From: a bacterium
Lineage (GTDB): Bacteria > DRYD01
NCBI GenBank assembly: GCA_039630415.1
Contig: JBCNVB010000013.1
Location: 34,079-98,078 of the forward strand
Reading direction: 5' to 3'
Length of the DNA stretch: 64,000 nt
The notes under the pieces are model-generated. The model was not told the DNA's origin, searched no databases, and worked only from the letters and a program-made list of their open reading frames with translations. A program made the translations under genes and the position numbers. Positions within the stretch are counted from its first letter, which is position 1. Each line of letters opens with the position of its first letter. Positions 1-64,000 of the stretch are shown piece after piece.

Positions 1-1
1 A

Positions 2-1597
2 ACAAGTTTTATAAAGGGCTTAAGGCAGTTAGTAAATAGATATCCTGAAAATTATGCATTTTGTTATTTGCTTGCAAAATATTTGTACATAACTGAGGAC
101 TATACTGATGCTGAGTTGGTTATTAAGAAAGCTTTGAAGCTATCTACAAATAGTTCTCAATTACTTGAAGCTCAAACTTTACTGGGCAAAATAAGGGATG
201 AAAGAGAAAAATTCCAGAAATTTGTAAACTATATGGAAACCTTAACACCAGGAATATCTGAAAAAATAGCTCACATAAATACCCTGTACAAAAAAGAAAA
301 AATCGAAGAAATATACAGTTTCCTTTCAGAACTTTCAAACTCACTCCAAGATATCATCCTTAAGTTTTACATATTCGATAAGCTTGAAATAAAAGAACAA
401 GTTGTTTACTATCTAAACATGCTTAAGATCATTGCTTTAGAAAATTCTATTGATTTATTGATGGAAATAGTTGAAAATAAGTTGTTTTATTATTCAAGTA
501 TGGAAGAGTTTGAGGAGGTAAAACAAAAAGCAGAATTAGATTACATGAGGATTTTTAAACAACCTGATGCAGTTGCAGTAGATAGTAAGGCACAAGAAAC
601 TAAGCAACAAGGTGAAGCACGACTTGAATCACAGGTTGAAACGCAATTTGAATCACAGGTTGAAACGCAAGCCGAATCACAGATTGAAACACAGCAATCT
701 AAATTTAAAGCTCTAAAACATGTATCTAATTTGGATCAAATTGATCAGTTAACCGATGAAGAAATAGACAGTATTTATATAGCCGATAAGGATGACTTTG
801 TTATTGCTTGTCTAATTAAAGCATCATTAATTGTGGAAGGTCTTGTATCAAAGCTTGATAAAATTAATCAGCTAATAAATAGTGCTGTTAGCCAAAAACA
901 AGAATTGGATGAACTTGAAAAAGTGGTGTTACTTTTTAGCGAATTAGTACGAAGTGAAAATATATCTGATTTTATAGTTCAGAAGTATGAAAATTTAAAG
1001 GAAGCTATTGAGATAGGTTCTAAATACGGTTTTCAAATGATAACCCAGTTATCTAATTGGATAGAGCAGAAATACTCTGAGTATCAAAAAACTGAAGTTG
1101 AAATTAGTTTGAAAGATATTGAAGATCTTCTAGATATACAGCTTCTTGAACGTGCAAAAATAACAGAAACAGAAGAGCTAATTTTAGCTTACTATCTTAA
1201 GTTATTTTATCAAGTTCTAAGCATAGATAGAAAGGAATACCAAGAATTAATTGATAACAAAATAGAGCAGGCTGAAGAAAGTATAGGCTATAATGAAAAG
1301 GAAAAAGTATTGGTTGATTTTCTGAAGAACTTAGGTAAATACTTTTCTGAGGATGATTTGAAAAGTTGTTTGCTTGAAGTTAAGAACTTTCTAAGTCAAT
1401 ATGGAAAAGAGGGTTATTACTCATTTTATTCTAGTTTAGTGATGGTTGTTATAAGTATCAAATTAAAGCGAGTAGCGGATATAAAGAAGTATTTAGGTTT
1501 GGTTATTAATAAGGTGGATCAGAATGTAAGTTTTCGAAAATTAGTTGGGTATCTGGAAAGGATAGGTGAAGAGTATGAAAAAAGTTCTAGTAACTAG
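2..1597 (+). CDS. Helical/TPR-like hypothetical protein, 5' end outside the window
   Basis: Frame is open from position 2. TPR-like N-terminal helices (LAKYLY..DYTDAELVIKKAL) and an internal ESQVETQ repeat linker. Confidence 0.7.
   Translation, partial: TSFIKGLRQLVNRYPENYAFCYLLAKYLYITEDYTDAELVIKKALKLSTNSSQLLEAQTLLGKIRDEREKFQKFVNYMETLTPGISEKIAHINTLYKKEKIEEIYSFLSELSNSLQDIILKFYIFDKLEIKEQVVYYLNMLKIIALENSIDLLMEIVENKLFYYSSMEEFEEVKQKAELDYMRIFKQPDAVAVDSKAQETKQQGEARLESQVETQFESQVETQAESQIETQQSKFKALKHVSNLDQIDQLTDEEIDSIYIADKDDFVIACLIKASLIVEGLVSKLDKINQLINSAVSQKQELDELEKVVLLFSELVRSENISDFIVQKYENLKEAIEIGSKYGFQMITQLSNWIEQKYSEYQKTEVEISLKDIEDLLDIQLLERAKITETEELILAYYLKLFYQVLSIDRKEYQELIDNKIEQAEESIGYNEKEKVLVDFLKNLGKYFSEDDLKSCLLEVKNFLSQYGKEGYYSFYSSLVMVVISIKLKRVADIKKYLGLVINKVDQNVSFRKLVGYLERIGEEYEKSSSN
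626..697 (+). repeat. Three copies of a 24-bp in-frame tandem repeat (ESQVETQx)
   Basis: GAATCACAGGTTGAAACGCAA+NNN at 626 and 650, with a diverged copy at 674. Confidence 0.9.
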
Positions 1598-2552
1598 TAA
1601 GTTGCCTGGAAACTGGCACCAAAAAATAGATCTGCCTGAATTTGATATTATTGTCAAGCCGGAAAATGAAGATACCAAAGATTTTCTACTTACAAATGCT
1701 GATAATACTATTGGAATCCTATGTTTGTTAACTGATAGGATAGATAAGCAAATAATGGAAAGTATGAGTAGTTTAAGGGTTATAAGTAATTATGCGGTAG
1801 GTTTTGATAATATTGATGTGGAGTATGCAACCCAAAAAGGTATATGTGTTACCAATACTCCTGGTGTATTGACAGAAACTTCGGCTGATTTAGCTTGGGC
1901 TCTCATATTAGCAGCAAGAAGAAGGATTATTCAGGCCGATAAATTTACGAGGGAAGGTAAATTTACAGGGTGGAAACCGGATCTTTTCTTAGGATATGAT
2001 GTTTATGGAAAAGTTTTGGGGATAATAGGGTTTGGTAGGATTGGTCAAGCAGTGGCAAGAAGAGCAATAGGCTTTGATATGAAAATAGTTTACTACAGTA
2101 GAAAAAGAGATCTAGAAGCAGAAAAAAAGTATAACGCTCAGTATATGGAATTAGATGAACTTCTTAGAGTAAGTGACATAGTATCGATCCATACCCCACT
2201 AAATCAAGAAAGTTATCATATGATCACATATGAAAAGCTCAAACTGATGAAACCTACGGCTACAATAGTCAATACTGCAAGAGGGAAGGTAATAAAGGAA
2301 GAGGATTTGGTTAGAGCTTTGAAAGAAGGTGTAATTTTTTCGGCGGGGTTGGACGTGTATGAATTTGAACCAGAGGTACATCCGGAGTTATTAAAACTAG
2401 AAAATGTTGTTTTATTACCTCACATTGGTAGTGCTAGCTTTGAAACTAGGATCAAAATGGCGGAAATGGCTGTAACAAATCTTGTTAATTTCCTTACAAA
2501 TAAACCGCCTTTGAGCGTAGTAAATCCTCAAGTACTTTCCAACAAAGCATAA
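1575..2552 (+). CDS. gyaR: D-glycerate dehydrogenase / glyoxylate reductase (D-2-hydroxyacid dehydrogenase family)
   Basis: AVGFDNID, GIIGFGRIG Rossmann motif, NTARG, GLDVYEFEP, PHIGSA. The ATG at 1575 follows AGGTGA. Confidence 0.88.
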   Translation: MKKVLVTSKLPGNWHQKIDLPEFDIIVKPENEDTKDFLLTNADNTIGILCLLTDRIDKQIMESMSSLRVISNYAVGFDNIDVEYATQKGICVTNTPGVLTETSADLAWALILAARRRIIQADKFTREGKFTGWKPDLFLGYDVYGKVLGIIGFGRIGQAVARRAIGFDMKIVYYSRKRDLEAEKKYNAQYMELDELLRVSDIVSIHTPLNQESYHMITYEKLKLMKPTATIVNTARGKVIKEEDLVRALKEGVIFSAGLDVYEFEPEVHPELLKLENVVLLPHIGSASFETRIKMAEMAVTNLVNFLTNKPPLSVVNPQVLSNKA

Positions 2553-2568
2553 GATACTTACTGAGTTT

Positions 2569-3504
2569 TCAAAGCTCAAAATATCTAAAAGGGTAATTTG
2601 TTTGTATTAGTTTGTAGGGTACTATTTGGGGGAGGCAGAATAGACTATAGGTAAGTTCATAGTATTTGGGCATAGCCATTTTCATTAGATTTCGTACTAG
2701 TGTTTTAGGAATGTTTATTAGAAAAGCTTTTTTTATTAGGGAGTATTTTGTTATGTACTTTTGGAGGAATTCTTGATAAGTTAGGTAGTTTGTATTTACT
2801 GTGTTGAAGATTCCTTGTTGGTTGTTTTGGAGTAGATGTTGTATTATAAGGGGTATTTCTTGGTTATGTATCCAGGGGAAGGGTGAAGTTGGGGTGATAT
2901 TTATTCCTATTGAAAATAGAGCTAGAGGATAGAGCATTTTATGGATATTTGATTTTTTATCTATTACAGCTCCTATTCTTAGAATGATTGATTTTTCTGA
3001 GAGTGGGGAGTTGAGGAGTGTATTTTCCCATTCTAGGATTAGGTTGGATATGAGATTGGGTTGAATAGGTGAAGATTCGTCTACTTTTTCAAGTGGGTTT
3101 TGGTAGTATATTCCTACTGCAGATGCGGAGACTATCTTGTAAATATCAGCTTTTGATTCTATTAAGCTGGACACTATCTTTTGATTTACTGTTACTCTAC
3201 TTTGGTATATTTTTTCCCATTTCTTTTGGGTAGTTAGTCCCAAAATATTTTCTCCTACAAAAATTAGCACTATCCATGTGGATTTTTGTGAATTTAGAAG
3301 TTCTGTAAGTATGCTTTGTAGGTTGTTAAGTGAGTATGAGATAAAGTGTGTATTGGGTATATTGTTTTTTATTTGTTTTCTGGATAGGCAAAAGATTTTG
3401 TTTAGTTGTGCGTTAGGTAGGAGATTGTTTTTTTGTATAAACTGGAAGAGATTGTTACCTATAAGACCGTTATATCCGAATAGAAGGATATTGTATTCTT
3501 TCAT
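2569..3504 (-). CDS. NAD-dependent epimerase family protein (TIGR01777-like), divergent
   Basis: GYNGLIG, SRV, SASAVGIY, WE, LRIGAV and FPWIH motifs. Confidence 0.75.
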   Translation of the reverse strand: MKEYNILLFGYNGLIGNNLFQFIQKNNLLPNAQLNKIFCLSRKQIKNNIPNTHFISYSLNNLQSILTELLNSQKSTWIVLIFVGENILGLTTQKKWEKIYQSRVTVNQKIVSSLIESKADIYKIVSASAVGIYYQNPLEKVDESSPIQPNLISNLILEWENTLLNSPLSEKSIILRIGAVIDKKSNIHKMLYPLALFSIGINITPTSPFPWIHNQEIPLIIQHLLQNNQQGIFNTVNTNYLTYQEFLQKYITKYSLIKKAFLINIPKTLVRNLMKMAMPKYYELTYSLFCLPQIVPYKLIQTNYPFRYFEL

Positions 3505-4649
3505 GCTGTAATGTTGAAGGTTTTGATATTATCTCTGATATTTTGTGCAAGAAGGATGGCTTTTTTTATGTTAATAAGTCCGTTGCCTTGGGAGTATTTG
3601 TCGTATTCTTTACCGTTTTTGTCTTTAAGTTTTATGGTTGATTGGGTGATGATATGTTTTATGGTTTGAGGGGAGGCGTTAGGTAGGATTTGGTATAGTA
3701 GTGCGGCGATACCGCTTACTATGGCTGTTCCTGCGCTGGTGCCTGAGCTTTCTATGTAGTATCCTTTACTCCAGTCTGATGTGATGTGTGGGTCTAGGAT
3801 GCTGGAGGGTACTCTAGCGCCGAGGATTTTTTTAGACGGTGCGATTACATCGGGTTTGTCGAGTTTTTCCAGGGTAGGTGTTGGTCCTCTTGAAGAACCC
3901 ACGTAAATTTCATCGTCTTCGATGGATGGGGTATTTTTGGTATCGCTACCTCCGACGGTGATGACGTTGGGTGCGACGCCTGGGCTATCGATTGTTTCGT
4001 AGGTTTGATCGTTACCAGCTGCTGCAACTACTGTAAATTCTTTAGCTAGTTGGTCGGCTAGTTTGGCAATTTCATCTTCTTCCCAAGATTTGTCGGGGTT
4101 AGTATCAACTCCTAAAGAAATGTTAATCACTTTTACGTTATATTTTTTGCCGTTTTCAATAAGCCATTGAAGTGCTTTGATTAGTTCAGAGACTGTAGTT
4201 ATTCTAAGGATAACGAATTTAACATCTGGAGCTATGCCTTGGTTATATCCTTTTGAGGCTTTTCCTGTACCACCGATTATTGAGGTTACGTAAGTTCCAT
4301 GTCCTAGGATATCTTTTGGATTTTCTTGGGTTGATTCTCCTGAGAAGTCTTTATAGAAGATTATTCTATCTTTGTCTATATCTGGGTGATCATAGATAAT
4401 ACCACTATCTATTACTGCTACGACAACGTCTTTACCAGTTAGATTATTTTCAATCGCTGTTTGTAGATCTATGGCTTGGAGATTAGGATTCAGTATATAG
4501 TACGACAAATCGTTTTCGGAGTGATTTATTTGTACTGTATCCTGTATTTCTGTTGTTTTGTCTGTTTGTATTTTGGGAGTTACTTTTGTTAATGAAGTAT
4601 TGATTAGGGTTTCAGTGTGTTTAATCTTGTTTTTCTGACTTATGTACAT
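3501..4649 (-). CDS. S8 subtilisin-like serine protease (AprX-like), no Sec signal peptide
   Basis: Catalytic triad motifs VAVIDSG, GHGT and SGTS; oxyanion AAAGN; KPDVIAP. The ATG at 4649 is preferred over the ORF-track start at 4718, but the start is uncertain. Confidence 0.88.
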   Translation of the reverse strand: MYISQKNKIKHTETLINTSLTKVTPKIQTDKTTEIQDTVQINHSENDLSYYILNPNLQAIDLQTAIENNLTGKDVVVAVIDSGIIYDHPDIDKDRIIFYKDFSGESTQENPKDILGHGTYVTSIIGGTGKASKGYNQGIAPDVKFVILRITTVSELIKALQWLIENGKKYNVKVINISLGVDTNPDKSWEEDEIAKLADQLAKEFTVVAAAGNDQTYETIDSPGVAPNVITVGGSDTKNTPSIEDDEIYVGSSRGPTPTLEKLDKPDVIAPSKKILGARVPSSILDPHITSDWSKGYYIESSGTSAGTAIVSGIAALLYQILPNASPQTIKHIITQSTIKLKDKNGKEYDKYSQGNGLINIKKAILLAQNIRDNIKTFNITA

Positions 4650-4692
4650 ATTTTTTAGGTTATCGCTGTTTATTTTTATTATGTACGGGTTA

Positions 4693-4709
4693 TGTAAAAA
4701 AAATGTTAA
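4693..4709 (+). promoter_or_regulatory. Direct-repeat box TGTAAA-AAAAA-TGTTAA (11-bp period)
   Basis: Lies between divergent genes. Matches the WalR-type consensus TGTWAH-N5-TGTWAH and recurs at three other sites. Confidence 0.6.
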
Positions 4710-4810
4710 AAAAAGCATTCAGAAATTTTAATTTCGTTTCGGATGGAACATATACATCTGAAGAAAAGCAAAGTAAGTTATAATAGAATAGGCCGTAGGG
4801 GGTGGGTATA

Positions 4811-6055
4811 ATGTCTTTTGATGTTTTCAACTCCATGAACATTATAACAGGTGGAAGAACACAGAACATATATAGGATTAGTATAACGGCGGATATAAGT
4901 GTACCTATTCATCAGGGTTCTACAATATCCGATCATTACCAAGCGGGATTGCTCATAAGGCCTACTGCAGATTTTGATAGTCTAATATCGGCAGTAAGGG
5001 ATTTATCGTTTAACACTTCTTATAATCCAGGACCAATACCTGCAATACCTGAGCCTTCACATTCTACATATCAGGGTATAAATAGTCTGGAACAACTAAC
5101 AAATATGCTTAGAAATTTTGGTGAGAAGTTAAATCAGCTCACAAGTGTTTTTGATAGAACACAGGCAGATAAGATGAGAACGATAAACACCATAAGAAAC
5201 TTGGAGCAACAAAAAGCTAATATAGAAAATAGAATAAACCAACTGAATGCTAGGATACAACAGTTAAACAATCAAGCTAATCAATTAGATAATCAGGCAA
5301 AGCAATTAGATGCTAAAGCTAATAATTTAGAAAAGCAGGCTAATAATTTAGAAAAGAATGCTGCTAAAATAGAGCAGCAGGCAAGGGCTTTGATGTCAAA
5401 TCCCAAAACTGCTGCAAAAGGAGCTAGTTTGATGGCCAAAGCTCAGTCACTAAGAAAAACAGCTGCAACTCTAAAAGCTCAAGCTAAACAATTAAAGCAA
5501 CAAGCAAAACAACTAAGAAATCAAGCTCAGAGATTAAGAGGAGAAGCAAATAGACTACAACAGCAAGTAAATCAACTGCAACAAAGAAAACAAATGGTAG
5601 AGCTAAGATTGAATAACCAAAAGAAATTACTCCAAAAAATAGATAACCACCAACAAAGAATAACTGATTCAATGAGAAAAGTAGTAGAGCATGCAAGACT
5701 TATATATCAAAGAGCTATGGAATTGGTAGGTGCAAGAAATCAAGCCAATCCATTCCAACAACTGATAAACGATATACAATCGATGTTTAACAATAGAGCT
5801 TTAGGAAATGTACCAGGAATGGGCTTTATGCCAGGTATGGGAATGATGCCAGGTATGCCATTTAATCCTGCCCTTGCAATCGCTCAAGCAATCAATAATG
5901 TCTTTGCAATGGGATTCATAGCAGGAATGTCATTTGGTAAAAATAAAGCAATGAGAGATATGATGGGAATGATGGCAGGTATAGGACTTATGATGATGGG
6001 ACCTATGGCTGGTCCTATGCTAGGATTGGGCTTCCTAAGCAGAATGATTAGATAA
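4811..6055 (+). CDS. Long coiled-coil protein with a Gly/Met-rich hydrophobic C-terminus
   Basis: Q/N/K/A heptad repeats over about 200 aa; C-terminal GMMMAGIGLMMMGPMAGPMLGLGFL. SD GGGGGTGG lies before ATG 4811. Confidence 0.8.
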   Translation: MSFDVFNSMNIITGGRTQNIYRISITADISVPIHQGSTISDHYQAGLLIRPTADFDSLISAVRDLSFNTSYNPGPIPAIPEPSHSTYQGINSLEQLTNMLRNFGEKLNQLTSVFDRTQADKMRTINTIRNLEQQKANIENRINQLNARIQQLNNQANQLDNQAKQLDAKANNLEKQANNLEKNAAKIEQQARALMSNPKTAAKGASLMAKAQSLRKTAATLKAQAKQLKQQAKQLRNQAQRLRGEANRLQQQVNQLQQRKQMVELRLNNQKKLLQKIDNHQQRITDSMRKVVEHARLIYQRAMELVGARNQANPFQQLINDIQSMFNNRALGNVPGMGFMPGMGMMPGMPFNPALAIAQAINNVFAMGFIAGMSFGKNKAMRDMMGMMAGIGLMMMGPMAGPMLGLGFLSRMIR

Positions 6056-6078
6056 TACAAATACATAATACAAGTACT

Positions 6079-6672
6079 ATGGAATTGATATTTGTAGTTA
6101 GTTTTGCGGTAATACTTGCAGCTTTTACGGGAATAAGAGCATTCTTACCACTAACTATAGTATCCGTAATGGCTAAATTTAACTTAGTTACAATACCAGC
6201 CTCATCAAAATTCATAAACTTTTTAACTGACGAAAGAGTCATGGCTTTTCTAATAATCGCCACTATCATCGAAATACTATCAGATAAAATTCCATTAATA
6301 GACAATATCCTAGATAGTGTCTATGTAGTTCTAAAACCAGTCATATCGGTTATTAGTGCATATTCTATAACACTTTCTACTGTAGAACCATGGCAAGGTT
6401 TTATTATATCTTTAACACTTGCATTAATATCGAGCTCATCATCTAGTATATCTAAAGCAACGGTTAGGGCAGCATCTACTACATTCTCTGCAGGAACCCT
6501 TAATACTTTAATAAGTTTTATTGAAGATGTCACTGTATTCATAGGTATTATAATCTCCGTGATATTTACGATAATATTGCCTCTGATGGCACTTACGATA
6601 ATACTGCTAATTGCTCTTGGTTTATTCATGATTTTAAAGTTGAGGTATAATCCCAAGTGGAAAACGAGCTAA
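6079..6672 (+). CDS. DUF4126 family membrane protein
   Basis: GIRAFLP, EILSDKIP..DN.LD and S..ED motifs; multiple TM segments. Confidence 0.8.
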   Translation: MELIFVVSFAVILAAFTGIRAFLPLTIVSVMAKFNLVTIPASSKFINFLTDERVMAFLIIATIIEILSDKIPLIDNILDSVYVVLKPVISVISAYSITLSTVEPWQGFIISLTLALISSSSSSISKATVRAASTTFSAGTLNTLISFIEDVTVFIGIIISVIFTIILPLMALTIILLIALGLFMILKLRYNPKWKTS

Positions 6673-8576
6673 AATATTCAAAAGGTTCTTACCTACAATA
6701 CCACAAAGATAATCCAATCAACTGGATGGTATGGGGTAGTAAAGCTTTTAATTTAGCTCAAGAATTAGATAAACCGATATTTTTGTCAATAGGATATTTT
6801 ACCTGTCATTGGTGTCATGTAATGGCAAGAGAGGTTTTCGAGGATGAAGAGGTAGCAGAGTTGTTAAACAAGCAATTTGTATGTATAAAGGTAGATAGAG
6901 AGGAGCTTCCTGATGTTGACAGTTTTTATATACAGGCTCTGAGTATACTTCAGGGTGGTAATGCTGGTTGGCCAGCTAATTTATTTTTAACCCCAGACCT
7001 TAAACCATTTTTTGGATTTACTTATTTGCCTAAAAAAAATTTCATGACTATAGTTCAACAAATAGCTTATCTATGGAAACAAAGTAAACTGGAATTAATT
7101 CAATACGCGGAGCAGGTATATCAGTATCTTAAGGAAAACTATTTTAACAAAATTGGAACTTATCCTATCCATATTCTTTCAGTAAATAATCTTGAAAAGT
7201 TTTTGTATGAAGTTGATAAGCGTATTTATGAAGGGTTGGATGAATATGGTGGTTTTGGGATACAACCTAAATTTCCCCCTCATCAAATCCTTGAATATTT
7301 GCTTTATAGATTTGAAGATACTCCAAGCAAATTTGTTTTTGAATATATAGATAAAACATTGGTTGGGATGATGATGGGGGGTATGTATGATGTAATTGAT
7401 GGGGGATTTTGTAGGTATAGTACTGATCAAAAATGGATGGTACCACATTTTGAAAAAATGCTTTATGATAATGCTTTACTTATGTTTATATATCACAAAG
7501 CTTCACAAATATATCAAGATATAGATCGAAATAAAGCAGAAATATTTAAGTATGTGTCCCAAACTGTACTTGAATTTCTTAGTTCATTTTTATACGATTC
7601 TGGAGCTTATTTAAGTTCTTTGTCAGCTGAATCTCTGGATGATGGGGTCTATCAAGAAGGTGCATATTATCTTTTTAAACCAGGTGAAATACAGCAAATT
7701 AACAACCTAGATCTGTACTATTCAGTTTATGAGTTTTATAATCCTCATACAAAATATAGAGGTCTGATTTTGCATTACAAAGAGTTTCCAAAACATAAAT
7801 CTTTAAACGAAATTTTGGGCATAAGGAATCAGTTAAAGCAAATAAGGTCTACAAAATCTAAACCACCAGCGGATAACAAAATAATCTTCTCTTGGAACTC
7901 TATGCTTTGTTACTATTTGCTTAAATGCTATCAAATTTATGGTTATGATTCTTTCTTACAAAAAGCTTCAGAAATTTTAGATTTTTTAATTAGTAAAATG
8001 TTTTCCAAAGATCAGATTTATAGAATATGTGTTGATGGTTATATTTATGAGAAGGGAATGCTGGAGGATTACTTATGGTTTTCTTTAGCAACAAATCTCT
8101 ATTATCAAATAACAAAAAAAGAGGATTATTTGAATGTATCCAGGAAAATTTTTGATGAATTAAACACTAAGTTTTTTAGAGATGGTATTTTTTATAATTC
8201 TCAAGAATTTTTAACTTATGATGTATTTGATAGTTCTATACACTCTAACAATTCTCTAGCTTTAATTCTTGCTTTAGTCCTTGAGAATAATATACAGGAC
8301 AAGTACAAGGAAATCGCTTTAAAAATGTTTAATTTCACGGATAATGTAAATCATCTTGGAAGTTTTTTACTATTCCTTGATTTATATAAAAACAGTCAGA
8401 CCAAAGTTAAGAGTAGAACTAGTTTGGACGGTGATTTATATAAGATCTATTTTGACTCAGTATATGAAGTAAAGCCTTCAAGTATTGAAATTAAGAAAGA
8501 TGAAAAGAAGCAAGTTGTATTAAGCGTTTGTCAAGAAGATAAATGTTATGAAATTTACAAAACGATTGAATTTTGA
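6657..8576 (+). CDS. Thioredoxin-domain protein, YyaL/SSP411 (DUF255) family
   Basis: YLQYH.DNPINW, SIGY.TCHWCHVM, KVDREE.PDVD, PKFP, PHFEKMLYDNA. Confidence 0.9.
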   Translation: MENELKYSKGSYLQYHKDNPINWMVWGSKAFNLAQELDKPIFLSIGYFTCHWCHVMAREVFEDEEVAELLNKQFVCIKVDREELPDVDSFYIQALSILQGGNAGWPANLFLTPDLKPFFGFTYLPKKNFMTIVQQIAYLWKQSKLELIQYAEQVYQYLKENYFNKIGTYPIHILSVNNLEKFLYEVDKRIYEGLDEYGGFGIQPKFPPHQILEYLLYRFEDTPSKFVFEYIDKTLVGMMMGGMYDVIDGGFCRYSTDQKWMVPHFEKMLYDNALLMFIYHKASQIYQDIDRNKAEIFKYVSQTVLEFLSSFLYDSGAYLSSLSAESLDDGVYQEGAYYLFKPGEIQQINNLDLYYSVYEFYNPHTKYRGLILHYKEFPKHKSLNEILGIRNQLKQIRSTKSKPPADNKIIFSWNSMLCYYLLKCYQIYGYDSFLQKASEILDFLISKMFSKDQIYRICVDGYIYEKGMLEDYLWFSLATNLYYQITKKEDYLNVSRKIFDELNTKFFRDGIFYNSQEFLTYDVFDSSIHSNNSLALILALVLENNIQDKYKEIALKMFNFTDNVNHLGSFLLFLDLYKNSQTKVKSRTSLDGDLYKIYFDSVYEVKPSSIEIKKDEKKQVVLSVCQEDKCYEIYKTIEF

Positions 8577-9715
8577 TGAGTATTTTCATTTCTGTTTGTG
8601 ACTATTCATCTGAATTCTATGCTAGTAAGTTAATAGAATATATTGCCAAAGATGTAGGGAGCAAGATATTTGTTATAGGTGGTGATTTATTAAGAAACTT
8701 ATCCAAAAAATACTCTAACGTTGTTTTTTTGATAGAATCTGTTAGGTATAGTTCTGTAGGTTTTTTTGAGAATTTAAGTATGGTTCCGTTTATACTTTGG
8801 GACTATTTAAAGCTTAAAAGAATGCTTTGGAGTATAAAACCTACTTTATCAATTTTATTTGATTCACCAGCTATAAATGTTAGGTTGATAAGATTTTTGA
8901 AAGATATTGGATCGAAAATAATTTATATCATACCTCCTAGGAGTTGGAGTTTACAAAGGACAAAAACTCATGAGTTGGTTGAAAATAATTGTGAATATGT
9001 TATTGTACCTTTTAAGTTTAATCTGAAAGTGTATCAAGGTAAAAATATTTTGTTTTTTGGTCATCCTATGGTAGAGATAATAGACAAAAGTCTTATTAGT
9101 ACACAAGAAAAATGTTCTTTAGGTATTTTCCCAGGTAGTAGAACTTTTGAAATCAAATTTGTTTCCAGACCGGTTTTTGATATCATTCATATTTTGAACC
9201 AAAAATTTGAAAAGATAATAATCTCTGCTACTAATCATACTTTGAAGTATTTGAATCATTTATCTGATGATTTTGAAATATGTAGTAATTATGAGCAGAT
9301 TGTAAATAGAATAGGAATTGCTTTAAGTACTTCAGGTACTGTAGTTCTTAAAAATGTTTTATACGCCATACCAACTATATGCTTTTACAGAGTATACAAA
9401 ATTTCTGAATGGATATTCAACAATTTTGTCAAAATGAAGGTAACAAAAATAGCATTGCCCAATATACTAGCTGAGTATGAATTTCCTGACAGTCTCAAGG
9501 ATAAATACTTTAAAGCTGATATAGTCCCTGAATTACTACAGGATCATTGCAATTCAAATAGTATACTTAGTACCCTTCAGAAAGTTATTGATAACTATGA
9601 TAAATACAAACAAGTAGTTAAAGAGTTCAGGAGTATTTTTTTTGAATTTTATCCTCCGCAACCTATTAAGGATATTTCCGAATTTGTTCTGGATTACTAT
9701 CGAAAAATAACATGA
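8573..9715 (+). CDS. lpxB: Lipid-A-disaccharide synthase-like glycosyltransferase
   Basis: DSP..N, PP..W, FFGHP, FPGSR..EI, SGT, LPNIL and PELLQ match the LpxB motif series. Confidence 0.75.
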   Translation: MMSIFISVCDYSSEFYASKLIEYIAKDVGSKIFVIGGDLLRNLSKKYSNVVFLIESVRYSSVGFFENLSMVPFILWDYLKLKRMLWSIKPTLSILFDSPAINVRLIRFLKDIGSKIIYIIPPRSWSLQRTKTHELVENNCEYVIVPFKFNLKVYQGKNILFFGHPMVEIIDKSLISTQEKCSLGIFPGSRTFEIKFVSRPVFDIIHILNQKFEKIIISATNHTLKYLNHLSDDFEICSNYEQIVNRIGIALSTSGTVVLKNVLYAIPTICFYRVYKISEWIFNNFVKMKVTKIALPNILAEYEFPDSLKDKYFKADIVPELLQDHCNSNSILSTLQKVIDNYDKYKQVVKEFRSIFFEFYPPQPIKDISEFVLDYYRKIT

Positions 9716-9889
9716 AAAATAGCAATAGCAAGGATTTGTTAGATGATATGTAGAATATAATTTAGAAGAGTTAGAAGAGTAAAGAAGTTTCATATATGTA
9801 TAGTTCAATCAAGAGAAAGATGTACTAATCGAATAAAGGAAGGGGAGTGTAGACGATGCAAAGCATGTCCTCATCTATAAGAAAGAAAA

Positions 9890-10102
9890 ATGAAAAGAAA
9901 ACAAAAAAAAACAAGAAATTTCCAAGATAGATTTCTCAATTCTCTAAGAGGGGATGATGTAAAGGTAAAAGTAGAAACTACTACCTCAAAAATATATGTT
10001 GGTAAACTAATTTCTTTTGACCAGAATGTGGTTATATTGGAAACTGAAGAAGGGCAAGTAATGCTTTATAAGAGGGCTTTATGCTCGGTGGGAAAGGTGT
10101 AA
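9890..10102 (+). CDS. hfq: Hfq-like Sm protein, divergent; true start may be 9856 via a frameshift
   Basis: QDRFLNSLR, G.L.SFD and YKRA (for YKHA) align residue by residue with Hfq. Confidence 0.8.
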   Translation: MKRKQKKTRNFQDRFLNSLRGDDVKVKVETTTSKIYVGKLISFDQNVVILETEEGQVMLYKRALCSVGKV

Positions 10103-10106
10103 TTTA

Positions 10107-11522
10107 ATGTATATACCCCATAAACAACATGAGGTAGAAAAAATAAAAAATGAACTGAAAATAAAAGAGATAAATGATATATTTGAGCAGATTACTGGTA
10201 AGAATAAATTCTTTGAGCCTAATGAATTGGGTGAACCACTATCGCAACAGAGCTTAATTAATTTTTTCGATAAACTAGCATCAAAAATTGAAGACTATGA
10301 GTATCTAGTTGGAGCAGGAGCTTACGATTATTTTATACCCCCTATTGTCGAATCTCTAATCAGAGCTGAATTTGTTACTTCATATACACCATACCAACCC
10401 GAAGTCTCACAAGGTACTTTGAAAGCACTATGGGATTTCCAATCAGCTATTTGCGAAATATTTAACCAAGAGGTATGCAATTCTTCACACTATGATACTG
10501 CAACGGCTACCGCTGAAGCCGTACTAATGGCCAAAAGAATATATCACAAAAAAAAACCTAACGCTAATACTTATATAGTAGCTAATTCAGTTCATCCAAC
10601 TTATCAAAATGTCCTAAAAACATATACACAACCGCTAGGTATTCAACCGAAATACTTGGAGTTTAACCAATATGGTAAAATTGACATAGATGCATTGTCA
10701 AGTATAATAGACGATGATGTATTTGCAATTGTTATTCAAAGCCCTAACTTCTTCGGAGTTATCGAAAATAATATACCAAAATTAAAGGATATTGCTCAGG
10801 ATAGGTTAGTTATTTTGGTAGTTAGTAACCCTTTCTTTTACTTTTTGCAAGATCCTCCACAAGTAGATATCGTAGTTTCTAATTTACAACCGTTTGGAAT
10901 ACCTCTAAGTTTTGGAGGACCTTATCTTGCAACTATAGCAACCTCTCTCAAAAATATAAGAGAAATGCCAGGAAGAATAATAGGTAAGACAATAGATAAA
11001 GACGGTAAAGAAGCTTACACTATGATTTTACAAACAAGAGAACAGCATATAAAAAGAGAAAAAGCTACGAGTAATATATGTACTAATCAAACTCTAATGG
11101 CTATCAGAAATATCATATATCTTATGGCTATGGGTAAATCAAATTTGATAAAAGTAGCACAGAAGAGTTATACTAATATAAGACATTTGTCTCGAAATAT
11201 TGAACAAATCGGCTCTATAAAGGTATTATTTAATGATGTTTTCAATGAGACTCTACTCTATGTACCAAATTATCATCAAATATATAAACATTTGAAAAAA
11301 AACCACAAAATAATATTTGGTATTTCTCTAAATAAATTCAAATTGAGTGTATCTTTTATGTCCAACCTAAGAAAATATTTCGATTACGAATTGTCTAATT
11401 TAGTTTTAGTATGTACTACTGAGAAAATTTCAAAACAAAAAATTGATCAAATTGTTTCTTATATTTCTGAGTTTGATGTGATCAAGAATGGAGCAGTACC
11501 TAAAGGGACTTACTCTAGATGA
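10107..11522 (+). CDS. gcvPA: Glycine cleavage system P protein, subunit 1
   Basis: EF.TSYTPYQPEVSQG, QSPNFFG, SFGGP, MPGRIIG, LQTREQHI.REKATSNICTN. Confidence 0.93.
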   Translation: MYIPHKQHEVEKIKNELKIKEINDIFEQITGKNKFFEPNELGEPLSQQSLINFFDKLASKIEDYEYLVGAGAYDYFIPPIVESLIRAEFVTSYTPYQPEVSQGTLKALWDFQSAICEIFNQEVCNSSHYDTATATAEAVLMAKRIYHKKKPNANTYIVANSVHPTYQNVLKTYTQPLGIQPKYLEFNQYGKIDIDALSSIIDDDVFAIVIQSPNFFGVIENNIPKLKDIAQDRLVILVVSNPFFYFLQDPPQVDIVVSNLQPFGIPLSFGGPYLATIATSLKNIREMPGRIIGKTIDKDGKEAYTMILQTREQHIKREKATSNICTNQTLMAIRNIIYLMAMGKSNLIKVAQKSYTNIRHLSRNIEQIGSIKVLFNDVFNETLLYVPNYHQIYKHLKKNHKIIFGISLNKFKLSVSFMSNLRKYFDYELSNLVLVCTTEKISKQKIDQIVSYISEFDVIKNGAVPKGTYSR

Positions 11523-12567
11523 GTTAGATAAAATAATCTGTAGGATACTTGGTACAGAGCAAAGCTCGAAACCTAATTTTAGAACCCTTCAATTGTTAAA
11601 GTGGATATATTCTAAGTATCAAGATGATCCTTGTTTGTTTACCGATCTTTCTAAAGATTTAAGGCAAAAAATAGCTCAAAATTTTAAGCTAAGATCTTTA
11701 GAACTTGTTGAATACCAGAATTCAAAGATTTCTGAATCTATTAAGTTTGCGTATAAAACTTTTGATGGTGAGATAGTTGAAAGTGTTTTAATGAAGCATC
11801 CTGACAGATATACCCTTTGTATATCATCTCAGGTTGGATGTAATGTAGGATGTATTTTCTGTGCATCTGGTGCTATGGGACTTAAGAGAAATTTACATGT
11901 TCATGAAATAGTTGAACAGTTCTTTTTATCTCAAAAATTTATTTATGAAAAAGAAGGTAAGAGAATATCTAATATTGTTTTTATGGGTATGGGTGAACCT
12001 TTGATTAATTATCACAATGTAGTTAAAGCTATTGTGATTTTCAACTCACCCTGGGGATTCAATATTAGTAAGAGAAACATAACTTTATCTACCTCTGGTA
12101 TAGAAAAAAGGATATATGATCTGGTAAGAGATGGTGTAAGAGTAAAATTGGCTTTGTCATTACACTCTCCTTTCCAAGAGCAAAGGGAAAAACTAATACC
12201 TACAGCTAAAAAGTATGACATTAATTCTCTTTTAAAAGCCGTAGAAAATTACTATCAAAACACAAAAAAGAGAATTACAATTGAATACATACTCTTGAAA
12301 GATATTAATGATACAGTTGAGCATGCGAAAAAACTTGTAAGTTTACTCAAGCAGTACTCTATGAAAGTTTTAATAAATCTGATACCCTATAATAGTATTG
12401 GTAATGTATATTTTGAGGATAAGCTTTTAGAAGAACCTGATATTAGTAGAATTCAAAGATTCCAAAATATTATCAAGGAGCATTTTGAGGTTAGTGTGAG
12501 ATGGAGTTTAGGTAGAGACATAGATGCTGCCTGTGGACAACTGAGAAGAAAAATACTATCTTGCTAA
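11488..12567 (+). CDS. rlmN: 23S rRNA/tRNA A2503 C2-methyltransferase (radical SAM)
   Basis: CISSQVGCNVGCIFC, MGMGEP, SLH, DIDAACGQL. Confidence 0.95.
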   Translation: MEQYLKGLTLDELDKIICRILGTEQSSKPNFRTLQLLKWIYSKYQDDPCLFTDLSKDLRQKIAQNFKLRSLELVEYQNSKISESIKFAYKTFDGEIVESVLMKHPDRYTLCISSQVGCNVGCIFCASGAMGLKRNLHVHEIVEQFFLSQKFIYEKEGKRISNIVFMGMGEPLINYHNVVKAIVIFNSPWGFNISKRNITLSTSGIEKRIYDLVRDGVRVKLALSLHSPFQEQREKLIPTAKKYDINSLLKAVENYYQNTKKRITIEYILLKDINDTVEHAKKLVSLLKQYSMKVLINLIPYNSIGNVYFEDKLLEEPDISRIQRFQNIIKEHFEVSVRWSLGRDIDAACGQLRRKILSC

Positions 12568-13868
12568 AATATACCTACTCCGTATATTTCGTTTATATTT
12601 GTTAACCCGGGTGGTATTTTTATTGTTAAATTGGTGTTTTTGGGATTTTCAAAAAATACCCCACTTTTATAGCTTTCTAAATACTTCTCTATTTTGTCTA
12701 ATTTTATATCCAATTTGTTTGAAACTATGCAACCTGAGTTTGTGGTATTTCCATCTATTCCGTCCGTTGCTATTGCAAAAAAAATTATTTCTTTATTAGT
12801 TGGTATATTTTTTATTTCCCTAAGTACTTGTAAAGATAGATGTTGTAATCTTCCTCCATATCCTTCTTTGTCTACTTGTAAACTAGTTTCTCCTCCAAAT
12901 ATGTAGCATATTCCGGTCTTGTTTATATTAGTAAGTATGTTGGATTTGATAAGATTCAATAAATCTTGGTTTTTAAGGTTTAGATGTGAGCATACTGGTA
13001 AAGCATTTATTCCGTTTGTTTGTAATAAATTTTCTACTTGTAAAACTGCAAATGTATTATCAGAGATGATGTAGTGAAATACTTGATCTAAATTTTTATT
13101 TTGTTCCTGGATTTTGTTATATATTTCAAAATTTTCTCTCATCGTTGTATGTATATTGTAGTGATCTATAATAGGTTTGAGGATTTGTGAGATTTCGTAG
13201 ATTTCATCGTTGGAGAATTGCTTGAGAAACGTTATGCCTGAACCTATGGTTGATAAGTCATTTAGAGGTACATCTGAGATGATAAGTGATATAACTTGAC
13301 TATTGGGTATATATTGAAGAAGTTTACCAGACTTTACTCTTGAAAAAAATCTTCTGATCGTATTGATTTGGTAAATGTTTAGGTTTTGATGAAGAATATA
13401 TTTATAGATTTCTATACATAGCTCTGGTTTGATGATTGGGTATTCAAACATACTACTTGCTCCACCACTTATCAAAAATATTATCGTTGTTTTGTTTGAA
13501 TCTATTTGCTTCAAAAGGTCCAAGATTTGGACTGTATTGTTAATTGATTCAACTGATAGGTATGGGTGTGATGAGAAAAGGATTTTATTTGAGTGATTTT
13601 CAAAGGTATATTTTTTATCTGTTACCATGATGCAATCTTGAATGTTTATGTTTTTTTGTTTGGCTTTAGAAATAATAGCATTTAAAAATCTAATAGCTAC
13701 CTTACCTATTGATATTATGTATATCTTATCCCTTATGTTTATTGTATTGCTATTGATTTTTAAGATGTTTGGTTTGTCAAAGTCAATGAGGTTTTGGATT
13801 ACTGTAGTTATGTCTATTTTGTTTGGTAAATAGTTTTGGAGGATGTGTCTAATTTTTTGTATAATCAT
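12564..13868 (-). CDS. Glycerate 2-kinase, DUF4147/MOFRL family
   Basis: [50 protein letters not shown]. Confidence 0.85.
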
Positions 13869-14296
13869 TTGCTTGATTTTGAAAGTAGTTCTTTTTTATG
13901 TCTTAAAAGGAATTTAATTAATTCTTTGGTATACTTATTTAACTCGATTGAATTTATCTGATTTAATTTAAGTAGTTTATACTCGGATATTTCACTATTT
14001 AGTTTGATGTTTGATATGTTATCTACTTTGACTAGGTAATTAAAGAGGATCATGTGTATAGGTTTGTAGAATTCTGGGTCAAAGATGGATTCGAAGAAAG
14101 TCAGGTAGAAACAATTCTTGGGTTGTATATTCAAATTAGTTTCTTCTTTTATTTCTCTGATCAATGCTTTTATTAGAGTTTCACCTTGTTTTATTTTTCC
14201 GCCAGGTATTCCCCACTTACCATTCCACTTATTGGTTCTAACAAATAGGAAGTAATCATCGTATTTTATTAAACCACCTACTGTAACTACTATCAT
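13865..14296 (-). CDS. NUDIX hydrolase
   Basis: Nudix box [25 protein letters not shown]. Confidence 0.9.
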
Positions 14297-15258
14297 CTCA
14301 GATACATCGTATAGTAGAGCACTAATCCTACTATTATCGTAAGTTGTATTAAAACAAATATGGCTATTAGGATTAAGACTTTATTGGTTAGAATTGAATG
14401 TATAGGAAAGTGTTTTGTTGTTATTTGTTCATAATTAGTTTCGCTTTTTAGGATGCTGGCTAGTTTTTTTTCAAATTCTTTAAATGTTTTTATTCTTTCG
14501 TTAGGATTAGAATTTAAAGATTTTTCAAGTAGAGAACTTATTTGTGGGGGTATGGTGGGGTTTACTGAGGATGCTGGAGGGAAGAAGAAGGGATCTTCTC
14601 TAAGATAAGGACTAAGCTTTGTTAAGTATTCATATACTATTGAAGCTACTATGTATATGTATGAATACTCTCCTATGCTTGACTTATCGTCATCCAACAT
14701 TTCTGGAGGTATGTAACCTATTGTACCTACGTATTTTTCTTCTATTCCTTTCTCTGTTACCATCGCAGGTATTTTAGAAATGGCTAAGCTTTGAATCTTT
14801 ACTATTCCTTGTTTATCTATAACAATATTATCCGGCCTAAGGTCTACTAGATGAATTATGTTTCTTTCGTGTAAATTTCTAACTATTTCTAAAAGTTGTA
14901 AAGCTAGTTTTATCGCTTTTATATGATTAGTTTTTGATGAGTGTATTATATCGCTAAGAAGAGTACCGTTTATTTCTTCACATATAACCATTAGATATTG
15001 TTTTTCAATAAAATAGTCTACTATTTTCCCAATTTTTTCGTACACTATTTTAGATAGTGATGAGAGAAATTGATAGAGATTAGATAAGTAGTTTTGGGAT
15101 GTATTGTATTCGGATATACTTATTTGATAAAGAATCCAACTAGAGCCTATAAATCTTATGTCTTCTACTCTGTAAGCTATGTAGTCTACTTCTATTTTGT
15201 AGGTATTAGTTATTTTGTATCTATTGTTTAGGATAGTTCCGGCTAGGATTTTTTGCAT
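14293..15258 (-). CDS. Hanks-type Ser/Thr kinase-like protein with C-terminal TM; probable pseudokinase
   Basis: G..LNNRYKI, DLRPDNI and GTIGYIPPE are present. The Gly loop, the VAIK lysine and DFG are absent. Confidence 0.8.
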
Positions 15259-15314
15259 TGTGGTTTAATCGGGGTGGTTGCGTGTGTAGATTGGTCTGGT
15301 GATGATGAGTGATA

Positions 15315-15388
15315 TGGCTGGCGGGGAAGGATTCGAACCCTCGCCACGGGATCCAAAGTCCCATGTCCTACCACTAGACGACCCGCCA
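15315..15388 (-). tRNA. tRNA-Gln(TTG)
   Basis: Reverse complement TGGCGGG-TC-GTCTAGTGGTAGGAC-A-TGGGA CTTTGGA TCCCG...GAGGGTTCGAATCCTTC-CCCGCCA-G-CCA forms a full cloverleaf with encoded CCA. Confidence 0.96.
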
Positions 15389-15427
15389 ACCTTAGTTATA
15401 TATTACTACATACACTATCGCTATCCT

Positions 15428-15931
15428 TTATTCGCTCTTGCTTTGATCTACTATCTTTTCAATTATATACTCTATCTCAAACCCACTATTTTTTATCTCT
15501 TGGTATATATATTCATGATCTTCTAATGATTGTTTAATGTTTGTAAGATTTTTTACCAATTCAAAAACTTCTACTTCTAGTTGACCAATTTCTTTAAGAT
15601 CTTCCTCTACTTTTTCATTTTGAGATAGCTTATGTTCGATTTTCGTGAGTTTTTCTATTATTTGATTTAATTTATCGTTTATTATCTGAACTTGTGATTC
15701 TATTTTTGGAAGTATGAAATTTTTCGTTTTTGATGATTTTATTGTTATTTGTATTTCTTCTATCCAATTTTTTACTGCTATTATAGCTTCATCTATTTTG
15801 TTCTTATTTACCAGAGTTAGTAATTGATTAAAAAAGGGTGTATTTTCTGGATTTGAAAAATCGTATGAATTTTGACAATTATAACACTTATTACCTTCAA
15901 ATATTTCTAAGCATACAATACATCTATTCAT
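15428..15931 (-). CDS. Hypothetical protein with N-terminal zinc ribbon and helical/coiled-coil body
   Basis: CIVC...CYNC. Confidence 0.65.
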   Translation of the reverse strand: MNRCIVCLEIFEGNKCYNCQNSYDFSNPENTPFFNQLLTLVNKNKIDEAIIAVKNWIEEIQITIKSSKTKNFILPKIESQVQIINDKLNQIIEKLTKIEHKLSQNEKVEEDLKEIGQLEVEVFELVKNLTNIKQSLEDHEYIYQEIKNSGFEIEYIIEKIVDQSKSE

Positions 15932-15950
15932 TGTTTAAAGTACCAAATTA

Positions 15951-16403
15951 CTAACTAATTCTTCCAAATGAAGATTGTATATTGTTGTTATATTGACTAA
16001 TATAGTTTTGTTGTTGGTTAGATAGTATTTTGATGAAATCTAGAATAGTTATAGGACTATCTTTTTGATCACCTTCTTCACCTGTTACAAAGGTAGTTGC
16101 TCTATCTTTTATTATATCTGGTAATCTTGGTATTTCATCCATAACATCGGGTCTATCTCCCATTTCATGTGTTGCTAGTGTTTGTGCAATTACTTTATCT
16201 TGTTGTATATTTATGGATGTATCTCCTGCTTCTAGTGAGGCTAGTGTTTGTACTTTGGGACCATCATGATTTTGTACTATACCTTCTTCCGCGGTTCCAA
16301 CTGTAATCAGAGGATTTTTATCTCCGTATCTTTTTTGATGGCTCTCTATTACATCTTGTAATGTTGGTGGTTTAGATTGAATATTTGAATTTCTTATTTC
16401 CAC
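15951..16403 (-). CDS. Putative multicore graspetide (plesiocin-like, TTxxxxEE) precursor
   Basis: Four xTxxxxEx-G(D) cores. SD AGAGGGGGTG lies before the GTG start. Confidence 0.55.
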   Translation of the reverse strand: MEIRNSNIQSKPPTLQDVIESHQKRYGDKNPLITVGTAEEGIVQNHDGPKVQTLASLEAGDTSINIQQDKVIAQTLATHEMGDRPDVMDEIPRLPDIIKDRATTFVTGEEGDQKDSPITILDFIKILSNQQQNYISQYNNNIQSSFGRIS

Positions 16404-16472
16404 AGAGCTTCACCCCCTCTTTAAGTTATAATGTTCATTTTTGTATTTTAATTCAATATCTTAAGCCAATTT

Positions 16473-16489
16473 TTTACATTTTTTTTACA
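16473..16489 (-). promoter_or_regulatory. Direct-repeat box TGTAAA-AAAAA-TGTAAA upstream of the putative graspetide precursor
   Basis: Plus strand reads TTTACATTTTTTTTACA. It overlaps the holA stop codon. Confidence 0.55.
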
Positions 16490-17546
16490 CAGATAGAATG
16501 GAATAAACTTCTTGAGTGTAACTGCTTCTTCCCATTTTTATCCTTATTTCTGAATCCAAAAGCATGGCTACCAACTTACTTGTTGAATAATTTTTATGCT
16601 TTATTAAATAGTCTAACTTTCTGACGAATTTCATTAACATACTTACCCTGTAATGATTCATATTCAGCTTATTAGCTATATGCTTTATGTTTTCCCCAAC
16701 TTTGTTATATTCATCATGTATTTTTATGATTGAAACTATTTGGGAATATACTAAACCCCATAGCTTTTCAATTTCTCCATTCATCTCTATTTCATCGAGA
16801 TAGTTTTTTAAAAGTTTATACTCTTTTGATATTTTAGGAATATTCTCTATTTCATCTAACTTTGACTCGAATAAAATCTCTAGAAAAAGATTAACTACGT
16901 TAAACATGTTTATTTCGCTGTATTGAGATATATAAAAAGAAATTGCCTCCTGATCTAGTTCATGTTGAATCTTATCTATTCTACTCTCATAGTCTGATAT
17001 TATCTGATCTATTATTTTTTCTGTTAAGATTTCACTTTGTGTTTTGGATAAAACTATTCTAACAAGTTGCGGTATAATAGTTTCAAAAATCTCTGAATTA
17101 CTATCAAAATTGTACTTTTTTATTAAGCATGAAACAAGATGATCTATTTTATCCTCAGATAAATACTGAATTTTATCTATTATTTTGAAGTTTTTCTGTA
17201 TATATTCTGCAACTTTAGGATCTTTAATTGAATTTAAAGTCGGAATAGTAATTATTAAATTACAGCTCTTAGTCCTATCTAACATATCTATTACCTTTTT
17301 GGAATTATTTTTTTCAACCAAGGAGATAAAATTGTCCAATACAAATACCAGATTCTTATGAAACAGGGTTTGCTGACAAAGAATTTCTTCAAGCTGCTTT
17401 AAACTGTGGTTTTGACAATCAACTTTCTTTATAACATCTGCTTTGATAGAATTTACTGTTGAAAAACTCTCTTGTAAAAGTTTTTGTAAAAATTCTCGGT
17501 CTAACTCCGTGATCACAAAATCTCTAGTTAAAATAACATACCTCAT
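16485..17546 (-). CDS. holA: DNA polymerase III delta subunit-like protein, divergent
   Basis: Q.TLF...LVFV, IANKLNMNHYRV and L.D.EIRIKMG resemble the HolA pattern; size fits. Confidence 0.65.
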   Translation of the reverse strand: MRYVILTRDFVITELDREFLQKLLQESFSTVNSIKADVIKKVDCQNHSLKQLEEILCQQTLFHKNLVFVLDNFISLVEKNNSKKVIDMLDRTKSCNLIITIPTLNSIKDPKVAEYIQKNFKIIDKIQYLSEDKIDHLVSCLIKKYNFDSNSEIFETIIPQLVRIVLSKTQSEILTEKIIDQIISDYESRIDKIQHELDQEAISFYISQYSEINMFNVVNLFLEILFESKLDEIENIPKISKEYKLLKNYLDEIEMNGEIEKLWGLVYSQIVSIIKIHDEYNKVGENIKHIANKLNMNHYRVSMLMKFVRKLDYLIKHKNYSTSKLVAMLLDSEIRIKMGRSSYTQEVYSILSV

Positions 17547-18523
17547 ATACGAATTATCAATTGATTTAAAATACAGAAAATCTTTGTGTGCAAATTCTCA
17601 AACATTGAAGCTACCGATCTAAAACAGTTTATACAATCACTACCTGACTTTTCTAGCTCATAATATAAATCCTCTATTAGTGTTGGAGATAAACCTGCAA
17701 TTAGTTCACTTATCAGATTGTATAAAATAATTTTCACATACTCTTTTACCTTCAGATTAATTAAACTACTCTCAAGCAATGTTTGTATAGAGTATTGCTG
17801 TAACTCTGTATACTTTGGGAAAATATTTTTCTTGGATAACTCAATGGCTACTAGTTCCCTTATTTTTCTCATTCCAAAACTAATCGCCAACTTTCTTGAA
17901 AAACCATACTTATTTCTCAACCAAACAATAGTATTTACCTCTCCTATGTAAAAGTTAAAAATCTTGGGATACAGAAAGTAAAAGAAATCCCCGAAATCTA
18001 CTAATTCAAAGTTATACTTCCAATATCCAAAAACATCCCTCAAAAAATTCTTTTGGTTCCTAAAGTAAGGGGATCTAGGATCAATGAAATTTATTAACCT
18101 GATAGTATTAACATTTTTCAACAAATAGTATAAATTTTCAATATCCAAAAAATACGGAATATCGTACTTGATATAGTCTTCATAGACTGAAATTTCATAC
18201 ACCTTTTCAAGGTTGAAAGAAAAGATATATTCCATAATCATGTAAAATATTTCATATTCTTGTATAAGGTTCATATGAACAATCCTTTTAATCAGATAAC
18301 TATTTTTGTTAAAGTTGATGCTCATTGTATCTGGATAATCCAGTATTCTATTAGTTTGCTTTGCTATTAAGTACTGCAAGAAAGAAAAAGGACCAAAATA
18401 ACATATATTTCCATCCCTATCTAGAGTTACATAACAAGGAAAGATAAATTTCCTTATTATCTGCTTTTTATCAACAAATAGGAAAAATATGTTCTGATTA
18501 CCTATTTTGATATAGAGATTCAT
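17543..18523 (-). CDS. Degenerate MreB-like actin-fold protein
   Basis: Collinear similarity to MreB motifs (see findings); the phosphate-loop aspartates are lost. Confidence 0.45.
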   Translation of the reverse strand: MNLYIKIGNQNIFFLFVDKKQIIRKFIFPCYVTLDRDGNICYFGPFSFLQYLIAKQTNRILDYPDTMSINFNKNSYLIKRIVHMNLIQEYEIFYMIMEYIFSFNLEKVYEISVYEDYIKYDIPYFLDIENLYYLLKNVNTIRLINFIDPRSPYFRNQKNFLRDVFGYWKYNFELVDFGDFFYFLYPKIFNFYIGEVNTIVWLRNKYGFSRKLAISFGMRKIRELVAIELSKKNIFPKYTELQQYSIQTLLESSLINLKVKEYVKIILYNLISELIAGLSPTLIEDLYYELEKSGSDCINCFRSVASMFENLHTKIFCILNQLIIRI

Positions 18524-19619
18524 GATATTTAAGGAATTCTAATGCTGAAATAGCACATCCTTTTAATTTTGTTGTTCCAGCCCTACCAACTAAAACTATA
18601 TATGGAGCTTTTCTTCCACACCTACAACCAAAACTAATAAAACCTACATCAGAAGAAATAACATTTGAGATCGTATAACTACTAGCGTAAGGAGTCATAA
18701 AAGAAAGTAAACCTATCTCTTCATAGCTATTGAATCCCCTTGTTAAAGGGTTAAAAGTCCTTACTCTTGAATATCTAGGTATATGCTTATTATCATACTC
18801 ACACTCTACGTATGGTATTCCATGTTCTACCATACCATATAAATCTCTTACCTGATTTATTCCTAAATACTCTTTCACTAGTTTCTTGAATTCAGTTACG
18901 GATATTTCTTGCTTATGTGTCTTCCATCCTCCACCTGGTAAAACTACTCCACAAAAATTGAACTTGAGATTTCTTTTTTGAAGTTCTTGAATAGTATAGT
19001 AAATATAAGCTGGAAAGCCAAGAATTCTCAATCCTAAACCACTATCCTGGAATTCTTGAAGCTTCTTAATTACTCCCTCAAGATCAAAGAAAAAGCTATC
19101 CCCTTTCTTTTTCAAAGCAAAAAATTTATCCCTCATTTTTGGTGCAAGTTCAGATAGTAAAACGTCAGAAAATGCAGTCCCTAAACTCAAATCCTCATAC
19201 GTGAAAAACAAATAATTATACTCATTCTCTAAATCAGTTAATCCATAATCCTGATAAACATTGAAAACTATCTTCTTTATTCTATTAAGGGTTATTTTAT
19301 CCAAAACCATTCTTGACGGTTTTTGGGTAGTACCCGACGAGAAAATCTCAACTTCAATATCCGAAATCAAAAAATCCGCTTCATACACAAACTCCTTTAA
19401 AACATAGACACTAATAAACAACCTATAATCCCATAAATCTTCTATGCTACTTATGCTTTGTATATCTTTTGTGAATGATTTAGCCTTTAGTAAACCTCTG
19501 TAGAAACTAGACCTTGAAATTTGATTAGATATGCATTCCTTCATACAATCAACAAACAAACTATCATTAAGGTAATCATAATCAAATGGGTTAGAATCAA
19601 TCAACCTGTCTACAAGCAT
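18498..19619 (-). CDS. LuxE-like acyl-protein synthetase
   Basis: SSGTT, GFPAY, GGGWK, DLYGMVEH, S.DVG, GRAG...KGC. Confidence 0.85.
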   Translation of the reverse strand: MLVDRLIDSNPFDYDYLNDSLFVDCMKECISNQISRSSFYRGLLKAKSFTKDIQSISSIEDLWDYRLFISVYVLKEFVYEADFLISDIEVEIFSSGTTQKPSRMVLDKITLNRIKKIVFNVYQDYGLTDLENEYNYLFFTYEDLSLGTAFSDVLLSELAPKMRDKFFALKKKGDSFFFDLEGVIKKLQEFQDSGLGLRILGFPAYIYYTIQELQKRNLKFNFCGVVLPGGGWKTHKQEISVTEFKKLVKEYLGINQVRDLYGMVEHGIPYVECEYDNKHIPRYSRVRTFNPLTRGFNSYEEIGLLSFMTPYASSYTISNVISSDVGFISFGCRCGRKAPYIVLVGRAGTTKLKGCAISALEFLKYHESLYQNR

Positions 19620-19622
19620 ATT

Positions 19623-20633
19623 TTATTTTCTTTTCTTTTTTTTCTTCTCGTTAGATTCCTGCTTTTTATTTGGATCATAATTTTGTGCTTCTTCTATTTT
19701 ACTCTTAGCAACCAAGCTATCTGGTAAAATTTTGAGTATTTCTTCATAGCATGAAATAGCCTTTTGTTTATCATTTTTTTTGTACAGAAAAATATCCCCC
19801 ATTCTCACTAAACTTATAAATCCCTGCCCTAATAGATTTGGATCGTACTTGTATGCTAAATCATACGTTTCTACAGCTTTATCTATTTCATTAACCTTTT
19901 CATAAGCATATGCAAGTTGGTAAATCATATCAGGATACTTTATATCGATATAATTTTTAAGCTTGGATATAGTTTGATTGTAATTACCCAGGGAATTCTG
20001 AATTTTACCAAAATACTCAAGAGCAATCGGATCATAACTCTTAACATTAAAGGCTCTGTTTAGCATTGAAATAGCTCTTTCATTTAACTTTTTTTCATAA
20101 TAGGCAATTCCCAATCCACTGTAAATACACGCCAAAGTAACTGGAAAAAATAGGCTCTTTCTAAAAGTATTTATAGCTTCATCCAAATAAGCCCCCCCAT
20201 TATTCGTAGAAAAATACAAAAATATATTCGAAAAACCCACTAGCGCAGTTAAATAATGATAATCCTTACTCGTTTCTATTACCTGATCTTTATTCGTAGC
20301 ATTATATCTTTGAACAAAGGAGATATAGGTACTATCAATGTTATTGATTGTTTCCTGAAGTTTATCCAACTGAAAAGAAGAAGCTAAATAAAAAATATAA
20401 GCTGTAGTATTGTCAATGTCCTGGGTTATAATACTATAACAGTACTTCATACATTCTTCAAAATTTTTCGAATAATACAGCTCAAATATTTTATTAGTCT
20501 TATATATTTCTTGCTGTACTTTTTGATCTAATTCACTAGCTCTCAATTGACTTGCTTCTGGAAATATTAAAATATAGAATGTAAAAAAAATCAAGAGAAT
20601 ATACTTAGTGCTTATTTTAAATAGCTTTAACAT
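19623..20633 (-). CDS. Exported TPR-repeat protein
   Basis: N-terminal signal/TM segment and several TPR motifs (LGIAYY...A...L.RA). Confidence 0.8.
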   Translation of the reverse strand: MLKLFKISTKYILLIFFTFYILIFPEASQLRASELDQKVQQEIYKTNKIFELYYSKNFEECMKYCYSIITQDIDNTTAYIFYLASSFQLDKLQETINNIDSTYISFVQRYNATNKDQVIETSKDYHYLTALVGFSNIFLYFSTNNGGAYLDEAINTFRKSLFFPVTLACIYSGLGIAYYEKKLNERAISMLNRAFNVKSYDPIALEYFGKIQNSLGNYNQTISKLKNYIDIKYPDMIYQLAYAYEKVNEIDKAVETYDLAYKYDPNLLGQGFISLVRMGDIFLYKKNDKQKAISCYEEILKILPDSLVAKSKIEEAQNYDPNKKQESNEKKKKKRK

Positions 20634-20671
20634 GCTTCACCCCCGAAGTTAAGCTCGTAATTCGAACAAAA

Positions 20672-21937
20672 TTAAAGATTTCCATATATATATGGTTTGA
20701 TGTAAGAAATTATTTGCCTTTTCCTTTGTATTTCATCATGTATATCCGAAAATATCGCTGAAACTGATTGCCTTTTTAAAAGAGTATACGAAGCTAACTC
20801 AGTCATAAATACATCGTATAACCTTCTGTTATACTCTCCTAAACTGCTTTTTCTAATCCTTCTTAATCTAAAATCTATTAATTCATCTAAAATTTGATAG
20901 GACAGAAAACCAGAGGATATATCATCTTGAAGAGACTGTCTAAGCAAATTTTTCTCAATATTGAGTGCAAAGAAGTAAAGAGCAATAAAAATAATAAACA
21001 TTACTGTGATTTGTATTGGAAACCACAAACATGCTATGTTGCCAAAATACATAACACCAACTGAGGCAACAAAGTTCCAAATAAAATGTGCTAAAACAGA
21101 AAGAAAATACCCCACAACTATATAGACAATCTTCAGGAAGAAATTAGGTGTAATGGTAGCTAATCCTACTGCAAAACCTGAAAAAACTGACATTAAGGGA
21201 TGACTCATAAATCCCAGTATCCATCTAGCAAGAACAAGAAAGAAAAATCCCTGCATAGCTCCACCCTGTATTGTAAAATTAGCACCATATAACAAATCTT
21301 CTACAATTTTGAACCCCAACGAAGAACAAAAAATATATACTATCCCATCAAGTGGACTGTTAAAAACAACTCTAAAGAAAATTATTATTACAGGTATAAT
21401 AAGTAACTTAAAGATTTCTTCAAAAACAGGAGCACTTATAATACTTGTTAGTATATCACCAACTCTTTCTCCAAATAGAGCACTAAAAATGTACTGATTA
21501 ATTTCATTGGCAAAGAGAGAAAATATGGTTGCCCCAAGAGCACCCCAAATAAACGAAAATACAACTAAACTCCAAGGCTCTTTTTCATATATATCTATTT
21601 GCCTTATTAATATTAAAAGTATGATACTTACAGTTATAGAAATACCTGCCGCTAATAAACCTAATACTAAACCCAAAAAACCACCACTACTATACCCACG
21701 CAACATCAAAAGACTAAAACACATACCACTTATTAAAAAAATAAAAGAAAAAAGCACACACACTATTAGTAACCTTGTAATAAAAGTTTGCTTACTTGAT
21801 AAGCTGTTTATCTCTCGTAATACATCGGACGAAGGAGGAGGTGCAATTTTAGCCTCACTCGATCCTAATAAACTACCACAGTTAGGACAAAAAACATACT
21901 CATTTTTTACATAACCCCCGCAATTATAACATTTCAT
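20672..21937 (-). CDS. PrsW-family intramembrane glutamic protease with N-terminal zinc ribbon
   Basis: CYNC..FCPNCG, D.YEKEP, APVFEEIFK, GF..VEDLLY, H..WN. Confidence 0.88.
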   Translation of the reverse strand: MKCYNCGGYVKNEYVFCPNCGSLLGSSEAKIAPPPSSDVLREINSLSSKQTFITRLLIVCVLFSFIFLISGMCFSLLMLRGYSSGGFLGLVLGLLAAGISITVSIILLILIRQIDIYEKEPWSLVVFSFIWGALGATIFSLFANEINQYIFSALFGERVGDILTSIISAPVFEEIFKLLIIPVIIIFFRVVFNSPLDGIVYIFCSSLGFKIVEDLLYGANFTIQGGAMQGFFFLVLARWILGFMSHPLMSVFSGFAVGLATITPNFFLKIVYIVVGYFLSVLAHFIWNFVASVGVMYFGNIACLWFPIQITVMFIIFIALYFFALNIEKNLLRQSLQDDISSGFLSYQILDELIDFRLRRIRKSSLGEYNRRLYDVFMTELASYTLLKRQSVSAIFSDIHDEIQRKRQIISYIKPYIYGNL

Positions 21938-21940
21938 ACT

Positions 21941-23077
21941 CTACTCGGTAAATAGTATCTTCCTTCTTCTGGTTAAAGGAGGTAAATCTTCTATATCAAT
22001 ACTGAAAGTAGGTTTTGTATCTGAAAATCCAAATAATGAATCTTTTTTACTGTCTACTTTAGTTGGAGTCTCTGGAAATTCAGTAGCTATCAAAATTACC
22101 TTTACTTCATCTTTTAGATTTTCATCTAAAGTAGCTCCAAAAATTATTCTAGCTTCTGGATCAACTGCTTGATGAATTATGTTAGAAGCCTTTTGTATCT
22201 CGGTTAGTGTTAAATCACTTCCTCCAATAACGTTAAAAAGTACTCTTTTGGCTCCTTCTACCTTCATTTCAAGTAAGGGACTTTCTACTGCTTTTAATGC
22301 TGCTTCTTCAGCTCTATTTACTCCTTTAGATGTACCAATACCCATCCAGCAACTACCAGAATCCTTTAATATCGACTGAATATCTGCAAAATCTATATTG
22401 ATTAACCCTGGCTTTAAAATTATTTCAGTAATTCCTACTACTCCATGCTTTATTACAGTATCTGCTAGTTTGAAAGAATCTATTAAGGTAGTATTTTCTT
22501 CAGCTATGGAGAATAACTTATCATTAGGGATAATTACCATCGCATCTAAGTTTGGTTTGAGATTATTAATACCTTCTTCCGCTATTATTTTTCGTATTTT
22601 ACCTTCAAAAGAGAAGGGTTTGGTTATGATAGCTACTGTAAGTATTCCCATTTCTTTAGATACTGCTGCGATTATGGGACTTGCACCGGTACCCGTTCCT
22701 CCTCCCATACCGGCAGTTATAAATACCATATCCGCACCACTTATCACTTTTCTTATTTCTTCTATACTTTCTTCTGCAGCTTTTCTACCTAGTTCAGTAT
22801 CTGAACCTGCTCCTAGACCCTTCGTAGTATTTTTACCTATGTGTAGTTTATATATATTTTCGGGTAAATTTAGAAGAGCTTGAGCATCTGTATTTATAGC
22901 AATAAAATCGACACCCTTTATATTGTCTTGTACCAATCTACTTACAGCGTTACATCCTCCCCCTCCTACTCCTATTACCTTTATATTTGTAAATCTTATA
23001 TCTTCGGGGTTTATTTTCTTTCTTTCAATTTTTTCCCCTTTTTCGAAGGATTTATTCTCTATTCTTTCTTTATCCAT
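21941..23077 (-). CDS. ftsZ: Cell division protein FtsZ
   Basis: GVGGGGCNAV, NTD, GMGGGTGTG, PFSFEG, NIDFAD. Confidence 0.98.
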   Translation of the reverse strand: MDKERIENKSFEKGEKIERKKINPEDIRFTNIKVIGVGGGGCNAVSRLVQDNIKGVDFIAINTDAQALLNLPENIYKLHIGKNTTKGLGAGSDTELGRKAAEESIEEIRKVISGADMVFITAGMGGGTGTGASPIIAAVSKEMGILTVAIITKPFSFEGKIRKIIAEEGINNLKPNLDAMVIIPNDKLFSIAEENTTLIDSFKLADTVIKHGVVGITEIILKPGLINIDFADIQSILKDSGSCWMGIGTSKGVNRAEEAALKAVESPLLEMKVEGAKRVLFNVIGGSDLTLTEIQKASNIIHQAVDPEARIIFGATLDENLKDEVKVILIATEFPETPTKVDSKKDSLFGFSDTKPTFSIDIEDLPPLTRRRKILFTE

Positions 23078-23078
23078 C

Positions 23079-24020
23079 TTACACCCCTCTTACTTGCATT
23101 AGTTGATCTATTTTATCCATACCTTTCATTAGTTCTCCTAATCCTTTGTAGTGTTGAGCTATTGTGTAGGGGTCGCTATAGTAGGTTGTAGCAGCTACAA
23201 TAGCTTTAGCTACTTTTAAAGGATTCGAGGATTTGAATATACCAGATCCTACAAATATTCCATCAACTCCGAGTTGCATAGCTAAAGAAGCATCTGCTGG
23301 TGTTGCTATTCCTCCTGCTGCAAAATTTACGACGGGAAGTCTACCTAGTTGAGCAGTCATCTTAACTAACTCAAGTGGAGCTTGTAATTCTTTTGCTTTG
23401 GAATACAGTTCATCTTCATTGAGATTTTGTAGTTCCTTGATTTGCTTATTTATGGTTCTGATATGTTTTACAGCTTCCACCACATTACCTGTACCTGCTT
23501 CTCCTTTGGTTCTAATCATAGCAGCTCCTTCAGCTATTCTTCTTAGTGCTTCACCTAAATCTCTAGCTCCACATACAAAAGGAACGGTGAATTTATGTTT
23601 ATTTATATGATTATCATAGTCTGCAGGTGTAAGTACTTCACTTTCATCTATAAAATCTACGCCAATACTTTCGAGTATTTGTGCTTCTGCGAAATGTCCT
23701 ATTCTTACTTTTGCCATTACGGGTATTGATACAGCTTCCATTATTTTGAGGATAAGTTCTGGGTCTGACATTCTAGCAACTCCACCTTGTGCTCTAATAT
23801 CTGCGGGTATTCTTTCAAGAGCCATTACTGCTACAGCTCCTGCTTCTTCTGCTATTTTTGCCTGTTCTACTGAACTAACATCCATTATAACTCCACCCTT
23901 TAACATCTGGGCTAATCCACTTTTTACTATCCAAGAACCATAATTTTTTCTACCTATTTCCTCCTTACCAAAAGGCTTATCCCATATCGGTATAAACATT
24001 TCTATATACCTCCTATCCAC
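23079..24020 (-). CDS. pdxS: PLP synthase lyase subunit
   Basis: [41 protein letters not shown]. Start is probably the ATG at 23999. Confidence 0.97.
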
Positions 24021-24817
24021 CTATATATGTTTAGGCTTATTTCTCCTATAATGTTATTTACCAGATCTCTACTTACCTGCTTGGAGAAACTTGTTAGTAT
24101 TGTAACTACATAAAAATTACCTTTTTCTATCGCTTTTTCTATATTGCTTTCTAAAAAAACAATTCCACTATCATGAGATATACCACTTATGTCACCTGTT
24201 TTATTTGCAACCAAGACGTCTTTTAAAAACAGGGGTATTTTCTCTCTATACTGCTGCTTTAATAGAATATCGATAAACATCAAACTATAGTGTTTGCTAA
24301 GTATTTCATAATTTAAGAGTTTACATAATAATAAATTCATCTCGCTAGCTGTAACGAAATTTACGGGAGGGTTTACTAAATCAACCATAAATTTCCTATT
24401 TAAACATGTATTTACCAATCCATAGGAATGAATAAAACTATTGATTTCTTCAAAAGAGCAAAGATTTATAAGAGTATTGCTAGCAGTATTATCGGAAACT
24501 ATTAAAGCTAAAGTTATCAAATCTCTTATTGAATAAGCCTTAATAGTTAGATCTTTAACTATACCTGAGCCACCAACTTTTTGATCTATATCTATCACTT
24601 GATCGAGTTCAAGTTTATTATCTTGAACTTTTTTGAGTATGAGTAAGCAGAGGGGAATTTTTACGATGCTTGCTGCTGGAAAAACCATGCCCTCGTTAAA
24701 TGAAAAAACATTATTACCTTTATAGCTAACACATATACCTAGTTGCAAAGGCAAGTTTTTAATGAACTCTGGTATTATATTCTTTGGTGTTATATTTTCA
24801 GCTATTTTTTCACTCAT
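24002..24817 (-). CDS. Serine hydrolase, class A beta-lactamase-like fold, cytoplasmic
   Basis: SxxK (ASIVK), SDN, KTG and HD motifs; no signal peptide. Confidence 0.85.
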
Positions 24818-26108
24818 CCAGCTCGAATAAATCTATTGTATGATTCAAAGCTTCTTCAAATTTATTTACGACGTAGTCTATTTGTTCATAGGAGATTGTA
24901 TAAGGTGGCTCTATTCTTACCACTTTGGGTTGATTTAGCGTGTAAGCCGTTATCACCTTGTTTTGTATTAGGTAAGAGAAGATAGATGAAGCATAATATT
25001 CTTCGTGTAGTTCTACACCTATCATTAAGCCTCTTCCTCTTACTTGTTTGACTATCTTGGAGTTGGAGATTTGATTTAATTTTTCTAAGAAGTAATCTCC
25101 TTTTTGCTTTGCTTGTAGAGGTATGTTATTTTGAAGGATGAATATGATTGTGTGTATACAAGCTGTTAGTGCCAATGGATTAGCTCCGAATGTTGATGTA
25201 TGAAAGAGTGGATTTTGATTAAAAACTTCCCAAGCTTTGGGATTACTTACTATTGCTCCTATGGGTATTACTCCTCCTCCAAGTGCTTTGGCTAATACTA
25301 GTATATCTGGTTTTATCCCATATCTTTGATGTTCAAAAAGAATTCCTGTTCTTCCGAGCCCTGTTTGTACTTCATCTATGATAAGTAAACAGCCTTGTTC
25401 ATCACATATTTTTCTTAACTTTGGTAGGTAGTCATCTGGGGGTATAATTATTCCTCCTTCTCCCTGGATAGGTTCAACTATGACTGCGGCTGTTTTTGCA
25501 TCTATTACCTTTTCAATTTGATCTATTTTACCGTATTCTACGAAGGATACTTCTAGTAGATTGGGTAGATCTTTTTTGTATACATCTCTACCTGAGACGC
25601 TCAGAGCTCCGAGGGTTTTACCATGGTAAGAGTTAGTAGTTGAAATTATTTTTGTTCTTTTGGTTGATGCAAGAGCAAGTTTAACAGCTCCTTCTACCGC
25701 TTCAGCACCTGAGTTACAAAAAAACACGTACTTTAGACCAGTAATTTGACTAATTAAGTATGCTGCAGCTGCATGTAATGAACTGAGAAATACTTTACTT
25801 GGCATGCATTGTTTAGTCATTTGTTCTCTGACTTTTTCTAAAACATACTCGTTGTTGTGACCCAACAAAATTGCTCCGTATAGCCCTAAACAATCTATAT
25901 ACTCTTCAGTATTTTCGCCACTTTGAGCATATATTATTTCACTCTTTGCATGTGACTCTAACTTAGCATACCCTGCTAACCTTATTAACTTTGTTAGACT
26001 GGGATTGATATGATCTTGATATACTGATGATATGAAATCTACATCTTTTGATTCCAATATTTCTTGGGTTTTACTTATAATGTCCTGTATTTGTAGCTCT
26101 TGTATCAT
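24810..26108 (-). CDS. Class III PLP aminotransferase (putrescine/acetylornithine type)
   Basis: NSGAEAVE, YHGKT, EPIQGEGG, DEVQTG.GRTG, AKALGGG, RGRGLM. Confidence 0.9.
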   Translation of the reverse strand: MIQELQIQDIISKTQEILESKDVDFISSVYQDHINPSLTKLIRLAGYAKLESHAKSEIIYAQSGENTEEYIDCLGLYGAILLGHNNEYVLEKVREQMTKQCMPSKVFLSSLHAAAAYLISQITGLKYVFFCNSGAEAVEGAVKLALASTKRTKIISTTNSYHGKTLGALSVSGRDVYKKDLPNLLEVSFVEYGKIDQIEKVIDAKTAAVIVEPIQGEGGIIIPPDDYLPKLRKICDEQGCLLIIDEVQTGLGRTGILFEHQRYGIKPDILVLAKALGGGVIPIGAIVSNPKAWEVFNQNPLFHTSTFGANPLALTACIHTIIFILQNNIPLQAKQKGDYFLEKLNQISNSKIVKQVRGRGLMIGVELHEEYYASSIFSYLIQNKVITAYTLNQPKVVRIEPPYTISYEQIDYVVNKFEEALNHTIDLFELDE

Positions 26109-26125
26109 AATCTATCCTTCTATTT

Positions 26126-26596
26126 CTAACCTTCTATTTCTAATTCGAAAGAGGCTTTTACTCCGCCTGGAAGGTTTAGGTTTATATTGTATATACCTGT
26201 AGATTTTATTGGTTTTTCTAGTTCTATTGAATGTTTGTCTATTTTCAAATTGAGTTTTTGCTGATTTAATTTTTCTTCTAGGATTTGAGATATTTTGTCT
26301 TTGGTTATTGCTTGGTATAGTTTACCATCTTTACCTACGGGTAGATTTATTTTTATTCTTTGGTTATCCAGGATTTCTTTTATTTTGATGGAATTTTGTT
26401 TTTGCTTTTCTATTTTTCTGGCTATTACTTTTTGTTGTTCTTGGATAGTTTTGAGTATGCCTGGTGATAGTGAGGTTGCTATTTTTTGAGGTATGAGGTA
26501 GTTGCGTGCATAACCTGGTTTTACCTTTACGATTTGACCTGCTTTACCGAGGTTATAGTAATCTTTAAGGAGTAACACTTCTACTGCTTTTGCCAT
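26126..26596 (-). CDS. rplI: 50S ribosomal protein L9
   Basis: LGKAGQIVKVKPGYARNYLIP, GKLY, PIKS.G.Y. Confidence 0.95.
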   Translation of the reverse strand: MAKAVEVLLLKDYYNLGKAGQIVKVKPGYARNYLIPQKIATSLSPGILKTIQEQQKVIARKIEKQKQNSIKIKEILDNQRIKINLPVGKDGKLYQAITKDKISQILEEKLNQQKLNLKIDKHSIELEKPIKSTGIYNINLNLPGGVKASFELEIEG

Positions 26597-26612
26597 ATTT
26601 AACTACCTCCTT

Positions 26613-27713
26613 TTATAGTCTTTCTCTGTATATTTCTTCGATGTTAGGAGTTGCTATTAAAGCGGAGATTAGTTTTATAGTGTTTTTTATATCTGTTAGT
26701 GAGCAGATTTGGTAGGGGGTATGGATATATCTTGCAGGTACTGAAATTATGATTACGTTTCCTATGTCTTGTAGTGCTCCTGCATCCGTACTTCCTACAT
26801 TTGGTTTTTTGAATTGGATTGGTATGTTGTTTAAAGCTGCTATTTCTTTTACGATTTGCAGTAACCTGGGGTTAGTTATATATGTTTTGTCCATAATTGT
26901 GATGACCGGTCCTTTGCCTAATTGTGATACATGTTGTTTAGAGAAGGGAGTTTCCGCTGAAGTTGTTTCTATTACTATTATTAGGTCGAATTGGGAATTA
27001 TTTTGAGCAAAAAACTTTGAACCTCTTAATCCTAATTCTTCTTGAACCAGAAAAGCATGAAACACATCAACTTGTGAATCTACATACTTAAGAACATGAT
27101 AATTAACATAGGTTCCTATTCTATTGTCAAATGCTTTACCCACGATCGTTGAGTTTGACATTATCTCTACCTGACTATCTGGTACGATATAATCCCCAAC
27201 TTGTACATACTCAAAATTATCTGAGACATCTACAAAAAGATCGGATATATTTTTACCTATACTGACATTTGATAGGTGTGGGGGTACTGAACTAAATACT
27301 CCTTTAATATAACCGTACTGAGTTTTTATTAATACTTTTGTAGAGGGAAGGATATCTACTGACCAGCTACCTAATGGTTCTACCTTTAGATAACTGGGTT
27401 CTATTTTTTCAGCTACTATAAAACCTATCTCATCAACGTGAGAAGCTATTAGAACTCTAAAATCGGTTTTGTCTATATCTTTTATAAATGTCAAGTTGCC
27501 TTTTTTATCAAATATGGAGGGAATATTTAGTTCTTGTGTTTTGGAAAGTATGATAGACATTATTTCTTCTTCGTTACTGGAGGGTCCAAACCCGTTGCAT
27601 AGTTCTATTAATGTATCCAGTTCTAGAAGTATATCCTGGTCGGTAGTTTGTTGATTCATAATGTTTGGATTTTCTTGGGTTTCTATGTTTTTTTCTTCCA
27701 TTTTGTCTTTCAT
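26613..27713 (-). CDS. M42 family metallo-aminopeptidase (TET-like)
   Basis: SHVDEIG, GKAFDNRIG, VQEELGLRG, GSTDAG, RYIHTP. Confidence 0.92.
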   Translation of the reverse strand: MKDKMEEKNIETQENPNIMNQQTTDQDILLELDTLIELCNGFGPSSNEEEIMSIILSKTQELNIPSIFDKKGNLTFIKDIDKTDFRVLIASHVDEIGFIVAEKIEPSYLKVEPLGSWSVDILPSTKVLIKTQYGYIKGVFSSVPPHLSNVSIGKNISDLFVDVSDNFEYVQVGDYIVPDSQVEIMSNSTIVGKAFDNRIGTYVNYHVLKYVDSQVDVFHAFLVQEELGLRGSKFFAQNNSQFDLIIVIETTSAETPFSKQHVSQLGKGPVITIMDKTYITNPRLLQIVKEIAALNNIPIQFKKPNVGSTDAGALQDIGNVIIISVPARYIHTPYQICSLTDIKNTIKLISALIATPNIEEIYRERL

Positions 27714-27752
27714 GTCTATCCCCTCTTTTACATGTTTTGAAATTAGCTTATT

Positions 27753-28433
27753 TTAAAATTTGAATGATTGATTATTGGGGTAGGATTTTTCTTTTATGTC
27801 AAACCAGTAGTACATATCTATTTTGATTTCTTTGATTTTATTTGTTTTGGTGTTTAGAAAATCGAAGATTATATTTTGGTTTTGGTTGTAGCATAGAATT
27901 AGTTCATAGTCTTGATTTATATTTCCGAAAGCTTTTATGTAGTCGAGATAACTTTTGTATTCTATTTTCTTTGCTTCTCCTATTTTAGTTAGTAAGTAAG
28001 CTACATTATCCTCTAATGCTACGATTAGTCCTCTAAGTTCTATATCTAAGAATTTGTAGAAATTGACTGTGGAGTAGTCAAATAGGTACATTATCTGATT
28101 GGGTTTATAGATATGGGCTAATGATCCTAGGGGAATTTGTTTTTTGGGACTTTTGGGTTTTTGGTAAGGGGGAATATATACACTGTTAAACTCTTTGTCT
28201 TTTAGATTATACAATTCTTGTTGTACTTGATAGCTTGGGTATTCAAATTCGTAAATAGTATAGTTTTTGTAATCAGTTATTATTTGTCTATCTTCAAAGA
28301 GTATGTATGAAATATATGATTTTATTTGTTGGTTGAAGTGATTGAAGGCTATGGTGTAGCTGTATGCTGGTGCTAGTAAAATAAGAATAAGTATTATTGA
28401 TAGTAAAACTAAAAAAGTTACACTACGAGCCAT
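27753..28433 (-). CDS. Hypothetical exported protein
   Basis: 226-aa ORF with a Sec-type signal peptide. Confidence 0.6.
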   Translation of the reverse strand: MARSVTFLVLLSIILILILLAPAYSYTIAFNHFNQQIKSYISYILFEDRQIITDYKNYTIYEFEYPSYQVQQELYNLKDKEFNSVYIPPYQKPKSPKKQIPLGSLAHIYKPNQIMYLFDYSTVNFYKFLDIELRGLIVALEDNVAYLLTKIGEAKKIEYKSYLDYIKAFGNINQDYELILCYNQNQNIIFDFLNTKTNKIKEIKIDMYYWFDIKEKSYPNNQSFKF

Positions 28434-28491
28434 ATGATAGAAATTCTCTAATATTTACATACAGTCCTTTTTTGTAGGGTTGTAAATAGTT

Positions 28492-29187
28492 ATGAAGAAT
28501 TCTAAAAACAATAAGGAGGAATTAAAGAGTATGAAAATAGTATCTTTTTTTCATCTGCTAAAGCTTGATAAACCTAAATACGCATATATTGATAGTCTGT
28601 ATGAAGATATTAAACAATATAATCTTGATGTAAAGAACTCTTTTTGGTTTTATCAGGTATTTCCTTTGCACAGTGCTGATATACTTATTTGGAGTAGTTT
28701 TGACTTTGAAAATGAGGATAAACTAAACTACATTTTATCTTTCTTAGCTAATTTGTTTTATAGAAATACGTTGCATGTTGTAGATGTTTTATGGGGTTTT
28801 ACTAAGCCATCAATTTATACTAAAACTCAAAAATCTCCTCAAGAAATTGATCCATTTTCGAATGAAAGAAAAACGTACCTTATCGTGTATCCGTTTGTAA
28901 AAACTGCCGAATGGTATTTGCTAAAAAAGGATACTAGACAAGGAATGATGAATGAACACATCAGAATTGGTAGACAATACCCATCTATATTACAGCTACT
29001 CCTGTACTGTTTTGGATTGTCTAATCATGAATTTATCGTCAGTTATGAAACTAACTCACTAACTCAGTTTGAAGAATTAGTTCAGGAATTGAGATCTTCT
29101 GATGCGAGAAAATATACCCTTAGAGATACACCTATTTACATAGCCATACATAGAAACATAGAAGATTTTAAAAATATACTTTTATAA
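28492..29187 (+). CDS. Chlorite dismutase / coproheme decarboxylase (ChdC/HemQ) family protein
   Basis: YPFVK..EWYLL, R..MM.EH..IG, FG....EFIV, LR..ARKY...DTP. Confidence 0.85.
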   Translation: MKNSKNNKEELKSMKIVSFFHLLKLDKPKYAYIDSLYEDIKQYNLDVKNSFWFYQVFPLHSADILIWSSFDFENEDKLNYILSFLANLFYRNTLHVVDVLWGFTKPSIYTKTQKSPQEIDPFSNERKTYLIVYPFVKTAEWYLLKKDTRQGMMNEHIRIGRQYPSILQLLLYCFGLSNHEFIVSYETNSLTQFEELVQELRSSDARKYTLRDTPIYIAIHRNIEDFKNILL

Positions 29188-29190
29188 ACT

Positions 29191-30000
29191 ATGCATCAGT
29201 GGCAAGAGTTTAATCAATCTTTTAAAAAGTACTGTATAGAGACGCTAAAAAATAAACTTAGTGGATTGGATAAGATATATGAGATCTGTGTATATCCGTT
29301 CGAAGTAAGTGGTAAGTTTTTTAGACCATTTTTACTTTACAAAACTGCTGAATTTATAGATTCTAATAAAACGGAGAGTATGTTACCGTTCTGTTTAGCT
29401 TTGGAACTTATACACAACTACTCTCTAATTCATGACGATTTGCCTTGTATGGATAATGCTGATTTTAGAAGAGGTTTTCCTACTGTTCATAAGAAATTTG
29501 GTGAGGCTGAGGCTGTACTTGCAGGAGATATGCTTTTAACTCTGGCTTTTGAAATTATATCTTCTTGCTCTGGTTTTCAACCTGAAAAAATAGTAAAGGT
29601 TATAAAAAAAGTTTCTCAGTACTCTTCTTACCGTTATCTAATAACTGGACAGTATCTAGACTTGTGGTTTCAAAAGGGTATAGTGCAAAAAAACTTAGAA
29701 AATATCAAACTCATAAATTTCTACAAAACTTCAGGTTTGATAATGTTAGCTGTTGAAATACCTATCATTCTTCTTGATCCATTATATTCGATTAAATTTA
29801 AGCTTGTAAAGTATGGTTATTGGTTAGGTATTTTGTTTCAAGTAACTGATGATATTTTAGATAATGATGGTATTGTAGAGATAGTGTCTATTGAGGAAGC
29901 AAGGGATATAGCAAGCAAGATATACAATAAAATAAGATCACTAGAATTATCCCAAGATTTGCTTGAAATAGCTAACTTTGTTTATAGTAGAGGTTTTTGA
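29191..30000 (+). CDS. ispA: Polyprenyl (farnesyl/geranylgeranyl) diphosphate synthase
   Basis: GK.FRP, HNYSLIHDDLPCMD..DFRRG, LAGD, KT, FQVTDDILD. Confidence 0.88.
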   Translation: MHQWQEFNQSFKKYCIETLKNKLSGLDKIYEICVYPFEVSGKFFRPFLLYKTAEFIDSNKTESMLPFCLALELIHNYSLIHDDLPCMDNADFRRGFPTVHKKFGEAEAVLAGDMLLTLAFEIISSCSGFQPEKIVKVIKKVSQYSSYRYLITGQYLDLWFQKGIVQKNLENIKLINFYKTSGLIMLAVEIPIILLDPLYSIKFKLVKYGYWLGILFQVTDDILDNDGIVEIVSIEEARDIASKIYNKIRSLELSQDLLEIANFVYSRGF

Positions 30001-30046
30001 GTTATTTGATAGAAATGTTAATTTGGGGGTAAGGGAGTAAAGGTTC

Positions 30047-30793
30047 ATGGATAAAATTAGGGTAAAAGTAAAAAGACAAGATAACCCTCAAACTAGTCCA
30101 TATTGGCAAGAATTTGATGTAGAGTATGAAGAAAACATGAACGTTATAATTTTGCTAATGAAAATAAATAGCAAATTGGTAGATGTGAATGGTAATGCGG
30201 TAAAACCGATAATGTGGGAGGCAAGCTGCCTGGAACAAGTATGTGGAAGTTGTACGATGCTGATAAATGGTATTCCAGGACAGGCATGCTCAACGCTTGT
30301 AGATAAAATAGGCAAATACATTGTAATAGAGCCATTAACTAAATTCCCAGTGGTTAGGGATCTAATAGTAGATAGAAGAAGAATGTTCGAGGGGTTGAAA
30401 AAAGTCAGAGCATGGATAGATATAGAGGGTACTCACGACATGGGCCCTGGACCAAAGTATAGCCAAGCTGTACAGCAAATTAGATATGCTCTATCTAGAT
30501 GTATGACTTGTGGTGCTTGTCTTGAAGCTTGCCCTCAATACAACTCATATACTAACTTCGTAGGACCATATGCCATCGCTCAAGCTCATTTATTCAATCT
30601 TCATCCAACTGGAAGTACTTTTAAAAAACAAAGAATAGAGTATCTTGCTGGAAAGGAAGGTATAGCTAATTGCTCTAATGCACAATTATGTGTGCAAGTA
30701 TGCCCAAAAGAAATACCCCTAACTGAAGCTATAGCTGAAATAAATTCAGAAGTTACAAAATATCTTATATCTCTGGCACTGGGTATCAAATGA
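30047..30793 (+). CDS. sdhB: Succinate dehydrogenase iron-sulfur subunit
   Basis: CLEQVCGSC [2Fe-2S] motif, CMTCGACLEACP, CSNAQLCVQVCP. Confidence 0.93.
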   Translation: MDKIRVKVKRQDNPQTSPYWQEFDVEYEENMNVIILLMKINSKLVDVNGNAVKPIMWEASCLEQVCGSCTMLINGIPGQACSTLVDKIGKYIVIEPLTKFPVVRDLIVDRRRMFEGLKKVRAWIDIEGTHDMGPGPKYSQAVQQIRYALSRCMTCGACLEACPQYNSYTNFVGPYAIAQAHLFNLHPTGSTFKKQRIEYLAGKEGIANCSNAQLCVQVCPKEIPLTEAIAEINSEVTKYLISLALGIK

Positions 30794-31140
30794 ATCAATA
30801 TCCTACAGACAATTTTGTACTATTAATTCAGAAACTAAAAGAGCCATTCGATAAACTATCGATTTATATGCTTCATGCTCCTTTCTTCAACATAATGAAG
30901 TTGAATTTTGAAATACTGGCTGAGCAAGTGGCTTCTAGATATCTAAAGGATAGAGCTGCTTATGGTGGTAGTTTACCTCCGGAGATGGAAAGAGAATACT
31001 GTAATATTTTACTTGAATCACTAAGTCAGGGAAACCTAAAAGTTCTCGATTACATAGCATGGCTAAATGATGCTATATACTATATGGAAAATGAACAACC
31101 TCTGCCATTTGATTTTGATCAGTTCTTTAAATGGGAATAA
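30790..31140 (+). CDS. Hypothetical protein
   Basis: 116-aa ORF overlapping both neighbours (ATGA with sdhB). Confidence 0.65.
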   Translation: MNQYPTDNFVLLIQKLKEPFDKLSIYMLHAPFFNIMKLNFEILAEQVASRYLKDRAAYGGSLPPEMEREYCNILLESLSQGNLKVLDYIAWLNDAIYYMENEQPLPFDFDQFFKWE

Positions 31141-32735
31141 TGTACAGCATAAAGTACTATCTATTTGATAGAATACAGCAATTTTTGAATGATCAAAAAC
31201 TAAGTTCTAAGGGTGTAGAAGTATCTAGATCTCCATTAAAAGGGTTTGATTATGCTACTAACATTCTTTTCATTCACAAAAACATAGATCCACATAGTTT
31301 AGTAGATTTTTTTAAAAGTATGCAAATAGTGAAAGATGTCCAAATTAATAAAGGATTTATAAACATAGCTTTGGATAGATTAAATAGTGTTAATCTTATA
31401 TTTGACTCATATTTAAGAGATTATTGGAAGTCGTATGATATGGGTAAAGGTAAGAGGGTTTTAATAGAATTTGTTAGTGCGAATCCAACGGGTCCTCTTA
31501 ATGCCGTAAACGGAAGATCTGCATCATTTGGATTTACACTGGCAAATGTCCTAAAGTATTTTAATTACGAAGTTTATAAGGAGTACTATGTCAACGATGT
31601 AGGTGAGCAAATAGAAAAGCTAATAGATAGTTTTGTAGAGAGGATAAAGGAAGCCAGAGGAATAGAGTTTAGGATTCCTGAGGGTGGGTATACCGGTGCA
31701 TATCTGAAAGATCTAGCCAATTACTATCTAAAGCTTTATAATGGTCAAAACGATTTTAATAGATATCAGTTGAAGGAATTCTTAGTTAATTACTTTGTGG
31801 ATAGTCATAAAAAAACGCTGGAGAGATTCGGGGTTATTTTTGATAATTGGTTTTTTCAAAGTCAACTTAAAGAAATAGAAACGACTATACAATGGCTAAA
31901 AGATAAGGATTTGATGTACGAAAAGGATGGTGCTTTATTTTTCAGGAGCACTATATTTGGTGATGATAAGGATAGGGTGGTTAAAAAGACAGTTGGTAGA
32001 GTGGAATATACTTATTTTGCATATGATATAGAGTATATAAGAAACAAAATTAATAGAGGTTTTGATGAAATCATAACTATTCTAGGTCCAGATCATCATG
32101 GATATGTAAATAGACTTATTGCTGCAACAAAAGCCATAAATGATAGGTTTAATCATAGAGTGATTATTTTGCAAATTGTAAATATCTTGGAAAAAGACAA
32201 AGCTCTAAAGATGTCTAAAAGAAAGGGTATATTGGTTTTATTGGATGAGTTGATGGATAAGGTTAATCCATTTTTCTTAAGATATTTCTTTTTATCGAGA
32301 TTAAAGGATTCACCTTTAGATTTAGATTTGGAGTTGATAAACAAGCTAACTCTTGATAATCCACTTTATTATGTTTTCTATGTTTATGCAAGGATATGTG
32401 GGGTGATTAGAAACTATACTGGATCACTACCACAAATGGAAGAGATATTTAGTTTGAATGTGGATATAACTGATGATGAATTTGAGTTGTTTTTAGTTAC
32501 TCAAGAATTTAGGGATGCTGTTTTATCTGGTATGAATGATCCTTATTATTTAACTTTGTGGGCCTCTAATTTTGCTAAGATATTCCATAGATTTTATAAC
32601 TCGAATAAGATCATATGTTCTAATGAGCTAGGAAAAGATAGAGAAAAATTGAGGATGATTCTTATTCTATTTTCAAAAGGAGTTTTGGAGATTTGGGCAA
32701 ACTTATTAAATATACAGTTACCTGAAAAGATGTAG
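31131..32735 (+). CDS. argS: Arginine--tRNA ligase
   Basis: [48 protein letters not shown]. Confidence 0.95.
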
Positions 32736-32748
32736 AGAGGGAATTTGT

Positions 32749-32961
32749 ATGCCAAAGAAAAAGAAATGTGCCTTATGTGAAAAGAAAATAGAGAATATTG
32801 ATTATAAAAATGTAGATCTTCTTAAAAATTACATTAGTGATAAGTACAAGATATTGCCGAGGAGAAATACCAAAAATTGTGCATGGCATCAGAGAATGAT
32901 TTCCAGGGCGGTTAAGAGAGCAAGGATAATATCTCTATTGCCTTTTGTTCCCGAAGTTTAG
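32749..32961 (+). CDS. rpsR: 30S ribosomal protein S18, zinc-binding form
   Basis: [33 protein letters not shown]. Confidence 0.96.
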
Positions 32962-32970
32962 AATCTGGGA

Positions 32971-33738
32971 ATGATAAGAAATTTACTTTATGTTTTTATA
33001 GTTCTGACTGCACTTAGCTGGTTTTTGTTTGCAGTTTCTTATATCATACCTTTTAAAACCTATTCTATATATGTTTACATAGAAGACAAAAATACTGCAC
33101 TTCAGGTATATCGTAAATTTCAAGATTACCTTAAATCGATAGATAAGGAAGCTCAGAAATACATAAAGCTTCATAAGATATCAGTACAGAAAAAAGTATT
33201 GGTAAATCAAGATTACTCTTACTTGATTTTGGGTGTTAGAGAATCTATGGATTTTCTTAGCAAAAAGCTGAAAGTAAGGATGCAAAAAAGAGGATATTAT
33301 CTTTCTATAGTACAGGTAGAAGAAGATGGAACTTCAATAGCTTATCTGAAAGATCTAATCTTTGTACCTCTTATCAAGGTTTCGCAAAAGGAATTAGATG
33401 ATATAAATGAAAAATACTTGAATTTCTATAAGGAAGATAAGTTGGTTGATTATATAAAGTTCTTAAGATCATATTTTTCAGATGTAAATGCGGATAAGAT
33501 AGGTCGAATACAGTTTTTTATTTCCAGAAACTTTTTAATAAACTTTTGTTTGATGCCTTATACTACTTCAAAAGTAATAAATTTGCATGTTATCAAGGTG
33601 GAAAATGTTCCAAAGAAGGAAAACCTAATCCAGTTACAGCAAATAGTAACACAATACAAAAAAGGTAAATTTCACATTAGTACAGAAGAAGAAGAAAGAA
33701 TAGTGAATTTGAGGGTATTGAATAAAAGGGAAAAATAG
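32971..33738 (+). CDS. Hypothetical protein with N-terminal membrane anchor
   Basis: 255-aa ORF with a hydrophobic N-terminus. Confidence 0.6.
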   Translation: MIRNLLYVFIVLTALSWFLFAVSYIIPFKTYSIYVYIEDKNTALQVYRKFQDYLKSIDKEAQKYIKLHKISVQKKVLVNQDYSYLILGVRESMDFLSKKLKVRMQKRGYYLSIVQVEEDGTSIAYLKDLIFVPLIKVSQKELDDINEKYLNFYKEDKLVDYIKFLRSYFSDVNADKIGRIQFFISRNFLINFCLMPYTTSKVINLHVIKVENVPKKENLIQLQQIVTQYKKGKFHISTEEEERIVNLRVLNKREK

Positions 33739-34368
33739 ATGTGTGGGATAGTTGGATACAAAGGTGAACCAATAAAAGTAAAGAAAATACTTGATACTTT
33801 AAAACTACTAGAATATAGGGGTTATGATTCTGCGGGTATAGCTTATATACATCAAAATGGAATGTTAGAGGTCAAAAAAGTAGAAGGTAAAATTGACAAA
33901 CTATATGATAACCTAGAGGATACTTCAAGTGAATTAATAATAGCCCATACTAGGTGGGCTACTCATGGTATACCAAATCAAACTAATGCGCATCCTCATA
34001 CATCCGGATCACTAGCTGTGGTTCATAACGGAATAATAGAAAATTATAAAGAAATAAAAGAGTACCTAAAGGATGTTGAGTTCAAATCTGAAACAGATAG
34101 TGAAGTAATAGTTCATTTGGTTAACCATTTTTATAAGGATAATGATTTGTTTGGTGCTGTTGTCAAAGCGGTTGATATGCTTAGGGGAGCTTTTGCTTTT
34201 GTCCTAATAGATAGCAAAACTAATTCACTCGTTGCTGTTAAAATGGAAAGCCCTATTGTTATTGGAATACTTGACCATGGGTATATTGTCTCCTCAGATA
34301 TTCCTTCCATTATCAAATGGACAAGAAAAATAGTCAATCTTGAAAACGGAGATGTTTTCTATGTATAA
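33739..34368 (+). CDS. glmS: GlmS glutaminase portion (split or frameshifted gene, part 1)
   Basis: MCGIVG, LEYRGYDSAG, HTRWATHG, NAHPH, HNGIIEN, ETDSEV. Stops at TAA 34366-34368. Confidence 0.9.
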   Translation: MCGIVGYKGEPIKVKKILDTLKLLEYRGYDSAGIAYIHQNGMLEVKKVEGKIDKLYDNLEDTSSELIIAHTRWATHGIPNQTNAHPHTSGSLAVVHNGIIENYKEIKEYLKDVEFKSETDSEVIVHLVNHFYKDNDLFGAVVKAVDMLRGAFAFVLIDSKTNSLVAVKMESPIVIGILDHGYIVSSDIPSIIKWTRKIVNLENGDVFYV

Positions 34369-35536
34369 AGTGTATAATTTCATAGAAAAAAAATATCTTA
34401 CTAGAAATGTTGAACTGATAGCATGGGACATAGGTTTAGCGGAAAAAGGTGGATATAAGCATTTCATGATAAAGGAAATAAATGAGCAAGGTAAGGTGGT
34501 TAGGGACACCGTTTCTGGAAGAATTGATTGGAACAGATATCAGGTATTGCTTGATGAGCCAGTAGCTGAATATCTTGATAGTATACAAATTTCTAACATG
34601 GTTTATGTTGCTTGTGGAAGTAGCTATCATGCAGGTTTAATTGGAACCTACTACTCTTGTGAGTTGGTGGGGGTTAATTCTTATTGTATTCAAGCTTCCG
34701 AGTTTAGGTATATTGATAAAAGTAAAATAAACCTAAAAGATACTTTGTTTATATTTATAAGCCAATCTGGGGAGACGGCTGATACTTTGTTTGTTGCAAG
34801 GGAACTCAAACAAATGAAAGCAAATATAATTGCTATACCAAATGTTATAGGAAGTAGCATGTATAGGGAATTTTTATCTTTTCCTACAAGGGCAGGAATA
34901 GAAATTGGTGTAGCTGCAACCAAAACTTTTGTAGCTCAGATTATCAATATACTTCTTCTAAATCTTTATCTTTCCCAAAAACTAGGAAACGATATAAAAC
35001 CTATACTTGATGATCTTAGACAGTTACATGAGCGTATAGATTCAGTTCTTGAATCTTATGAGAATATCATGGACCTAGCTCAAAAGTATTGTGATTATAA
35101 TCATTTTCTATATTTGGGTAGGCATTTGATGTATCCGGTCGCTTTGGAAGGTGCTTTGAAACTTAAAGAAATATCCTATATACATGCTGAAGCTTATCCT
35201 TCGGGTGAGATGAAGCATGGTCCGATAGCTCTTATAGATCACAAAATGCCTACTATGTACCTGGCTCCATCAAACAAATTGCTTTCTAAGAATATATCAA
35301 ATATTCAAGAAATAAAAGCTAGAAAGGGAAAAATATTGGCTGTTGTTGATAAGAAAAGTAAAGAAGAAATAAGGGGCATGGTGGATGATATTATTGAGGT
35401 GAAAGTTGTTAACGAATATCTACAACCCATAATAGTAGTAATTCCTCTTCAAATGTTTGCTTACTATATTGCTGACTGGAAAGGGTTGAATGTAGACCAG
35501 CCAAGAAATCTAGCCAAAAGTGTAACTGTAGAATGA
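34361..35536 (+). CDS. glmS: GlmS isomerase (SIS) portion in the +1 frame (part 2)
   Basis: HFMIKEI.EQ, CGSS, SQSGETADT, EGALKLKEISY, GEMKHGP, PRNLAKSVTVE. Confidence 0.9.
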   Translation: MYKVYNFIEKKYLTRNVELIAWDIGLAEKGGYKHFMIKEINEQGKVVRDTVSGRIDWNRYQVLLDEPVAEYLDSIQISNMVYVACGSSYHAGLIGTYYSCELVGVNSYCIQASEFRYIDKSKINLKDTLFIFISQSGETADTLFVARELKQMKANIIAIPNVIGSSMYREFLSFPTRAGIEIGVAATKTFVAQIINILLLNLYLSQKLGNDIKPILDDLRQLHERIDSVLESYENIMDLAQKYCDYNHFLYLGRHLMYPVALEGALKLKEISYIHAEAYPSGEMKHGPIALIDHKMPTMYLAPSNKLLSKNISNIQEIKARKGKILAVVDKKSKEEIRGMVDDIIEVKVVNEYLQPIIVVIPLQMFAYYIADWKGLNVDQPRNLAKSVTVE

Positions 35537-36048
35537 ATTTTGATGAGTTAATCAGACAGCTACAAATAGAAAATGAAAGATACAAAAGATATAAAACACC
35601 ATGCAGTATAGTAATTTTTTTTGTTAACTGTGCGACTTCGAGCTTACAGGTCCAATACGGTCACAAAATAGTTATTGAACTGAAAAACTTGATAGATAAA
35701 GCTATAAGGAAAACAGATTATATAGCTAGACATAAAAATACAGTCATAACGATTTTACCTAATATAGATATCGAAAAAGTTACAGGATTTGTTAATAGAA
35801 TATTTTCACTCTTAGATAGTGAAGTTAAGAAAAATTATAAAGAATACTCTGAAAAAGATCAGGATGAAATGGTATTGGTTGACATAGTCATAGGTATAGG
35901 TATCATATGTTTTTCAAATTTGATACCGGAAGGGGTTGATAACATAGTTATATGGAATGATTTTAACAAAGATAGTTTTTTAGAGTATCTTTCTAATCCA
36001 GAAATAATATATGAGAGTTGGGAAATAAGATTCCCGGTGATTGATTAG
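35533..36048 (+). CDS. Degenerate GGDEF-like domain protein
   Basis: E.ER..RY....S, YGH, IRKTD.IAR. RHKNT replaces RYGGDEF. Confidence 0.65.
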   Translation: MNFDELIRQLQIENERYKRYKTPCSIVIFFVNCATSSLQVQYGHKIVIELKNLIDKAIRKTDYIARHKNTVITILPNIDIEKVTGFVNRIFSLLDSEVKKNYKEYSEKDQDEMVLVDIVIGIGIICFSNLIPEGVDNIVIWNDFNKDSFLEYLSNPEIIYESWEIRFPVID

Positions 36049-37135
36049 TATGGATATAGTCAATTTATTGATTAGCTTAATAAGGTATAAAACAATAGAG
36101 AGGAACAAGGATCAATTAAAGCAGATAGTAGATTTTTGTAGAGGATATTTGGAAGGTAATAGTTTACTTAGGTTCGATATTTTTGAGGTTAATGGTAAGT
36201 GGAATTTGATAGCTGATTATGGTGTTGATGTTGAGGTTTATTTTGTGGCTCATTTAGATGTTGTGGATGCAAATGATGAGCAGTTTGAGCCGCTAGTAGA
36301 TGGCGATAGGGTTATAGGTCGAGGGGCTTTAGACATGAAGGGTCCAGCTAGTACACTCATCCATATGTTCAGAAATCTAAATGACAAGAAGTATCCAATT
36401 GGTCTTATATTGACTACAGATGAAGAAGTAGGTAGTCATGATGGGGTTAAGTATATAATACAGAACAAAAAAATAAATACTAATGCTAAAATGGCAGTAA
36501 TACCCGACGGAGGGGAGAATTTCAAAATAATAACTAAGGGTAAAGGAGCTTTTCATTTTGTAGCCAAAGCAAAGGGTGTTTCTTGTCATGGTAGTACTCC
36601 ATGGAATGGAGTAAATGCTATAGATAATATTATTAACTTCTATATAAGTTTAAAACAGGCTTTGTTATTGAATGAGAAGATGGATGATCCTGATCATTGG
36701 CATAATACTGTAAATATTGGAAAGATTGAGGGTGGTCAAAAAGTAAACATAGTTGCTCCGCATGCGTCAGCTCACATTGATATTAGATTTACCGAAAAAT
36801 TTTCTTTAGAAGAGATATCCAGCATTGTTTACTACTATGCTAAAAAGTTTGATATTGATATTGAGGTTCTTTCGACGGGTCAGCCCGTTATAGCTAGGAC
36901 TGACTCTCCATACTTTATTAAATTCATAGATTCTTACAAATCGGTTATTGGAGAGCCCAAATATGCTGTTGAGCATGGGGCTACTGATGGTAGGTTTTTT
37001 GCAAGTATGGGTATAGATGTTATAACGATATATCCCGTAGGTGCAGGAATTCATTCGGAATATGAATGGGTAAGTATACAATCTTTACATACCATGAGCA
37101 GATTATTTCATAAATTTGTTGATAGCTTGGTGTAG
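36041..37135 (+). CDS. M20 family metallopeptidase (DapE/ArgE-like)
   Basis: HLDVV, GRGALDMKG, DEEVG, HGS.PW.G.NA, GATD.R, IHS..E. Confidence 0.9.
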   Translation: MISMDIVNLLISLIRYKTIERNKDQLKQIVDFCRGYLEGNSLLRFDIFEVNGKWNLIADYGVDVEVYFVAHLDVVDANDEQFEPLVDGDRVIGRGALDMKGPASTLIHMFRNLNDKKYPIGLILTTDEEVGSHDGVKYIIQNKKINTNAKMAVIPDGGENFKIITKGKGAFHFVAKAKGVSCHGSTPWNGVNAIDNIINFYISLKQALLLNEKMDDPDHWHNTVNIGKIEGGQKVNIVAPHASAHIDIRFTEKFSLEEISSIVYYYAKKFDIDIEVLSTGQPVIARTDSPYFIKFIDSYKSVIGEPKYAVEHGATDGRFFASMGIDVITIYPVGAGIHSEYEWVSIQSLHTMSRLFHKFVDSLV

Positions 37136-38416
37136 GTGTATTGTAGGATGAGGGTAATATTTTGGCTAGTAGTAATATTATTGCTTTCTATTTCAACGAT
37201 TGTTTACTATAGATTGAATATGACTCAGGAAAACATAGGTAAAGTTTTTAAAGATTCGTTTAAACAAGTTGAAAATCTTGAAAACGTAAAGCAAAAAGTT
37301 ATAAATAAATTTGGAAATAGCAAGATAGTTTTTTTAGTTTTAGGGTTAGATCATAATTGGGTTGAGGGACACCTACCAACCAGTGAAGGTGCAAGAAGTG
37401 ATACAATAATTCTGGTTACGCTTGATTTATATAATCAGGAGTTAAGGTTGTTGTCTATTCCTAGGGATTTAAGAGTTTATTATAAAGACTATGGTTACTA
37501 TGATAAGATAAATGCTGCTATTGTTGTAGGCGGTCCTAGACTAACTAAACGAATAGTATCTGAAACACTGTCGGTATACATAGACTACATAGTAGTCATA
37601 AAACAGAAAGCTATTAAGAATTTAGTAGATTGTATTGGTGGGGTTTATATTGATGTTGAGAAAGATATGTTTTATGAAGATAGGTGGGGTAATTTAAGAG
37701 TTGATCTAAAAAAGGGTAGGCAGTTGCTTAATGGAGAGCAACTAATAGGATATATTAGATTCAGAATGGATGAAGAGGGAGATATTGGAAGAATTAGAAG
37801 GCAAAACCAAGCTATAATTGAAATAATGCAACAACTACCAAATAAAGTAAGCAAGGATAATATCATGAAAATATTATCCGATGTTTTACCTTATATTCAA
37901 ACAGATTTAGACAAAGAAAAAATTTTACTTTTATTTGAATTATCAAAAATATCAAACCTTAAGTACAGATCATATAAACTTCCTATAAGAACTTTAGACA
38001 TAGAGGGAGTTAGTTATGTAGAACTTGAAAAACATAGTGATGTTGTTAAGGGATGGTACAAGGGGTATGATAAATTAGCTATTGTTAATGCCTGTAGAGT
38101 AGATAATACTTATCAAATCTATGACAAATATATAGCTGGATCAAAATATATTCTGAACTCTAGTACTTACTTGGATAGTTATTTGCCTTTTTCTATAGTA
38201 CTCTCTAAAAATGGTGATAATCCTTTATATTATAGAATACCTTTTGGTAAAGCAATGAGCGTTAAAGATTTCATTTATAATAGATATGTTGACAGTTCTT
38301 CTCAAATTTACTCAGCTAACAGGGATATATACCAATCTGAGATAAGAGAGATTAGGAAGTTAATTTACGATAACGATGTGATTTTGATATTGGGGGATGA
38401 TAGCATTGATAAATAA
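37136..38416 (+). CDS. LCP (LytR-CpsA-Psr) family protein
   Basis: N-terminal TM; LGLD, RSDT, SIPRD, KINAA, RFR..GDIGR..RQ. Confidence 0.92.
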   Translation: MYCRMRVIFWLVVILLLSISTIVYYRLNMTQENIGKVFKDSFKQVENLENVKQKVINKFGNSKIVFLVLGLDHNWVEGHLPTSEGARSDTIILVTLDLYNQELRLLSIPRDLRVYYKDYGYYDKINAAIVVGGPRLTKRIVSETLSVYIDYIVVIKQKAIKNLVDCIGGVYIDVEKDMFYEDRWGNLRVDLKKGRQLLNGEQLIGYIRFRMDEEGDIGRIRRQNQAIIEIMQQLPNKVSKDNIMKILSDVLPYIQTDLDKEKILLLFELSKISNLKYRSYKLPIRTLDIEGVSYVELEKHSDVVKGWYKGYDKLAIVNACRVDNTYQIYDKYIAGSKYILNSSTYLDSYLPFSIVLSKNGDNPLYYRIPFGKAMSVKDFIYNRYVDSSSQIYSANRDIYQSEIREIRKLIYDNDVILILGDDSIDK

Positions 38417-38720
38417 GAAAGCTGATCAAATAGTAGATGAGCTTAAAAAGATGGATGTTTTCAATATTACGATAGTCAATACTCCTGAATACTTGACAGA
38501 TTATTTTGTTGTAGGTAGTGTAGATAATGTGGTTACTTTGAGAGCAATAGTTGACAAGTTTAAGCAAGAGGGTGTTTTGGTTCATGGTAGTCCTGATAGT
38601 GGTTGGGTGATTTTTGAATTTGATGATTTTTGGTGCCATATTTTTTTGCCACCTAAAAGAGAATACTACAGCATAGAAAGATTATGGGATCTGAAAAGTA
38701 CAATGAAAGGAGTAAAATGA
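38397..38720 (+). CDS. rsfS: Ribosome silencing factor RsfS/Iojap
   Basis: TDYFVV, G..DSGWV..D, HIF....REYY.IE.LW. Confidence 0.85.
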   Translation: MIALINKKADQIVDELKKMDVFNITIVNTPEYLTDYFVVGSVDNVVTLRAIVDKFKQEGVLVHGSPDSGWVIFEFDDFWCHIFLPPKREYYSIERLWDLKSTMKGVK

Positions 38721-38724
38721 TAGC

Positions 38725-39753
38725 ATGAGAGTAATAAGATTTTTGTTATTTTTTGTGTACTTAATATGCTTAGCTATTTCAGCAGAAATAAAATATGAAC
38801 TAATAAGTCCAAAACAAAAGAATATAATTACTCGTCATCCTCAAGTGATAATTAAATATCCTTCTGATATAACACCGATTATTCAGATAGATTCGATTAG
38901 TTTGCTGGTGAATAACGTAGATTACACTAACTATATAAGGTTTGATTTGTCTACACCTGAATTGGTTTTGTTTTTTTATTCTACAAAACCCATGAATATA
39001 GGTGAAAATGTAATAAAGGTGAAAGGAAAGTTAATCAATGATGAAGTATTTGAAAATGTTTTTGTTATAAAAGTTGATCCTAGATCTTCGGAAACTGTTA
39101 GATATTACCTAGATCTTATAAACAGATCTTCTAATAGTAAAACGAAGAGCAGGTATTGTTTGGAGTTGGGTAAGTATTATGAAAAAAATGGGTATTATCT
39201 TGATGCTCTTTCCTACTATGAGCAAGCTATGAAGCTTGATAAATCTAACAAAAAAGCAAAGGAAGAGTATAACAGAGTATTATCAATTTTCCCAAATAAG
39301 GCTACTAAAATGCTAAACATAGTATTAGATGTTAGTATGGTTAACCTTGACGTTCTTAGAAGAAATAATATTTTTGTTTTTAGATGTGTTATTGAAAACT
39401 ATAGAGATACTACTATTACGTTTAATTTAAATAACTTTCTTGTTTCCTCTGGTTCGGATTACTATCAACCTATAAAAGAACCTTATGAATATATAAGATC
39501 AATAACTCAAAGGAATTTAATGACGCTTGATGATTTTGCTATTTGCAACTATTTGCTTAGTAAGGATGTATATAATTTCAATTATGTTGATGAGTTTAGT
39601 TTGGAGGGATTTTCACAAATGAAAATAGACCTTATGTTTAACATAAAAACAAAGAATAGAAATTTGATTTTCCAATTTTTTAAGGTAAGTGAGAAAGGTA
39701 AGAATAAGATAAAGGAGTTACCTTTGTATATTAAATTACCTTTTATGATATAG
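38725..39753 (+). CDS. Exported TPR-containing hypothetical protein
   Basis: Signal peptide; TPR motif LGKYYEK.G...DAL.YYEQA. Confidence 0.7.
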
Positions 39754-39767
39754 GAAAGGGGGTTAGG

Positions 39768-40532
39768 ATGAAGGAGTTATTATTTTCAATTTTATTAGCT
39801 ATGGAAAGCAAGATGAAAGTAGGTTATTTGATCGCTGATAAGCCGGGAATGATTATAAAGGGAGGTGTTAATATGAATAGCATGCTTAAATATCCGTATA
39901 AACTACCTGAAATGGGTTATTCATACGATTCACTTGAGCCTCATATAGATGCTTTAACGATGGAAATACACTACACGAAACATCATGGTGCTTATGTTAA
40001 CAATCTAAATACTGCCCTAGAGAAGTATCCATATTTACAGAATTTCACTTTGGAGCAGTTGTTAATGAACCTTTCTGCAATACCGAGTGACATAGTTGAT
40101 GCTGTTAGAAATAACGGAGGAGGGCATTTAAATCATACAATATGGTGGTATACATTAACTCCTGGTGGAAGTAAAGTTCCAGTTGGTGAATTGGCGAAGG
40201 AGATAGAGAAAAATTTTGGAAGTTTTGAGAGTTTCAAGGAACAAATGAACAAGGCGGCTATGTCTAGGTTTGGATCTGGTTGGGCTTGGCTTGTTCTTGA
40301 TCAGTTTGGAAAATTGCACATAATCTCTACTCCTAATCAGGATAATCCAATAATGCAAAACTTGTTACCAATTTTCGGTATAGATGTATGGGAACACTCT
40401 TACTACCTAAAATACCAAAATAGAAGAGCTGATTACCTTAATGCTGTGTGGAATGTCCTTAACTGGGATTTAATTGAAAAGAGATATCAACAGATTAAAT
40501 CCCAGATTGGATTACACGTAATTGTTAACTAA
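39768..40532 (+). CDS. sodA: Superoxide dismutase (Mn-type signature); second in-frame start at 39873
   Basis: [41 protein letters not shown]. Confidence 0.93.
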
Positions 40533-40556
40533 TGTTAATTAATGGGGTGATAGGAT

Positions 40557-41111
40557 ATGGCAGCTGAATCTGTAAAAATTCCTCTTGGTACTTCTTTACC
40601 TTCTTTTAATCTTTCAGATCCTTATGGCAAGTATTATACTGAAAAAGATTTGATGGGACAAAAGGGGTTAGTAGTAATTTTTACATGTAATCATTGTCCT
40701 TATGCACAGGCGGTTTGGCCTAGAACTATTGAGTTATACCATAAAGTAAAGGATAAGGGTGTAAATTTTGTAGCTATCAATCCCAATGCTCCTAATCCAA
40801 ATTATCCTGAGGATAGCCCAGAAAAAATGAAAGAATATATCCAAAAATTGAATATACCATTTCCTTATTTGGTTGACTCTACTCAGGAAGTAGCGAGAAA
40901 GTTTAATGCTCAATGTACACCTGATATATATCTTTATAATGCTCAGGGACAGTTGGTTTACCATGGAAGATTTGATGATAATTGGAAAGATCCTCAAAAA
41001 GTTACAAAAAAAGATTTAGAAGAAGCGATAAATAATCTAATAGAAGGAAGACCGATAAATTCTGAACAGTATCCTTCTATTGGTTGCTCAATAAAGTGGA
41101 CTAATTCTTGA
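40557..41111 (+). CDS. Thioredoxin-family (AhpC/TSA-like) protein
   Basis: CNHCPY, A.CTPD, Y.GRFDD, SIGCSIKW. Confidence 0.9.
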   Translation: MAAESVKIPLGTSLPSFNLSDPYGKYYTEKDLMGQKGLVVIFTCNHCPYAQAVWPRTIELYHKVKDKGVNFVAINPNAPNPNYPEDSPEKMKEYIQKLNIPFPYLVDSTQEVARKFNAQCTPDIYLYNAQGQLVYHGRFDDNWKDPQKVTKKDLEEAINNLIEGRPINSEQYPSIGCSIKWTNS

Positions 41112-41124
41112 AAGTAAGCTATCT

Positions 41125-41159
41125 TAGCTCCATGGGGGTATTTAACCCCCCATGGGCTA
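41125..41159. terminator. Probable bidirectional intrinsic terminator
   Basis: Stem CCATGGGGG/CCCCCATGG extended by TAGC/GCTA, between convergent genes. Confidence 0.8.
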
Positions 41160-41200
41160 CAAAAACTCAACTTGTGCTAAGCTAATAACTAAAAAACTAA

Positions 41201-41989
41201 TTAGTCTTGTTTTTGATAGGAAGAGGGTATAGTGAAATATCTATCGCTATAGTCTACCACCTTTATACCGGTTAATCTCTCTTGATATACTATTTTTTGG
41301 TATTGATTTTGTCCGTAAAACCTATATTCTAGGATTATGCTATCGGGAAGGATTTGCGAATTATTTTGAATTAGGGAGTGGTTTGTTATTTCTCTTAGGG
41401 GTGTATTATATTTCAGTAAAATGTCAGTATGTTTTTCGTCTAGAATGTAGTTGATAGGTGCTGATATTATTTCTAGTAGAAGATTTATATTTTCTTCTTT
41501 TATATATCCGCGTATTTTTTGAGCTTTTATTAGGGAGTTGTTATAGTTATATTCTAATTCTTGGATGGATAAGCTAGACTGATTTTTATCGAGAGATTCT
41601 TTTTTGGATTTTTCTGGAATTGAATAGGAATCTATTATTTCTTGCAGAGATGCTTTGTTTGGGAAAATTTTATACTTCTTTTGGTTGTGATCTATGACGT
41701 AGTATTCTGATGGCTTAAGTATTATTGAGCCAGATTGCCTTTGTTTGGTATTATTTTTATCATTCGAGTAAAATATTTCTACGTCTATCTTTACTTTTTC
41801 TTCTGATAAGAAGAAGAACATTCTAACATTTTTAGATTCTACGTTTTTACTACTTTGATTTGCTAGTGTTATGTCTTTTATGATAAGAGGTATTTTTGTA
41901 TTGTTTTCTGTTTGAGTTTGCTGAATCATTGTAAGGATTAAAAATAGTATGCATAGGGTTGTGATTATGAGCTGTTTACTTGTTTTCAT
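41201..41989 (-). CDS. Hypothetical exported protein
   Basis: Signal peptide; C-terminal F.IP.SY resembles DUF4412-like ends. SD GGAGGT. Confidence 0.6.
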   Translation of the reverse strand: MKTSKQLIITTLCILFLILTMIQQTQTENNTKIPLIIKDITLANQSSKNVESKNVRMFFFLSEEKVKIDVEIFYSNDKNNTKQRQSGSIILKPSEYYVIDHNQKKYKIFPNKASLQEIIDSYSIPEKSKKESLDKNQSSLSIQELEYNYNNSLIKAQKIRGYIKEENINLLLEIISAPINYILDEKHTDILLKYNTPLREITNHSLIQNNSQILPDSIILEYRFYGQNQYQKIVYQERLTGIKVVDYSDRYFTIPSSYQKQD

Positions 41990-42107
41990 CTATTTTTACC
42001 TCCTGTAGTGTACCTAATATTTATTTTGACTTTTTAGGTTAAAACTACTTCTTAAGAGTGAGTTAAAATGATGGAGGAATTACAGAGTAAGAGGGGTACT
42101 GTTAAGA

Positions 42108-43178
42108 GTGTTGAAGATTTTGTATGTGAGTAATATTTTATGGTCAATTTTTTTACTTCTTGTATTCTTAGTGGTTGCTTTTAGTATTAGAGAATTGATT
42201 TTAAGACTTATCTCAAGATTTTCAAAAAACGATAAAAGTATTGTTGATTCTTTTAGATTTTTTTCGTTTTTGTGGATTATTACTATTTGTTTTATTTTTA
42301 TTATTAGTTTGGGTAAGTCTTCAATTTCACTACTTGGTTTGAGTGATAAAATTGTGAATAATATTGGGAGTGTTTTAGTTTCATTTGAGAGATTTTTTAT
42401 ATTTGTTTTGATTGTTAGTTTTTACCTTTACGTTGCGGATGTGATTATTTTTCTACTTAAGAAAAAATTGAATGAATTGGAAACTCCATTACCCAACTTG
42501 GGGATATTTTATAATTTATTGAAAATATTGATTGGTTTAATTGGTCTTATAACAGGTTTATGGTATTTGAATATTCCAATAACTCCATTAATTACTACTC
42601 TTGGGATTGGGGGATTTGCTATTTCATTGGCTCTTCAGGGAGTTTTATCTAATTTTTTTGCCGGTATGAATATCGTTCTTTCAAGGATAATATACAAAGG
42701 AGACTATATTAAAATTGATAACCTGTATGAAGGGTACGTAGAGGATATATCATGGTTTAGTACAAAGTTAATTACCAAAGAAAAAAATGAAATAATGGTT
42801 CCCAATTCTAAAATAATTAACTCTGTTGTCATCAACTATAAAGATCCTTCCTATAGATACAAAATTAATATACCTTTGAGCTTAAGCTATGAGTGTGATT
42901 TAGATAAAGTAGAAGAGATAACTATGAAAATTGCAAGGCAGATACAAAAAACTGTTGTTGGAGCTAATCCAGATTTTGAACCTATCATAAGGTTTTCTTC
43001 TTTTTGTGATTACTCTATTAACATGAATGTAATTCTTGAGGTAACTAATCCAGAATATCAGTTTACTATCATTCATGAATTCATAAAAGCTCTTAGGAGA
43101 GAATATGAGAAGCAAAATGTGAAGGTAGATATAGGTTTTAGGGGTATTTATAAAAAAGAGAGGATTAAAAAAGAGTAG
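42108..43178 (+). CDS. MscS-family mechanosensitive channel
   Basis: LGIGG.AI.LALQ..LSNFFAG, GDYI.I....G.VEDI, VPNS. Confidence 0.92.
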   Translation: MLKILYVSNILWSIFLLLVFLVVAFSIRELILRLISRFSKNDKSIVDSFRFFSFLWIITICFIFIISLGKSSISLLGLSDKIVNNIGSVLVSFERFFIFVLIVSFYLYVADVIIFLLKKKLNELETPLPNLGIFYNLLKILIGLIGLITGLWYLNIPITPLITTLGIGGFAISLALQGVLSNFFAGMNIVLSRIIYKGDYIKIDNLYEGYVEDISWFSTKLITKEKNEIMVPNSKIINSVVINYKDPSYRYKINIPLSLSYECDLDKVEEITMKIARQIQKTVVGANPDFEPIIRFSSFCDYSINMNVILEVTNPEYQFTIIHEFIKALRREYEKQNVKVDIGFRGIYKKERIKKE

Positions 43179-43202
43179 AAAAATATTTAGGAGGTAAATT
43201 GC

Positions 43203-44669
43203 ATGAAAATAAAAATCTGCTCATGTAGTAACTGTCTTTATAAAGGTATTAGCTATGAGGGTTTTGAAGTTGAAAGATGTGGTTGTTTAGGACTCTGTGG
43301 TTTCGGACCTATCGGTATAATCGATTCTAAACTTATTCCAATTAACAATAGATTACTCAATCAGATCAGAAATGATCCAACTATCGTAAACAATATTGAG
43401 AGTCTTAACTTTGATAAACATAATAAAATTATAATGAAGAATAATGATGTAGTAGATCCTGAGGATATAGACAGTTACATAGCTGTTGGTGGGTTTAAAG
43501 CCTTAGGTATTGCGTTAGATAGAGGTGGTGAATGGGTTATTAAGCAAATAGAGTTGAGTGGGTTAAAAGGGAGAGGTGGCGCAGCTTTTCCTACTTTTAC
43601 TAAGCTCAAGATGGTAAGAGAACAGCCGGAAAAGCCAAAGTATGTTGTAGCTAATCTTGAAGAAGGTGAAGTAGCTTCATTTAATAACACTATTCTTGCA
43701 GAGTCCAACCCTTTCTGTATTGTTGAGGGTATGATCATAGCTGCTTTTGCGGTAGGAGCAACTTATGGTTACATTTTCGTAAATAATAAAGCTAAGCTAG
43801 CTATAAAAAGATTGCAAAAAGCTATAGAAGATGCTAGAAGAAAAGGTTATTTAGGTAAAATTTCAGATGATTTTGAATTCGATATAGAAATAAGAAGATC
43901 TCCAAGTGCTTACATAGCTGGTGAAGAAACAGCAATGCTAGAAGTTATAGAAGGTAAAAAAGCTTTTCCTCGTAACAAACCACCTTTCCCTGTTACTAAA
44001 GGTCTTTTTATGAAACCTACTCTTATAAATAATGTAGAAACCTTGGCTGCAATACCTCATATAATAACTAACGGTTATGAATACTATACTTCTTTTGGTT
44101 GTGAGGGTTCATTTGGAACTAAAATGATATCTTTAACTGGCAATGTTAACAATCCTTGCGTTAATGAGGTTCCTTTTGGTATTAGTATAGCTGATATAGT
44201 TCAAAAAATAGGTATGGGTTATAGAGAGGAAAACAAGGGGTTTTTAGTTGGTGGACCTTCGGGTGGAATTATATCACAAGAACTTGAAAATACACCCTAT
44301 ACCTATCAGGATATAGCAAAAACTGGAGCTATGGTGGGAAGTGGAGGAATGTACGTAATACCCAAAAGTTTATGTATTCCTGAATTTGTATGGTATTTAA
44401 TGAATTTCTTTAAGGATGAAAGTTGTGGACAATGTATTCCATGTAGAGTAGGAACGGTTAAACTTACTGGAATTTTGCAGAACCTTATGTATGGAAAGGA
44501 TTTACCTTCTAATCTGGACGAGATTAATGACTTTATTATGAATGTAAGTTTATGTGGATTAGGTCAGGCAGCTCCTATACCTTTAATCACAGCAATGAAA
44601 TACTTCCCAGAAGAATTCGTAGCCGAAAACTTTAAAAAGAAAAGTAGTACTCTAGTTTCAAAAACATAG
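43203..44669 (+). CDS. NuoF/HoxF-like flavo-FeS diaphorase subunit with N-terminal thioredoxin-like [2Fe-2S] module
   Basis: GRGGAAFPT, YIAGEETA, INNVET, GGPSGG, ESCGQCIPCR.G, SLCGLG; N-terminal C..C..GCLGLC.FGP. Confidence 0.88.
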   Translation: MKIKICSCSNCLYKGISYEGFEVERCGCLGLCGFGPIGIIDSKLIPINNRLLNQIRNDPTIVNNIESLNFDKHNKIIMKNNDVVDPEDIDSYIAVGGFKALGIALDRGGEWVIKQIELSGLKGRGGAAFPTFTKLKMVREQPEKPKYVVANLEEGEVASFNNTILAESNPFCIVEGMIIAAFAVGATYGYIFVNNKAKLAIKRLQKAIEDARRKGYLGKISDDFEFDIEIRRSPSAYIAGEETAMLEVIEGKKAFPRNKPPFPVTKGLFMKPTLINNVETLAAIPHIITNGYEYYTSFGCEGSFGTKMISLTGNVNNPCVNEVPFGISIADIVQKIGMGYREENKGFLVGGPSGGIISQELENTPYTYQDIAKTGAMVGSGGMYVIPKSLCIPEFVWYLMNFFKDESCGQCIPCRVGTVKLTGILQNLMYGKDLPSNLDEINDFIMNVSLCGLGQAAPIPLITAMKYFPEEFVAENFKKKSSTLVSKT

Positions 44670-44684
44670 GTTTCAGGGACGTAA

Positions 44685-45293
44685 ATGGATTACTTTTATC
44701 CTGAAATATCCAGACTTATAGAGGTTTTACAAAAACTTCCTTTAGTTGGACCCAAAACTTCAGAAAAAGTAGCTTTCTTCATAATCGATTCACCTAACGA
44801 ATTAGTAGAAGAAATCATAGAGTCTATCAAAAATGTAAAGGAAAATATTGTTAAATGTTCCAGGTGTTTTTCGTTAACTGCTATCCCAAATAACCCTTGC
44901 TCTATTTGCATAGACCAAAATAGAGAACCTATCTTATGCGTGGTTGAGAATTTCTATGATCAAATGATTATTGAAAGATACGGTATTTTTAGTGGTAAAT
45001 ATCATGTTTTGGAAGGACTAATAGATCCAATAGAAGGGAAAACACCTGATAAAATAAGGATAAAAGAGCTTTTAAGAAGAATATCAAGTGAAAGTATAAA
45101 AGAGCTGATATTTGCAATACCTTCTTCTATAGAGGGTGATATGACTGTTGAGTATATAACATCCAAAGTTAAGGAAATAAATGATTCAATTACAATATCT
45201 AGACTTGCCGTGGGTATCCCCGCTGGTAGTACGATAGAAAATATAGATAAGGTTACACTGATTAATGCTATACATAATAGAAAGCCGGTTTAA
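44685..45293 (+). CDS. recR: Recombination mediator RecR
   Basis: LP.VGPKT, C4 zinc finger CSRC..CSIC, CVVE, YHVL.G, EGD.T, SRLA.GIP.G. Confidence 0.95.
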   Translation: MDYFYPEISRLIEVLQKLPLVGPKTSEKVAFFIIDSPNELVEEIIESIKNVKENIVKCSRCFSLTAIPNNPCSICIDQNREPILCVVENFYDQMIIERYGIFSGKYHVLEGLIDPIEGKTPDKIRIKELLRRISSESIKELIFAIPSSIEGDMTVEYITSKVKEINDSITISRLAVGIPAGSTIENIDKVTLINAIHNRKPV

Positions 45294-45321
45294 ATAGTGA
45301 AATTAATTCTAAAATTCTTCA

Positions 45322-46110
45322 ATGGTTCGTAATGGTGAGATCGTAAAATTGATTAATATAAATGATCTAACAAAATTTTACCTCAGAAAAATTGTTAAGG
45401 ATTTTACAACGTTTGAAGATCATAGGGGTAATCGTATTCTCGCAAATGATCTGATTGGTAAAAACTACGGAACAATTGTTGGTAATTATGTAGTTGTTAA
45501 ACCATCAATAGAGGACTTCATTTTATACTATTGGAAAAGAAAAACGCAGATAGTATATCCTAAGGACGCGGGGTATATTGTTACCAAAGTTGGAGAGCTA
45601 AGAAATAAAAAAGTTTTAGAGATTGCTACTGGTAGTGGGGTTATGTCTCTGTTTTGGGCAAAGAGTGTTTATCCGAATGGAAAAGTTTTCTCAATCGACA
45701 AAAATTATAGTTTTATAAAGAACGCTTATTGTAATATTAAGGATTTTGACTTTACTTTTGAAACTGATTATCTGAGTGTTATAAAGTTTTTTGTTTCACA
45801 GGATATATATTTTTTCAGTAGCAAAGGCTCAGAAGATAGTTTTTTCGATGTAGTTTTTCTTGATGTTCCTGTATTTGAAAACTTTGTAGATATGGTTTAT
45901 AATTATCTGCTTAGTGGGGGATATTTAGTTTCTGTTTTGCCTACGACAAACCAGGTAGTTTCTCTGATTGGTAAAATTAAAAAAGGGTTTGTAGATATTC
46001 AAGTTGAGGAAATTATTTTAAGAAAGTATAAAGTTAATCCCGATAGGTTTAGACCTGTAGATACTATGGTTGCACATACTGCTTATATTATATCTGCTAA
46101 GAAAACTTAA
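45322..46110 (+). CDS. trmI: tRNA (adenine-N1, A58)-methyltransferase TrmI/GCD14-like
   Basis: R.TQIVYPKD, E.ATGSG, FLDVP, PT.NQV, RP...MVAHTAY. Confidence 0.85.
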   Translation: MVRNGEIVKLININDLTKFYLRKIVKDFTTFEDHRGNRILANDLIGKNYGTIVGNYVVVKPSIEDFILYYWKRKTQIVYPKDAGYIVTKVGELRNKKVLEIATGSGVMSLFWAKSVYPNGKVFSIDKNYSFIKNAYCNIKDFDFTFETDYLSVIKFFVSQDIYFFSSKGSEDSFFDVVFLDVPVFENFVDMVYNYLLSGGYLVSVLPTTNQVVSLIGKIKKGFVDIQVEEIILRKYKVNPDRFRPVDTMVAHTAYIISAKKT

Positions 46111-46693
46111 GTTTAGTCAATTCATAGTAATCTTTCTGGTAGGGTATTCCTACTAAGAATAGTTCCTGCTCATGGTAAATTAGTTGTAGGTTCTTATTTT
46201 TGGTTTTAGCTTTGTATTCTAAGTAAGTTTCTTTTAGTTTGGGGTTAAGGATATACATTTTTTGATTTTCTGAGCCTTTCCAGATGAGTTCTGATTCGAG
46301 TCCCCATATGAATGGTCCGTCGATAATTACATCTACTAAATTTTTCAATTGTTCCCATATTAGGGGATTTTTATTTTTGTATTCTCGTAAATTATATCCT
46401 GTGTATAAAAGAATGTCTTTTTTTGTTGGTTTTACAAGCTTTAATAATTCGATTAGTTGTTGTGCTTGGTCGAGTGGTTCTCCTCCGGAGATTGTTAGTT
46501 TATCTGTTGGGTAGGAGTTTATTATTTCGGATAGGGTGTGGATGCTAATTTTATGTTTTGGTAAGGGGTACCAGGTATGTTGAGAGATGCAATTTTTGCA
46601 TTTTATTGAGCATCCTTGGGTCCATAGTCCTGCTCTTATACCAGGTCCCAGGGTATGTATGGGATAGTATACTAAGCTCACATACATGTACAT
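46097..46693 (-). CDS. NrdG-like radical SAM protein (single 4Fe-4S cluster)
   Basis: LGPG.R..W.QGCSIKCKNC, ISGGEP.DQ, YTGY, DGPF, GSENQ. Confidence 0.85.
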   Translation of the reverse strand: MYMYVSLVYYPIHTLGPGIRAGLWTQGCSIKCKNCISQHTWYPLPKHKISIHTLSEIINSYPTDKLTISGGEPLDQAQQLIELLKLVKPTKKDILLYTGYNLREYKNKNPLIWEQLKNLVDVIIDGPFIWGLESELIWKGSENQKMYILNPKLKETYLEYKAKTKNKNLQLIYHEQELFLVGIPYQKDYYELTKLKFS

Positions 46694-46709
46694 GGCTTTT
46701 GTACATAGC

Positions 46710-47600
46710 TTATTTTAGCACGTTTACTTTATGTAAAATTTGGTTTGTTATTTGACTATCTTGGCAGTCTTGCAGATAAAGTAGAGCACATTTTTTAGCT
46801 AGGTTTCTGATATCAATAAGTTTTTTTGATCTTTCGATCGGTCCTATTGCATTTCTTGAATCTAATAGGTTAAATACGTGTGACATTTTGAGTACAAAAT
46901 CGTATGCGGGATAGTATAAATTTTCTGATATTAATTTCTGTGCTTCTTCATAGTACAATTCGTAGAGTTTTTTGAGAACATCAACATTTGCTTTGTCTAG
47001 GTTGTAATATGAAAATTGTACTTCTTGGTTATAGTATAGATCTTTGTAAGAAGTATCATTTTTCCATTTTATATCCCAAATTTTGTTCTTATCTTGTACA
47101 AACATTGCGATTCTTTCAATTCCATAGGTTATTTCTACGGGTATTTTTTTTAGTTCTATGCCTCCCATGAGTTGGAAGTAGGTAAATTGAGTAATTTCCA
47201 TTCCATCGAGCCATACTTCCCATCCTATACCCCATGCTCCCAGAGATGGTGACTCCCAATTATCTTCTATGAATCTGAGATCGTGTTTATGGATATCTAT
47301 ATCCAGGTAGGAAAGACTTTTTATGTAAATATCTTGTATGTCATCTGGAGTTGGTTTGATGATAACTTGGTATTGGAAGTAGTGTTGTAATCGGTTGGGG
47401 TTTTGGGCGTATCTACCATCTGTTGGTCTTATGGAGGGTTCTATATATGCTACTTTCCATTCGTTTTCATCTAAACTTTTGAAGAAGGTAAGTGGGTTCA
47501 TGGTTCCAGCACCAACTTCGGTATGGTAAGGAGTACCTATTATACATCCCTGATCTGACCAATATTCGTTTAGTTTTTGTATTATTGTTTGGAAGTCCAT
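46710..47600 (-). CDS. glyQ: Glycine--tRNA ligase alpha subunit
   Basis: EVGAGT, RP.DGRY..NPNRLQHY.QYQV, EDNWESP.LGAWG.GWEVW, TYGIER. Confidence 0.97.
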   Translation of the reverse strand: MDFQTIIQKLNEYWSDQGCIIGTPYHTEVGAGTMNPLTFFKSLDENEWKVAYIEPSIRPTDGRYAQNPNRLQHYFQYQVIIKPTPDDIQDIYIKSLSYLDIDIHKHDLRFIEDNWESPSLGAWGIGWEVWLDGMEITQFTYFQLMGGIELKKIPVEITYGIERIAMFVQDKNKIWDIKWKNDTSYKDLYYNQEVQFSYYNLDKANVDVLKKLYELYYEEAQKLISENLYYPAYDFVLKMSHVFNLLDSRNAIGPIERSKKLIDIRNLAKKCALLYLQDCQDSQITNQILHKVNVLK

Positions 47601-47603
47601 TTT

Positions 47604-48581
47604 TCACTCCTTGTTTTTCAGGCTTTCTTTTACAAATATCAGATCTTCTATTAGTTTGGATACACTTTTATATCTTCTTTCTGGTTTTTTTTCGATGCAT
47701 TTCATAATGATCTTTTCAAGTTGGGTTGGTATTTGAGGATTTATAAGGGTTGGTAGGGTTGGTGTTTCTTTCATATGTTTTATTATTACTTCACTGGCAT
47801 TTCCTTCGAAAGGGAGTTTGCCTGTAAATATTTCATACATTGTTATTCCTAGGGAGTATATATCTATTTTGGGGTCAGTATAAACTCCTTCAAACAATTC
47901 GGGAGCCATATAGGAGGGTGTTCCTAGTATTTGTCCAGCATATGTTATTGGTTTCCAATAAACTATCCTCGATATTCCTAGGTCTGTTAATTTGGAGTTT
48001 TTTATGTTAGTATGTACTAGTATGTTTTCAGGTTTTATATCTCTGTGTATTATGCCTTTATTGTGGAGGTAATTTAATGCGTTGGAGATAGCTAAGATTA
48101 CGTCTATTTTTTGGATAAGAGTTAGGTCATGGTATACTTCGTCTAGAGTTTTACCTTCGACATACTCGAGTATGAGATAAGGTTTGCCTTCATGTTCTCC
48201 GTAGTCAAATATTTGAACTATGTTTACATGTTTTATTTGTTTTAGGATTTCAACTTCTCTTTTGAATCTTTCGAGTAGTTCTGGATCTTCGGATTGGAAT
48301 AATTTAGCTGCATAGAGTTTATTGTCTTTTTCTACGAGATATACCTTGCTTGTAGCTCCTTGTCCTAATACTTTTATTACTTTATATTGCCCTATATATT
48401 TTCCTGATCCTGTGGGTTTTGTAGAGGGGGTACTAGAAAATGTTGAGGTATTTTTTGACTGTTTTATTGAGGATTGTAATTCTTGTTTTTGTTTACTTGT
48501 TTTTAGCTTAGTAATCAATAAATAGAGTATTACTAAGATGGCTACTATTGAGATTGTTGTTAGCAGTATTGTATTATCCAT
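47604..48581 (-). CDS. Hanks-type Ser/Thr protein kinase with N-terminal TM anchor
   Basis: LGQGATSKVY, AAK, HRDIKPEN, DLG, GTPSYMAPE, DIYSLG. Confidence 0.93.
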   Translation of the reverse strand: MDNTILLTTISIVAILVILYLLITKLKTSKQKQELQSSIKQSKNTSTFSSTPSTKPTGSGKYIGQYKVIKVLGQGATSKVYLVEKDNKLYAAKLFQSEDPELLERFKREVEILKQIKHVNIVQIFDYGEHEGKPYLILEYVEGKTLDEVYHDLTLIQKIDVILAISNALNYLHNKGIIHRDIKPENILVHTNIKNSKLTDLGISRIVYWKPITYAGQILGTPSYMAPELFEGVYTDPKIDIYSLGITMYEIFTGKLPFEGNASEVIIKHMKETPTLPTLINPQIPTQLEKIIMKCIEKKPERRYKSVSKLIEDLIFVKESLKNKE

Positions 48582-49320
48582 TAGTGTTTGTAGTTTTTTG
48601 TATTTTTTGTTTGATGCTATTCAAGATGGAATATAGGTATTTGCGTGATATATTCAGTTTTTGTGCTATCATTGTTTTAGTAATATCCTCGAAGAACAGG
48701 AATTTTATTACTTTTTTTTCGATTTCAGAAAATTTGGACATGATTTGTTCAAGGAATATTTTGTCTTCTATGGGTAGATCTAGGTCTTTATGTTTTTTTG
48801 ATCTTATTACTGAAACATCTATATTTTCTTTTTGTGGCAGTGAGAGGATTTCTTTTACAGCTGTTTCTGTTATGTTAAATTTTTCTGATATTTCGCTGAT
48901 TGTTGCATTGGGTTTTAAAGATATGTACTTTTGTATTTGGTAGTACAATTTTCTTATTGTTTTTGGAATTTTTATGATGTCTTGTCTCATTACATAGTTT
49001 TTTATTTCTTTTTCTATGTAGCAGAGGATGAATGGAGTGGGATCTTCATAAGTTTCCTGGTAATTTTGAAGTGCCTTTATAATTGCTAGTATTGCTATTT
49101 GTTTTATGTCTTCTTTGTCGAAGGTATGATATTTATAAGCCAGTTTATTTATGTAATTTTCGAATAGAGGTATTATTTGTTGGCAGAGTATCTTGTCTCT
49201 GTTTTCTTTTTCTTCCTGTTTGTATTTTTTGACTATTTCTTTTAGGGTTCGTGGAGGTGATTCTTGTTCTATGAAAATGTCGTATAGGACTAAGGTTGCT
49301 TTTTTAGATTTATTTACCAT
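48574..49320 (-). CDS. Alternative sigma-70 factor, SigB/SigF/SigG-like
   Basis: EDIKQ...A..KA, I.KEIK.Y.RQ..IKIP, region 3 TI.EI.E, region 4 E..VI...FF.D.T...IA.KL.ISR. Confidence 0.8.
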   Translation of the reverse strand: MVNKSKKATLVLYDIFIEQESPPRTLKEIVKKYKQEEKENRDKILCQQIIPLFENYINKLAYKYHTFDKEDIKQIAILAIIKALQNYQETYEDPTPFILCYIEKEIKNYVMRQDIIKIPKTIRKLYYQIQKYISLKPNATISEISEKFNITETAVKEILSLPQKENIDVSVIRSKKHKDLDLPIEDKIFLEQIMSKFSEIEKKVIKFLFFEDITKTMIAQKLNISRKYLYSILNSIKQKIQKTTNTNG

Positions 49321-49384
49321 CCTAGGTATATATTCTATTTAGTATGTTTTTTTCCCTACCATATTTGGATTGATATTTTGGTTT

Positions 49385-50866
49385 TTATTTTCTTACTGCA
49401 ATTGCTGCTGGTGTGGAGAATAAACCTGGGATTGTTGTTGCTACTACTGCATTTTTTGATAGGTCTACTACATTTACTCTTTTAGCAACTTTACATGATA
49501 CATACATTTTATTACCTGATGGATCTATTCCCATATAAGTTGGTCCTTCATTTGTTTGTATGTTAGCTATTATTTTACTTGATAAAACTTCTATAACACT
49601 TACTGTATTTGAGCCCTCGTTTGAAACATATACCCATCTAAGTGATGGATGAACCACTATTTTGCAAGGTTTATAACCGGTTTTAAATTTTCCTACTTCT
49701 CTGTTGTTTCTTGCATCTACTAATGATACTGTATTATCGTTGTAGTTTGCTACGTAAACTCTTACTCCATCTGGTGTGGCTACTCCTAATGGTTGCGAGC
49801 CAACTTTTAGAGTATTAAGGACTTGTAAGGTTTTTGGATCTAGTGTTAATAAATATCCGCTTGAAGTATCTCCATATGAGACAAATAATTTTTCGTTTAG
49901 TGGGCATATTGCTATCCCATTAGGTTGAAGCAATCCTAGTTTAGAGGTTTTGGGGTTTTTATGAAATTCTATTGCCTTTGTTGGGAAATCTTTTGTAGAA
50001 TCTAGCATAATTAGTTTGGGATTAGGGCCCATCAAAGTTACGTATATGTAGTTTGGACTTACTGTAATATCCGATGGGATTGAATCATTGGATAGAGAAA
50101 AATTATTCATTACTTTGTTATTATTTTCTGGAGATATTACATAGAAGTTAGATTTATAATCGAGTGCGTAAAGTTTTTTGTAAGAAGGATGAAAAGATAT
50201 TAGGTGAGCTCTAGCATCGAGTTTAACGATAGCTTTTATTTTCCCATCAGTATGAGTACTCATGATTGATAGAGCATTAACTGCATTATACATCATGACG
50301 GCATCTTGTCCATAGCTTGAGAAATACTTTCTATCTGCGTATTCTAGGGGGTTGTGTCCGTATTGGATTGCTGCCATATCTGGAACATCTTCAGGACCGG
50401 CTGAATGAGGTATTCCTCCAGGAGCATCGCTATCTGAAGGAAAAGCTATGTAAACCTTATCTGTTTGTGGATTATAATTCATTCCCACTGTTGAAGAATC
50501 TATATTGCCTACTTTTTCTGGTTCTAGTATTACGTTTACGATCTTAACTTCGCCACTATTAAGTTGAATTTGAATTATTTGGGTTTTAAATTGTGGTTTT
50601 GAGATTGTAAGTTTGTACTGTCCTGGGGGTAGGTTAATAAATTCAAACGATGCTGATGAGGTAGTTACGTACTGTTGTGGCATACCTGGAGTTGGACTTA
50701 TTGGTTCAAGGTAAAGAAGTACTCCTATGCCGGGTTCTGCGCCTGTACCTACGCCAGGTGATATCGAATAATTAAGTATAACGTTTCCTCTTATTTGTCC
50801 TAGATTATTCGACGCTTCCAAACTAATCAGTAGCAAAGTTAAAATTACTAGGATAATCTTTGCCAC
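49385..50866 (-). CDS. Exported YncE/YVTN beta-propeller protein with carboxypeptidase-regulatory-like domain
   Basis: Signal peptide; NLPPGQY.LT.SK; repeated VG..P...TPDG.RVYVAN...NTVS.ID. Confidence 0.85.
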   Translation of the reverse strand: MAKIILVILTLLLISLEASNNLGQIRGNVILNYSISPGVGTGAEPGIGVLLYLEPISPTPGMPQQYVTTSSASFEFINLPPGQYKLTISKPQFKTQIIQIQLNSGEVKIVNVILEPEKVGNIDSSTVGMNYNPQTDKVYIAFPSDSDAPGGIPHSAGPEDVPDMAAIQYGHNPLEYADRKYFSSYGQDAVMMYNAVNALSIMSTHTDGKIKAIVKLDARAHLISFHPSYKKLYALDYKSNFYVISPENNNKVMNNFSLSNDSIPSDITVSPNYIYVTLMGPNPKLIMLDSTKDFPTKAIEFHKNPKTSKLGLLQPNGIAICPLNEKLFVSYGDTSSGYLLTLDPKTLQVLNTLKVGSQPLGVATPDGVRVYVANYNDNTVSLVDARNNREVGKFKTGYKPCKIVVHPSLRWVYVSNEGSNTVSVIEVLSSKIIANIQTNEGPTYMGIDPSGNKMYVSCKVAKRVNVVDLSKNAVVATTIPGLFSTPAAIAVRK

Positions 50867-51002
50867 TGTAAAACCACCTCCTTATCTTTAAGATTTGTAT
50901 TAATATTTCTATTTAGAATCTCCCTGTTGTATAATTTGTTTTCTATACCTTTTTGTCCTATGAAGGATATCGTGTCGGATTTATAGAAAAAAAGTAGCAG
51001 GT

Positions 51003-51506
51003 ATGTTAAAGGAAAACAAGGTAAATGAGTCAGAGGTGACTTTAGATAATCTATCTTTTTTTGATATTTTTCAGATACATAGATATTTGGACAATGTAGA
51101 AGTAGCGAGAAGAGCTTTTGGAATTTCTGGTGATATTTCCGGTCTCCAGGAGAGTGTTTCAAAGCTAAAAAAAAGTATAATCTTTAATAGATCAAGCTTC
51201 AAAGTGATAAAGTATAATAAAAGAACAGTTGGCTTTATTCAGATTCACTATGAAACTTATGATCAGGTAAAAATAGGTATAGTTATAGGTGAGAGGAAAT
51301 ACTGGGGTAGGAATATTGGTAGTATTGCTTTGAGAAAAATGGTTGATCTTTTGTTTAGACAGGATAAGAATTTAAAAAAGATAAGGTTAGATACTGCTTC
51401 GTATAATACAATTGCTAGGAGATGTTTTGAGAAGGTGGGATTTAGAGTATATATGGAAACTGAAGATAAAGTTTACATGGAGTTAGATCGTCCGTCAGAT
51501 ATATAG
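51003..51506 (+). CDS. GNAT N-acetyltransferase (RimJ/RimL-like)
   Basis: GIVIGE..YWGRNIG, N..A.RCFEKVGF. Confidence 0.85.
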   Translation: MLKENKVNESEVTLDNLSFFDIFQIHRYLDNVEVARRAFGISGDISGLQESVSKLKKSIIFNRSSFKVIKYNKRTVGFIQIHYETYDQVKIGIVIGERKYWGRNIGSIALRKMVDLLFRQDKNLKKIRLDTASYNTIARRCFEKVGFRVYMETEDKVYMELDRPSDI

Positions 51507-51569
51507 ATTCAAAGTCAAAAAAGGAGAGATGTTTTTGTTGTAGAAATAGGTAAGTAAGGGTGAATAGAA

Positions 51570-51657
51570 GGGCAGGTGGCCGAGCGGTCAAAGGCATGGG
51601 ACTGTAAATCCCACGGGCGAGAGCCCTTCAGTGGTTCAAATCCACTCCTGCCCACCA
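51570..51657 (+). tRNA. tRNA-Tyr(GTA)
   Basis: GGGCAGG..GGCCGAGCGGTCAAAGGCA TGGGA CTGTAAA TCCCA, long variable arm GGGCGAGAGCCC, AGTGGTTCAAATCCACT CCTGCCC A CCA. Confidence 0.96.
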
Positions 51658-51670
51658 CCGTACCAACCCC

Positions 51671-52222
51671 ATGCAACAATCCCCAAACATTACTCTTACA
51701 CCCATAGAAAGGCATAACCTCGTAACAATACACCAATGGCTAAAAGACAGTGATGAATTCTATTACATGACAGACTGGTTTTTCTCTAAACCTAATCTGG
51801 ATGAAATTGAAATTTGGTATAACTCCTTAATAAATAATAATCGCACAAAGGTATTTATGATATATTGCAATCACTTAAAAACTCCGGTTGGAATAGCTGA
51901 AGTATCTAGAATTGATTGGAAAAATAGACATGCATATCTTGGAATACTCATCGGTAACAAAGCAAATAGGAATAAAGGATATGCTACTAAAGCTCTAAAA
52001 ATTATTATAAAGATGTGTTTTGAACAAATCAATCTTAATAAACTTTATGCTACAGTAATAGAATCAAATATTTCTTCGATTAAACTCTTTGAAAAGCTTG
52101 GATTTCAGAAAGAAGCACAGCTTAAAAAACATAGTTTCATAGACAATACTTACCAAGACCAAATAATATTCTCCTTGCTAAAAGAAGATTATGAGAAAAA
52201 TAAAGATCTCTACAATGATTAA
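51671..52222 (+). CDS. GNAT N-acetyltransferase (SpeG/RimJ-like)
   Basis: IDWKNR.A.LGI.IG, R.KGYA, N..SIKLFEKLGF.KE. Confidence 0.87.
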   Translation: MQQSPNITLTPIERHNLVTIHQWLKDSDEFYYMTDWFFSKPNLDEIEIWYNSLINNNRTKVFMIYCNHLKTPVGIAEVSRIDWKNRHAYLGILIGNKANRNKGYATKALKIIIKMCFEQINLNKLYATVIESNISSIKLFEKLGFQKEAQLKKHSFIDNTYQDQIIFSLLKEDYEKNKDLYND

Positions 52223-52475
52223 TGCTATAAAAGCAATAATTTCTATAATCCTTTCTTTTGCTATCTATCAACAGTATATAGAAATAAAAAATCTAGAACT
52301 CCACAATCAATCTGTAATTCTGGAAGTGTATGCAAAAGAGTTAAAGCTTGCAAAACTAAAAAACCTTTGGCATGTTTATAACCAGAAAGATTACCTCTAC
52401 CCTTATATGGTAAGAAAATATGGAGTACTAGAAAAGGAAGGATATAAGTTGTATATTGTGGAGGTGGAAAATTGA
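52191..52475 (+). CDS. Small bitopic protein, DivIC/FtsL-like
   Basis: TM followed by a coiled coil and VRKYGV..K.GY.LY, like septum-formation initiators. Start is probably the ATG at 52215. Confidence 0.45.
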   Translation: MRKIKISTMINAIKAIISIILSFAIYQQYIEIKNLELHNQSVILEVYAKELKLAKLKNLWHVYNQKDYLYPYMVRKYGVLEKEGYKLYIVEVEN

Positions 52476-52630
52476 TGTCAAAAAAGCAAAATAAAAAGGA
52501 AACTACAAAGCAGGAGAATCCACAAGAGAAAGCAGATAGAGAGTTTGAAAAAAAACTTAAAAAATTCCTAAGGGATAGCGCCCAAAATATAGCTCAAGCC
52601 AAAAAGAATATCGAAAGAAAACAAAAGTAA
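52475..52630 (+). CDS. 51-aa basic protein not in the ORF track, resembling the YabR C-terminal helix
   Basis: SD GGAGGTGG and TGATG coupling. MSKKQNKKETTKQENPQEKADREFEKKLKKFLRDSAQNIAQAKKNIERKQK. Confidence 0.7.
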   Translation: MSKKQNKKETTKQENPQEKADREFEKKLKKFLRDSAQNIAQAKKNIERKQK

Positions 52631-52647
52631 ACTAAGCACAAAAATAA

Positions 52648-53385
52648 ATGCAATCAATAAAAAATATTGATTTCATAGGTTTTACTGGTAAAACAGGCAG
52701 TATTATATTTGAATACCTAAAAAATAAATATCATTTCTCAAATTTGATTAACTCACAAAACTCTAAAGATTATATCCCTGCAGATAATACCCTGATAATT
52801 GATTTCTCAACCAAAAATTTTTTACTACAACTACTCGAGAGAATACAAAATAGACATTATTGTAAACTAGTATATGTTACAGGTGTTACAGGTTTTTCTT
52901 TTGAAGAATTCCAAAAAATAGATCAGGTATTCAGGACTGTCAATATTAGTGGATACCATTTACCTAATTTCAGTGTCGGAATAAATTTAATCAATATGTT
53001 CGTTGGAAAAGTAGCTAAATACTTTAATGAATGTGAGATAATAGAAATGCATCATAAAACCAAAAAAGATAAGCCATCAGGTACATCTATTCTTACCTCA
53101 AACAATATACTTCAAACATGGAAAGAAAAGGGGATGAGTAATAAGGTAAATATTCATTCTGTTAGGTTACCTTCACTAGTGGCTCATCAAACTGTAATTT
53201 TTGCAAATGATTTAGGTGAGGTTATAGAGATAACGCATCATAGTTTTTCTAGACAGTCTTTTGCTTATGGAGTTTATCTTTTAGTTGATAAGATCCTAAA
53301 CGGTAATGAATATCATGTGGGTTTAAAATATAATCTCAATTTACTAGATCTTTTGGAATTGGATATAAGTAGTTTTATTCAGTAA
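52648..53385 (+). CDS. dapB: 4-hydroxy-tetrahydrodipicolinate reductase
   Basis: G.TGKTG, IDFS, G.TGF, NFSVG, EMHH..KKD.PSGT, IHSVR, HQ.V.F. Confidence 0.88.
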   Translation: MQSIKNIDFIGFTGKTGSIIFEYLKNKYHFSNLINSQNSKDYIPADNTLIIDFSTKNFLLQLLERIQNRHYCKLVYVTGVTGFSFEEFQKIDQVFRTVNISGYHLPNFSVGINLINMFVGKVAKYFNECEIIEMHHKTKKDKPSGTSILTSNNILQTWKEKGMSNKVNIHSVRLPSLVAHQTVIFANDLGEVIEITHHSFSRQSFAYGVYLLVDKILNGNEYHVGLKYNLNLLDLLELDISSFIQ

Positions 53386-53890
53386 CTCCGACTTTAAATA
53401 CGATGTATATACTTGATCCGTAGGGTCTGTAGAAGTCTACAGTAAATCTTGCATACCATGCTTCGGAGGAACTACCGTAGGTATCTCCTATACGTACTTC
53501 AAAATGTGTATCCGGGTAGTATCTGTATATTCCTACGTCTACATACTCTACTGTATATGTGTCATAGTTGAAACGAGTATAGGTTCCCCAGTATCCATCA
53601 TCGACGTATACTAATTTATCATTATTCCAGTTGTCATTTGCGGAGAATTTTACGTAAGCTGTTTCTAACCATCCTGTGCTACCTAGCCATTCTATATCAC
53701 CATTTTGCTTTTTTCTGAGTACTTTTACATACAGGGATTTACTGTTTTGTTGATTTGATGTAGTAGATGTAGAAGAAGTATCAAAAGTGGGTATTGGTCC
53801 TATTCCACCGCCACCTCCTCCACCCCCTCCACAAGAAACCATTACTAATACTATAAGACTGGCCATAATCGAAAGAAGTATGTATCTCAT
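53375..53890 (-). CDS. Lipoprotein with poly-Gly tether
   Basis: Lipobox MVSC followed by nine glycines and a Ser/Thr linker. SD AAGGAGGG. Confidence 0.75.
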   Translation of the reverse strand: MRYILLSIMASLIVLVMVSCGGGGGGGGGIGPIPTFDTSSTSTTSNQQNSKSLYVKVLRKKQNGDIEWLGSTGWLETAYVKFSANDNWNNDKLVYVDDGYWGTYTRFNYDTYTVEYVDVGIYRYYPDTHFEVRIGDTYGSSSEAWYARFTVDFYRPYGSSIYIVFKVGVTE

Positions 53891-53913
53891 TTTTCAGTCC
53901 CTCCTTAATTAAC

Positions 53914-54111
53914 TTAATTAACAGGATAAAATCCATCTGTAGTTGTAGTAGTTGTATCTGTTGTGGTAGTTGTACCTGTTGTAGTTGTTTGTTCTGTTGT
54001 TTGAAGTATATTGCAGTATGTAGGTAAAAATTCTATTCTTTCTCCTTTTCTACAGGAAATCATTATCGAAATAACAGAGCTAGCGACGAGTAATGGCAAT
54101 ACATATCTCAT
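53914..54111 (-). CDS. Short Thr-rich lipoprotein-like paralog of the downstream gene, possibly decaying
   Basis: MRYVL...MISC versus MRYIL...MVSC; LPTY versus IPTF. SD GAGGAG. Confidence 0.5.
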   Translation of the reverse strand: MRYVLPLLVASSVISIMISCRKGERIEFLPTYCNILQTTEQTTTTGTTTTTDTTTTTTDGFYPVN

Positions 54112-54122
54112 TTACTATCTCC

Positions 54123-54178
54123 TCTGTCTATATTATTTATTTCTGTCTATTTATTTATTTCTGTCTATTTTATTTCGA
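54123..54178 (+). repeat. Three copies of an 18-19 bp tandem repeat (TCTGTCTAT..TTATTT)
   Basis: Units start at 54123, 54142 and 54160; the last overlaps the stop codon of the 54165-54791 ORF. Confidence 0.8.
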
Positions 54179-54791
54179 CACATTCTGAGTTGTAATTTAG
54201 AAAGTTATTTATGGGGATTGCGCCTACTATGAAATTGGCATTATCGTATGGTTTGGGATCGTTGAATGAATCTGTGATGATTTCTCCTTTATGTGTTAAA
54301 ATTTGTACATACAATGGCATTCTTTCTATCCAGCCTAGCTCTTTTAGTTTTTGGGTATCTATCTTTAGCGTTATTTCGGAATCTTGGGGGTTGATTTCTG
54401 TTAATTGAATTATTTGTTTATCTTTTAGATGAGGTGTGTTTTCTGCTACCTGTTCTTTCGTTTGATCATATTTTATTGAGAGAGCTATTTCCCACCAATG
54501 GTCTGTAGCTCCTCTAATGTTGAATGGAAGAATGTATGTTCCATAATCCCTAAGGAAATCTAGGAGTACTACTACTGAGCTATCAGATAAGAAGGATTGT
54601 TTATCATATTTTTGGGTTTTTATTTTGATATATATATTTTTATGTTCATCGTATTTAGCTGAGTATTTGATGAGGTCTCTTATTTCATCGTATCCATCTC
54701 CTATTCTATAGTTACCTGTCTTATCTATTACTACTGTTCTAAAGTTATCTTTTTCTATTTGATTTGGACATCCTTGGACTATCCTAATCAT
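54165..54791 (-). CDS. Hypothetical protein
   Basis: 208-aa ORF with no signal peptide; contains IGDGYD..RDL and a beta-rich body. Confidence 0.65.
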   Translation of the reverse strand: MIRIVQGCPNQIEKDNFRTVVIDKTGNYRIGDGYDEIRDLIKYSAKYDEHKNIYIKIKTQKYDKQSFLSDSSVVVLLDFLRDYGTYILPFNIRGATDHWWEIALSIKYDQTKEQVAENTPHLKDKQIIQLTEINPQDSEITLKIDTQKLKELGWIERMPLYVQILTHKGEIITDSFNDPKPYDNANFIVGAIPINNFLNYNSECVEIK

Positions 54792-54834
54792 GTTTCACTT
54801 ATTTTTTGATTATTTTTTTGTTTATCACCTTAGT

Positions 54835-54851
54835 TGTAAAAAAATTGTTAA
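54835..54851 (+). promoter_or_regulatory. Direct-repeat box TGTAAA-AAAAT-TGTTAA
   Basis: Intergenic, 43 nt from the ATG of 54165-54791. Same geometry as the box at 4693 relative to ATG 4649. Confidence 0.55.
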
Positions 54852-54863
54852 TTTTAGTAAAAA

Positions 54864-55859
54864 TTAAATTGTTATCTGTTGGTTTTTAGTTTCAAGGGTT
54901 AGGTATTTGCTCGATATTATGATAATGTTTTGTGAAAGTTCATTGAGTTTATTTTTAAGGTTTTGTGGTAGATGTTTTATGAAATCTAGTTTTGCAAGGA
55001 AAACAAGCGAAGATTTTAGATCGTTTATTTTTACTGCTTGATCGGTATTAGTTATTGTTAATAGATTTATTTCTATATTTTGTGATAGTAAGTATTTGAG
55101 GAATGAGTTGATTTTTTCCACGAACTCTTCGTCTTCTTGTTCATCTACTGATATATTGTTTATTAGGAAGAAGAATTTAGGTGATATGAATTCAGCTTTT
55201 TCTTTTACCACTGGTTTTCCTACTTTTGCCCATTGTTTCCAAAGTATTTTTTTGATATCATCAGTAGATACATATTCTCTTACTGCAAAGAAATCTCCTT
55301 CTTGGCTTATTTTATACATCAAACTTATGTTCTGTTCAGGAGCGGTGTTTATAAGTTTATGGTAATTTATTTGTGAGAAGTTTGGGTAGATATAGAGGTT
55401 TGCTTTTATTTTTATTATTTTTGGTGATATAAGCTTGAAAAATAGATAACATTGCACTGCTATTTCGATATTTTCACTAAATCCTCTTTTGATTCCAATT
55501 AGATCTATTGATACTTCTTTACTTTTTTTGGGTTTGATGTAAAATAGATTCACCTTGTTTTGTTGTTGAATTAAGTTATTAACTACTTCAATGTTTGCAA
55601 ACAGGATGGGAAAGATTGATTGATTAGATATATTAATTTTGAGATTTATCTTTTGTCCTTTGTAGATTTGTTTTGGTGTGAGTTGGTATTTATCTATTGA
55701 TATTTTATTAGTTGTTGCTAGGGGGTAAATTAATGATATTAATAAGATACAGAACATTATGATGGAAAGTAGTAAAGTTAGAGGAGAACCAATATTTATA
55801 GATATTAGTAAACACAATGAACTTAGAAAGGCAGATATTATGTACTCTCTATGTCCCAT
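54864..55859 (-). CDS. DUF58 domain protein
   Basis: Two TM segments, KRG, IYP, GDFFAVREYV..DD.K.I.WK..AK, VKE. Confidence 0.85.
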   Translation of the reverse strand: MGHREYIISAFLSSLCLLISINIGSPLTLLLSIIMFCILLISLIYPLATTNKISIDKYQLTPKQIYKGQKINLKINISNQSIFPILFANIEVVNNLIQQQNKVNLFYIKPKKSKEVSIDLIGIKRGFSENIEIAVQCYLFFKLISPKIIKIKANLYIYPNFSQINYHKLINTAPEQNISLMYKISQEGDFFAVREYVSTDDIKKILWKQWAKVGKPVVKEKAEFISPKFFFLINNISVDEQEDEEFVEKINSFLKYLLSQNIEINLLTITNTDQAVKINDLKSSLVFLAKLDFIKHLPQNLKNKLNELSQNIIIISSKYLTLETKNQQITI

Positions 55860-55861
55860 TA

Positions 55862-56146
55862 TTATTTTTTGGCTGTGGTTTTTGTTTTTAGTGGAATTGA
55901 AGCTACTAGGGATACTCTCTTGTTATCCGCTTTGATTACGAAGTCCATTTCTTCTGTTTCTACATCATCTTTGTATTTCGATAGTAATTCTATGAGTTCT
56001 TCTTTTAATTTTTCTATTGTAGTATTTTTTTCTTGTGATCTGTCATGTACTATTACTAGTTGTAATCTTTCTTTGGCTATTTTGGATGATTTTTTTTGTT
56101 TTTTGAAGATATTAATAATTTCTTCTAACCATAGTGGAAGAGACAT
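55862..56146 (-). CDS. minE: Cell division topological specificity factor
   Basis: S..IAKERLQLVIVHDR, L.EELI..LSKY, IP. Confidence 0.93.
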   Translation of the reverse strand: MSLPLWLEEIINIFKKQKKSSKIAKERLQLVIVHDRSQEKNTTIEKLKEELIELLSKYKDDVETEEMDFVIKADNKRVSLVASIPLKTKTTAKK

Positions 56147-56161
56147 TATATTCCCTCCTGG

Positions 56162-56977
56162 TTATTTATTTTTTTTGAATCCTACCAGACTTACGAATTT
56201 TTCTAGTAAGTTGCTTTGGTTAAATGGGTTTTCTATGGGTATGTTGGGTTCTATTATTCTCTGAGCTATATTGTGGAAATATTTGTATAGTGGTTTAGTT
56301 TTGTTGAGAGCTAGTGGTTCACCGTTGTTTGTAGAGATGGTTATGTATTCATCATCAGGTATAATTCCTAGAAGTTCTATATTTAGTGTTTCTAGGATGT
56401 CTTCTATTGAAAGCATTTGTAGTTTTTTAACCATATGTTTTTTGACTCTGTTTATTATGAGTTTAGTTGATTTTTTTTGCATTGATTCGAGGTTAGCAAT
56501 GACTCTATCTGCGTCTCTTATGGATGATAGGTCGGGTGTGGTAACAACGATGGCTTCTTCTGCTGCTAAAGCAGACATTTTAAAGCCGTGTTCTATTCCT
56601 GCTGGGCAATCTATTAAGACGAAATCAAATTCTTCTTTTATTTCATCGATTAATGCTTTAAATTTTTCTATTGGTACGTCTTCTTTTTGTTTTGTTTGTG
56701 GTGCTGGTAATAAGAATAGATTTGGTATTCTTTTATCTTTGATTAGTGCTTGTTTATAGCTTCTACATCTATTTTCGATGACATCTAGGAGATCAAAAAC
56801 TATTCTGTTTTCAAGTCCTAGTATAAGATCTAGGTTTCTTAGTCCTACATCTGCATCTACAAGTACTACTTGATAGTTCATTGTACCGAGAATAGCTCCT
56901 ATGTTTGCGGTAACTGTAGTTTTTCCAACTCCGCCTTTACCTGAGGTAACTACTATTGTTCTTTTCAGCTTTTCCAC
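56162..56977 (-). CDS. minD: Septum site-determining ATPase
   Basis: SGKGGVGKTT, D.DVGLRNLD, DCPAGIE.GF, RDADR; amphipathic C-terminal helix. Confidence 0.97.
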   Translation of the reverse strand: MEKLKRTIVVTSGKGGVGKTTVTANIGAILGTMNYQVVLVDADVGLRNLDLILGLENRIVFDLLDVIENRCRSYKQALIKDKRIPNLFLLPAPQTKQKEDVPIEKFKALIDEIKEEFDFVLIDCPAGIEHGFKMSALAAEEAIVVTTPDLSSIRDADRVIANLESMQKKSTKLIINRVKKHMVKKLQMLSIEDILETLNIELLGIIPDDEYITISTNNGEPLALNKTKPLYKYFHNIAQRIIEPNIPIENPFNQSNLLEKFVSLVGFKKNK

Positions 56978-56984
56978 GTTTTAT

Positions 56985-57776
56985 TCACTCCTTTTGATCT
57001 TTTATTATTTCCATTCTTATGGAGTTATTTTCGGGATAGAATAGGATGTTTGAAATTTCTGTTGTTTTTATTCGTTTTTTTATTTCTGATTCATCGAATT
57101 CTGCTATCATGTTAGCTATTTTTATTAATGGGTTTTTGAGTTTGAGTGTAAATATGAAGCAGGAGGGGTTGTTGGGGTATCCTGCGTGAGCTGTACCCAT
57201 TAGTTTCCCTAGTATTATTATGTTTTTGGAGCTTCTGATTTCTGCTCCTGGATTCACATTTCCTATTAGAAGGATACTTTTTTGACTTTCTAATACAGAT
57301 CCGCCTCTTACGTTTTTTCTAAAGATAACTATGTCATTATCTTTACTATCTTGATTATTATTTTTTTCTGTTAGATTAGTGAATGTTGGGTATGTAGTTT
57401 GTGGTTTGTTTTGTGGTTGGGTGCAGGTAGGGTTGGGAGGTATTTGAGTGCGTGGAGTAAGTTTATTTTGCGTATTTATAATTGATGGAGCGTCTATCGG
57501 GATTGAATATGATAAAGCCAACATTTTTGTTATGGGGTTTGTATTCCTTATCATGTCTATTGGTATGTCATATGAATTAAACATTTGAATCAGATTTTTA
57601 AAATCTGTTTCATTTAATCCTATATCTCCCAGATCTAGTATGACTAGATTGTTTTCTACTATGTCTTTGAGTCCCTTATCTACGTATTCTTGAAGTTTTT
57701 GTTTTAATCTGCTTATTTCTTCTAGTTGTTCTATTTTTATGATTATTTTTCCTTTTTCGTGCTTTAGTTGAAGCAT
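56985..57776 (-). CDS. minC: Septum site-determining protein MinC
   Basis: VRGG, GNVNPGAEI, G.L.G.AHAG; lies upstream of minD. Confidence 0.9.
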   Translation of the reverse strand: MLQLKHEKGKIIIKIEQLEEISRLKQKLQEYVDKGLKDIVENNLVILDLGDIGLNETDFKNLIQMFNSYDIPIDMIRNTNPITKMLALSYSIPIDAPSIINTQNKLTPRTQIPPNPTCTQPQNKPQTTYPTFTNLTEKNNNQDSKDNDIVIFRKNVRGGSVLESQKSILLIGNVNPGAEIRSSKNIIILGKLMGTAHAGYPNNPSCFIFTLKLKNPLIKIANMIAEFDESEIKKRIKTTEISNILFYPENNSIRMEIIKDQKE

Positions 57777-57781
57777 GTTAT

Positions 57782-58411
57782 TTAATTTGAGTAAATTACT
57801 GTTGTAAGTGGTTTAGGTAGGAAGCTTTTAAGGGTAATTATTTTACCTGGCCATTTTTTATTGATTTCTTCTAGTATTTCAATTAGTTTGATTGCTCTTT
57901 TTTTACAATCAATTTCTTCGAGGAATGTTTGCTTAACTTTGGGATTCAGTTTCATGATAGAAACTATGGTATCTGTAAAAGAGCATAAATTTTTTTCTTT
58001 AATTGATTTTTTGATAAGTTCATTCTTTAGTTGAGGAATATAGTTATTTGCTAGGTTTATAATTTTTTCAACAAGTTCTCTGTATTCTCCGTGAATTTTT
58101 TCTTCTATGATTTGGTAGTTTTTAGTATATGGATATATATCTTCAAATTCTATTTCGATTATTTTAACTCTTTTGGAGGCTTTTAGCTGTACTATAAAAA
58201 CGTTGAATGATATTCTTTGAATATTTACTATTTCGCATAAACAGCCGTATTCGCTTATTGTGAAGCTTTTTTCGTCCTTAATCATCGATGTTATGAATTT
58301 CATATTGGTTTTTATGTTTTCAAGAAGTTTGTCATCATTAATTATTACTCCTATTATGTTTCCTGGTATTATAACTAGATTTGACAATGGGAATATGTAA
58401 ATCTTATTCAT
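57782..58411 (-). CDS. Stand-alone Lon substrate-binding (N-terminal) domain protein
   Basis: FPL.N.V..PG, G.LCEI, R..I, KQ.FLE..D...R. Confidence 0.8.
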   Translation of the reverse strand: MNKIYIFPLSNLVIIPGNIIGVIINDDKLLENIKTNMKFITSMIKDEKSFTISEYGCLCEIVNIQRISFNVFIVQLKASKRVKIIEIEFEDIYPYTKNYQIIEEKIHGEYRELVEKIINLANNYIPQLKNELIKKSIKEKNLCSFTDTIVSIMKLNPKVKQTFLEEIDCKKRAIKLIEILEEINKKWPGKIITLKSFLPKPLTTVIYSN

Positions 58412-58483
58412 TTTCCTTTAGAATAATTTTCAATTTTTATACTTTGTTTCCTTTCAGGTAGGTTTTATATTACTGGGGAGATA

Positions 58484-58500
58484 TGTTAAAAAAATGTAAA
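58484..58500 (+). promoter_or_regulatory. Direct-repeat box TGTTAA-AAAAA-TGTAAA
   Basis: Intergenic, upstream of the glycine-zipper gene. Confidence 0.6.
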
Positions 58501-58579
58501 AAAACAACCTAATGGTTTTAATATACGTATTTGGTAGTATATAAATAATTTGAAAATAGCGAAATAGGAGGTGAAAAAT

Positions 58580-59242
58580 ATGATAATAAATAACACGAAT
58601 ATAAACATAAATTATGGAGTTCAGTTTGGACCAAATGTGAATAGAGCAGGTGGGTTTAATCCATTTGGGCCTATTGGTGTTGGTATACCACCTCAAATAG
58701 CAATGCAATTAATACTCGTACTGTTATTATTACTTCAAGCACAACAAGGAATGGGTAATCCACCTATATTTGGAGGTCCATTTGGAGGTCCATTCGGAGG
58801 TCCATTCGGAGGTATACCATTTGGAGGTCCATTCGGAGGAGGTCTTCCAGGAGCAGGAATACCATTTGTTCCTCCATTTACTGACCCGTATTCATCTCCA
58901 TTTATAAACCCATTTTTTAATCCTCCATTTATTGCACCAAGCTTTACTCAATATGGAATAGCAGCAGGTAGTGCTGTAGGTGGAGCAGTCGGTGGAATGG
59001 TTGGAGGAATGATAGGTTGGCAAGCAGGAACTGCAATAGGAGCAGCTATAGGAACAGCAATACTACCAGGCATAGGAACATTCATAGGCGGAACAATCGG
59101 CGGTATAGTCGGTGCTATCGGCGGATCCAGTATAGGGCAAGCATTGGGTAGCCTTGCAGGCGGTATCCTAGGAGGAACATTCGGAGCTATAGCTGACGCC
59201 GGTAGAAGATTACTAGGTGGAATAGCCAGAATATTTGGATAA
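58580..59242 (+). CDS. Gly/Pro/Phe-rich glycine-zipper membrane-active protein
   Basis: SD AGGAGGTG; GPFG repeats; GxxxG ladder with GTAILPGIGT.IGG; no Asp/Glu except two Asp. Confidence 0.8.
   Translation: MIINNTNININYGVQFGPNVNRAGGFNPFGPIGVGIPPQIAMQLILVLLLLLQAQQGMGNPPIFGGPFGGPFGGPFGGIPFGGPFGGGLPGAGIPFVPPFTDPYSSPFINPFFNPPFIAPSFTQYGIAAGSAVGGAVGGMVGGMIGWQAGTAIGAAIGTAILPGIGTFIGGTIGGIVGAIGGSSIGQALGSLAGGILGGTFGAIADAGRRLLGGIARIFG
58769..58840 (+). repeat. 12-bp tandem repeats TTYGGAGGTCCA encoding FGGP
   Basis: About five units, one with a 3-nt insertion. Confidence 0.85.
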
Positions 59243-59275
59243 AATACCCAATAACCTACAACGAACAGATAATCT

Positions 59276-59298
59276 AAGGGGGCTGGTAAAGCCCCCTT
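59276..59298 (+). terminator. Intrinsic terminator
   Basis: AAGGGGGCT-GGTAA-AGCCCCCTT followed by a T-rich tract. Confidence 0.8.
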
Positions 59299-59384
59299 CT
59301 TAATTTTATTATAATCCAAAAAACTCAGCCAGCACCTACACAATAAACCCTTTATACTTTTTACTACTTTAAATCGTTAAGAAA

Positions 59385-59819
59385 AATGGAATTCAGTTTG
59401 GTACTGGTATAAGTAAACTTCAGGGCTTAATCCCTCTGCACCCATTGATTTTGGTTTACCAAATCAAGTAGGAATGCAGTTAGTATTAGCATTGTTATCA
59501 CTACTTCAGGCACAATCAGCATTAAATCAACCATCTATATTCGCAAATATCTATACCTACACCATTTAGTGGTGTTCCATTTGATACTCCAATAGGAAAC
59601 CCCCTTATGGGACAGCTAGGAATTATAAGTCCATTTCTACGCCCATTTTCTGATCCTTATTCATCTTAGCTATGATAGGAAACAGCACCTATAGCCGGCT
59701 TTGGACCAAGAATAGGTAGAGCAATAGGTAGAGTAGTAGGTAATGTGGGTAAAGTGGGTAAAGGTGTAGTTGGTATAGCTAAAAAAGTACTAGGTGGAGC
59801 ACGCAAAATATTTAGATAA
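59385..59819 (+). pseudogene. Decayed tandem paralog of the glycine-zipper gene
   Basis: Fragments GIQFG, QVGMQLVLALLSLLQAQ, PFSDPYSS and KKVLGGARKIFR* are collinear with 58580-59242 across frameshifts and stops. Confidence 0.8.
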
Positions 59820-59824
59820 AATTA

Positions 59825-59846
59825 AGGGGGGTATATTAGCCCCCCT
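59825..59846. terminator. Probable bidirectional terminator
   Basis: AGGGGGG-TATATTAG-CCCCCCT between the pseudogene and the convergent S41 gene. Confidence 0.65.
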
Positions 59847-60768
59847 CTACAATACCCCTCACAAATAACCAAACCCTACAAACAAAAAAAACAAACCACT
59901 CTTTATTGTCAATCTCATACCTGCTTAAATAAATATCAGGTTTTAAACGAGAATGTGGTTCTAACTCTAAACCAAAACTTACAAAACCATTAGAATAAAC
60001 AATACTCAATCCATTTATGTCATATATACCCTGTACATAAGGCTTACCATATGTCAAATCCCCAAATATCAATGCTCTTCTTTTTAGTACACCAGGTATA
60101 ACTTCGGCAGCACTAACCGTACTATCATCCTGTAAAACTACTACAAAATTTTTTGTAAACAAATCACCATAGTCAGAAGTACTATAAAAGTTCTGCGTTA
60201 ACACCTTACCCTTCTTTAGCAAATTTACTGAAAATAAATAACTATTGGCTGGTAAAAACATACTGCAAAAGTAAGCAGCAGACCACAAACTACCACCCAT
60301 ATTCATCGTAACATCTATTACTACTAAACCATCATCAATTATCTTCGATTTTAAATAATCCCTATATTTCCTTGCCATGTTAGGACCTATCTCAAAAAAT
60401 GATATGTAATAGACTCTAAAACCACCAATATTGTATACCCTAAGCTCAAAATCTCTATCAACACTTCTTTCTTGATAGTACCCGGATTCTACTATATCCT
60501 TCTTCCTTATCTGCAAAAAAGGATCCTCAGTAATCAAATATACAGTCCTCTTTAAACTATCTTCCAAAGAATGATTTTCCCCTACTTGATTCAGAAAATA
60601 TCTCTTTGCATCTTCTAGAGAATATAAACTCCTCTTAACAAAAATATTTTCATAATATATTTTCTCTATACAGTACAGATATTTTTCTACTGTTTGTGAT
60701 AGTGAAATTTCGCATGTAAAGTATAAACACAAGCAAAAAAAAATCATAACTTTCTCTGACTGTTTCAT
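59836..60768 (-). CDS. S41 (CtpA-like) peptidase lacking a PDZ domain
   Basis: ID...N.GG.L, catalytic Ser in TVSAAEV, catalytic Lys in TYGK..VQ, PD. Confidence 0.78.
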   Translation of the reverse strand: MKQSEKVMIFFCLCLYFTCEISLSQTVEKYLYCIEKIYYENIFVKRSLYSLEDAKRYFLNQVGENHSLEDSLKRTVYLITEDPFLQIRKKDIVESGYYQERSVDRDFELRVYNIGGFRVYYISFFEIGPNMARKYRDYLKSKIIDDGLVVIDVTMNMGGSLWSAAYFCSMFLPANSYLFSVNLLKKGKVLTQNFYSTSDYGDLFTKNFVVVLQDDSTVSAAEVIPGVLKRRALIFGDLTYGKPYVQGIYDINGLSIVYSNGFVSFGLELEPHSRLKPDIYLSRYEIDNKEWFVFFVCRVWLFVRGIVEGG

Positions 60769-61556
60769 AAAGCAATTGACTTAGTAAATTCAATAATTTT
60801 ATCGTGAATAAAACCATTAGAAGCTACTATAGTTTTACTCCATAAATTATAGGGATTACCATAGTAATCGGTAACCTTACCATTAGCTTCTTGAACAAGT
60901 AGGACACCAGCTGCAGTATCCCAAGGTTTGAGATCGGATTCCCAAAATCCATCAAAAACTCCCAATGCCGTGTAAGCTAAATCAATAGCTGCACTACCTG
61001 CTCTTCTTACTGCTTCTGTGTTAATTGAAATTTTTTTGAATAACTCCACATGAGGATCGGGATTTTGAGCTAGAGCATAACCAAAACCTGTAGCTAATAC
61101 ACTACTTCTTAAATCACTAGTATCCGAAACCACTATCCTTCTATCATTACAAAAACTTCCATTACCTTTTTCAGCAATAAATAGCTCATCTAAAACGGGA
61201 ATATATATCACTCCAATTATGATTTCTCCATCCTTTACAAGTGCAATCGATATACAAAACATTGGAAACCCTTTCCTAAAATTAACAGTTCCATCTATAG
61301 GATCTATAATCCACCAAAAACCATCAAAATCAACTTTTCCAGATTTGTAATCCTCTTCCGCCAAAATTCTATGATTTTTAAAATTAGACAATATTGTATT
61401 CTTTATTTTTTCTTGACACATCAAATCAGCTTCGGTTACTGGGTTTCTATCTTCTTTGTAAGTATATTTTAGACTTTTTCTATAAAATTTTTTTGCTATC
61501 TCAGCTGCTTTATAAGCTGCTTCTACAGCAACAGTAGTATATATTCCCAACTTCAT
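60765..61556 (-). CDS. suhB: Inositol monophosphatase family protein
   Basis: VTEAD, AEE, WIIDPIDGT.NF, GSAA.DL, WD.AAG. Confidence 0.9.
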   Translation of the reverse strand: MKLGIYTTVAVEAAYKAAEIAKKFYRKSLKYTYKEDRNPVTEADLMCQEKIKNTILSNFKNHRILAEEDYKSGKVDFDGFWWIIDPIDGTVNFRKGFPMFCISIALVKDGEIIIGVIYIPVLDELFIAEKGNGSFCNDRRIVVSDTSDLRSSVLATGFGYALAQNPDPHVELFKKISINTEAVRRAGSAAIDLAYTALGVFDGFWESDLKPWDTAAGVLLVQEANGKVTDYYGNPYNLWSKTIVASNGFIHDKIIEFTKSIAL

Positions 61557-61566
61557 CTTTCTACTT

Positions 61567-61971
61567 CTAGTGAATTATCTGTATATAGATTTTTCTGTTT
61601 CTTGGCCCATCAAATTCACAAAAGAAGATACCCTGCCATGAACCAAGAACCACTTTCCCTTTAGTTATTATTAAACTAACCGAATTACCTAAAATTGAAG
61701 ATTTTATATGAGCATCTGCATTCCCTTCCATGTGATGATATTTCCTATCCCTGGGTATATATGATTCTAGAAAATCAAGAATATCTTTTCTAACTGCTGG
61801 ATCAGCATTTTCGTTTATAATACATGCTGCAGTTGTATGCGGAACATACAATACAGCTATACCTTCCTCAATATTCTCCGATCTAACTTTTTCCTCAATT
61901 ACCTTAATTATCCTCTCTGTTATGTCTATCATCTCTTGTTGGTTTCTTGTAGTTATATTTAATTCTATCAT
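61567..61971 (-). CDS. yjbQ: YjbQ (UPF0047) family protein
   Basis: PHTTA..INENADP.V, H.EGNADAHIK, LG.WQG.F.CEFDG.R.R. Confidence 0.9.
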   Translation of the reverse strand: MIELNITTRNQQEMIDITERIIKVIEEKVRSENIEEGIAVLYVPHTTAACIINENADPAVRKDILDFLESYIPRDRKYHHMEGNADAHIKSSILGNSVSLIITKGKVVLGSWQGIFFCEFDGPRNRKIYIQIIH

Positions 61972-62720
61972 ACGTTTCCTCCCAACTCTTGTCTATCAGC
62001 TCTCTTTATCCATATCAATAGGACAAACCCAACAATAATCATCATAATGCAAAAAATCTGAGCTGAAGACAAGTTAAGCATTACAATATTTGACTCTCTA
62101 AAGAACTCAACGAAAAATCTTATAAAACCATATCCAATAAAAAAACTACCCAGAAAAGTACCAGGTTGGTTATATCTTTTTAATAAATACAAAAAGTAAA
62201 GAAACAGCATGAGCGAAAGTAAACTTTCAATAATCTGTGTTGGGTATCTTGTTGTTCCATTAATAAATACACCCCAACTACTTGGCTTACCATAACAGCA
62301 ACCCGCAAATAAACAAGCTAATCTGCCAACAAATATACTAAATGGACTTACAAAAGAAAATAAGTCAGCTAATGCTAGAAAATTAAACTTAAATAAAAAA
62401 CTAGCAAAGTATAGAACTAGTGCGGAAAAGATAATCGATCCAATTATTGTTAAACCACCACTATGAGGATCTATTATATAAACCATAAAATCAAATAAAC
62501 TATCCACTTCTTCTCTATTAATTATTAAAAAGCCCAGCTTCCCACCTATATACATCGAAAATACCAGAACAATAGTATAATTGAAAACCCTACTAAATTC
62601 CAAGCCAAACCTATTGCAAAATCTAGAAAGTAAATACACAGAAAGTAGTAAATCTAGGTAAAGTATGGTCCCGTATGTATAAACCGTTAGATTACCTATT
62701 TTCAAGAGTACCGGATACAT
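61968..62720 (-). CDS. lgt: Prolipoprotein diacylglyceryl transferase
   Basis: M.PVL..IG....YG, GGL...G, GRL.C...GCCYG, PTQ..ES, RF.VEFFR. Confidence 0.9.
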   Translation of the reverse strand: MYPVLLKIGNLTVYTYGTILYLDLLLSVYLLSRFCNRFGLEFSRVFNYTIVLVFSMYIGGKLGFLIINREEVDSLFDFMVYIIDPHSGGLTIIGSIIFSALVLYFASFLFKFNFLALADLFSFVSPFSIFVGRLACLFAGCCYGKPSSWGVFINGTTRYPTQIIESLLSLMLFLYFLYLLKRYNQPGTFLGSFFIGYGFIRFFVEFFRESNIVMLNLSSAQIFCIMMIIVGFVLLIWIKRADRQELGGNV

Positions 62721-63999
62721 AATTGAGTACTATTTTAACCCCTAGATAGCCGTTTTCATAGAAAATCTCCGTAGGAGTGCTATTGATAACCGATATTTCT
62801 TTTATAATATTTATTCCCAATCCTTTGGTGTCCTTCAAACCACTAAATATATCCTTAACCGATTTATACTTTTCATAATCTGCCCTATTTTTTACAATAA
62901 CAAAAACCTTACTAGAATCAGATTCAATAAGATTAATCTTTACATCATCTGAATTTTTAGTTGCATTATCCAAAACATTGAAAAACATTTGTTGAAACAA
63001 TTCCACATCAACTTCTACTTTTCTATCCCTATTCATAACTTTAGGTTCTTCGAATTCTATTTTAGGAGAAAACAATAAAATGGTATCTTGGATTAAAGTA
63101 ATTATCTCTTCAATGGTAACTAAACTTTTGTTAACGGAAATTTTTCTAAGCTTAATCTTAGCAAAGTTAAGATATCTATTCACCATTTGATTGATCTTAT
63201 CCAGATATTTTATAGCATTTGCTATTTCGGAAGTTTGTTCAACATTTGATAATATTGATTTAACCACAGCTATTGGAGTTCTTAAATCATGAGATATCTC
63301 ACTTAAAAACTTTATCTTTATCTTCTCCACCTCGTATATCTCTGTAAAGTCAATCACTATTATCAGTAAATCTTGTTCAATCTCAACTCTTATAACCCTA
63401 AACTTCCTATCTTTATAGTCAAGAATTTCTTTTTCTAAATTATCCAACACATAGCTAATATCGAGGTCATAGGGATTATTAAAAAACTTAACACTTTTTA
63501 ATTCTGCCCTGCTATCTTTTAATAAAAAAACTGAAAAAGGCAAAGACTTGAGAAGATTAATTAGGTTATTTTTCATAATCTTTACACTTTTGAATACCTT
63601 TAAAAGCTCATCTTTATATGTATAATCTATATCATAAGTGAAGTTACCTGAAGCAACTTCTGTTGAAAATTTACTAACTAAACTTAACCTACTCTGTATT
63701 AATCCACTTACCAGAAGTGAAAATAATATCGATACAATAATGTAAACGGGCAAAAGTAAAAAATATACCTTAACGATATTTTTTCTAAATTCTCTTATAC
63801 TCCCTAAGTCAATTTCCAGCGCTAAACCAAAATCTTTACCATTCATGTATACCAAGCAAAAATAAGTTATAATAAAGTTTTTCCAATCTACAATTGTTTT
63901 ATCATTCCCGAATCTATACTGCTTGACAAATTCATCATCCACTTCAAAGTAGTAAGGAAAATAAAAAAGAACATTATAGCTTTTATCGAAAATGATAAA
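62692..63999 (-). CDS. HAMP-domain sensor histidine kinase, 5' end outside the window; degenerate ATPase domain
   Basis: TM and HAMP (DEL), H-box SHDLRTP, N-box NVLDNA, G2 GLG. The frame stays open to the window end. Confidence 0.82.
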   Translation of the reverse strand, partial: FIIFDKSYNVLFYFPYYFEVDDEFVKQYRFGNDKTIVDWKNFIITYFCLVYMNGKDFGLALEIDLGSIREFRKNIVKVYFLLLPVYIIVSILFSLLVSGLIQSRLSLVSKFSTEVASGNFTYDIDYTYKDELLKVFKSVKIMKNNLINLLKSLPFSVFLLKDSRAELKSVKFFNNPYDLDISYVLDNLEKEILDYKDRKFRVIRVEIEQDLLIIVIDFTEIYEVEKIKIKFLSEISHDLRTPIAVVKSILSNVEQTSEIANAIKYLDKINQMVNRYLNFAKIKLRKISVNKSLVTIEEIITLIQDTILLFSPKIEFEEPKVMNRDRKVEVDVELFQQMFFNVLDNATKNSDDVKINLIESDSSKVFVIVKNRADYEKYKSVKDIFSGLKDTKGLGINIIKEISVINSTPTEIFYENGYLGVKIVLNYVSGTLENR

Positions 64000-64000
64000 G

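What the first reader, a model, noticed from the sequence alone, without database searches (positions are those of the whole stretch)
4693..58500. Candidate regulon: a recurring 11-bp-period direct-repeat box in front of dispersed, signal-peptide-less, effector-like genes
Seen: TGTWAA-AAAAW-TGTWAA occurs at 4693-4709(+), 16473-16489(-), 54835-54851(+) and 58484-58500(+). All four lie in the few non-coding gaps; the second partly overlaps the holA stop. In three cases the box points into a gene and is followed 16-17 nt later by TTTAAT/TTGAAT/TTTAAT, then 13-14 nt later by GAACATATA/GAACATTATA/AGTATATA. Those genes are the coiled-coil protein (4811), the graspetide-like precursor (16403) and the glycine-zipper protein (58580). 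In two cases the box lies on the opposite strand exactly 43 nt from an ATG (S8 protease 4649, orphan 54791); the protease start is my choice. I did not see the box in the other intergenic gaps I read. Known: TGTWAH-N5-TGTWAH is the WalR/YycF consensus, and 11-bp direct repeats typify OmpR/PhoB regulators. Inference: one response regulator co-controls lineage-specific, probably exported proteins (protease, possible protease-inhibitor RiPP, membrane-active proteins), i.e. an undescribed antagonism, predation or secretion regulon.
Basis: partly seen in the sequence, partly recalled or inferred. Interest (0 to 1): 0.85.

Follow-up and report, generated by a model that had tools for sequence, protein, structure and literature searches.

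The report
Conserved regulator box before orphan genes
A 17-base DNA box sits in front of several dozen genes of an uncultivated small-genome bacterium and is kept there in related species, so it looks like the docking site of one master regulator that controls proteases, many proteins of unknown kind, secretion-machine genes and perhaps the replication origin.

Summary
The box TGTAAAAAAAATGTWAA occurs 4 times in the window. In the 1.4-Mb genome it occurs 11 times exactly and 17 times with one mismatch, always in gene gaps. A background trained on intergenic DNA expects about 0.1. Exact copies occur in 10 of 10 genomes of the family and in 0 of 31 other genomes. Upstream of orthologs it is kept, with the same orientation, in 21 of 22 testable cases.

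It works in two orientations. Pointing at a gene, it lies 36-40 nt before a TATATA-type -10 element, in promoters that lack the lineage's usual AGGAGG -35. That is activator geometry, centred near -60. Pointing away, it lies 43-100 nt from start codons, with no core promoter at a fixed distance.

Flanking genes are mostly family-less proteins without signal peptides, plus S8 and C11 proteases. Weaker boxes precede fliF, flhB and flgB. Half-sites crowd beside the DnaA-box cluster.

Best reading: the operator of a tandem-binding regulator, probably the one canonical OmpR-family response regulator. Binding is not shown. The RiPP idea is unsupported.

The parts
4693..4709 (+). Box 1, TGTAAAAAAAATGTTAA. 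It is forward to the coiled-coil gene (4811) and reverse to the S8 protease gene.
   Evidence: The box is kept upstream of 9 of 9 orthologs of the coiled-coil gene, always in forward orientation, 69-82 nt from the approximate start (5 exact, 3 one-mismatch, 1 two-mismatch).
4727..4754 (+). Inferred core promoter of the coiled-coil gene: -35-like TTTAAT (4727-4732) and GAACATATA holding the -10 CATATA (4749-4754). This puts box 1 at about -68 to -52.
   Evidence: Read. The family-wide peak of YATATAWA lies 34-42 nt after forward boxes. The transcription start is inferred, not mapped.
4811..6055 (+). Coiled-coil protein, 414 aa from the ATG at 4811. No signal peptide.
   Evidence: Only sub-threshold coiled-coil Pfam and NCBIfam hits. 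N-terminus.
3501..4649 (-). Subtilase (Peptidase_S8) gene. Box 1 lies in reverse orientation 43 nt from the ATG at 4649. There is no Shine-Dalgarno sequence, and the start is uncertain.
   Evidence: Pfam S8, E = 2.4e-48. Orthologs in L207 and L178 have the box at 47 nt.
16473..16489 (-). Box 2, TGTAAAAAAAATGTAAA, forward to the 150-aa gene (GTG at 16403). It overlaps the stop of ORF 16485-17546 by 5 nt.
   Evidence: The target gene has no ortholog in 9 relatives, so conservation cannot be tested for this site.
16427..16456 (-). Inferred core promoter of the 150-aa gene: TTGAAT (16456-16451) and GAACATTATA (16436-16427).
   Evidence: Read. There are 39 nt between the box and CATTAT.
15951..16403 (-).
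   Evidence: No Pfam family. Found in 0 of 9 relatives. Downstream genes: a 167-aa protein without family, a Ser/Thr kinase and a NUDIX protein.
54835..54851 (+). Box 3, TGTAAAAAAATTGTTAA, reverse to the 208-aa orphan gene, 43 nt from its ATG at 54791.
   Evidence: A reverse-oriented box stands upstream of 5 of 6 testable orthologs as an exact copy; the sixth has a 3-mismatch variant.
54165..54791 (-). 208-aa orphan protein.
   Evidence: No Pfam or NCBIfam family. The AlphaFold model is too poor to use (mean pLDDT 44).
58484..58500 (+). Box 4, TGTTAAAAAAATGTAAA. It is forward to the glycine-zipper-like gene (58580) and reverse to the LON-N-domain gene (57782-58411).
   Evidence: A forward box stands upstream of 7 of 7 testable orthologs (5 exact, 2 one-mismatch).
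58517..58543 (+). Inferred core promoter: TTTAAT (58517-58522) and AGTATATA (58536-58543).
   Evidence: Read. There are 37 nt between the box and TATATA.
58580..59242 (+). 220-aa protein with an Asn-rich N-terminus and a sub-threshold glycine-zipper hit.
57782..58411 (-). LON substrate-binding-domain protein, the divergent neighbour of box 4 at 72 nt. It may be a bystander.
   Evidence: Pfam hit, E = 6.7e-20.

Best explanation
The box is the operator of one sequence-specific DNA-binding regulator that binds as a head-to-tail pair. It consists of two TGTWAA half-sites 11 bp apart, each followed by an A-run.

The most likely binder is a winged-helix response regulator of the OmpR/PhoB family. 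The candidate is the only canonical one in the genome, G000:C8:30108-30797, which has a histidine kinase next to it.

At 'forward' sites the box sits at about -68 to -52. That is a fixed 36-40 nt before a TATATA-type -10 element, often preceded by TG. These promoters lack the lineage's usual AGGAGG -35 element, so the bound regulator would recruit RNA polymerase (inferred class-I-type activation).

At 'reverse' sites the same box lies 43-100 nt from start codons, without a core promoter at a fixed distance. The sign of regulation there is unknown.

The regulon has about 30-45 sites per genome. It comprises subtilases, clostripain-like proteases and many lineage-specific proteins without signal peptides. 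Weaker sites stand before fliF, flhB and flgB-fliE-flgC, and half-sites pile up beside the DnaA-box cluster.

Shown: the motif, its enrichment, its conservation, its geometry and its gene content. Inferred: that a protein binds it, which protein, and the direction of control. My separate odds: that it is a conserved operator of some DNA-binding regulator, about 0.85; that the regulator is of the OmpR/PhoB family, about 0.55; that it is the C8 protein, about 0.4.
For: Enrichment:
- About 200-fold or more over Markov models trained on intergenic DNA. The mismatch spectrum is 11/17/16/102 for 0/1/2/3 mismatches.

Lineage signal:
- Exact boxes occur in 10 of 10 family genomes, 7-34 each, and in 0 of 31 other genomes.

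Unbiased ortholog test:
- A box with at most 2 mismatches, in the same orientation, stands upstream of 21 of 22 testable orthologs of three window genes. The 22nd has a 3-mismatch variant.
- Between orthologs from box-selected loci, the sequence from box to start codon diverges freely.

Both orientations are used, and each gene family keeps its own. Of 140 sites in six genomes, 30 are forward-only, 45 reverse-only, 61 lie in divergent gaps and 4 face no gene start. A core-promoter element could not be inverted in this way.

Forward geometry:
- YATATAWA peaks sharply at +34 to +42 after the box. 45 of 91 forward sites have a match of at least 7 of 8 in +32..+45, with the mode at +36-39.
- tRNA promoters instead read AGGAGG-N~16-(TG)TAGAAT.

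Candidate protein:
- The genome has only 4 receiver domains and 2 with a winged helix.
- The C8 regulator is closest to the YycF, MtrA, RpaB and PhoB models and to solved RegX3 and MtrA.
- It is 82-94% identical in 9 of 9 family genomes, with an invariant recognition helix.

From papers:
- RpaB sites (TTACA repeats) activate from about -51 and repress near the start site (abstract and passages of PMC6525291).

Origin:
- The densest half-site window of the genome (11 in 500 nt; the next best has 5) abuts the DnaA-box cluster, which holds 15 of the genome's 56 boxes in 600 nt and lies within about 10-15 kb of the GC-skew minimum on contig C18.
- A second genus shows the same arrangement.
- MtrA, CtrA, Spo0A and HP1021 are response regulators that bind origins (passages of PMC4285127).
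Against: - No binding, expression or start-site data exist. No RNA run could be listed.
- No box scoring at least 14 bits stands before either regulator gene, so there is no sign of autoregulation.
- The sister-family genome G010 has a C8 ortholog (67% identical) with the same recognition helix. Yet it has 0 exact boxes and only 6 loose matches, against 1 for the control pattern. Its loci are richer in G+C (0.41-0.46) and it is 73% complete. So either the regulon expanded in this family or another protein reads the box.
- The invariant AAAAA spacer is unusual for WalR-type sites, whose spacer is described as non-conserved.
- Reverse sites show no -10 element at a fixed distance, so the mechanism there is open.
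- The second, atypical regulator (C6) is present in 8 of 9 relatives and cannot be excluded.
Confidence: 0.6

Rival explanations
1. The box is a true operator, but a different protein reads it. This could be the atypical response regulator on C6 (8442-9125, beside a 1193-aa GAF/PAS kinase), or a non-response-regulator transcription factor, or a nucleoid-associated protein.
For: - G010 keeps the C8 regulator's recognition helix but has almost no boxes.
- The C6 regulator was found in 8 of 9 family genomes and not in G010, which tracks the expansion of the box.
- HP1021, an atypical orphan regulator, binds TGTT[TA]C[TA] at an origin (passage of PMC4285127).
- The invariant A-run spacer and the arrays next to the origin would suit an architectural protein.
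Against: - The C6 regulator was not found in G009 (87% complete), which has 15 exact boxes.
- It is only 45-66% identical across genomes, while the box is identical in both genera.
- Its winged helix is below the Pfam cut-off (23.1 against 26.2 bits).
- I could not list the other transcription factors of the genome.
Confidence: 0.2
2. The box is a promoter-intrinsic upstream element, either an UP element or phased A-tract curvature. It would be read by the RNA polymerase alpha subunit, not by a regulator.
For: - Two A-runs stand 11 bp apart and lie at about -68 to -47 in forward promoters.
- That phased A-tracts upstream of the -35 element are known in low-G+C bacteria is my recollection, not from a call.
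Against: - The TGT triplets are as invariant as the A-runs.
- The element is kept in the inverted orientation in whole gene families.
- It is missing from 41 of 42 tRNA promoters, which should be the strongest ones.
- It piles up beside the DnaA boxes, where no gene starts.
Confidence: 0.1
3. In reverse orientation TTTACA is the -35 element of an alternative sigma factor. The genome has SigH-like, SigB/F-like (two) and FliA-like sigma factors, so the 'regulon' would be a sigma regulon.
For: - TTTACA resembles a -35 hexamer.
- Four small sigma factors are encoded, one of them in the window at 48574-49320.
- Reverse boxes lie only 43-82 nt from start codons.
Against: - No -10-like element stands at a fixed distance after reverse boxes, under several definitions.
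- In forward sites the box is 16-17 nt upstream of the -35-like hexamer, too far to be a core element.
- A sigma element cannot work inverted.
Confidence: 0.05
4. The box is the remnant of a dispersed repeat or mobile element and has no regulatory role.
For: There are many nearly identical copies. 11 of the 28 sites with at most one mismatch lie on one contig, C5.
Against: - Only the 17-mer and a few A's are shared; the flanks are unrelated.
- Copies stand at the same place and in the same orientation before orthologs in two genera.
- None lies well inside a gene.
Confidence: 0.02

Closest known systems
WalR/VicR (YycF) operators of Bacillota
   Same: The box fits TGTWAH-N5-TGTWAH exactly: two hexamers in direct repeat with an 11-bp period. 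Sites are used on either strand (passages of PMC4168254). S. aureus WalR also has several sites upstream of dnaA (passages of PMC10746227). The candidate regulator's best NCBIfam model is YycF.
   Different: The regulator is below the YycF equivalog cut-off (272.6 against 340 bits). No autolysin-type targets were seen. The spacer is an invariant A-run here but non-conserved in WalR sites. Both the lineage and its housekeeping promoter are unlike Bacillota.
RpaB and its HLR1 motif in cyanobacteria
   Same: Direct repeats hold TTACA, the reverse complement of TGTAA. It is a large regulon of more than 150 promoters. Position decides the outcome: activation from about -51, repression near the start site (PMC6525291, abstract and passages). 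An RpaB-controlled CRISPR leader is reported (title and abstract start in the listing), and variant boxes stand in a CRISPR-adjacent leader of relative G004.
   Different: HLR1 repeats are 8 nt plus 2, a 10-bp period; here the period is 11 bp. The forward boxes centre near -60, not -51. The RpaB model scores below its cut-off (258.3 against 330 bits).
CtrA (Alphaproteobacteria), MtrA (Actinobacteria) and other master response regulators that also bind the origin
   Same: These are OmpR-type regulators with 11-bp-phased half-sites (CtrA TTAA-N7-TTAA; MtrA direct repeats of GTCACAgcg). They control about 100 genes, including flagellar class II genes and pilin, and they bind inside or beside oriC (passages of PMC11264516, and PMC4285127). 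Here, weaker boxes precede fliF, flhB and flgB, and half-sites crowd next to the DnaA boxes. Solved MtrA is the second-best structural relative of the candidate regulator.
   Different: Most CtrA-activated promoters carry the site at -35; here forward sites are near -60. The MtrA model is below its cut-off (265.3 against 300 bits). No phosphorelay was looked for. Origin binding is inferred from sequence only.

Membership tests
WalR/YycF regulon | Operator TGTWAH-N5-TGTWAH in direct repeat | tested here: met
   All 4 window boxes and the 11 exact genome copies fit. The consensus is taken from passages of PMC4168254.
WalR/YycF regulon | Regulator is a YycF equivalog (NCBIfam NF040534 over its cut-off) | tested here: not met
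   272.6 bits against a cut-off of 340. The MtrA, RpaB and PhoB models score almost the same, and all are below their cut-offs.
WalR/YycF regulon | Targets are cell-wall hydrolases or autolysins | tested here: not met
   Among 40 box-flanking proteins the Pfam families are S8 (3), C11 (2), HEAT, EF-hand, FliF and housekeeping neighbours. No autolysin family was seen.
OmpR/PhoB-family response-regulator operator | Tandem half-sites with a 10-11-bp period | tested here: met
   The TGTWAA units start 11 bp apart, and runs with an 11-bp period occur beside the DnaA boxes of G008.
OmpR/PhoB-family response-regulator operator | A family member with receiver domain, winged helix and partner kinase is encoded and conserved | tested here: met
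   Trans_reg_C scores 110.6 bits. A kinase gene is adjacent. Orthologs occur in 9 of 9 family genomes at 82-94% identity.
OmpR/PhoB-family response-regulator operator | The protein binds the box | not testable with these tools
   Needs EMSA, footprinting or DAP-seq.
CtrA-type master regulator | TTAA-N7-TTAA site | tested here: inconclusive
   Only copies with T at both W positions contain TTAA-N7-TTAA. The dominant first half-site is TGTAAA.
CtrA-type master regulator | Sites at the replication origin and before flagellar class II genes | tested here: inconclusive
   Half-sites are dense beside the DnaA-box cluster in 2 of 2 genomes examined. Boxes with 1-2 mismatches precede fliF, flhB and flgB. 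Binding is not shown.
RpaB/HLR1 | Two 8-nt (G/T)TTACA(T/A)(T/A) repeats separated by 2 nt | tested here: not met
   The period here is 11 bp, not 10. The motif is taken from PMC6525291.
UP element | Present at the strongest housekeeping promoters and acts without a factor | tested here: not met
   1 of 42 tRNA genes has a box within 200 nt. Factor independence is not testable here.

The most novel reading that the evidence does not exclude
The box is the operator of a CtrA/MtrA-like master regulator in an uncultivated, deep-branching, small-genome lineage. This regulator would tie control of the replication origin to expression of a flagellin-less, flagellum-derived type III export machine and of its cargo. 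The cargo would be subtilases, clostripains and dozens of orphan proteins whose Asn/Ser/Thr-rich, disordered N-termini serve as the export signal. On this reading it is a secretion or 'attack' regulon of a possibly host- or prey-dependent bacterium.
Probability: 0.2. Interest if true: 0.85.

Novelty: new member of a known kind. Interest (0 to 1): 0.58.

Why it matters
Regulons are almost never known for uncultivated lineages. Here a single, nearly invariant 17-mer marks about 30-45 promoters per genome in a family whose public records are titled only 'bacterium'.

This gives a ready list of co-regulated genes, most of them of unknown kind. It also narrows the candidate regulators to two response regulators that can be made and tested in vitro without culturing the organism.

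Several other features give a concrete handle on how this lineage lives, and on how global regulators couple replication to behaviour outside the model phyla:
- weaker boxes before the flagellar-type export genes;
- half-site arrays beside the origin;
- no recognisable flagellin in 10 of 10 family genomes;
- a housekeeping promoter unlike the textbook one.

Tried and rejected
It returned mainly single matches in many unrelated taxa. It was useful only to show that one copy per genome occurs by chance, and to pick up a few relatives.
- RNA evidence: no RNA holder was listed, so no start sites or expression data.
- Core promoter at reverse sites: no positional peak was found for TAGAAT, TA[GAT][AT]AT, AGGAGG plus TAGAAT, TAnnnT or TG-extended -10 patterns. 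There is only a weak excess of -10-like hexamers at +31 to +43 (my tally from the table).
- Sporulation-type sigma consensus sequences (SigE, K, F, G; recalled from memory) did not fit the forward -10 element by eye. I rejected this without a formal test.
- Spo0A as the binder: no Spo0A_C domain at E <= 0.1 in the genome, which is 89% complete.
- Autoregulation: no box of at least 14 bits lies near either regulator gene.
- Mobile-element reading: the flanks are not shared.
- Function of targets: NCBIfam gave nothing but coiled-coil noise for 10 orphans.
  - The model of the 346-aa coiled-coil family (pLDDT 72, first 50 residues disordered) had no PDB match at E <= 0.001. A flagellin-like or translocator-like fold is therefore neither shown nor excluded.
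  - The model of the 208-aa orphan was too poor to search with (pLDDT 44).
- Graspetide idea: there is no ATP-grasp gene beside 15951-16403, and the gene has no orthologs.
- Circularity: the ortholog comparison on box-selected loci is circular for conservation of the box itself. I therefore repeated the test from the protein side.
- Not used: the search for homologous proteins, the search of protein representatives, the protein-atlas search, complex prediction, read laying. Supplements of papers were not opened.

Full report
**What is there**

The window is G000:C5:34079-98078 of a 1.40-Mb assembly with 31 contigs and about 32% G+C, 89% complete. In the whole genome the pattern occurs 13 times.

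Against the sharper consensus TGTAAAAAAAATGTWAA there are 11 exact copies, 17 with one mismatch, 16 with two and 102 with three. That spectrum is the reverse of what chance gives. All 28 copies with at most one mismatch lie in gene gaps or overlap the ends of crudely called ORFs (three by 4-5 nt; two overlap only the longest-start extension of an ORF).

I took 104,451 nt of intergenic DNA (7.4% of the genome) and simulated sequence from Markov models of order 1, 3 and 5 trained on that same DNA. The observed counts were 9 and 23, and no simulation exceeded 2. A weight-matrix scan gives 45 hits of at least 14 bits in the genome, most of them in gene gaps (4 flagged inside crude ORF calls).

**Conservation**

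The exact 17-mer is present in all 10 genomes of the family (two genera, 7-34 copies each). It is present in none of 31 other genomes searched: one of the sister family and 30 from elsewhere in the domain. The few loci related to this genome carry record titles that say only 'bacterium'.

I fetched 112 box loci from five relatives. 108 of the 112 boxes were not inside a crudely called ORF, and 109 faced at least one gene start. Many G000 box genes have orthologs beside these boxes, with the same orientation and similar distance, while the sequence between box and start codon has diverged.

Those loci were selected by the box, so I repeated the test from the protein side:
- The coiled-coil gene at 4811 has orthologs in 9 of 9 relatives, and all 9 carry a forward box 69-82 nt upstream (5 exact, 3 one-mismatch, 1 two-mismatch).
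- The orphan at 54791 has 7 orthologs, 6 of them testable. Five have an exact reverse box and one a 3-mismatch variant.
- The gene at 58580 has 8 orthologs, 7 of them testable. All 7 have a forward box (5 exact, 2 one-mismatch).
- The 150-aa gene at 16403 has no ortholog in the 9 relatives.

In sum, 21 of 22 testable orthologs have a box with at most two mismatches. The genome-wide rate is about 44 such sites for about 1,300 genes.

**Two orientations**

Over 140 sites (28 in G000 and 112 in relatives), 30 point only at a gene start ('forward'). 45 point only away from the gene whose start they face ('reverse'). 61 lie in divergent gaps and 4 face no start.

After forward boxes there is a sharp peak of YATATAWA at +34 to +42 and a T-rich, TTTAAT-like stretch at about +17. 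45 of 91 forward-facing sites have a match of at least 7 of 8 in +32..+45, with the mode at +36-39. The aligned consensus reads ...gatTATATATAtaa. With the -10 element at -12 to -7, the box spans about -68 to -52.

After reverse boxes I found no element at a fixed distance under any definition I tried. There is only a weak excess of -10-like hexamers at +31 to +43 (my tally from the table). The Shine-Dalgarno sequence lies 40-65 nt after reverse boxes and 50-75 nt after forward boxes, so the overall geometry is similar.

Several reverse sites at 43-47 nt have no Shine-Dalgarno sequence, including both window cases. They would fit leaderless or near-leaderless mRNAs with the box centred near -52. 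That is inference.

**The housekeeping promoter is different**

Upstream of about 25-30 of the 42 tRNA genes the pattern is AGGAGG-like, then about 16 nt, then TAGAAT, often preceded by TG. The primary sigma factor, identified by its place after dnaG, is very divergent: its only Pfam hit is region 2 at 22 bits. Forward box promoters keep a -10 element but lack the AGGAGG -35. That is what activator-dependent promoters look like. Only 1 of 42 tRNA genes has a box within 200 nt.

**Genes**

Of 40 proteins flanking the 28 G000 sites, 16 have a Pfam family over its curated cut-off:
- three subtilases and two clostripain-family proteases;
- HEAT, EF-hand, TPR and FliF;
- neighbours in divergent gaps (ValRS, lysine aminomutase, NuoL-like, ATP synthase epsilon, LON-N, an exo/endonuclease-phosphatase protein) and an AlaRS gene 758 nt from its box.

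The other 24 have none. In a systematic sample of 20 other window genes, 17 have a family. Fisher's test gives p = 0.001. Ten orphans also drew a blank in NCBIfam.

Housekeeping partners at 55-58 nt on the forward side lack the forward promoter, by my reading. They are probably bystanders, which is inference.

Most products lack a hydrophobic N-terminus. Residues 2-26 are richer in Asn, Ser and Thr than in other proteins (0.26 against 0.17, p = 9e-8). The excess is specific to the N-terminus: N-terminus minus body is +0.067 against -0.007, p = 2e-4. The first 50 residues of the modelled coiled-coil family are disordered.

Weaker boxes stand before three flagellar-type operons:
- fliF, with 1 mismatch;
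- flhB-flhA, with 2 mismatches;
- the flgB-like gene, fliE and flgC, with 2 mismatches.

No Flagellin_N domain was found in any of the 10 family genomes, which are 71-90% complete.

**Origin**

G000:C18:85.59-86.2 kb holds 15 of the genome's 56 DnaA-box-like motifs (mostly TTTTCCACA) within 600 nt. It lies 10-15 kb from the minimum of cumulative GC skew on that contig. Directly beside it is the densest window of box half-sites in the genome: 11 in 500 nt, where the next best window has 5. In G008, of the other genus, a cluster of TTATCCACA boxes is likewise preceded by repeated modules that contain 11-bp-period TTGTTAAAAAT runs.

**Who binds**

The genome has four receiver domains. Two are CheY-like. 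One is a canonical OmpR-family regulator (C8:30108-30797) followed by a kinase. One is an atypical regulator with a sub-threshold winged helix (C6:8442-9125), two genes downstream of a 1193-aa GAF/PAS kinase. No Spo0A_C domain was found.

The C8 protein scores about equally on the YycF, MtrA, RpaB and PhoB models, all below their cut-offs. It is closest to solved RegX3 and MtrA. It is 82-94% identical in 9 of 9 family genomes. Its recognition helix is invariant, and this holds also in the sister-family genome G010 (67% identity), which has no exact box and only 6 loose matches.

The C6 protein is found in 8 of 9 relatives. It was not found in G009, which has 15 boxes, nor in G010, and it is only 45-66% identical.

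I therefore favour C8. This rests on family knowledge (direct repeats with an 11-bp period, and the WalR/MtrA/RpaB/PhoP type of half-site), not on any binding data.

**Comparison with known systems**

- The box satisfies the WalR consensus, and VicR uses sites on both strands (passages of PMC4168254). The defining regulator and target features of the WalR regulon are not met.
- RpaB offers the best functional parallel for position-dependent outcome (PMC6525291).
- CtrA, MtrA, Spo0A and HP1021 are the parallel for master regulators that also occupy the origin (PMC11264516; PMC4285127; PMC10746227).
- The four 17-mers occur in none of the papers of the searched library.

**Verdict**

This is a real, strongly conserved operator that defines a regulon of mostly lineage-specific genes. 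The kind of system, a response-regulator or transcription-factor regulon with a direct-repeat site, is known. This member, its invariant A-run spacer, its use in both orientations and its gene content are new. The secretion or 'attack' reading and the origin link are open, testable hypotheses.

Noticed in passing
G000 tRNA upstream regions, e.g. C10:101577 and C23:109066; L258:1930-2997: The housekeeping promoter of this lineage appears to be AGGAGG-like, then about 16 nt, then (TG)TAGAAT, seen before about 25-30 of 42 tRNA genes. The primary sigma factor, the 355-aa gene right after dnaG, is so divergent that Pfam sees only a 22-bit region-2 hit. The -35 element resembles a Shine-Dalgarno sequence.
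   Followed up: partly
All 10 genomes of the family (G000-G009): No Flagellin_N domain was found in any of the 10 genomes (71-90% complete). Yet G000 has FliF, FlhB, FlhA, FliE and rod proteins. This suggests a flagellum-derived export apparatus without a recognisable filament protein.
   Followed up: partly
G000:C18:85590-86440 (L017:3380-4260): An oriC-like cluster holds 15 DnaA-box variants, mostly TTTTCCACA rather than TTATCCACA. It lies between an AlaRS gene and another minus-strand gene, not next to dnaA. It is followed by an AT-rich stretch packed with box half-sites in both orientations.
   Followed up: partly
L282 (G008:C26:50000-52500): Beside a TTATCCACA cluster there are repeated modules of about 108 nt. 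Each holds TTGTTAAAAAT runs and the palindrome-like TTGACTTTTGTCAA. The latter may be a second regulator's site.
   Followed up: no
L278-L281 (starts of G004 contigs C3, C9, C10, C17): Two of these contigs (C3, C9; C10 was not scanned and C17 gave no match) begin with a CRISPR repeat (Rfam CRISPR-DR2). All four carry the two variant boxes in reverse orientation about 130 nt apart; in C3 they lie in a leader-like stretch after the repeat (TTAACAAATTTTTAACA and TTTACAATTTTTTTACA). This recalls the reported RpaB control of a CRISPR leader.
   Followed up: no
window 48574-49320 (-): A 248-aa sigma-70-family protein with weak SigB/F/G-type matches lies inside the window. The genome has four small alternative sigma factors (SigH-like, two SigB/F-like, FliA-like).
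   Followed up: partly
G000:C5:114383, 116694, 118981 (L005): Three consecutive same-strand genes each have their own reverse box 56-59 nt upstream. Two are paralogous HEAT-repeat proteins and one is a 190-aa orphan. 11 of the 28 sites with at most one mismatch lie on contig C5.
   Followed up: no
G000:C3:70000 and C8:2871 (L001): A divergent pair occurs twice in the genome, each time with a box-like site in the gap. The pair is a lysine-5,6-aminomutase-alpha-like gene and a 523-541-aa protein with a hydrophobic N-terminus.
   Followed up: no
window 14293-15258 (-) and 21941-23077 (-): A eukaryote-type Ser/Thr protein kinase lies two genes downstream of the box-2 target. FtsZ and a class-A beta-lactamase-fold protein are also in the window. 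None has a box.
   Followed up: no

Follow-up and report, generated by a model that had tools for sequence, protein, structure and literature searches.

The question raised by this locus is whether a small minus-strand gene encodes the precursor of a graspetide and, with no ATP-grasp gene in the window (the whole 64,000-nucleotide stretch of DNA that was analysed), where a ligase acting on it would be encoded. A sequence-only reading had taken the gene for an orphan precursor with four spaced, plesiocin-type cores between positions 16068 and 16307. All four are present as it described them, and the segment corresponds exactly to residues 33 to 112 of the encoded 150-residue protein.

The putative precursor gene, its cores and its relatives

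The putative precursor gene (positions 15951 to 16403, minus strand), delineated from its ORF, its syntenic orthologues and their alignment, encodes the four cores and, behind them, a conserved C-terminal helix. Its GTG start codon (16401 to 16403) lies six bases downstream of a Shine-Dalgarno sequence, GAGGGGGTGA, read from the sequence at 16410 to 16419 of the same strand. Specifically, core 1 (ITVGTAEEG, residues 33 to 41, positions 16281 to 16307) retains Thr2, Glu7, and Glu8 and has Ile at position 1, cores 2 (QTLASLEAGD, residues 52 to 61, 16221 to 16250) and 3 (QTLATHEMGD, residues 74 to 83, 16155 to 16184) retain only Thr2 and Glu7, and core 4 (TTFVTGEEGD, residues 103 to 112, 16068 to 16097) is a full TTxxxxEE, all on the minus strand. 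The full motif is present in one core of four and the Thr2/Glu7 pair in all four, as the sequence-only reading had noted; Gly6 of canonical cores is replaced by Ala, Leu, or His in cores 1 to 3. The pattern TxxxxExG occurs four times in the protein; among 200,000 shuffled versions, at least two copies were found in 100 and at least three in none, a figure that is optimistic because the motif was defined post hoc, on data already seen. The source genome (G000; 1.40 Mb, 32% G+C, 89% complete) was also searched for other ORFs with TxxxxE repeats, and among its 9,585 stop-to-stop frames of at least 40 residues the precursor was the sole match to any of three definitions of the core.

Pfam offered no family for the window precursor, and none of the seven members of the precursor family described below matched a relevant Pfam or NCBIfam family. 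The sole NCBIfam match of the window precursor, to FlhF (E value of 0.0014; 17.8 bits versus a cut-off of 585), was rejected as compositional. When 5.8 billion proteins were searched with a word index, the precursor alone was returned, and a full HMMER search of 1.84 billion representatives found it together with eight matches, all of them repeat proteins of 900 to 3,200 residues. The latter were judged to have arisen by chance: their K/R-x-YG-x-x-NP-x-LT units match a single stretch of the precursor, with scores summed over the repeats. This stretch, KRYGDKNPLITV (residues 15 to 26, positions 16325 to 16360), is reminiscent of the units of giant surface-type repeat proteins. The segment GDKNPLI of the window precursor looks like an insertion, and the residues KRY ahead of core 1 are shared with the precursors of the related genomes G003 and G008. 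A promoter and terminator scan of positions 15200 to 16800 was uninformative: it gave six promoter-like sites where 9.2 would be expected, none of them within the 81-bp gap ahead of the precursor gene. A search for sequencing runs containing the sequence listed no RNA run, its single match being a DNA run that may be the source.

The host is a Candidatus Calescibacterium species; its lineage has been described from springs of about 80°C (PMC4791363, PMC11696919). The order to which the source genome belongs is small and isolated, comprising 11 species genomes; a bacterial 16S search of the source genome gave no match. Syntenic orthologues of the precursor gene are present in related Candidatus Calescibacterium genomes. 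In all, the precursor was found in five of the 11 genomes, in four by profile search and in G004 by synteny, and in one copy each on the metagenome contigs L127 and L146. The ORFs of the congeners G003 and G005 match over residues 99 to 149, i.e., the C-terminal third, and are syntenic, with a holA-like gene on one side and a gene for a Zn-ribbon protein on the other; the window precursor is 36 to 37% identical to its congeners. Its core 4 aligns with the final TTxAVGEEG core of all orthologues. The cores are TTLAVGEEGE (twice), STAMVGEEGE, and TTLAVGEEGG in G003; TTLAVGEEGG, TTTAVGEEGG, and one decayed copy in G005; TTLAVGEEGG, STFAVGEEGD, FTIFARELGE, and TTFAVGEEGD in G008, which belongs to a sister genus; and TTLAVGEEGE, VTIIEKEEGT, and STMAVGEEGS in L127. 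The precursor of G004 has the inner-only cores ITLSVGEAD and FTHAVGEDG. The Thr and Glu positions are conserved in the orthologues, most of which carry canonical TTLAVGEEG cores, with two to four canonical TTxAVGEEG cores per protein in G003, G005, G008, L127, and L146.

The pattern TT[LTF]AVGEEG was derived from the three closer family members; the five-member alignment contained no sufficiently conserved stretch. Scanned against one genome per species, it yielded 110 related stretches in Myxococcota, Planctomycetota, Cyanobacteria/Vampirovibrionia, Proteobacteria, Actinomycetota, and other phyla. The TTxAVGEEG ORFs of these other phyla are multi-core, with up to 17 repeats, and several start with LFIEDL-like leaders (e.g., RLFIEELEHR, ELFITDL, and SLFIPDL). 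A metagenome scan with the window protein gave 353 pattern matches, none of which was confirmed, and a second metagenome scan yielded 77 loci. Judged by these comparisons, the TTxAVGEEG motif is, in many phyla, a marker of group 2 (plesiocin-type) graspetide precursors, mostly with a PsnB-like ATP-grasp ligase encoded beside them. Inner-only cores were also seen amid full ones in other phyla, e.g., VTYALGEN and VTLAIPES.

In plesiocin, the inner ring (Thr32-Glu37) is reported to form before the outer one (Thr31-Glu38) (bioRxiv 10.1101/2021.03.09.434688). The sequence-only reading had noted that the outer-ring positions Thr1 and Glu8 tend to be lost together in the window cores, and the same holds for the wider family. 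When Thr/Ser at position 1 was tabulated against an acidic residue at position 8 for the 18 regex-defined cores of five family precursors, 10 cores had both, one had Thr/Ser only, two had the acidic residue only, and five had neither (Fisher P = 0.013); the sole core with Thr/Ser only is a register-shifted duplicate. Outside the lineage, the corresponding counts for 123 distinct cores with the skeleton xT.[AGSV].GEx, taken from 148 loci, were 103, 2, 8, and 10 (P = 1.7e-8). Both P values overstate the covariation, since neither the cores of one precursor nor those of its relatives are independent of each other. In both sets, the outer Glu is almost never lost where the outer Thr/Ser stays. Such joint loss is what a pair of ring partners would predict, and it lends sequence-level support to a ring-within-a-ring topology in many uncharacterised precursors.

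The ATP-grasp ligase and its linkage to the precursor gene

The source genome contains two ATP-grasp-like matches, on contigs C3 and C18; the window is part of contig C5, which confirms that no such ligase is encoded in it. The gene on C3 (G000:C3:74354-75298), encoding 314 residues, is the genome's one RimK-superfamily ATP-grasp gene. When its product was compared by sequence with solved structures, PsnB (7DRM; bioRxiv 10.1101/2021.03.09.434688) was the best match over the full length (E value of 1.5e-19), followed by a next match at 6.7e-7; CdnC reached 1.3e-4. The AlphaFold2 model of the ligase (pLDDT of 91) likewise matched the PsnB chains best in Foldseek (E value of about 1e-24), ahead of PruB (3.5e-18), CdnC (2.4e-17), and RimK and ArgX (both about 4e-17). 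PsnB is the closest solved relative by sequence and by predicted fold, and the enzyme appears to be PsnB-like. The search of the genome for a PsnB-like ligase that the sequence-only reading had called for was successful in this respect.

For graspetide ligases in general, Arg72, Arg213, and a D(F/W)R loop (PsnB numbering) are reported to be conserved, and Lys172 to bind ATP. The equivalents of PsnB Arg72, Lys172, Arg213, Asp233, and Arg235, i.e., R77, K174, R210, D233, and R235 of the G000 ligase, are invariant in an alignment of 27 ligases comprising the G000 enzyme, five orthologues, and 21 enzymes from TTxAVGEEG loci, without PsnB itself; the DFR loop of PsnB reads DYR in the G000 ligase. 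Arg101, reported to be conserved only in group 2a enzymes and to bind the outer-ring Glu, falls in a gap of the pairwise HMMER alignment between PsnB and the G000 ligase; in the 27-sequence alignment, from which PsnB is absent, the Arg of a conserved YRNYY motif shares a column with the R-E motif of other ligases. The region of the leader-binding helix of PsnB is four to five residues shorter in the ligases of the Calescibacterium lineage, which fits a different recognition element. Among NCBIfam models, MptN matched the ligase best (71.9 bits versus a cut-off of 350). The graspetide-maturase models TIGR04184, TIGR04185, TIGR04187, and TIGR04192 scored 35.4, 54.9, 60.6, and 43.2 bits, below their cut-offs of 475, 425, 350, and 230, respectively, the sub-threshold matches including SAV_5884 (60.6 bits) and MvdC (54.9 bits). 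None of these four models is known to have been built for group 2. Homologues of the G000 ligase are encoded within 6 kb of a TTxAVGEEG ORF in 59 of the 79 genome loci kept; near such ORFs in metagenomes, they were found at 34 of 77 loci, including 21 of the 36 loci of at least 4 kb.

In G000, the precursor gene (C5) and the ligase gene (C3) are unlinked. The epithet "orphan" stands for the window and fails for the genome. Among relatives, the ligase gene adjoins the orthologous precursor gene in four independent arrangements, which come from two genomes of the group and from metagenome contigs of two distinct types. G008 and L146 have the order precursor, Zn-ribbon gene, ligase, the Zn-ribbon stop codon overlapping the ligase start codon in G008; L122 and L123 share the arrangement of G008. 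L127 has tRNA-Gln, ligase, precursor, and Zn-ribbon gene, followed by holA on the opposite strand, and in G004 the ligase gene is convergent with the Zn-ribbon/precursor pair. The ligases of G004 (L032:1486-2399) and L127 (L127:3237-4183) are nearly identical and both flanked by tRNA-Gln and holA; between the two, the precursor/Zn-ribbon cassette is inverted, and their precursors differ strongly. In G000, G003, G005, and G006, the ligase gene lies elsewhere, downstream of a SAM-methyltransferase gene. Its other neighbour in G000 is an asparagine-synthase-type amidotransferase gene (L001:1959-3458 on contig C3) that, in this genome only, overlaps the ligase stop codon; G005 and G006 have other genes at this position. 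As the ligase is unlinked in G000, a different substrate is possible.

Across the order, a full ligase gene is present in six of the 11 genomes, and the Zn-ribbon gene in the same five as the precursor gene. All five genomes with a precursor have both the ligase and the Zn-ribbon gene; in no genome is a ligase missing where a precursor is present. The four genomes in which none of the three genes was found are 71 to 87% complete. G007 carries a 77-residue C-terminal ligase fragment with an internal TAA (G007:C1:44360-44584), neither a precursor nor a Zn-ribbon gene being found in this genome, and may represent a decayed system.

The C-terminal helix and the Zn-ribbon protein

PsnB binds the LFIEDL element of the PsnA2 leader, while the "AIGEE" region of the TTxxxxEE core of plesiocin occupies the active site (bioRxiv 10.1101/2021.03.09.434688). 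No conserved N-terminal element or LFIEDL-type leader was found among the seven aligned precursors of the present family, as the sequence-only reading had already remarked for the window protein, and the precursor of G003 has only nine residues ahead of its first core. The helix that this reading had pointed out behind the cores proved to be conserved: the C-terminal segment PITILDFIKIL...SFGR (residues 117 to 148, positions 15960 to 16055, minus strand) belongs to a Pro-initiated hydrophobic or amphipathic helix that ends all seven proteins, with Pro117, Gly147, and the hydrophobic helix pattern kept in each and an FG(R/K) motif in most. Typical group 2 precursors extend a median of 10 residues beyond the last core. 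Of 125 complete ORFs in the wider family, 11 have an LFIxDL-like motif ahead of the cores and one, L108, has it behind them; other leader types were seen by eye. In L108, a contig of an uncultured betaproteobacterium, the precursor ORF (about 5746 to 6381) has SLFIPDL ahead of its cores and LFIQDL at its extreme C terminus, a counterpart in nature of the construct with two leaders engineered in PMC13003496. The precursor of L112 (Vampirovibrionales) also ends in a hydrophobic helix.

The absence of a conserved N-terminal element and the retention of the C-terminal helix in all seven members fit the earlier suggestion of a follower peptide, and the segment is a candidate recognition helix of this kind. 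A graspetide synthetase is reported still to modify its precursor, in multi-core constructs as well, when the leader is moved to the C terminus (PMC13003496), which makes a natural follower mechanistically credible. Overall, we propose the follower role tentatively, at somewhat less than even confidence. Complex predictions with two ligase copies and precursor residues 98 to 150, run with alignments, scored 0.00 twice and are evidence neither way. Our literature search returned no report of a natural follower-type graspetide, and the more than 20,000 predicted clusters of PMC13097080, of which only part of the account was available, may include relatives. Of the literature on graspetides and follower peptides, one account concerns a dispensable four-residue tail in myxomiditides and another imiditides.

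The gene that starts 19 bases past the precursor stop codon (positions 15428 to 15931, minus strand) encodes a 167-residue protein that is a candidate partner and adjoins the precursor in every genome or contig with a precursor. It contains four invariant Cys residues, and its AlphaFold2 model (pLDDT of 87) features a Zn ribbon and a helical bundle. The family comprises 11 clusters in 5.8 billion proteins. Searches of Pfam and NCBIfam gave only sub-threshold coiled-coil matches, weakly SMC-like, the ESM Atlas gave no usable match, and Foldseek found nothing in the PDB at E values of 0.001 or below, its best matches being FAT-domain four-helix bundles (E values of 0.3 to 1), a weak lead. By tblastn, the protein was detected in Calescibacterium-type loci only (three of 79 genome and four of 77 metagenome loci). 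Note that the orthologue in G003 (L004:1003-1478) has an in-frame TGA and only a 78-residue C-terminal ORF, i.e., it is either broken or affected by a sequencing error; G003 nevertheless has the most canonical precursor. Partner-dependent graspetide synthesis was first reported in 2026 (PMC13097080), and the papers found to mention graspetides together with a zinc ribbon concern pamtides/pimtides.

Proposed pathway, alternatives and known systems

Both computational tests named together with the graspetide interpretation, the search for a ligase in the genome and for Thr/Glu conservation in orthologues, came out in its favour. From sequence comparison, it is probable that the ORF at 15951 to 16403 is a divergent plesiocin-type (group 2) graspetide precursor, most likely working in trans with the PsnB-like ligase. 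In each core, the ligase encoded on contig C3 would phosphorylate the side chain of Glu7, whereupon attack by Thr2 would close an inner ring through an omega-ester bond; core 4 is the only one with both Thr1 and Glu8, and there a second, outer ring would follow. Up to five ester bonds would result, giving three monocyclic hairpins and one bicyclic hairpin. Cores 1 to 3 may be poor substrates because they lack Gly6, whose amide contacts Arg72 in PsnB. As the precursor has no N-terminal leader, its amphipathic C-terminal helix probably recruits the ligase as a follower, and the co-transcribed Zn-ribbon/helical protein may participate. By analogy with plesiocin, protease inhibition would be the likeliest activity of the stapled hairpins; this is the weakest step of the proposal, and we consider it doubtful.

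The locus itself offers no linked protease or exporter. A co-regulated S8 protease had been suggested as a target; its gene (3501 to 4718, minus strand) lies about 11 kb away across plus-strand genes, and the link was dropped as unsupported. The usual peptidase-containing export transporters are marked by a C39 peptidase domain, and none was found in the 89%-complete genome. It is conceivable, if on balance unlikely, that the modified product stays at full length inside the cell as a heat-stable stapled protein acting with the Zn-ribbon protein, e.g., as a regulator of the cell's own proteases or as a structural element. In line with this alternative, the search for export genes found neither a transporter nor a leader peptidase nor a C39 domain, the genome encodes three S8 subtilases, the locus is set amid housekeeping genes (the holA-like gene, tRNA-Gln, and the FtsZ region) in small genomes of 1.3 to 1.9 Mb, and the springs inhabited by the lineage are hot (PMC4791363, PMC11696919). 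On the other hand, the cores and spacers diverge fast, with pairwise identities of 25 to 55% among five precursors, which is more typical of molecules with outside targets, and plesiocin is described as inhibiting foreign proteases (PMC10125368).

An improbable alternative is that the window precursor is a decaying relic, unmodified or put to another purpose after the ligase gene moved and three of four cores lost the outer-ring residues and Gly6. The canonical TTLAVGEEG cores of its only distantly identical congeners, set against the degenerate cores 1 to 3, and the single-protein search that returned the precursor alone are points in its favour. Yet the reading frame is intact behind a strong ribosome-binding site, Thr2 and Glu7 survive in every core, the C-terminal helix and its FGR motif are conserved, no invariant residue is missing from the ligase, and the Zn-ribbon gene, too, is intact. 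Moreover, inner-only cores occur amid full ones in G004, G008, L146, and other phyla, and so resemble a tolerated condition more than decay. It is highly improbable that the protein is disordered and unmodified, its repeats serving as short linear binding motifs, and that the ATP-grasp enzyme acts on some other substrate as a glutamate ligase of the RimK/MptN type. In favour of this view, MptN is the best NCBIfam match, no graspetide model passes its cut-off, and of the six genomes with a full-length ligase gene four have it unlinked; against it, the ligase adjoins the precursor in four independent arrangements, PsnB ranks ahead of RimK and ArgX by sequence and fold, and homologous ligases stand beside TTxAVGEEG-repeat ORFs across phyla.

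The preferred reading, a group 2 precursor modified in trans, resembles plesiocin (PsnA2/PsnB of Plesiocystis pacifica) in its repeated TTxxxxEE cores, four per precursor, in the TTLAVGEE sequence of the orthologues, which is close to the "AIGEE" core region of PsnA2, and in a ligase nearest to PsnB that keeps Arg72, Lys172, Arg213, and the D(F/Y)R loop. It differs in that a conserved C-terminal helix takes the place of the N-terminal LFIEDL leader, three of four window cores lack Gly6 and the full outer pair, the ligase is encoded on another contig and has a shorter leader-binding helix region, and an extra Zn-ribbon gene is present. Chryseoviridin (CdnA3/CdnC) is multi-core as well, and a single ATP-grasp ligase is described as making both single and bicyclic omega-ester rings (PMC10125368), whereas it belongs to another graspetide group with another core motif, and CdnC is far less similar to the ligase than is PsnB. 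Engineered fuscimiditide (ThfA1/ThfB) has its recognition element C-terminal to one or several cores, at an approximately twofold loss in rate, but is man-made, "unnatural" in its authors' word, and belongs to a different group with a 67-residue leader (PMC13003496); here, unlike there, such a layout would be native to a small natural precursor family. Rosaritide (MirC) and graspetide group 36 also have a strictly co-occurring extra protein beside the ligase (PMC13097080); the rosaritide partner, however, is of the PPIase type, whereas the Zn-ribbon/helical protein has no family match, and group 36 is reported from Thermoprotei only.

Unusual features of the present system are a C-terminal helix instead of an N-terminal leader, a lineage-specific Zn-ribbon partner gene, an unlinked ligase, and cores that are mostly inner-ring-only. 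Graspetide mining tools seek a precursor beside its ligase and expect an N-terminal leader; with neither at hand, the locus would be missed on both counts. If the proposal holds, small genomes can encode a precursor apart from its ligase, and some "orphan" ligases and precursors may be pairs; and the lineage would provide a small, tractable three-gene system from a hyperthermophile with a heat-stable PsnB-type ligase that may accept inner-ring-only cores, which is useful for peptide stapling. Furthermore, nature would already have arrived at the layout with a C-terminal leader that was engineered in 2026 (PMC13003496). A more far-reaching scenario, possible but less likely to be true in full, is that Calescibacterota have a natural follower-directed graspetide pathway in which the helix recruits the PsnB-like ligase via or together with the Zn-ribbon/four-helix-bundle partner, the cassette inverts and relocates independently of the ligase, and the cores diversify and shed the outer ring, yielding mixed mono- and bicyclic hairpins that work at about 80°C.

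As to the remaining neighbours, all on the minus strand, the genes directly upstream of the precursor gene (16485 to 19619) encode the holA-like protein (DNA_pol3_delta_C, below cut-off), a 326-residue ORF product that matches no family, and an acyl-protein synthetase of the LuxE type (85 bits); G003, G004, and G005 have the first two upstream of the precursor gene as well. They are followed by genes for a TPR protein, a 421-residue PrsW-like intramembrane protease, and FtsZ in a row (19623 to 23077). On the other side, a NUDIX hydrolase gene and one for a Ser/Thr protein kinase whose C-terminal tail is hydrophobic overlap each other (13865 to 15258), and a tRNA-Gln gene (15315 to 15388) is located between this pair and the Zn-ribbon gene; tRNA-Gln likewise adjoins the ligase gene in G004 and L127.
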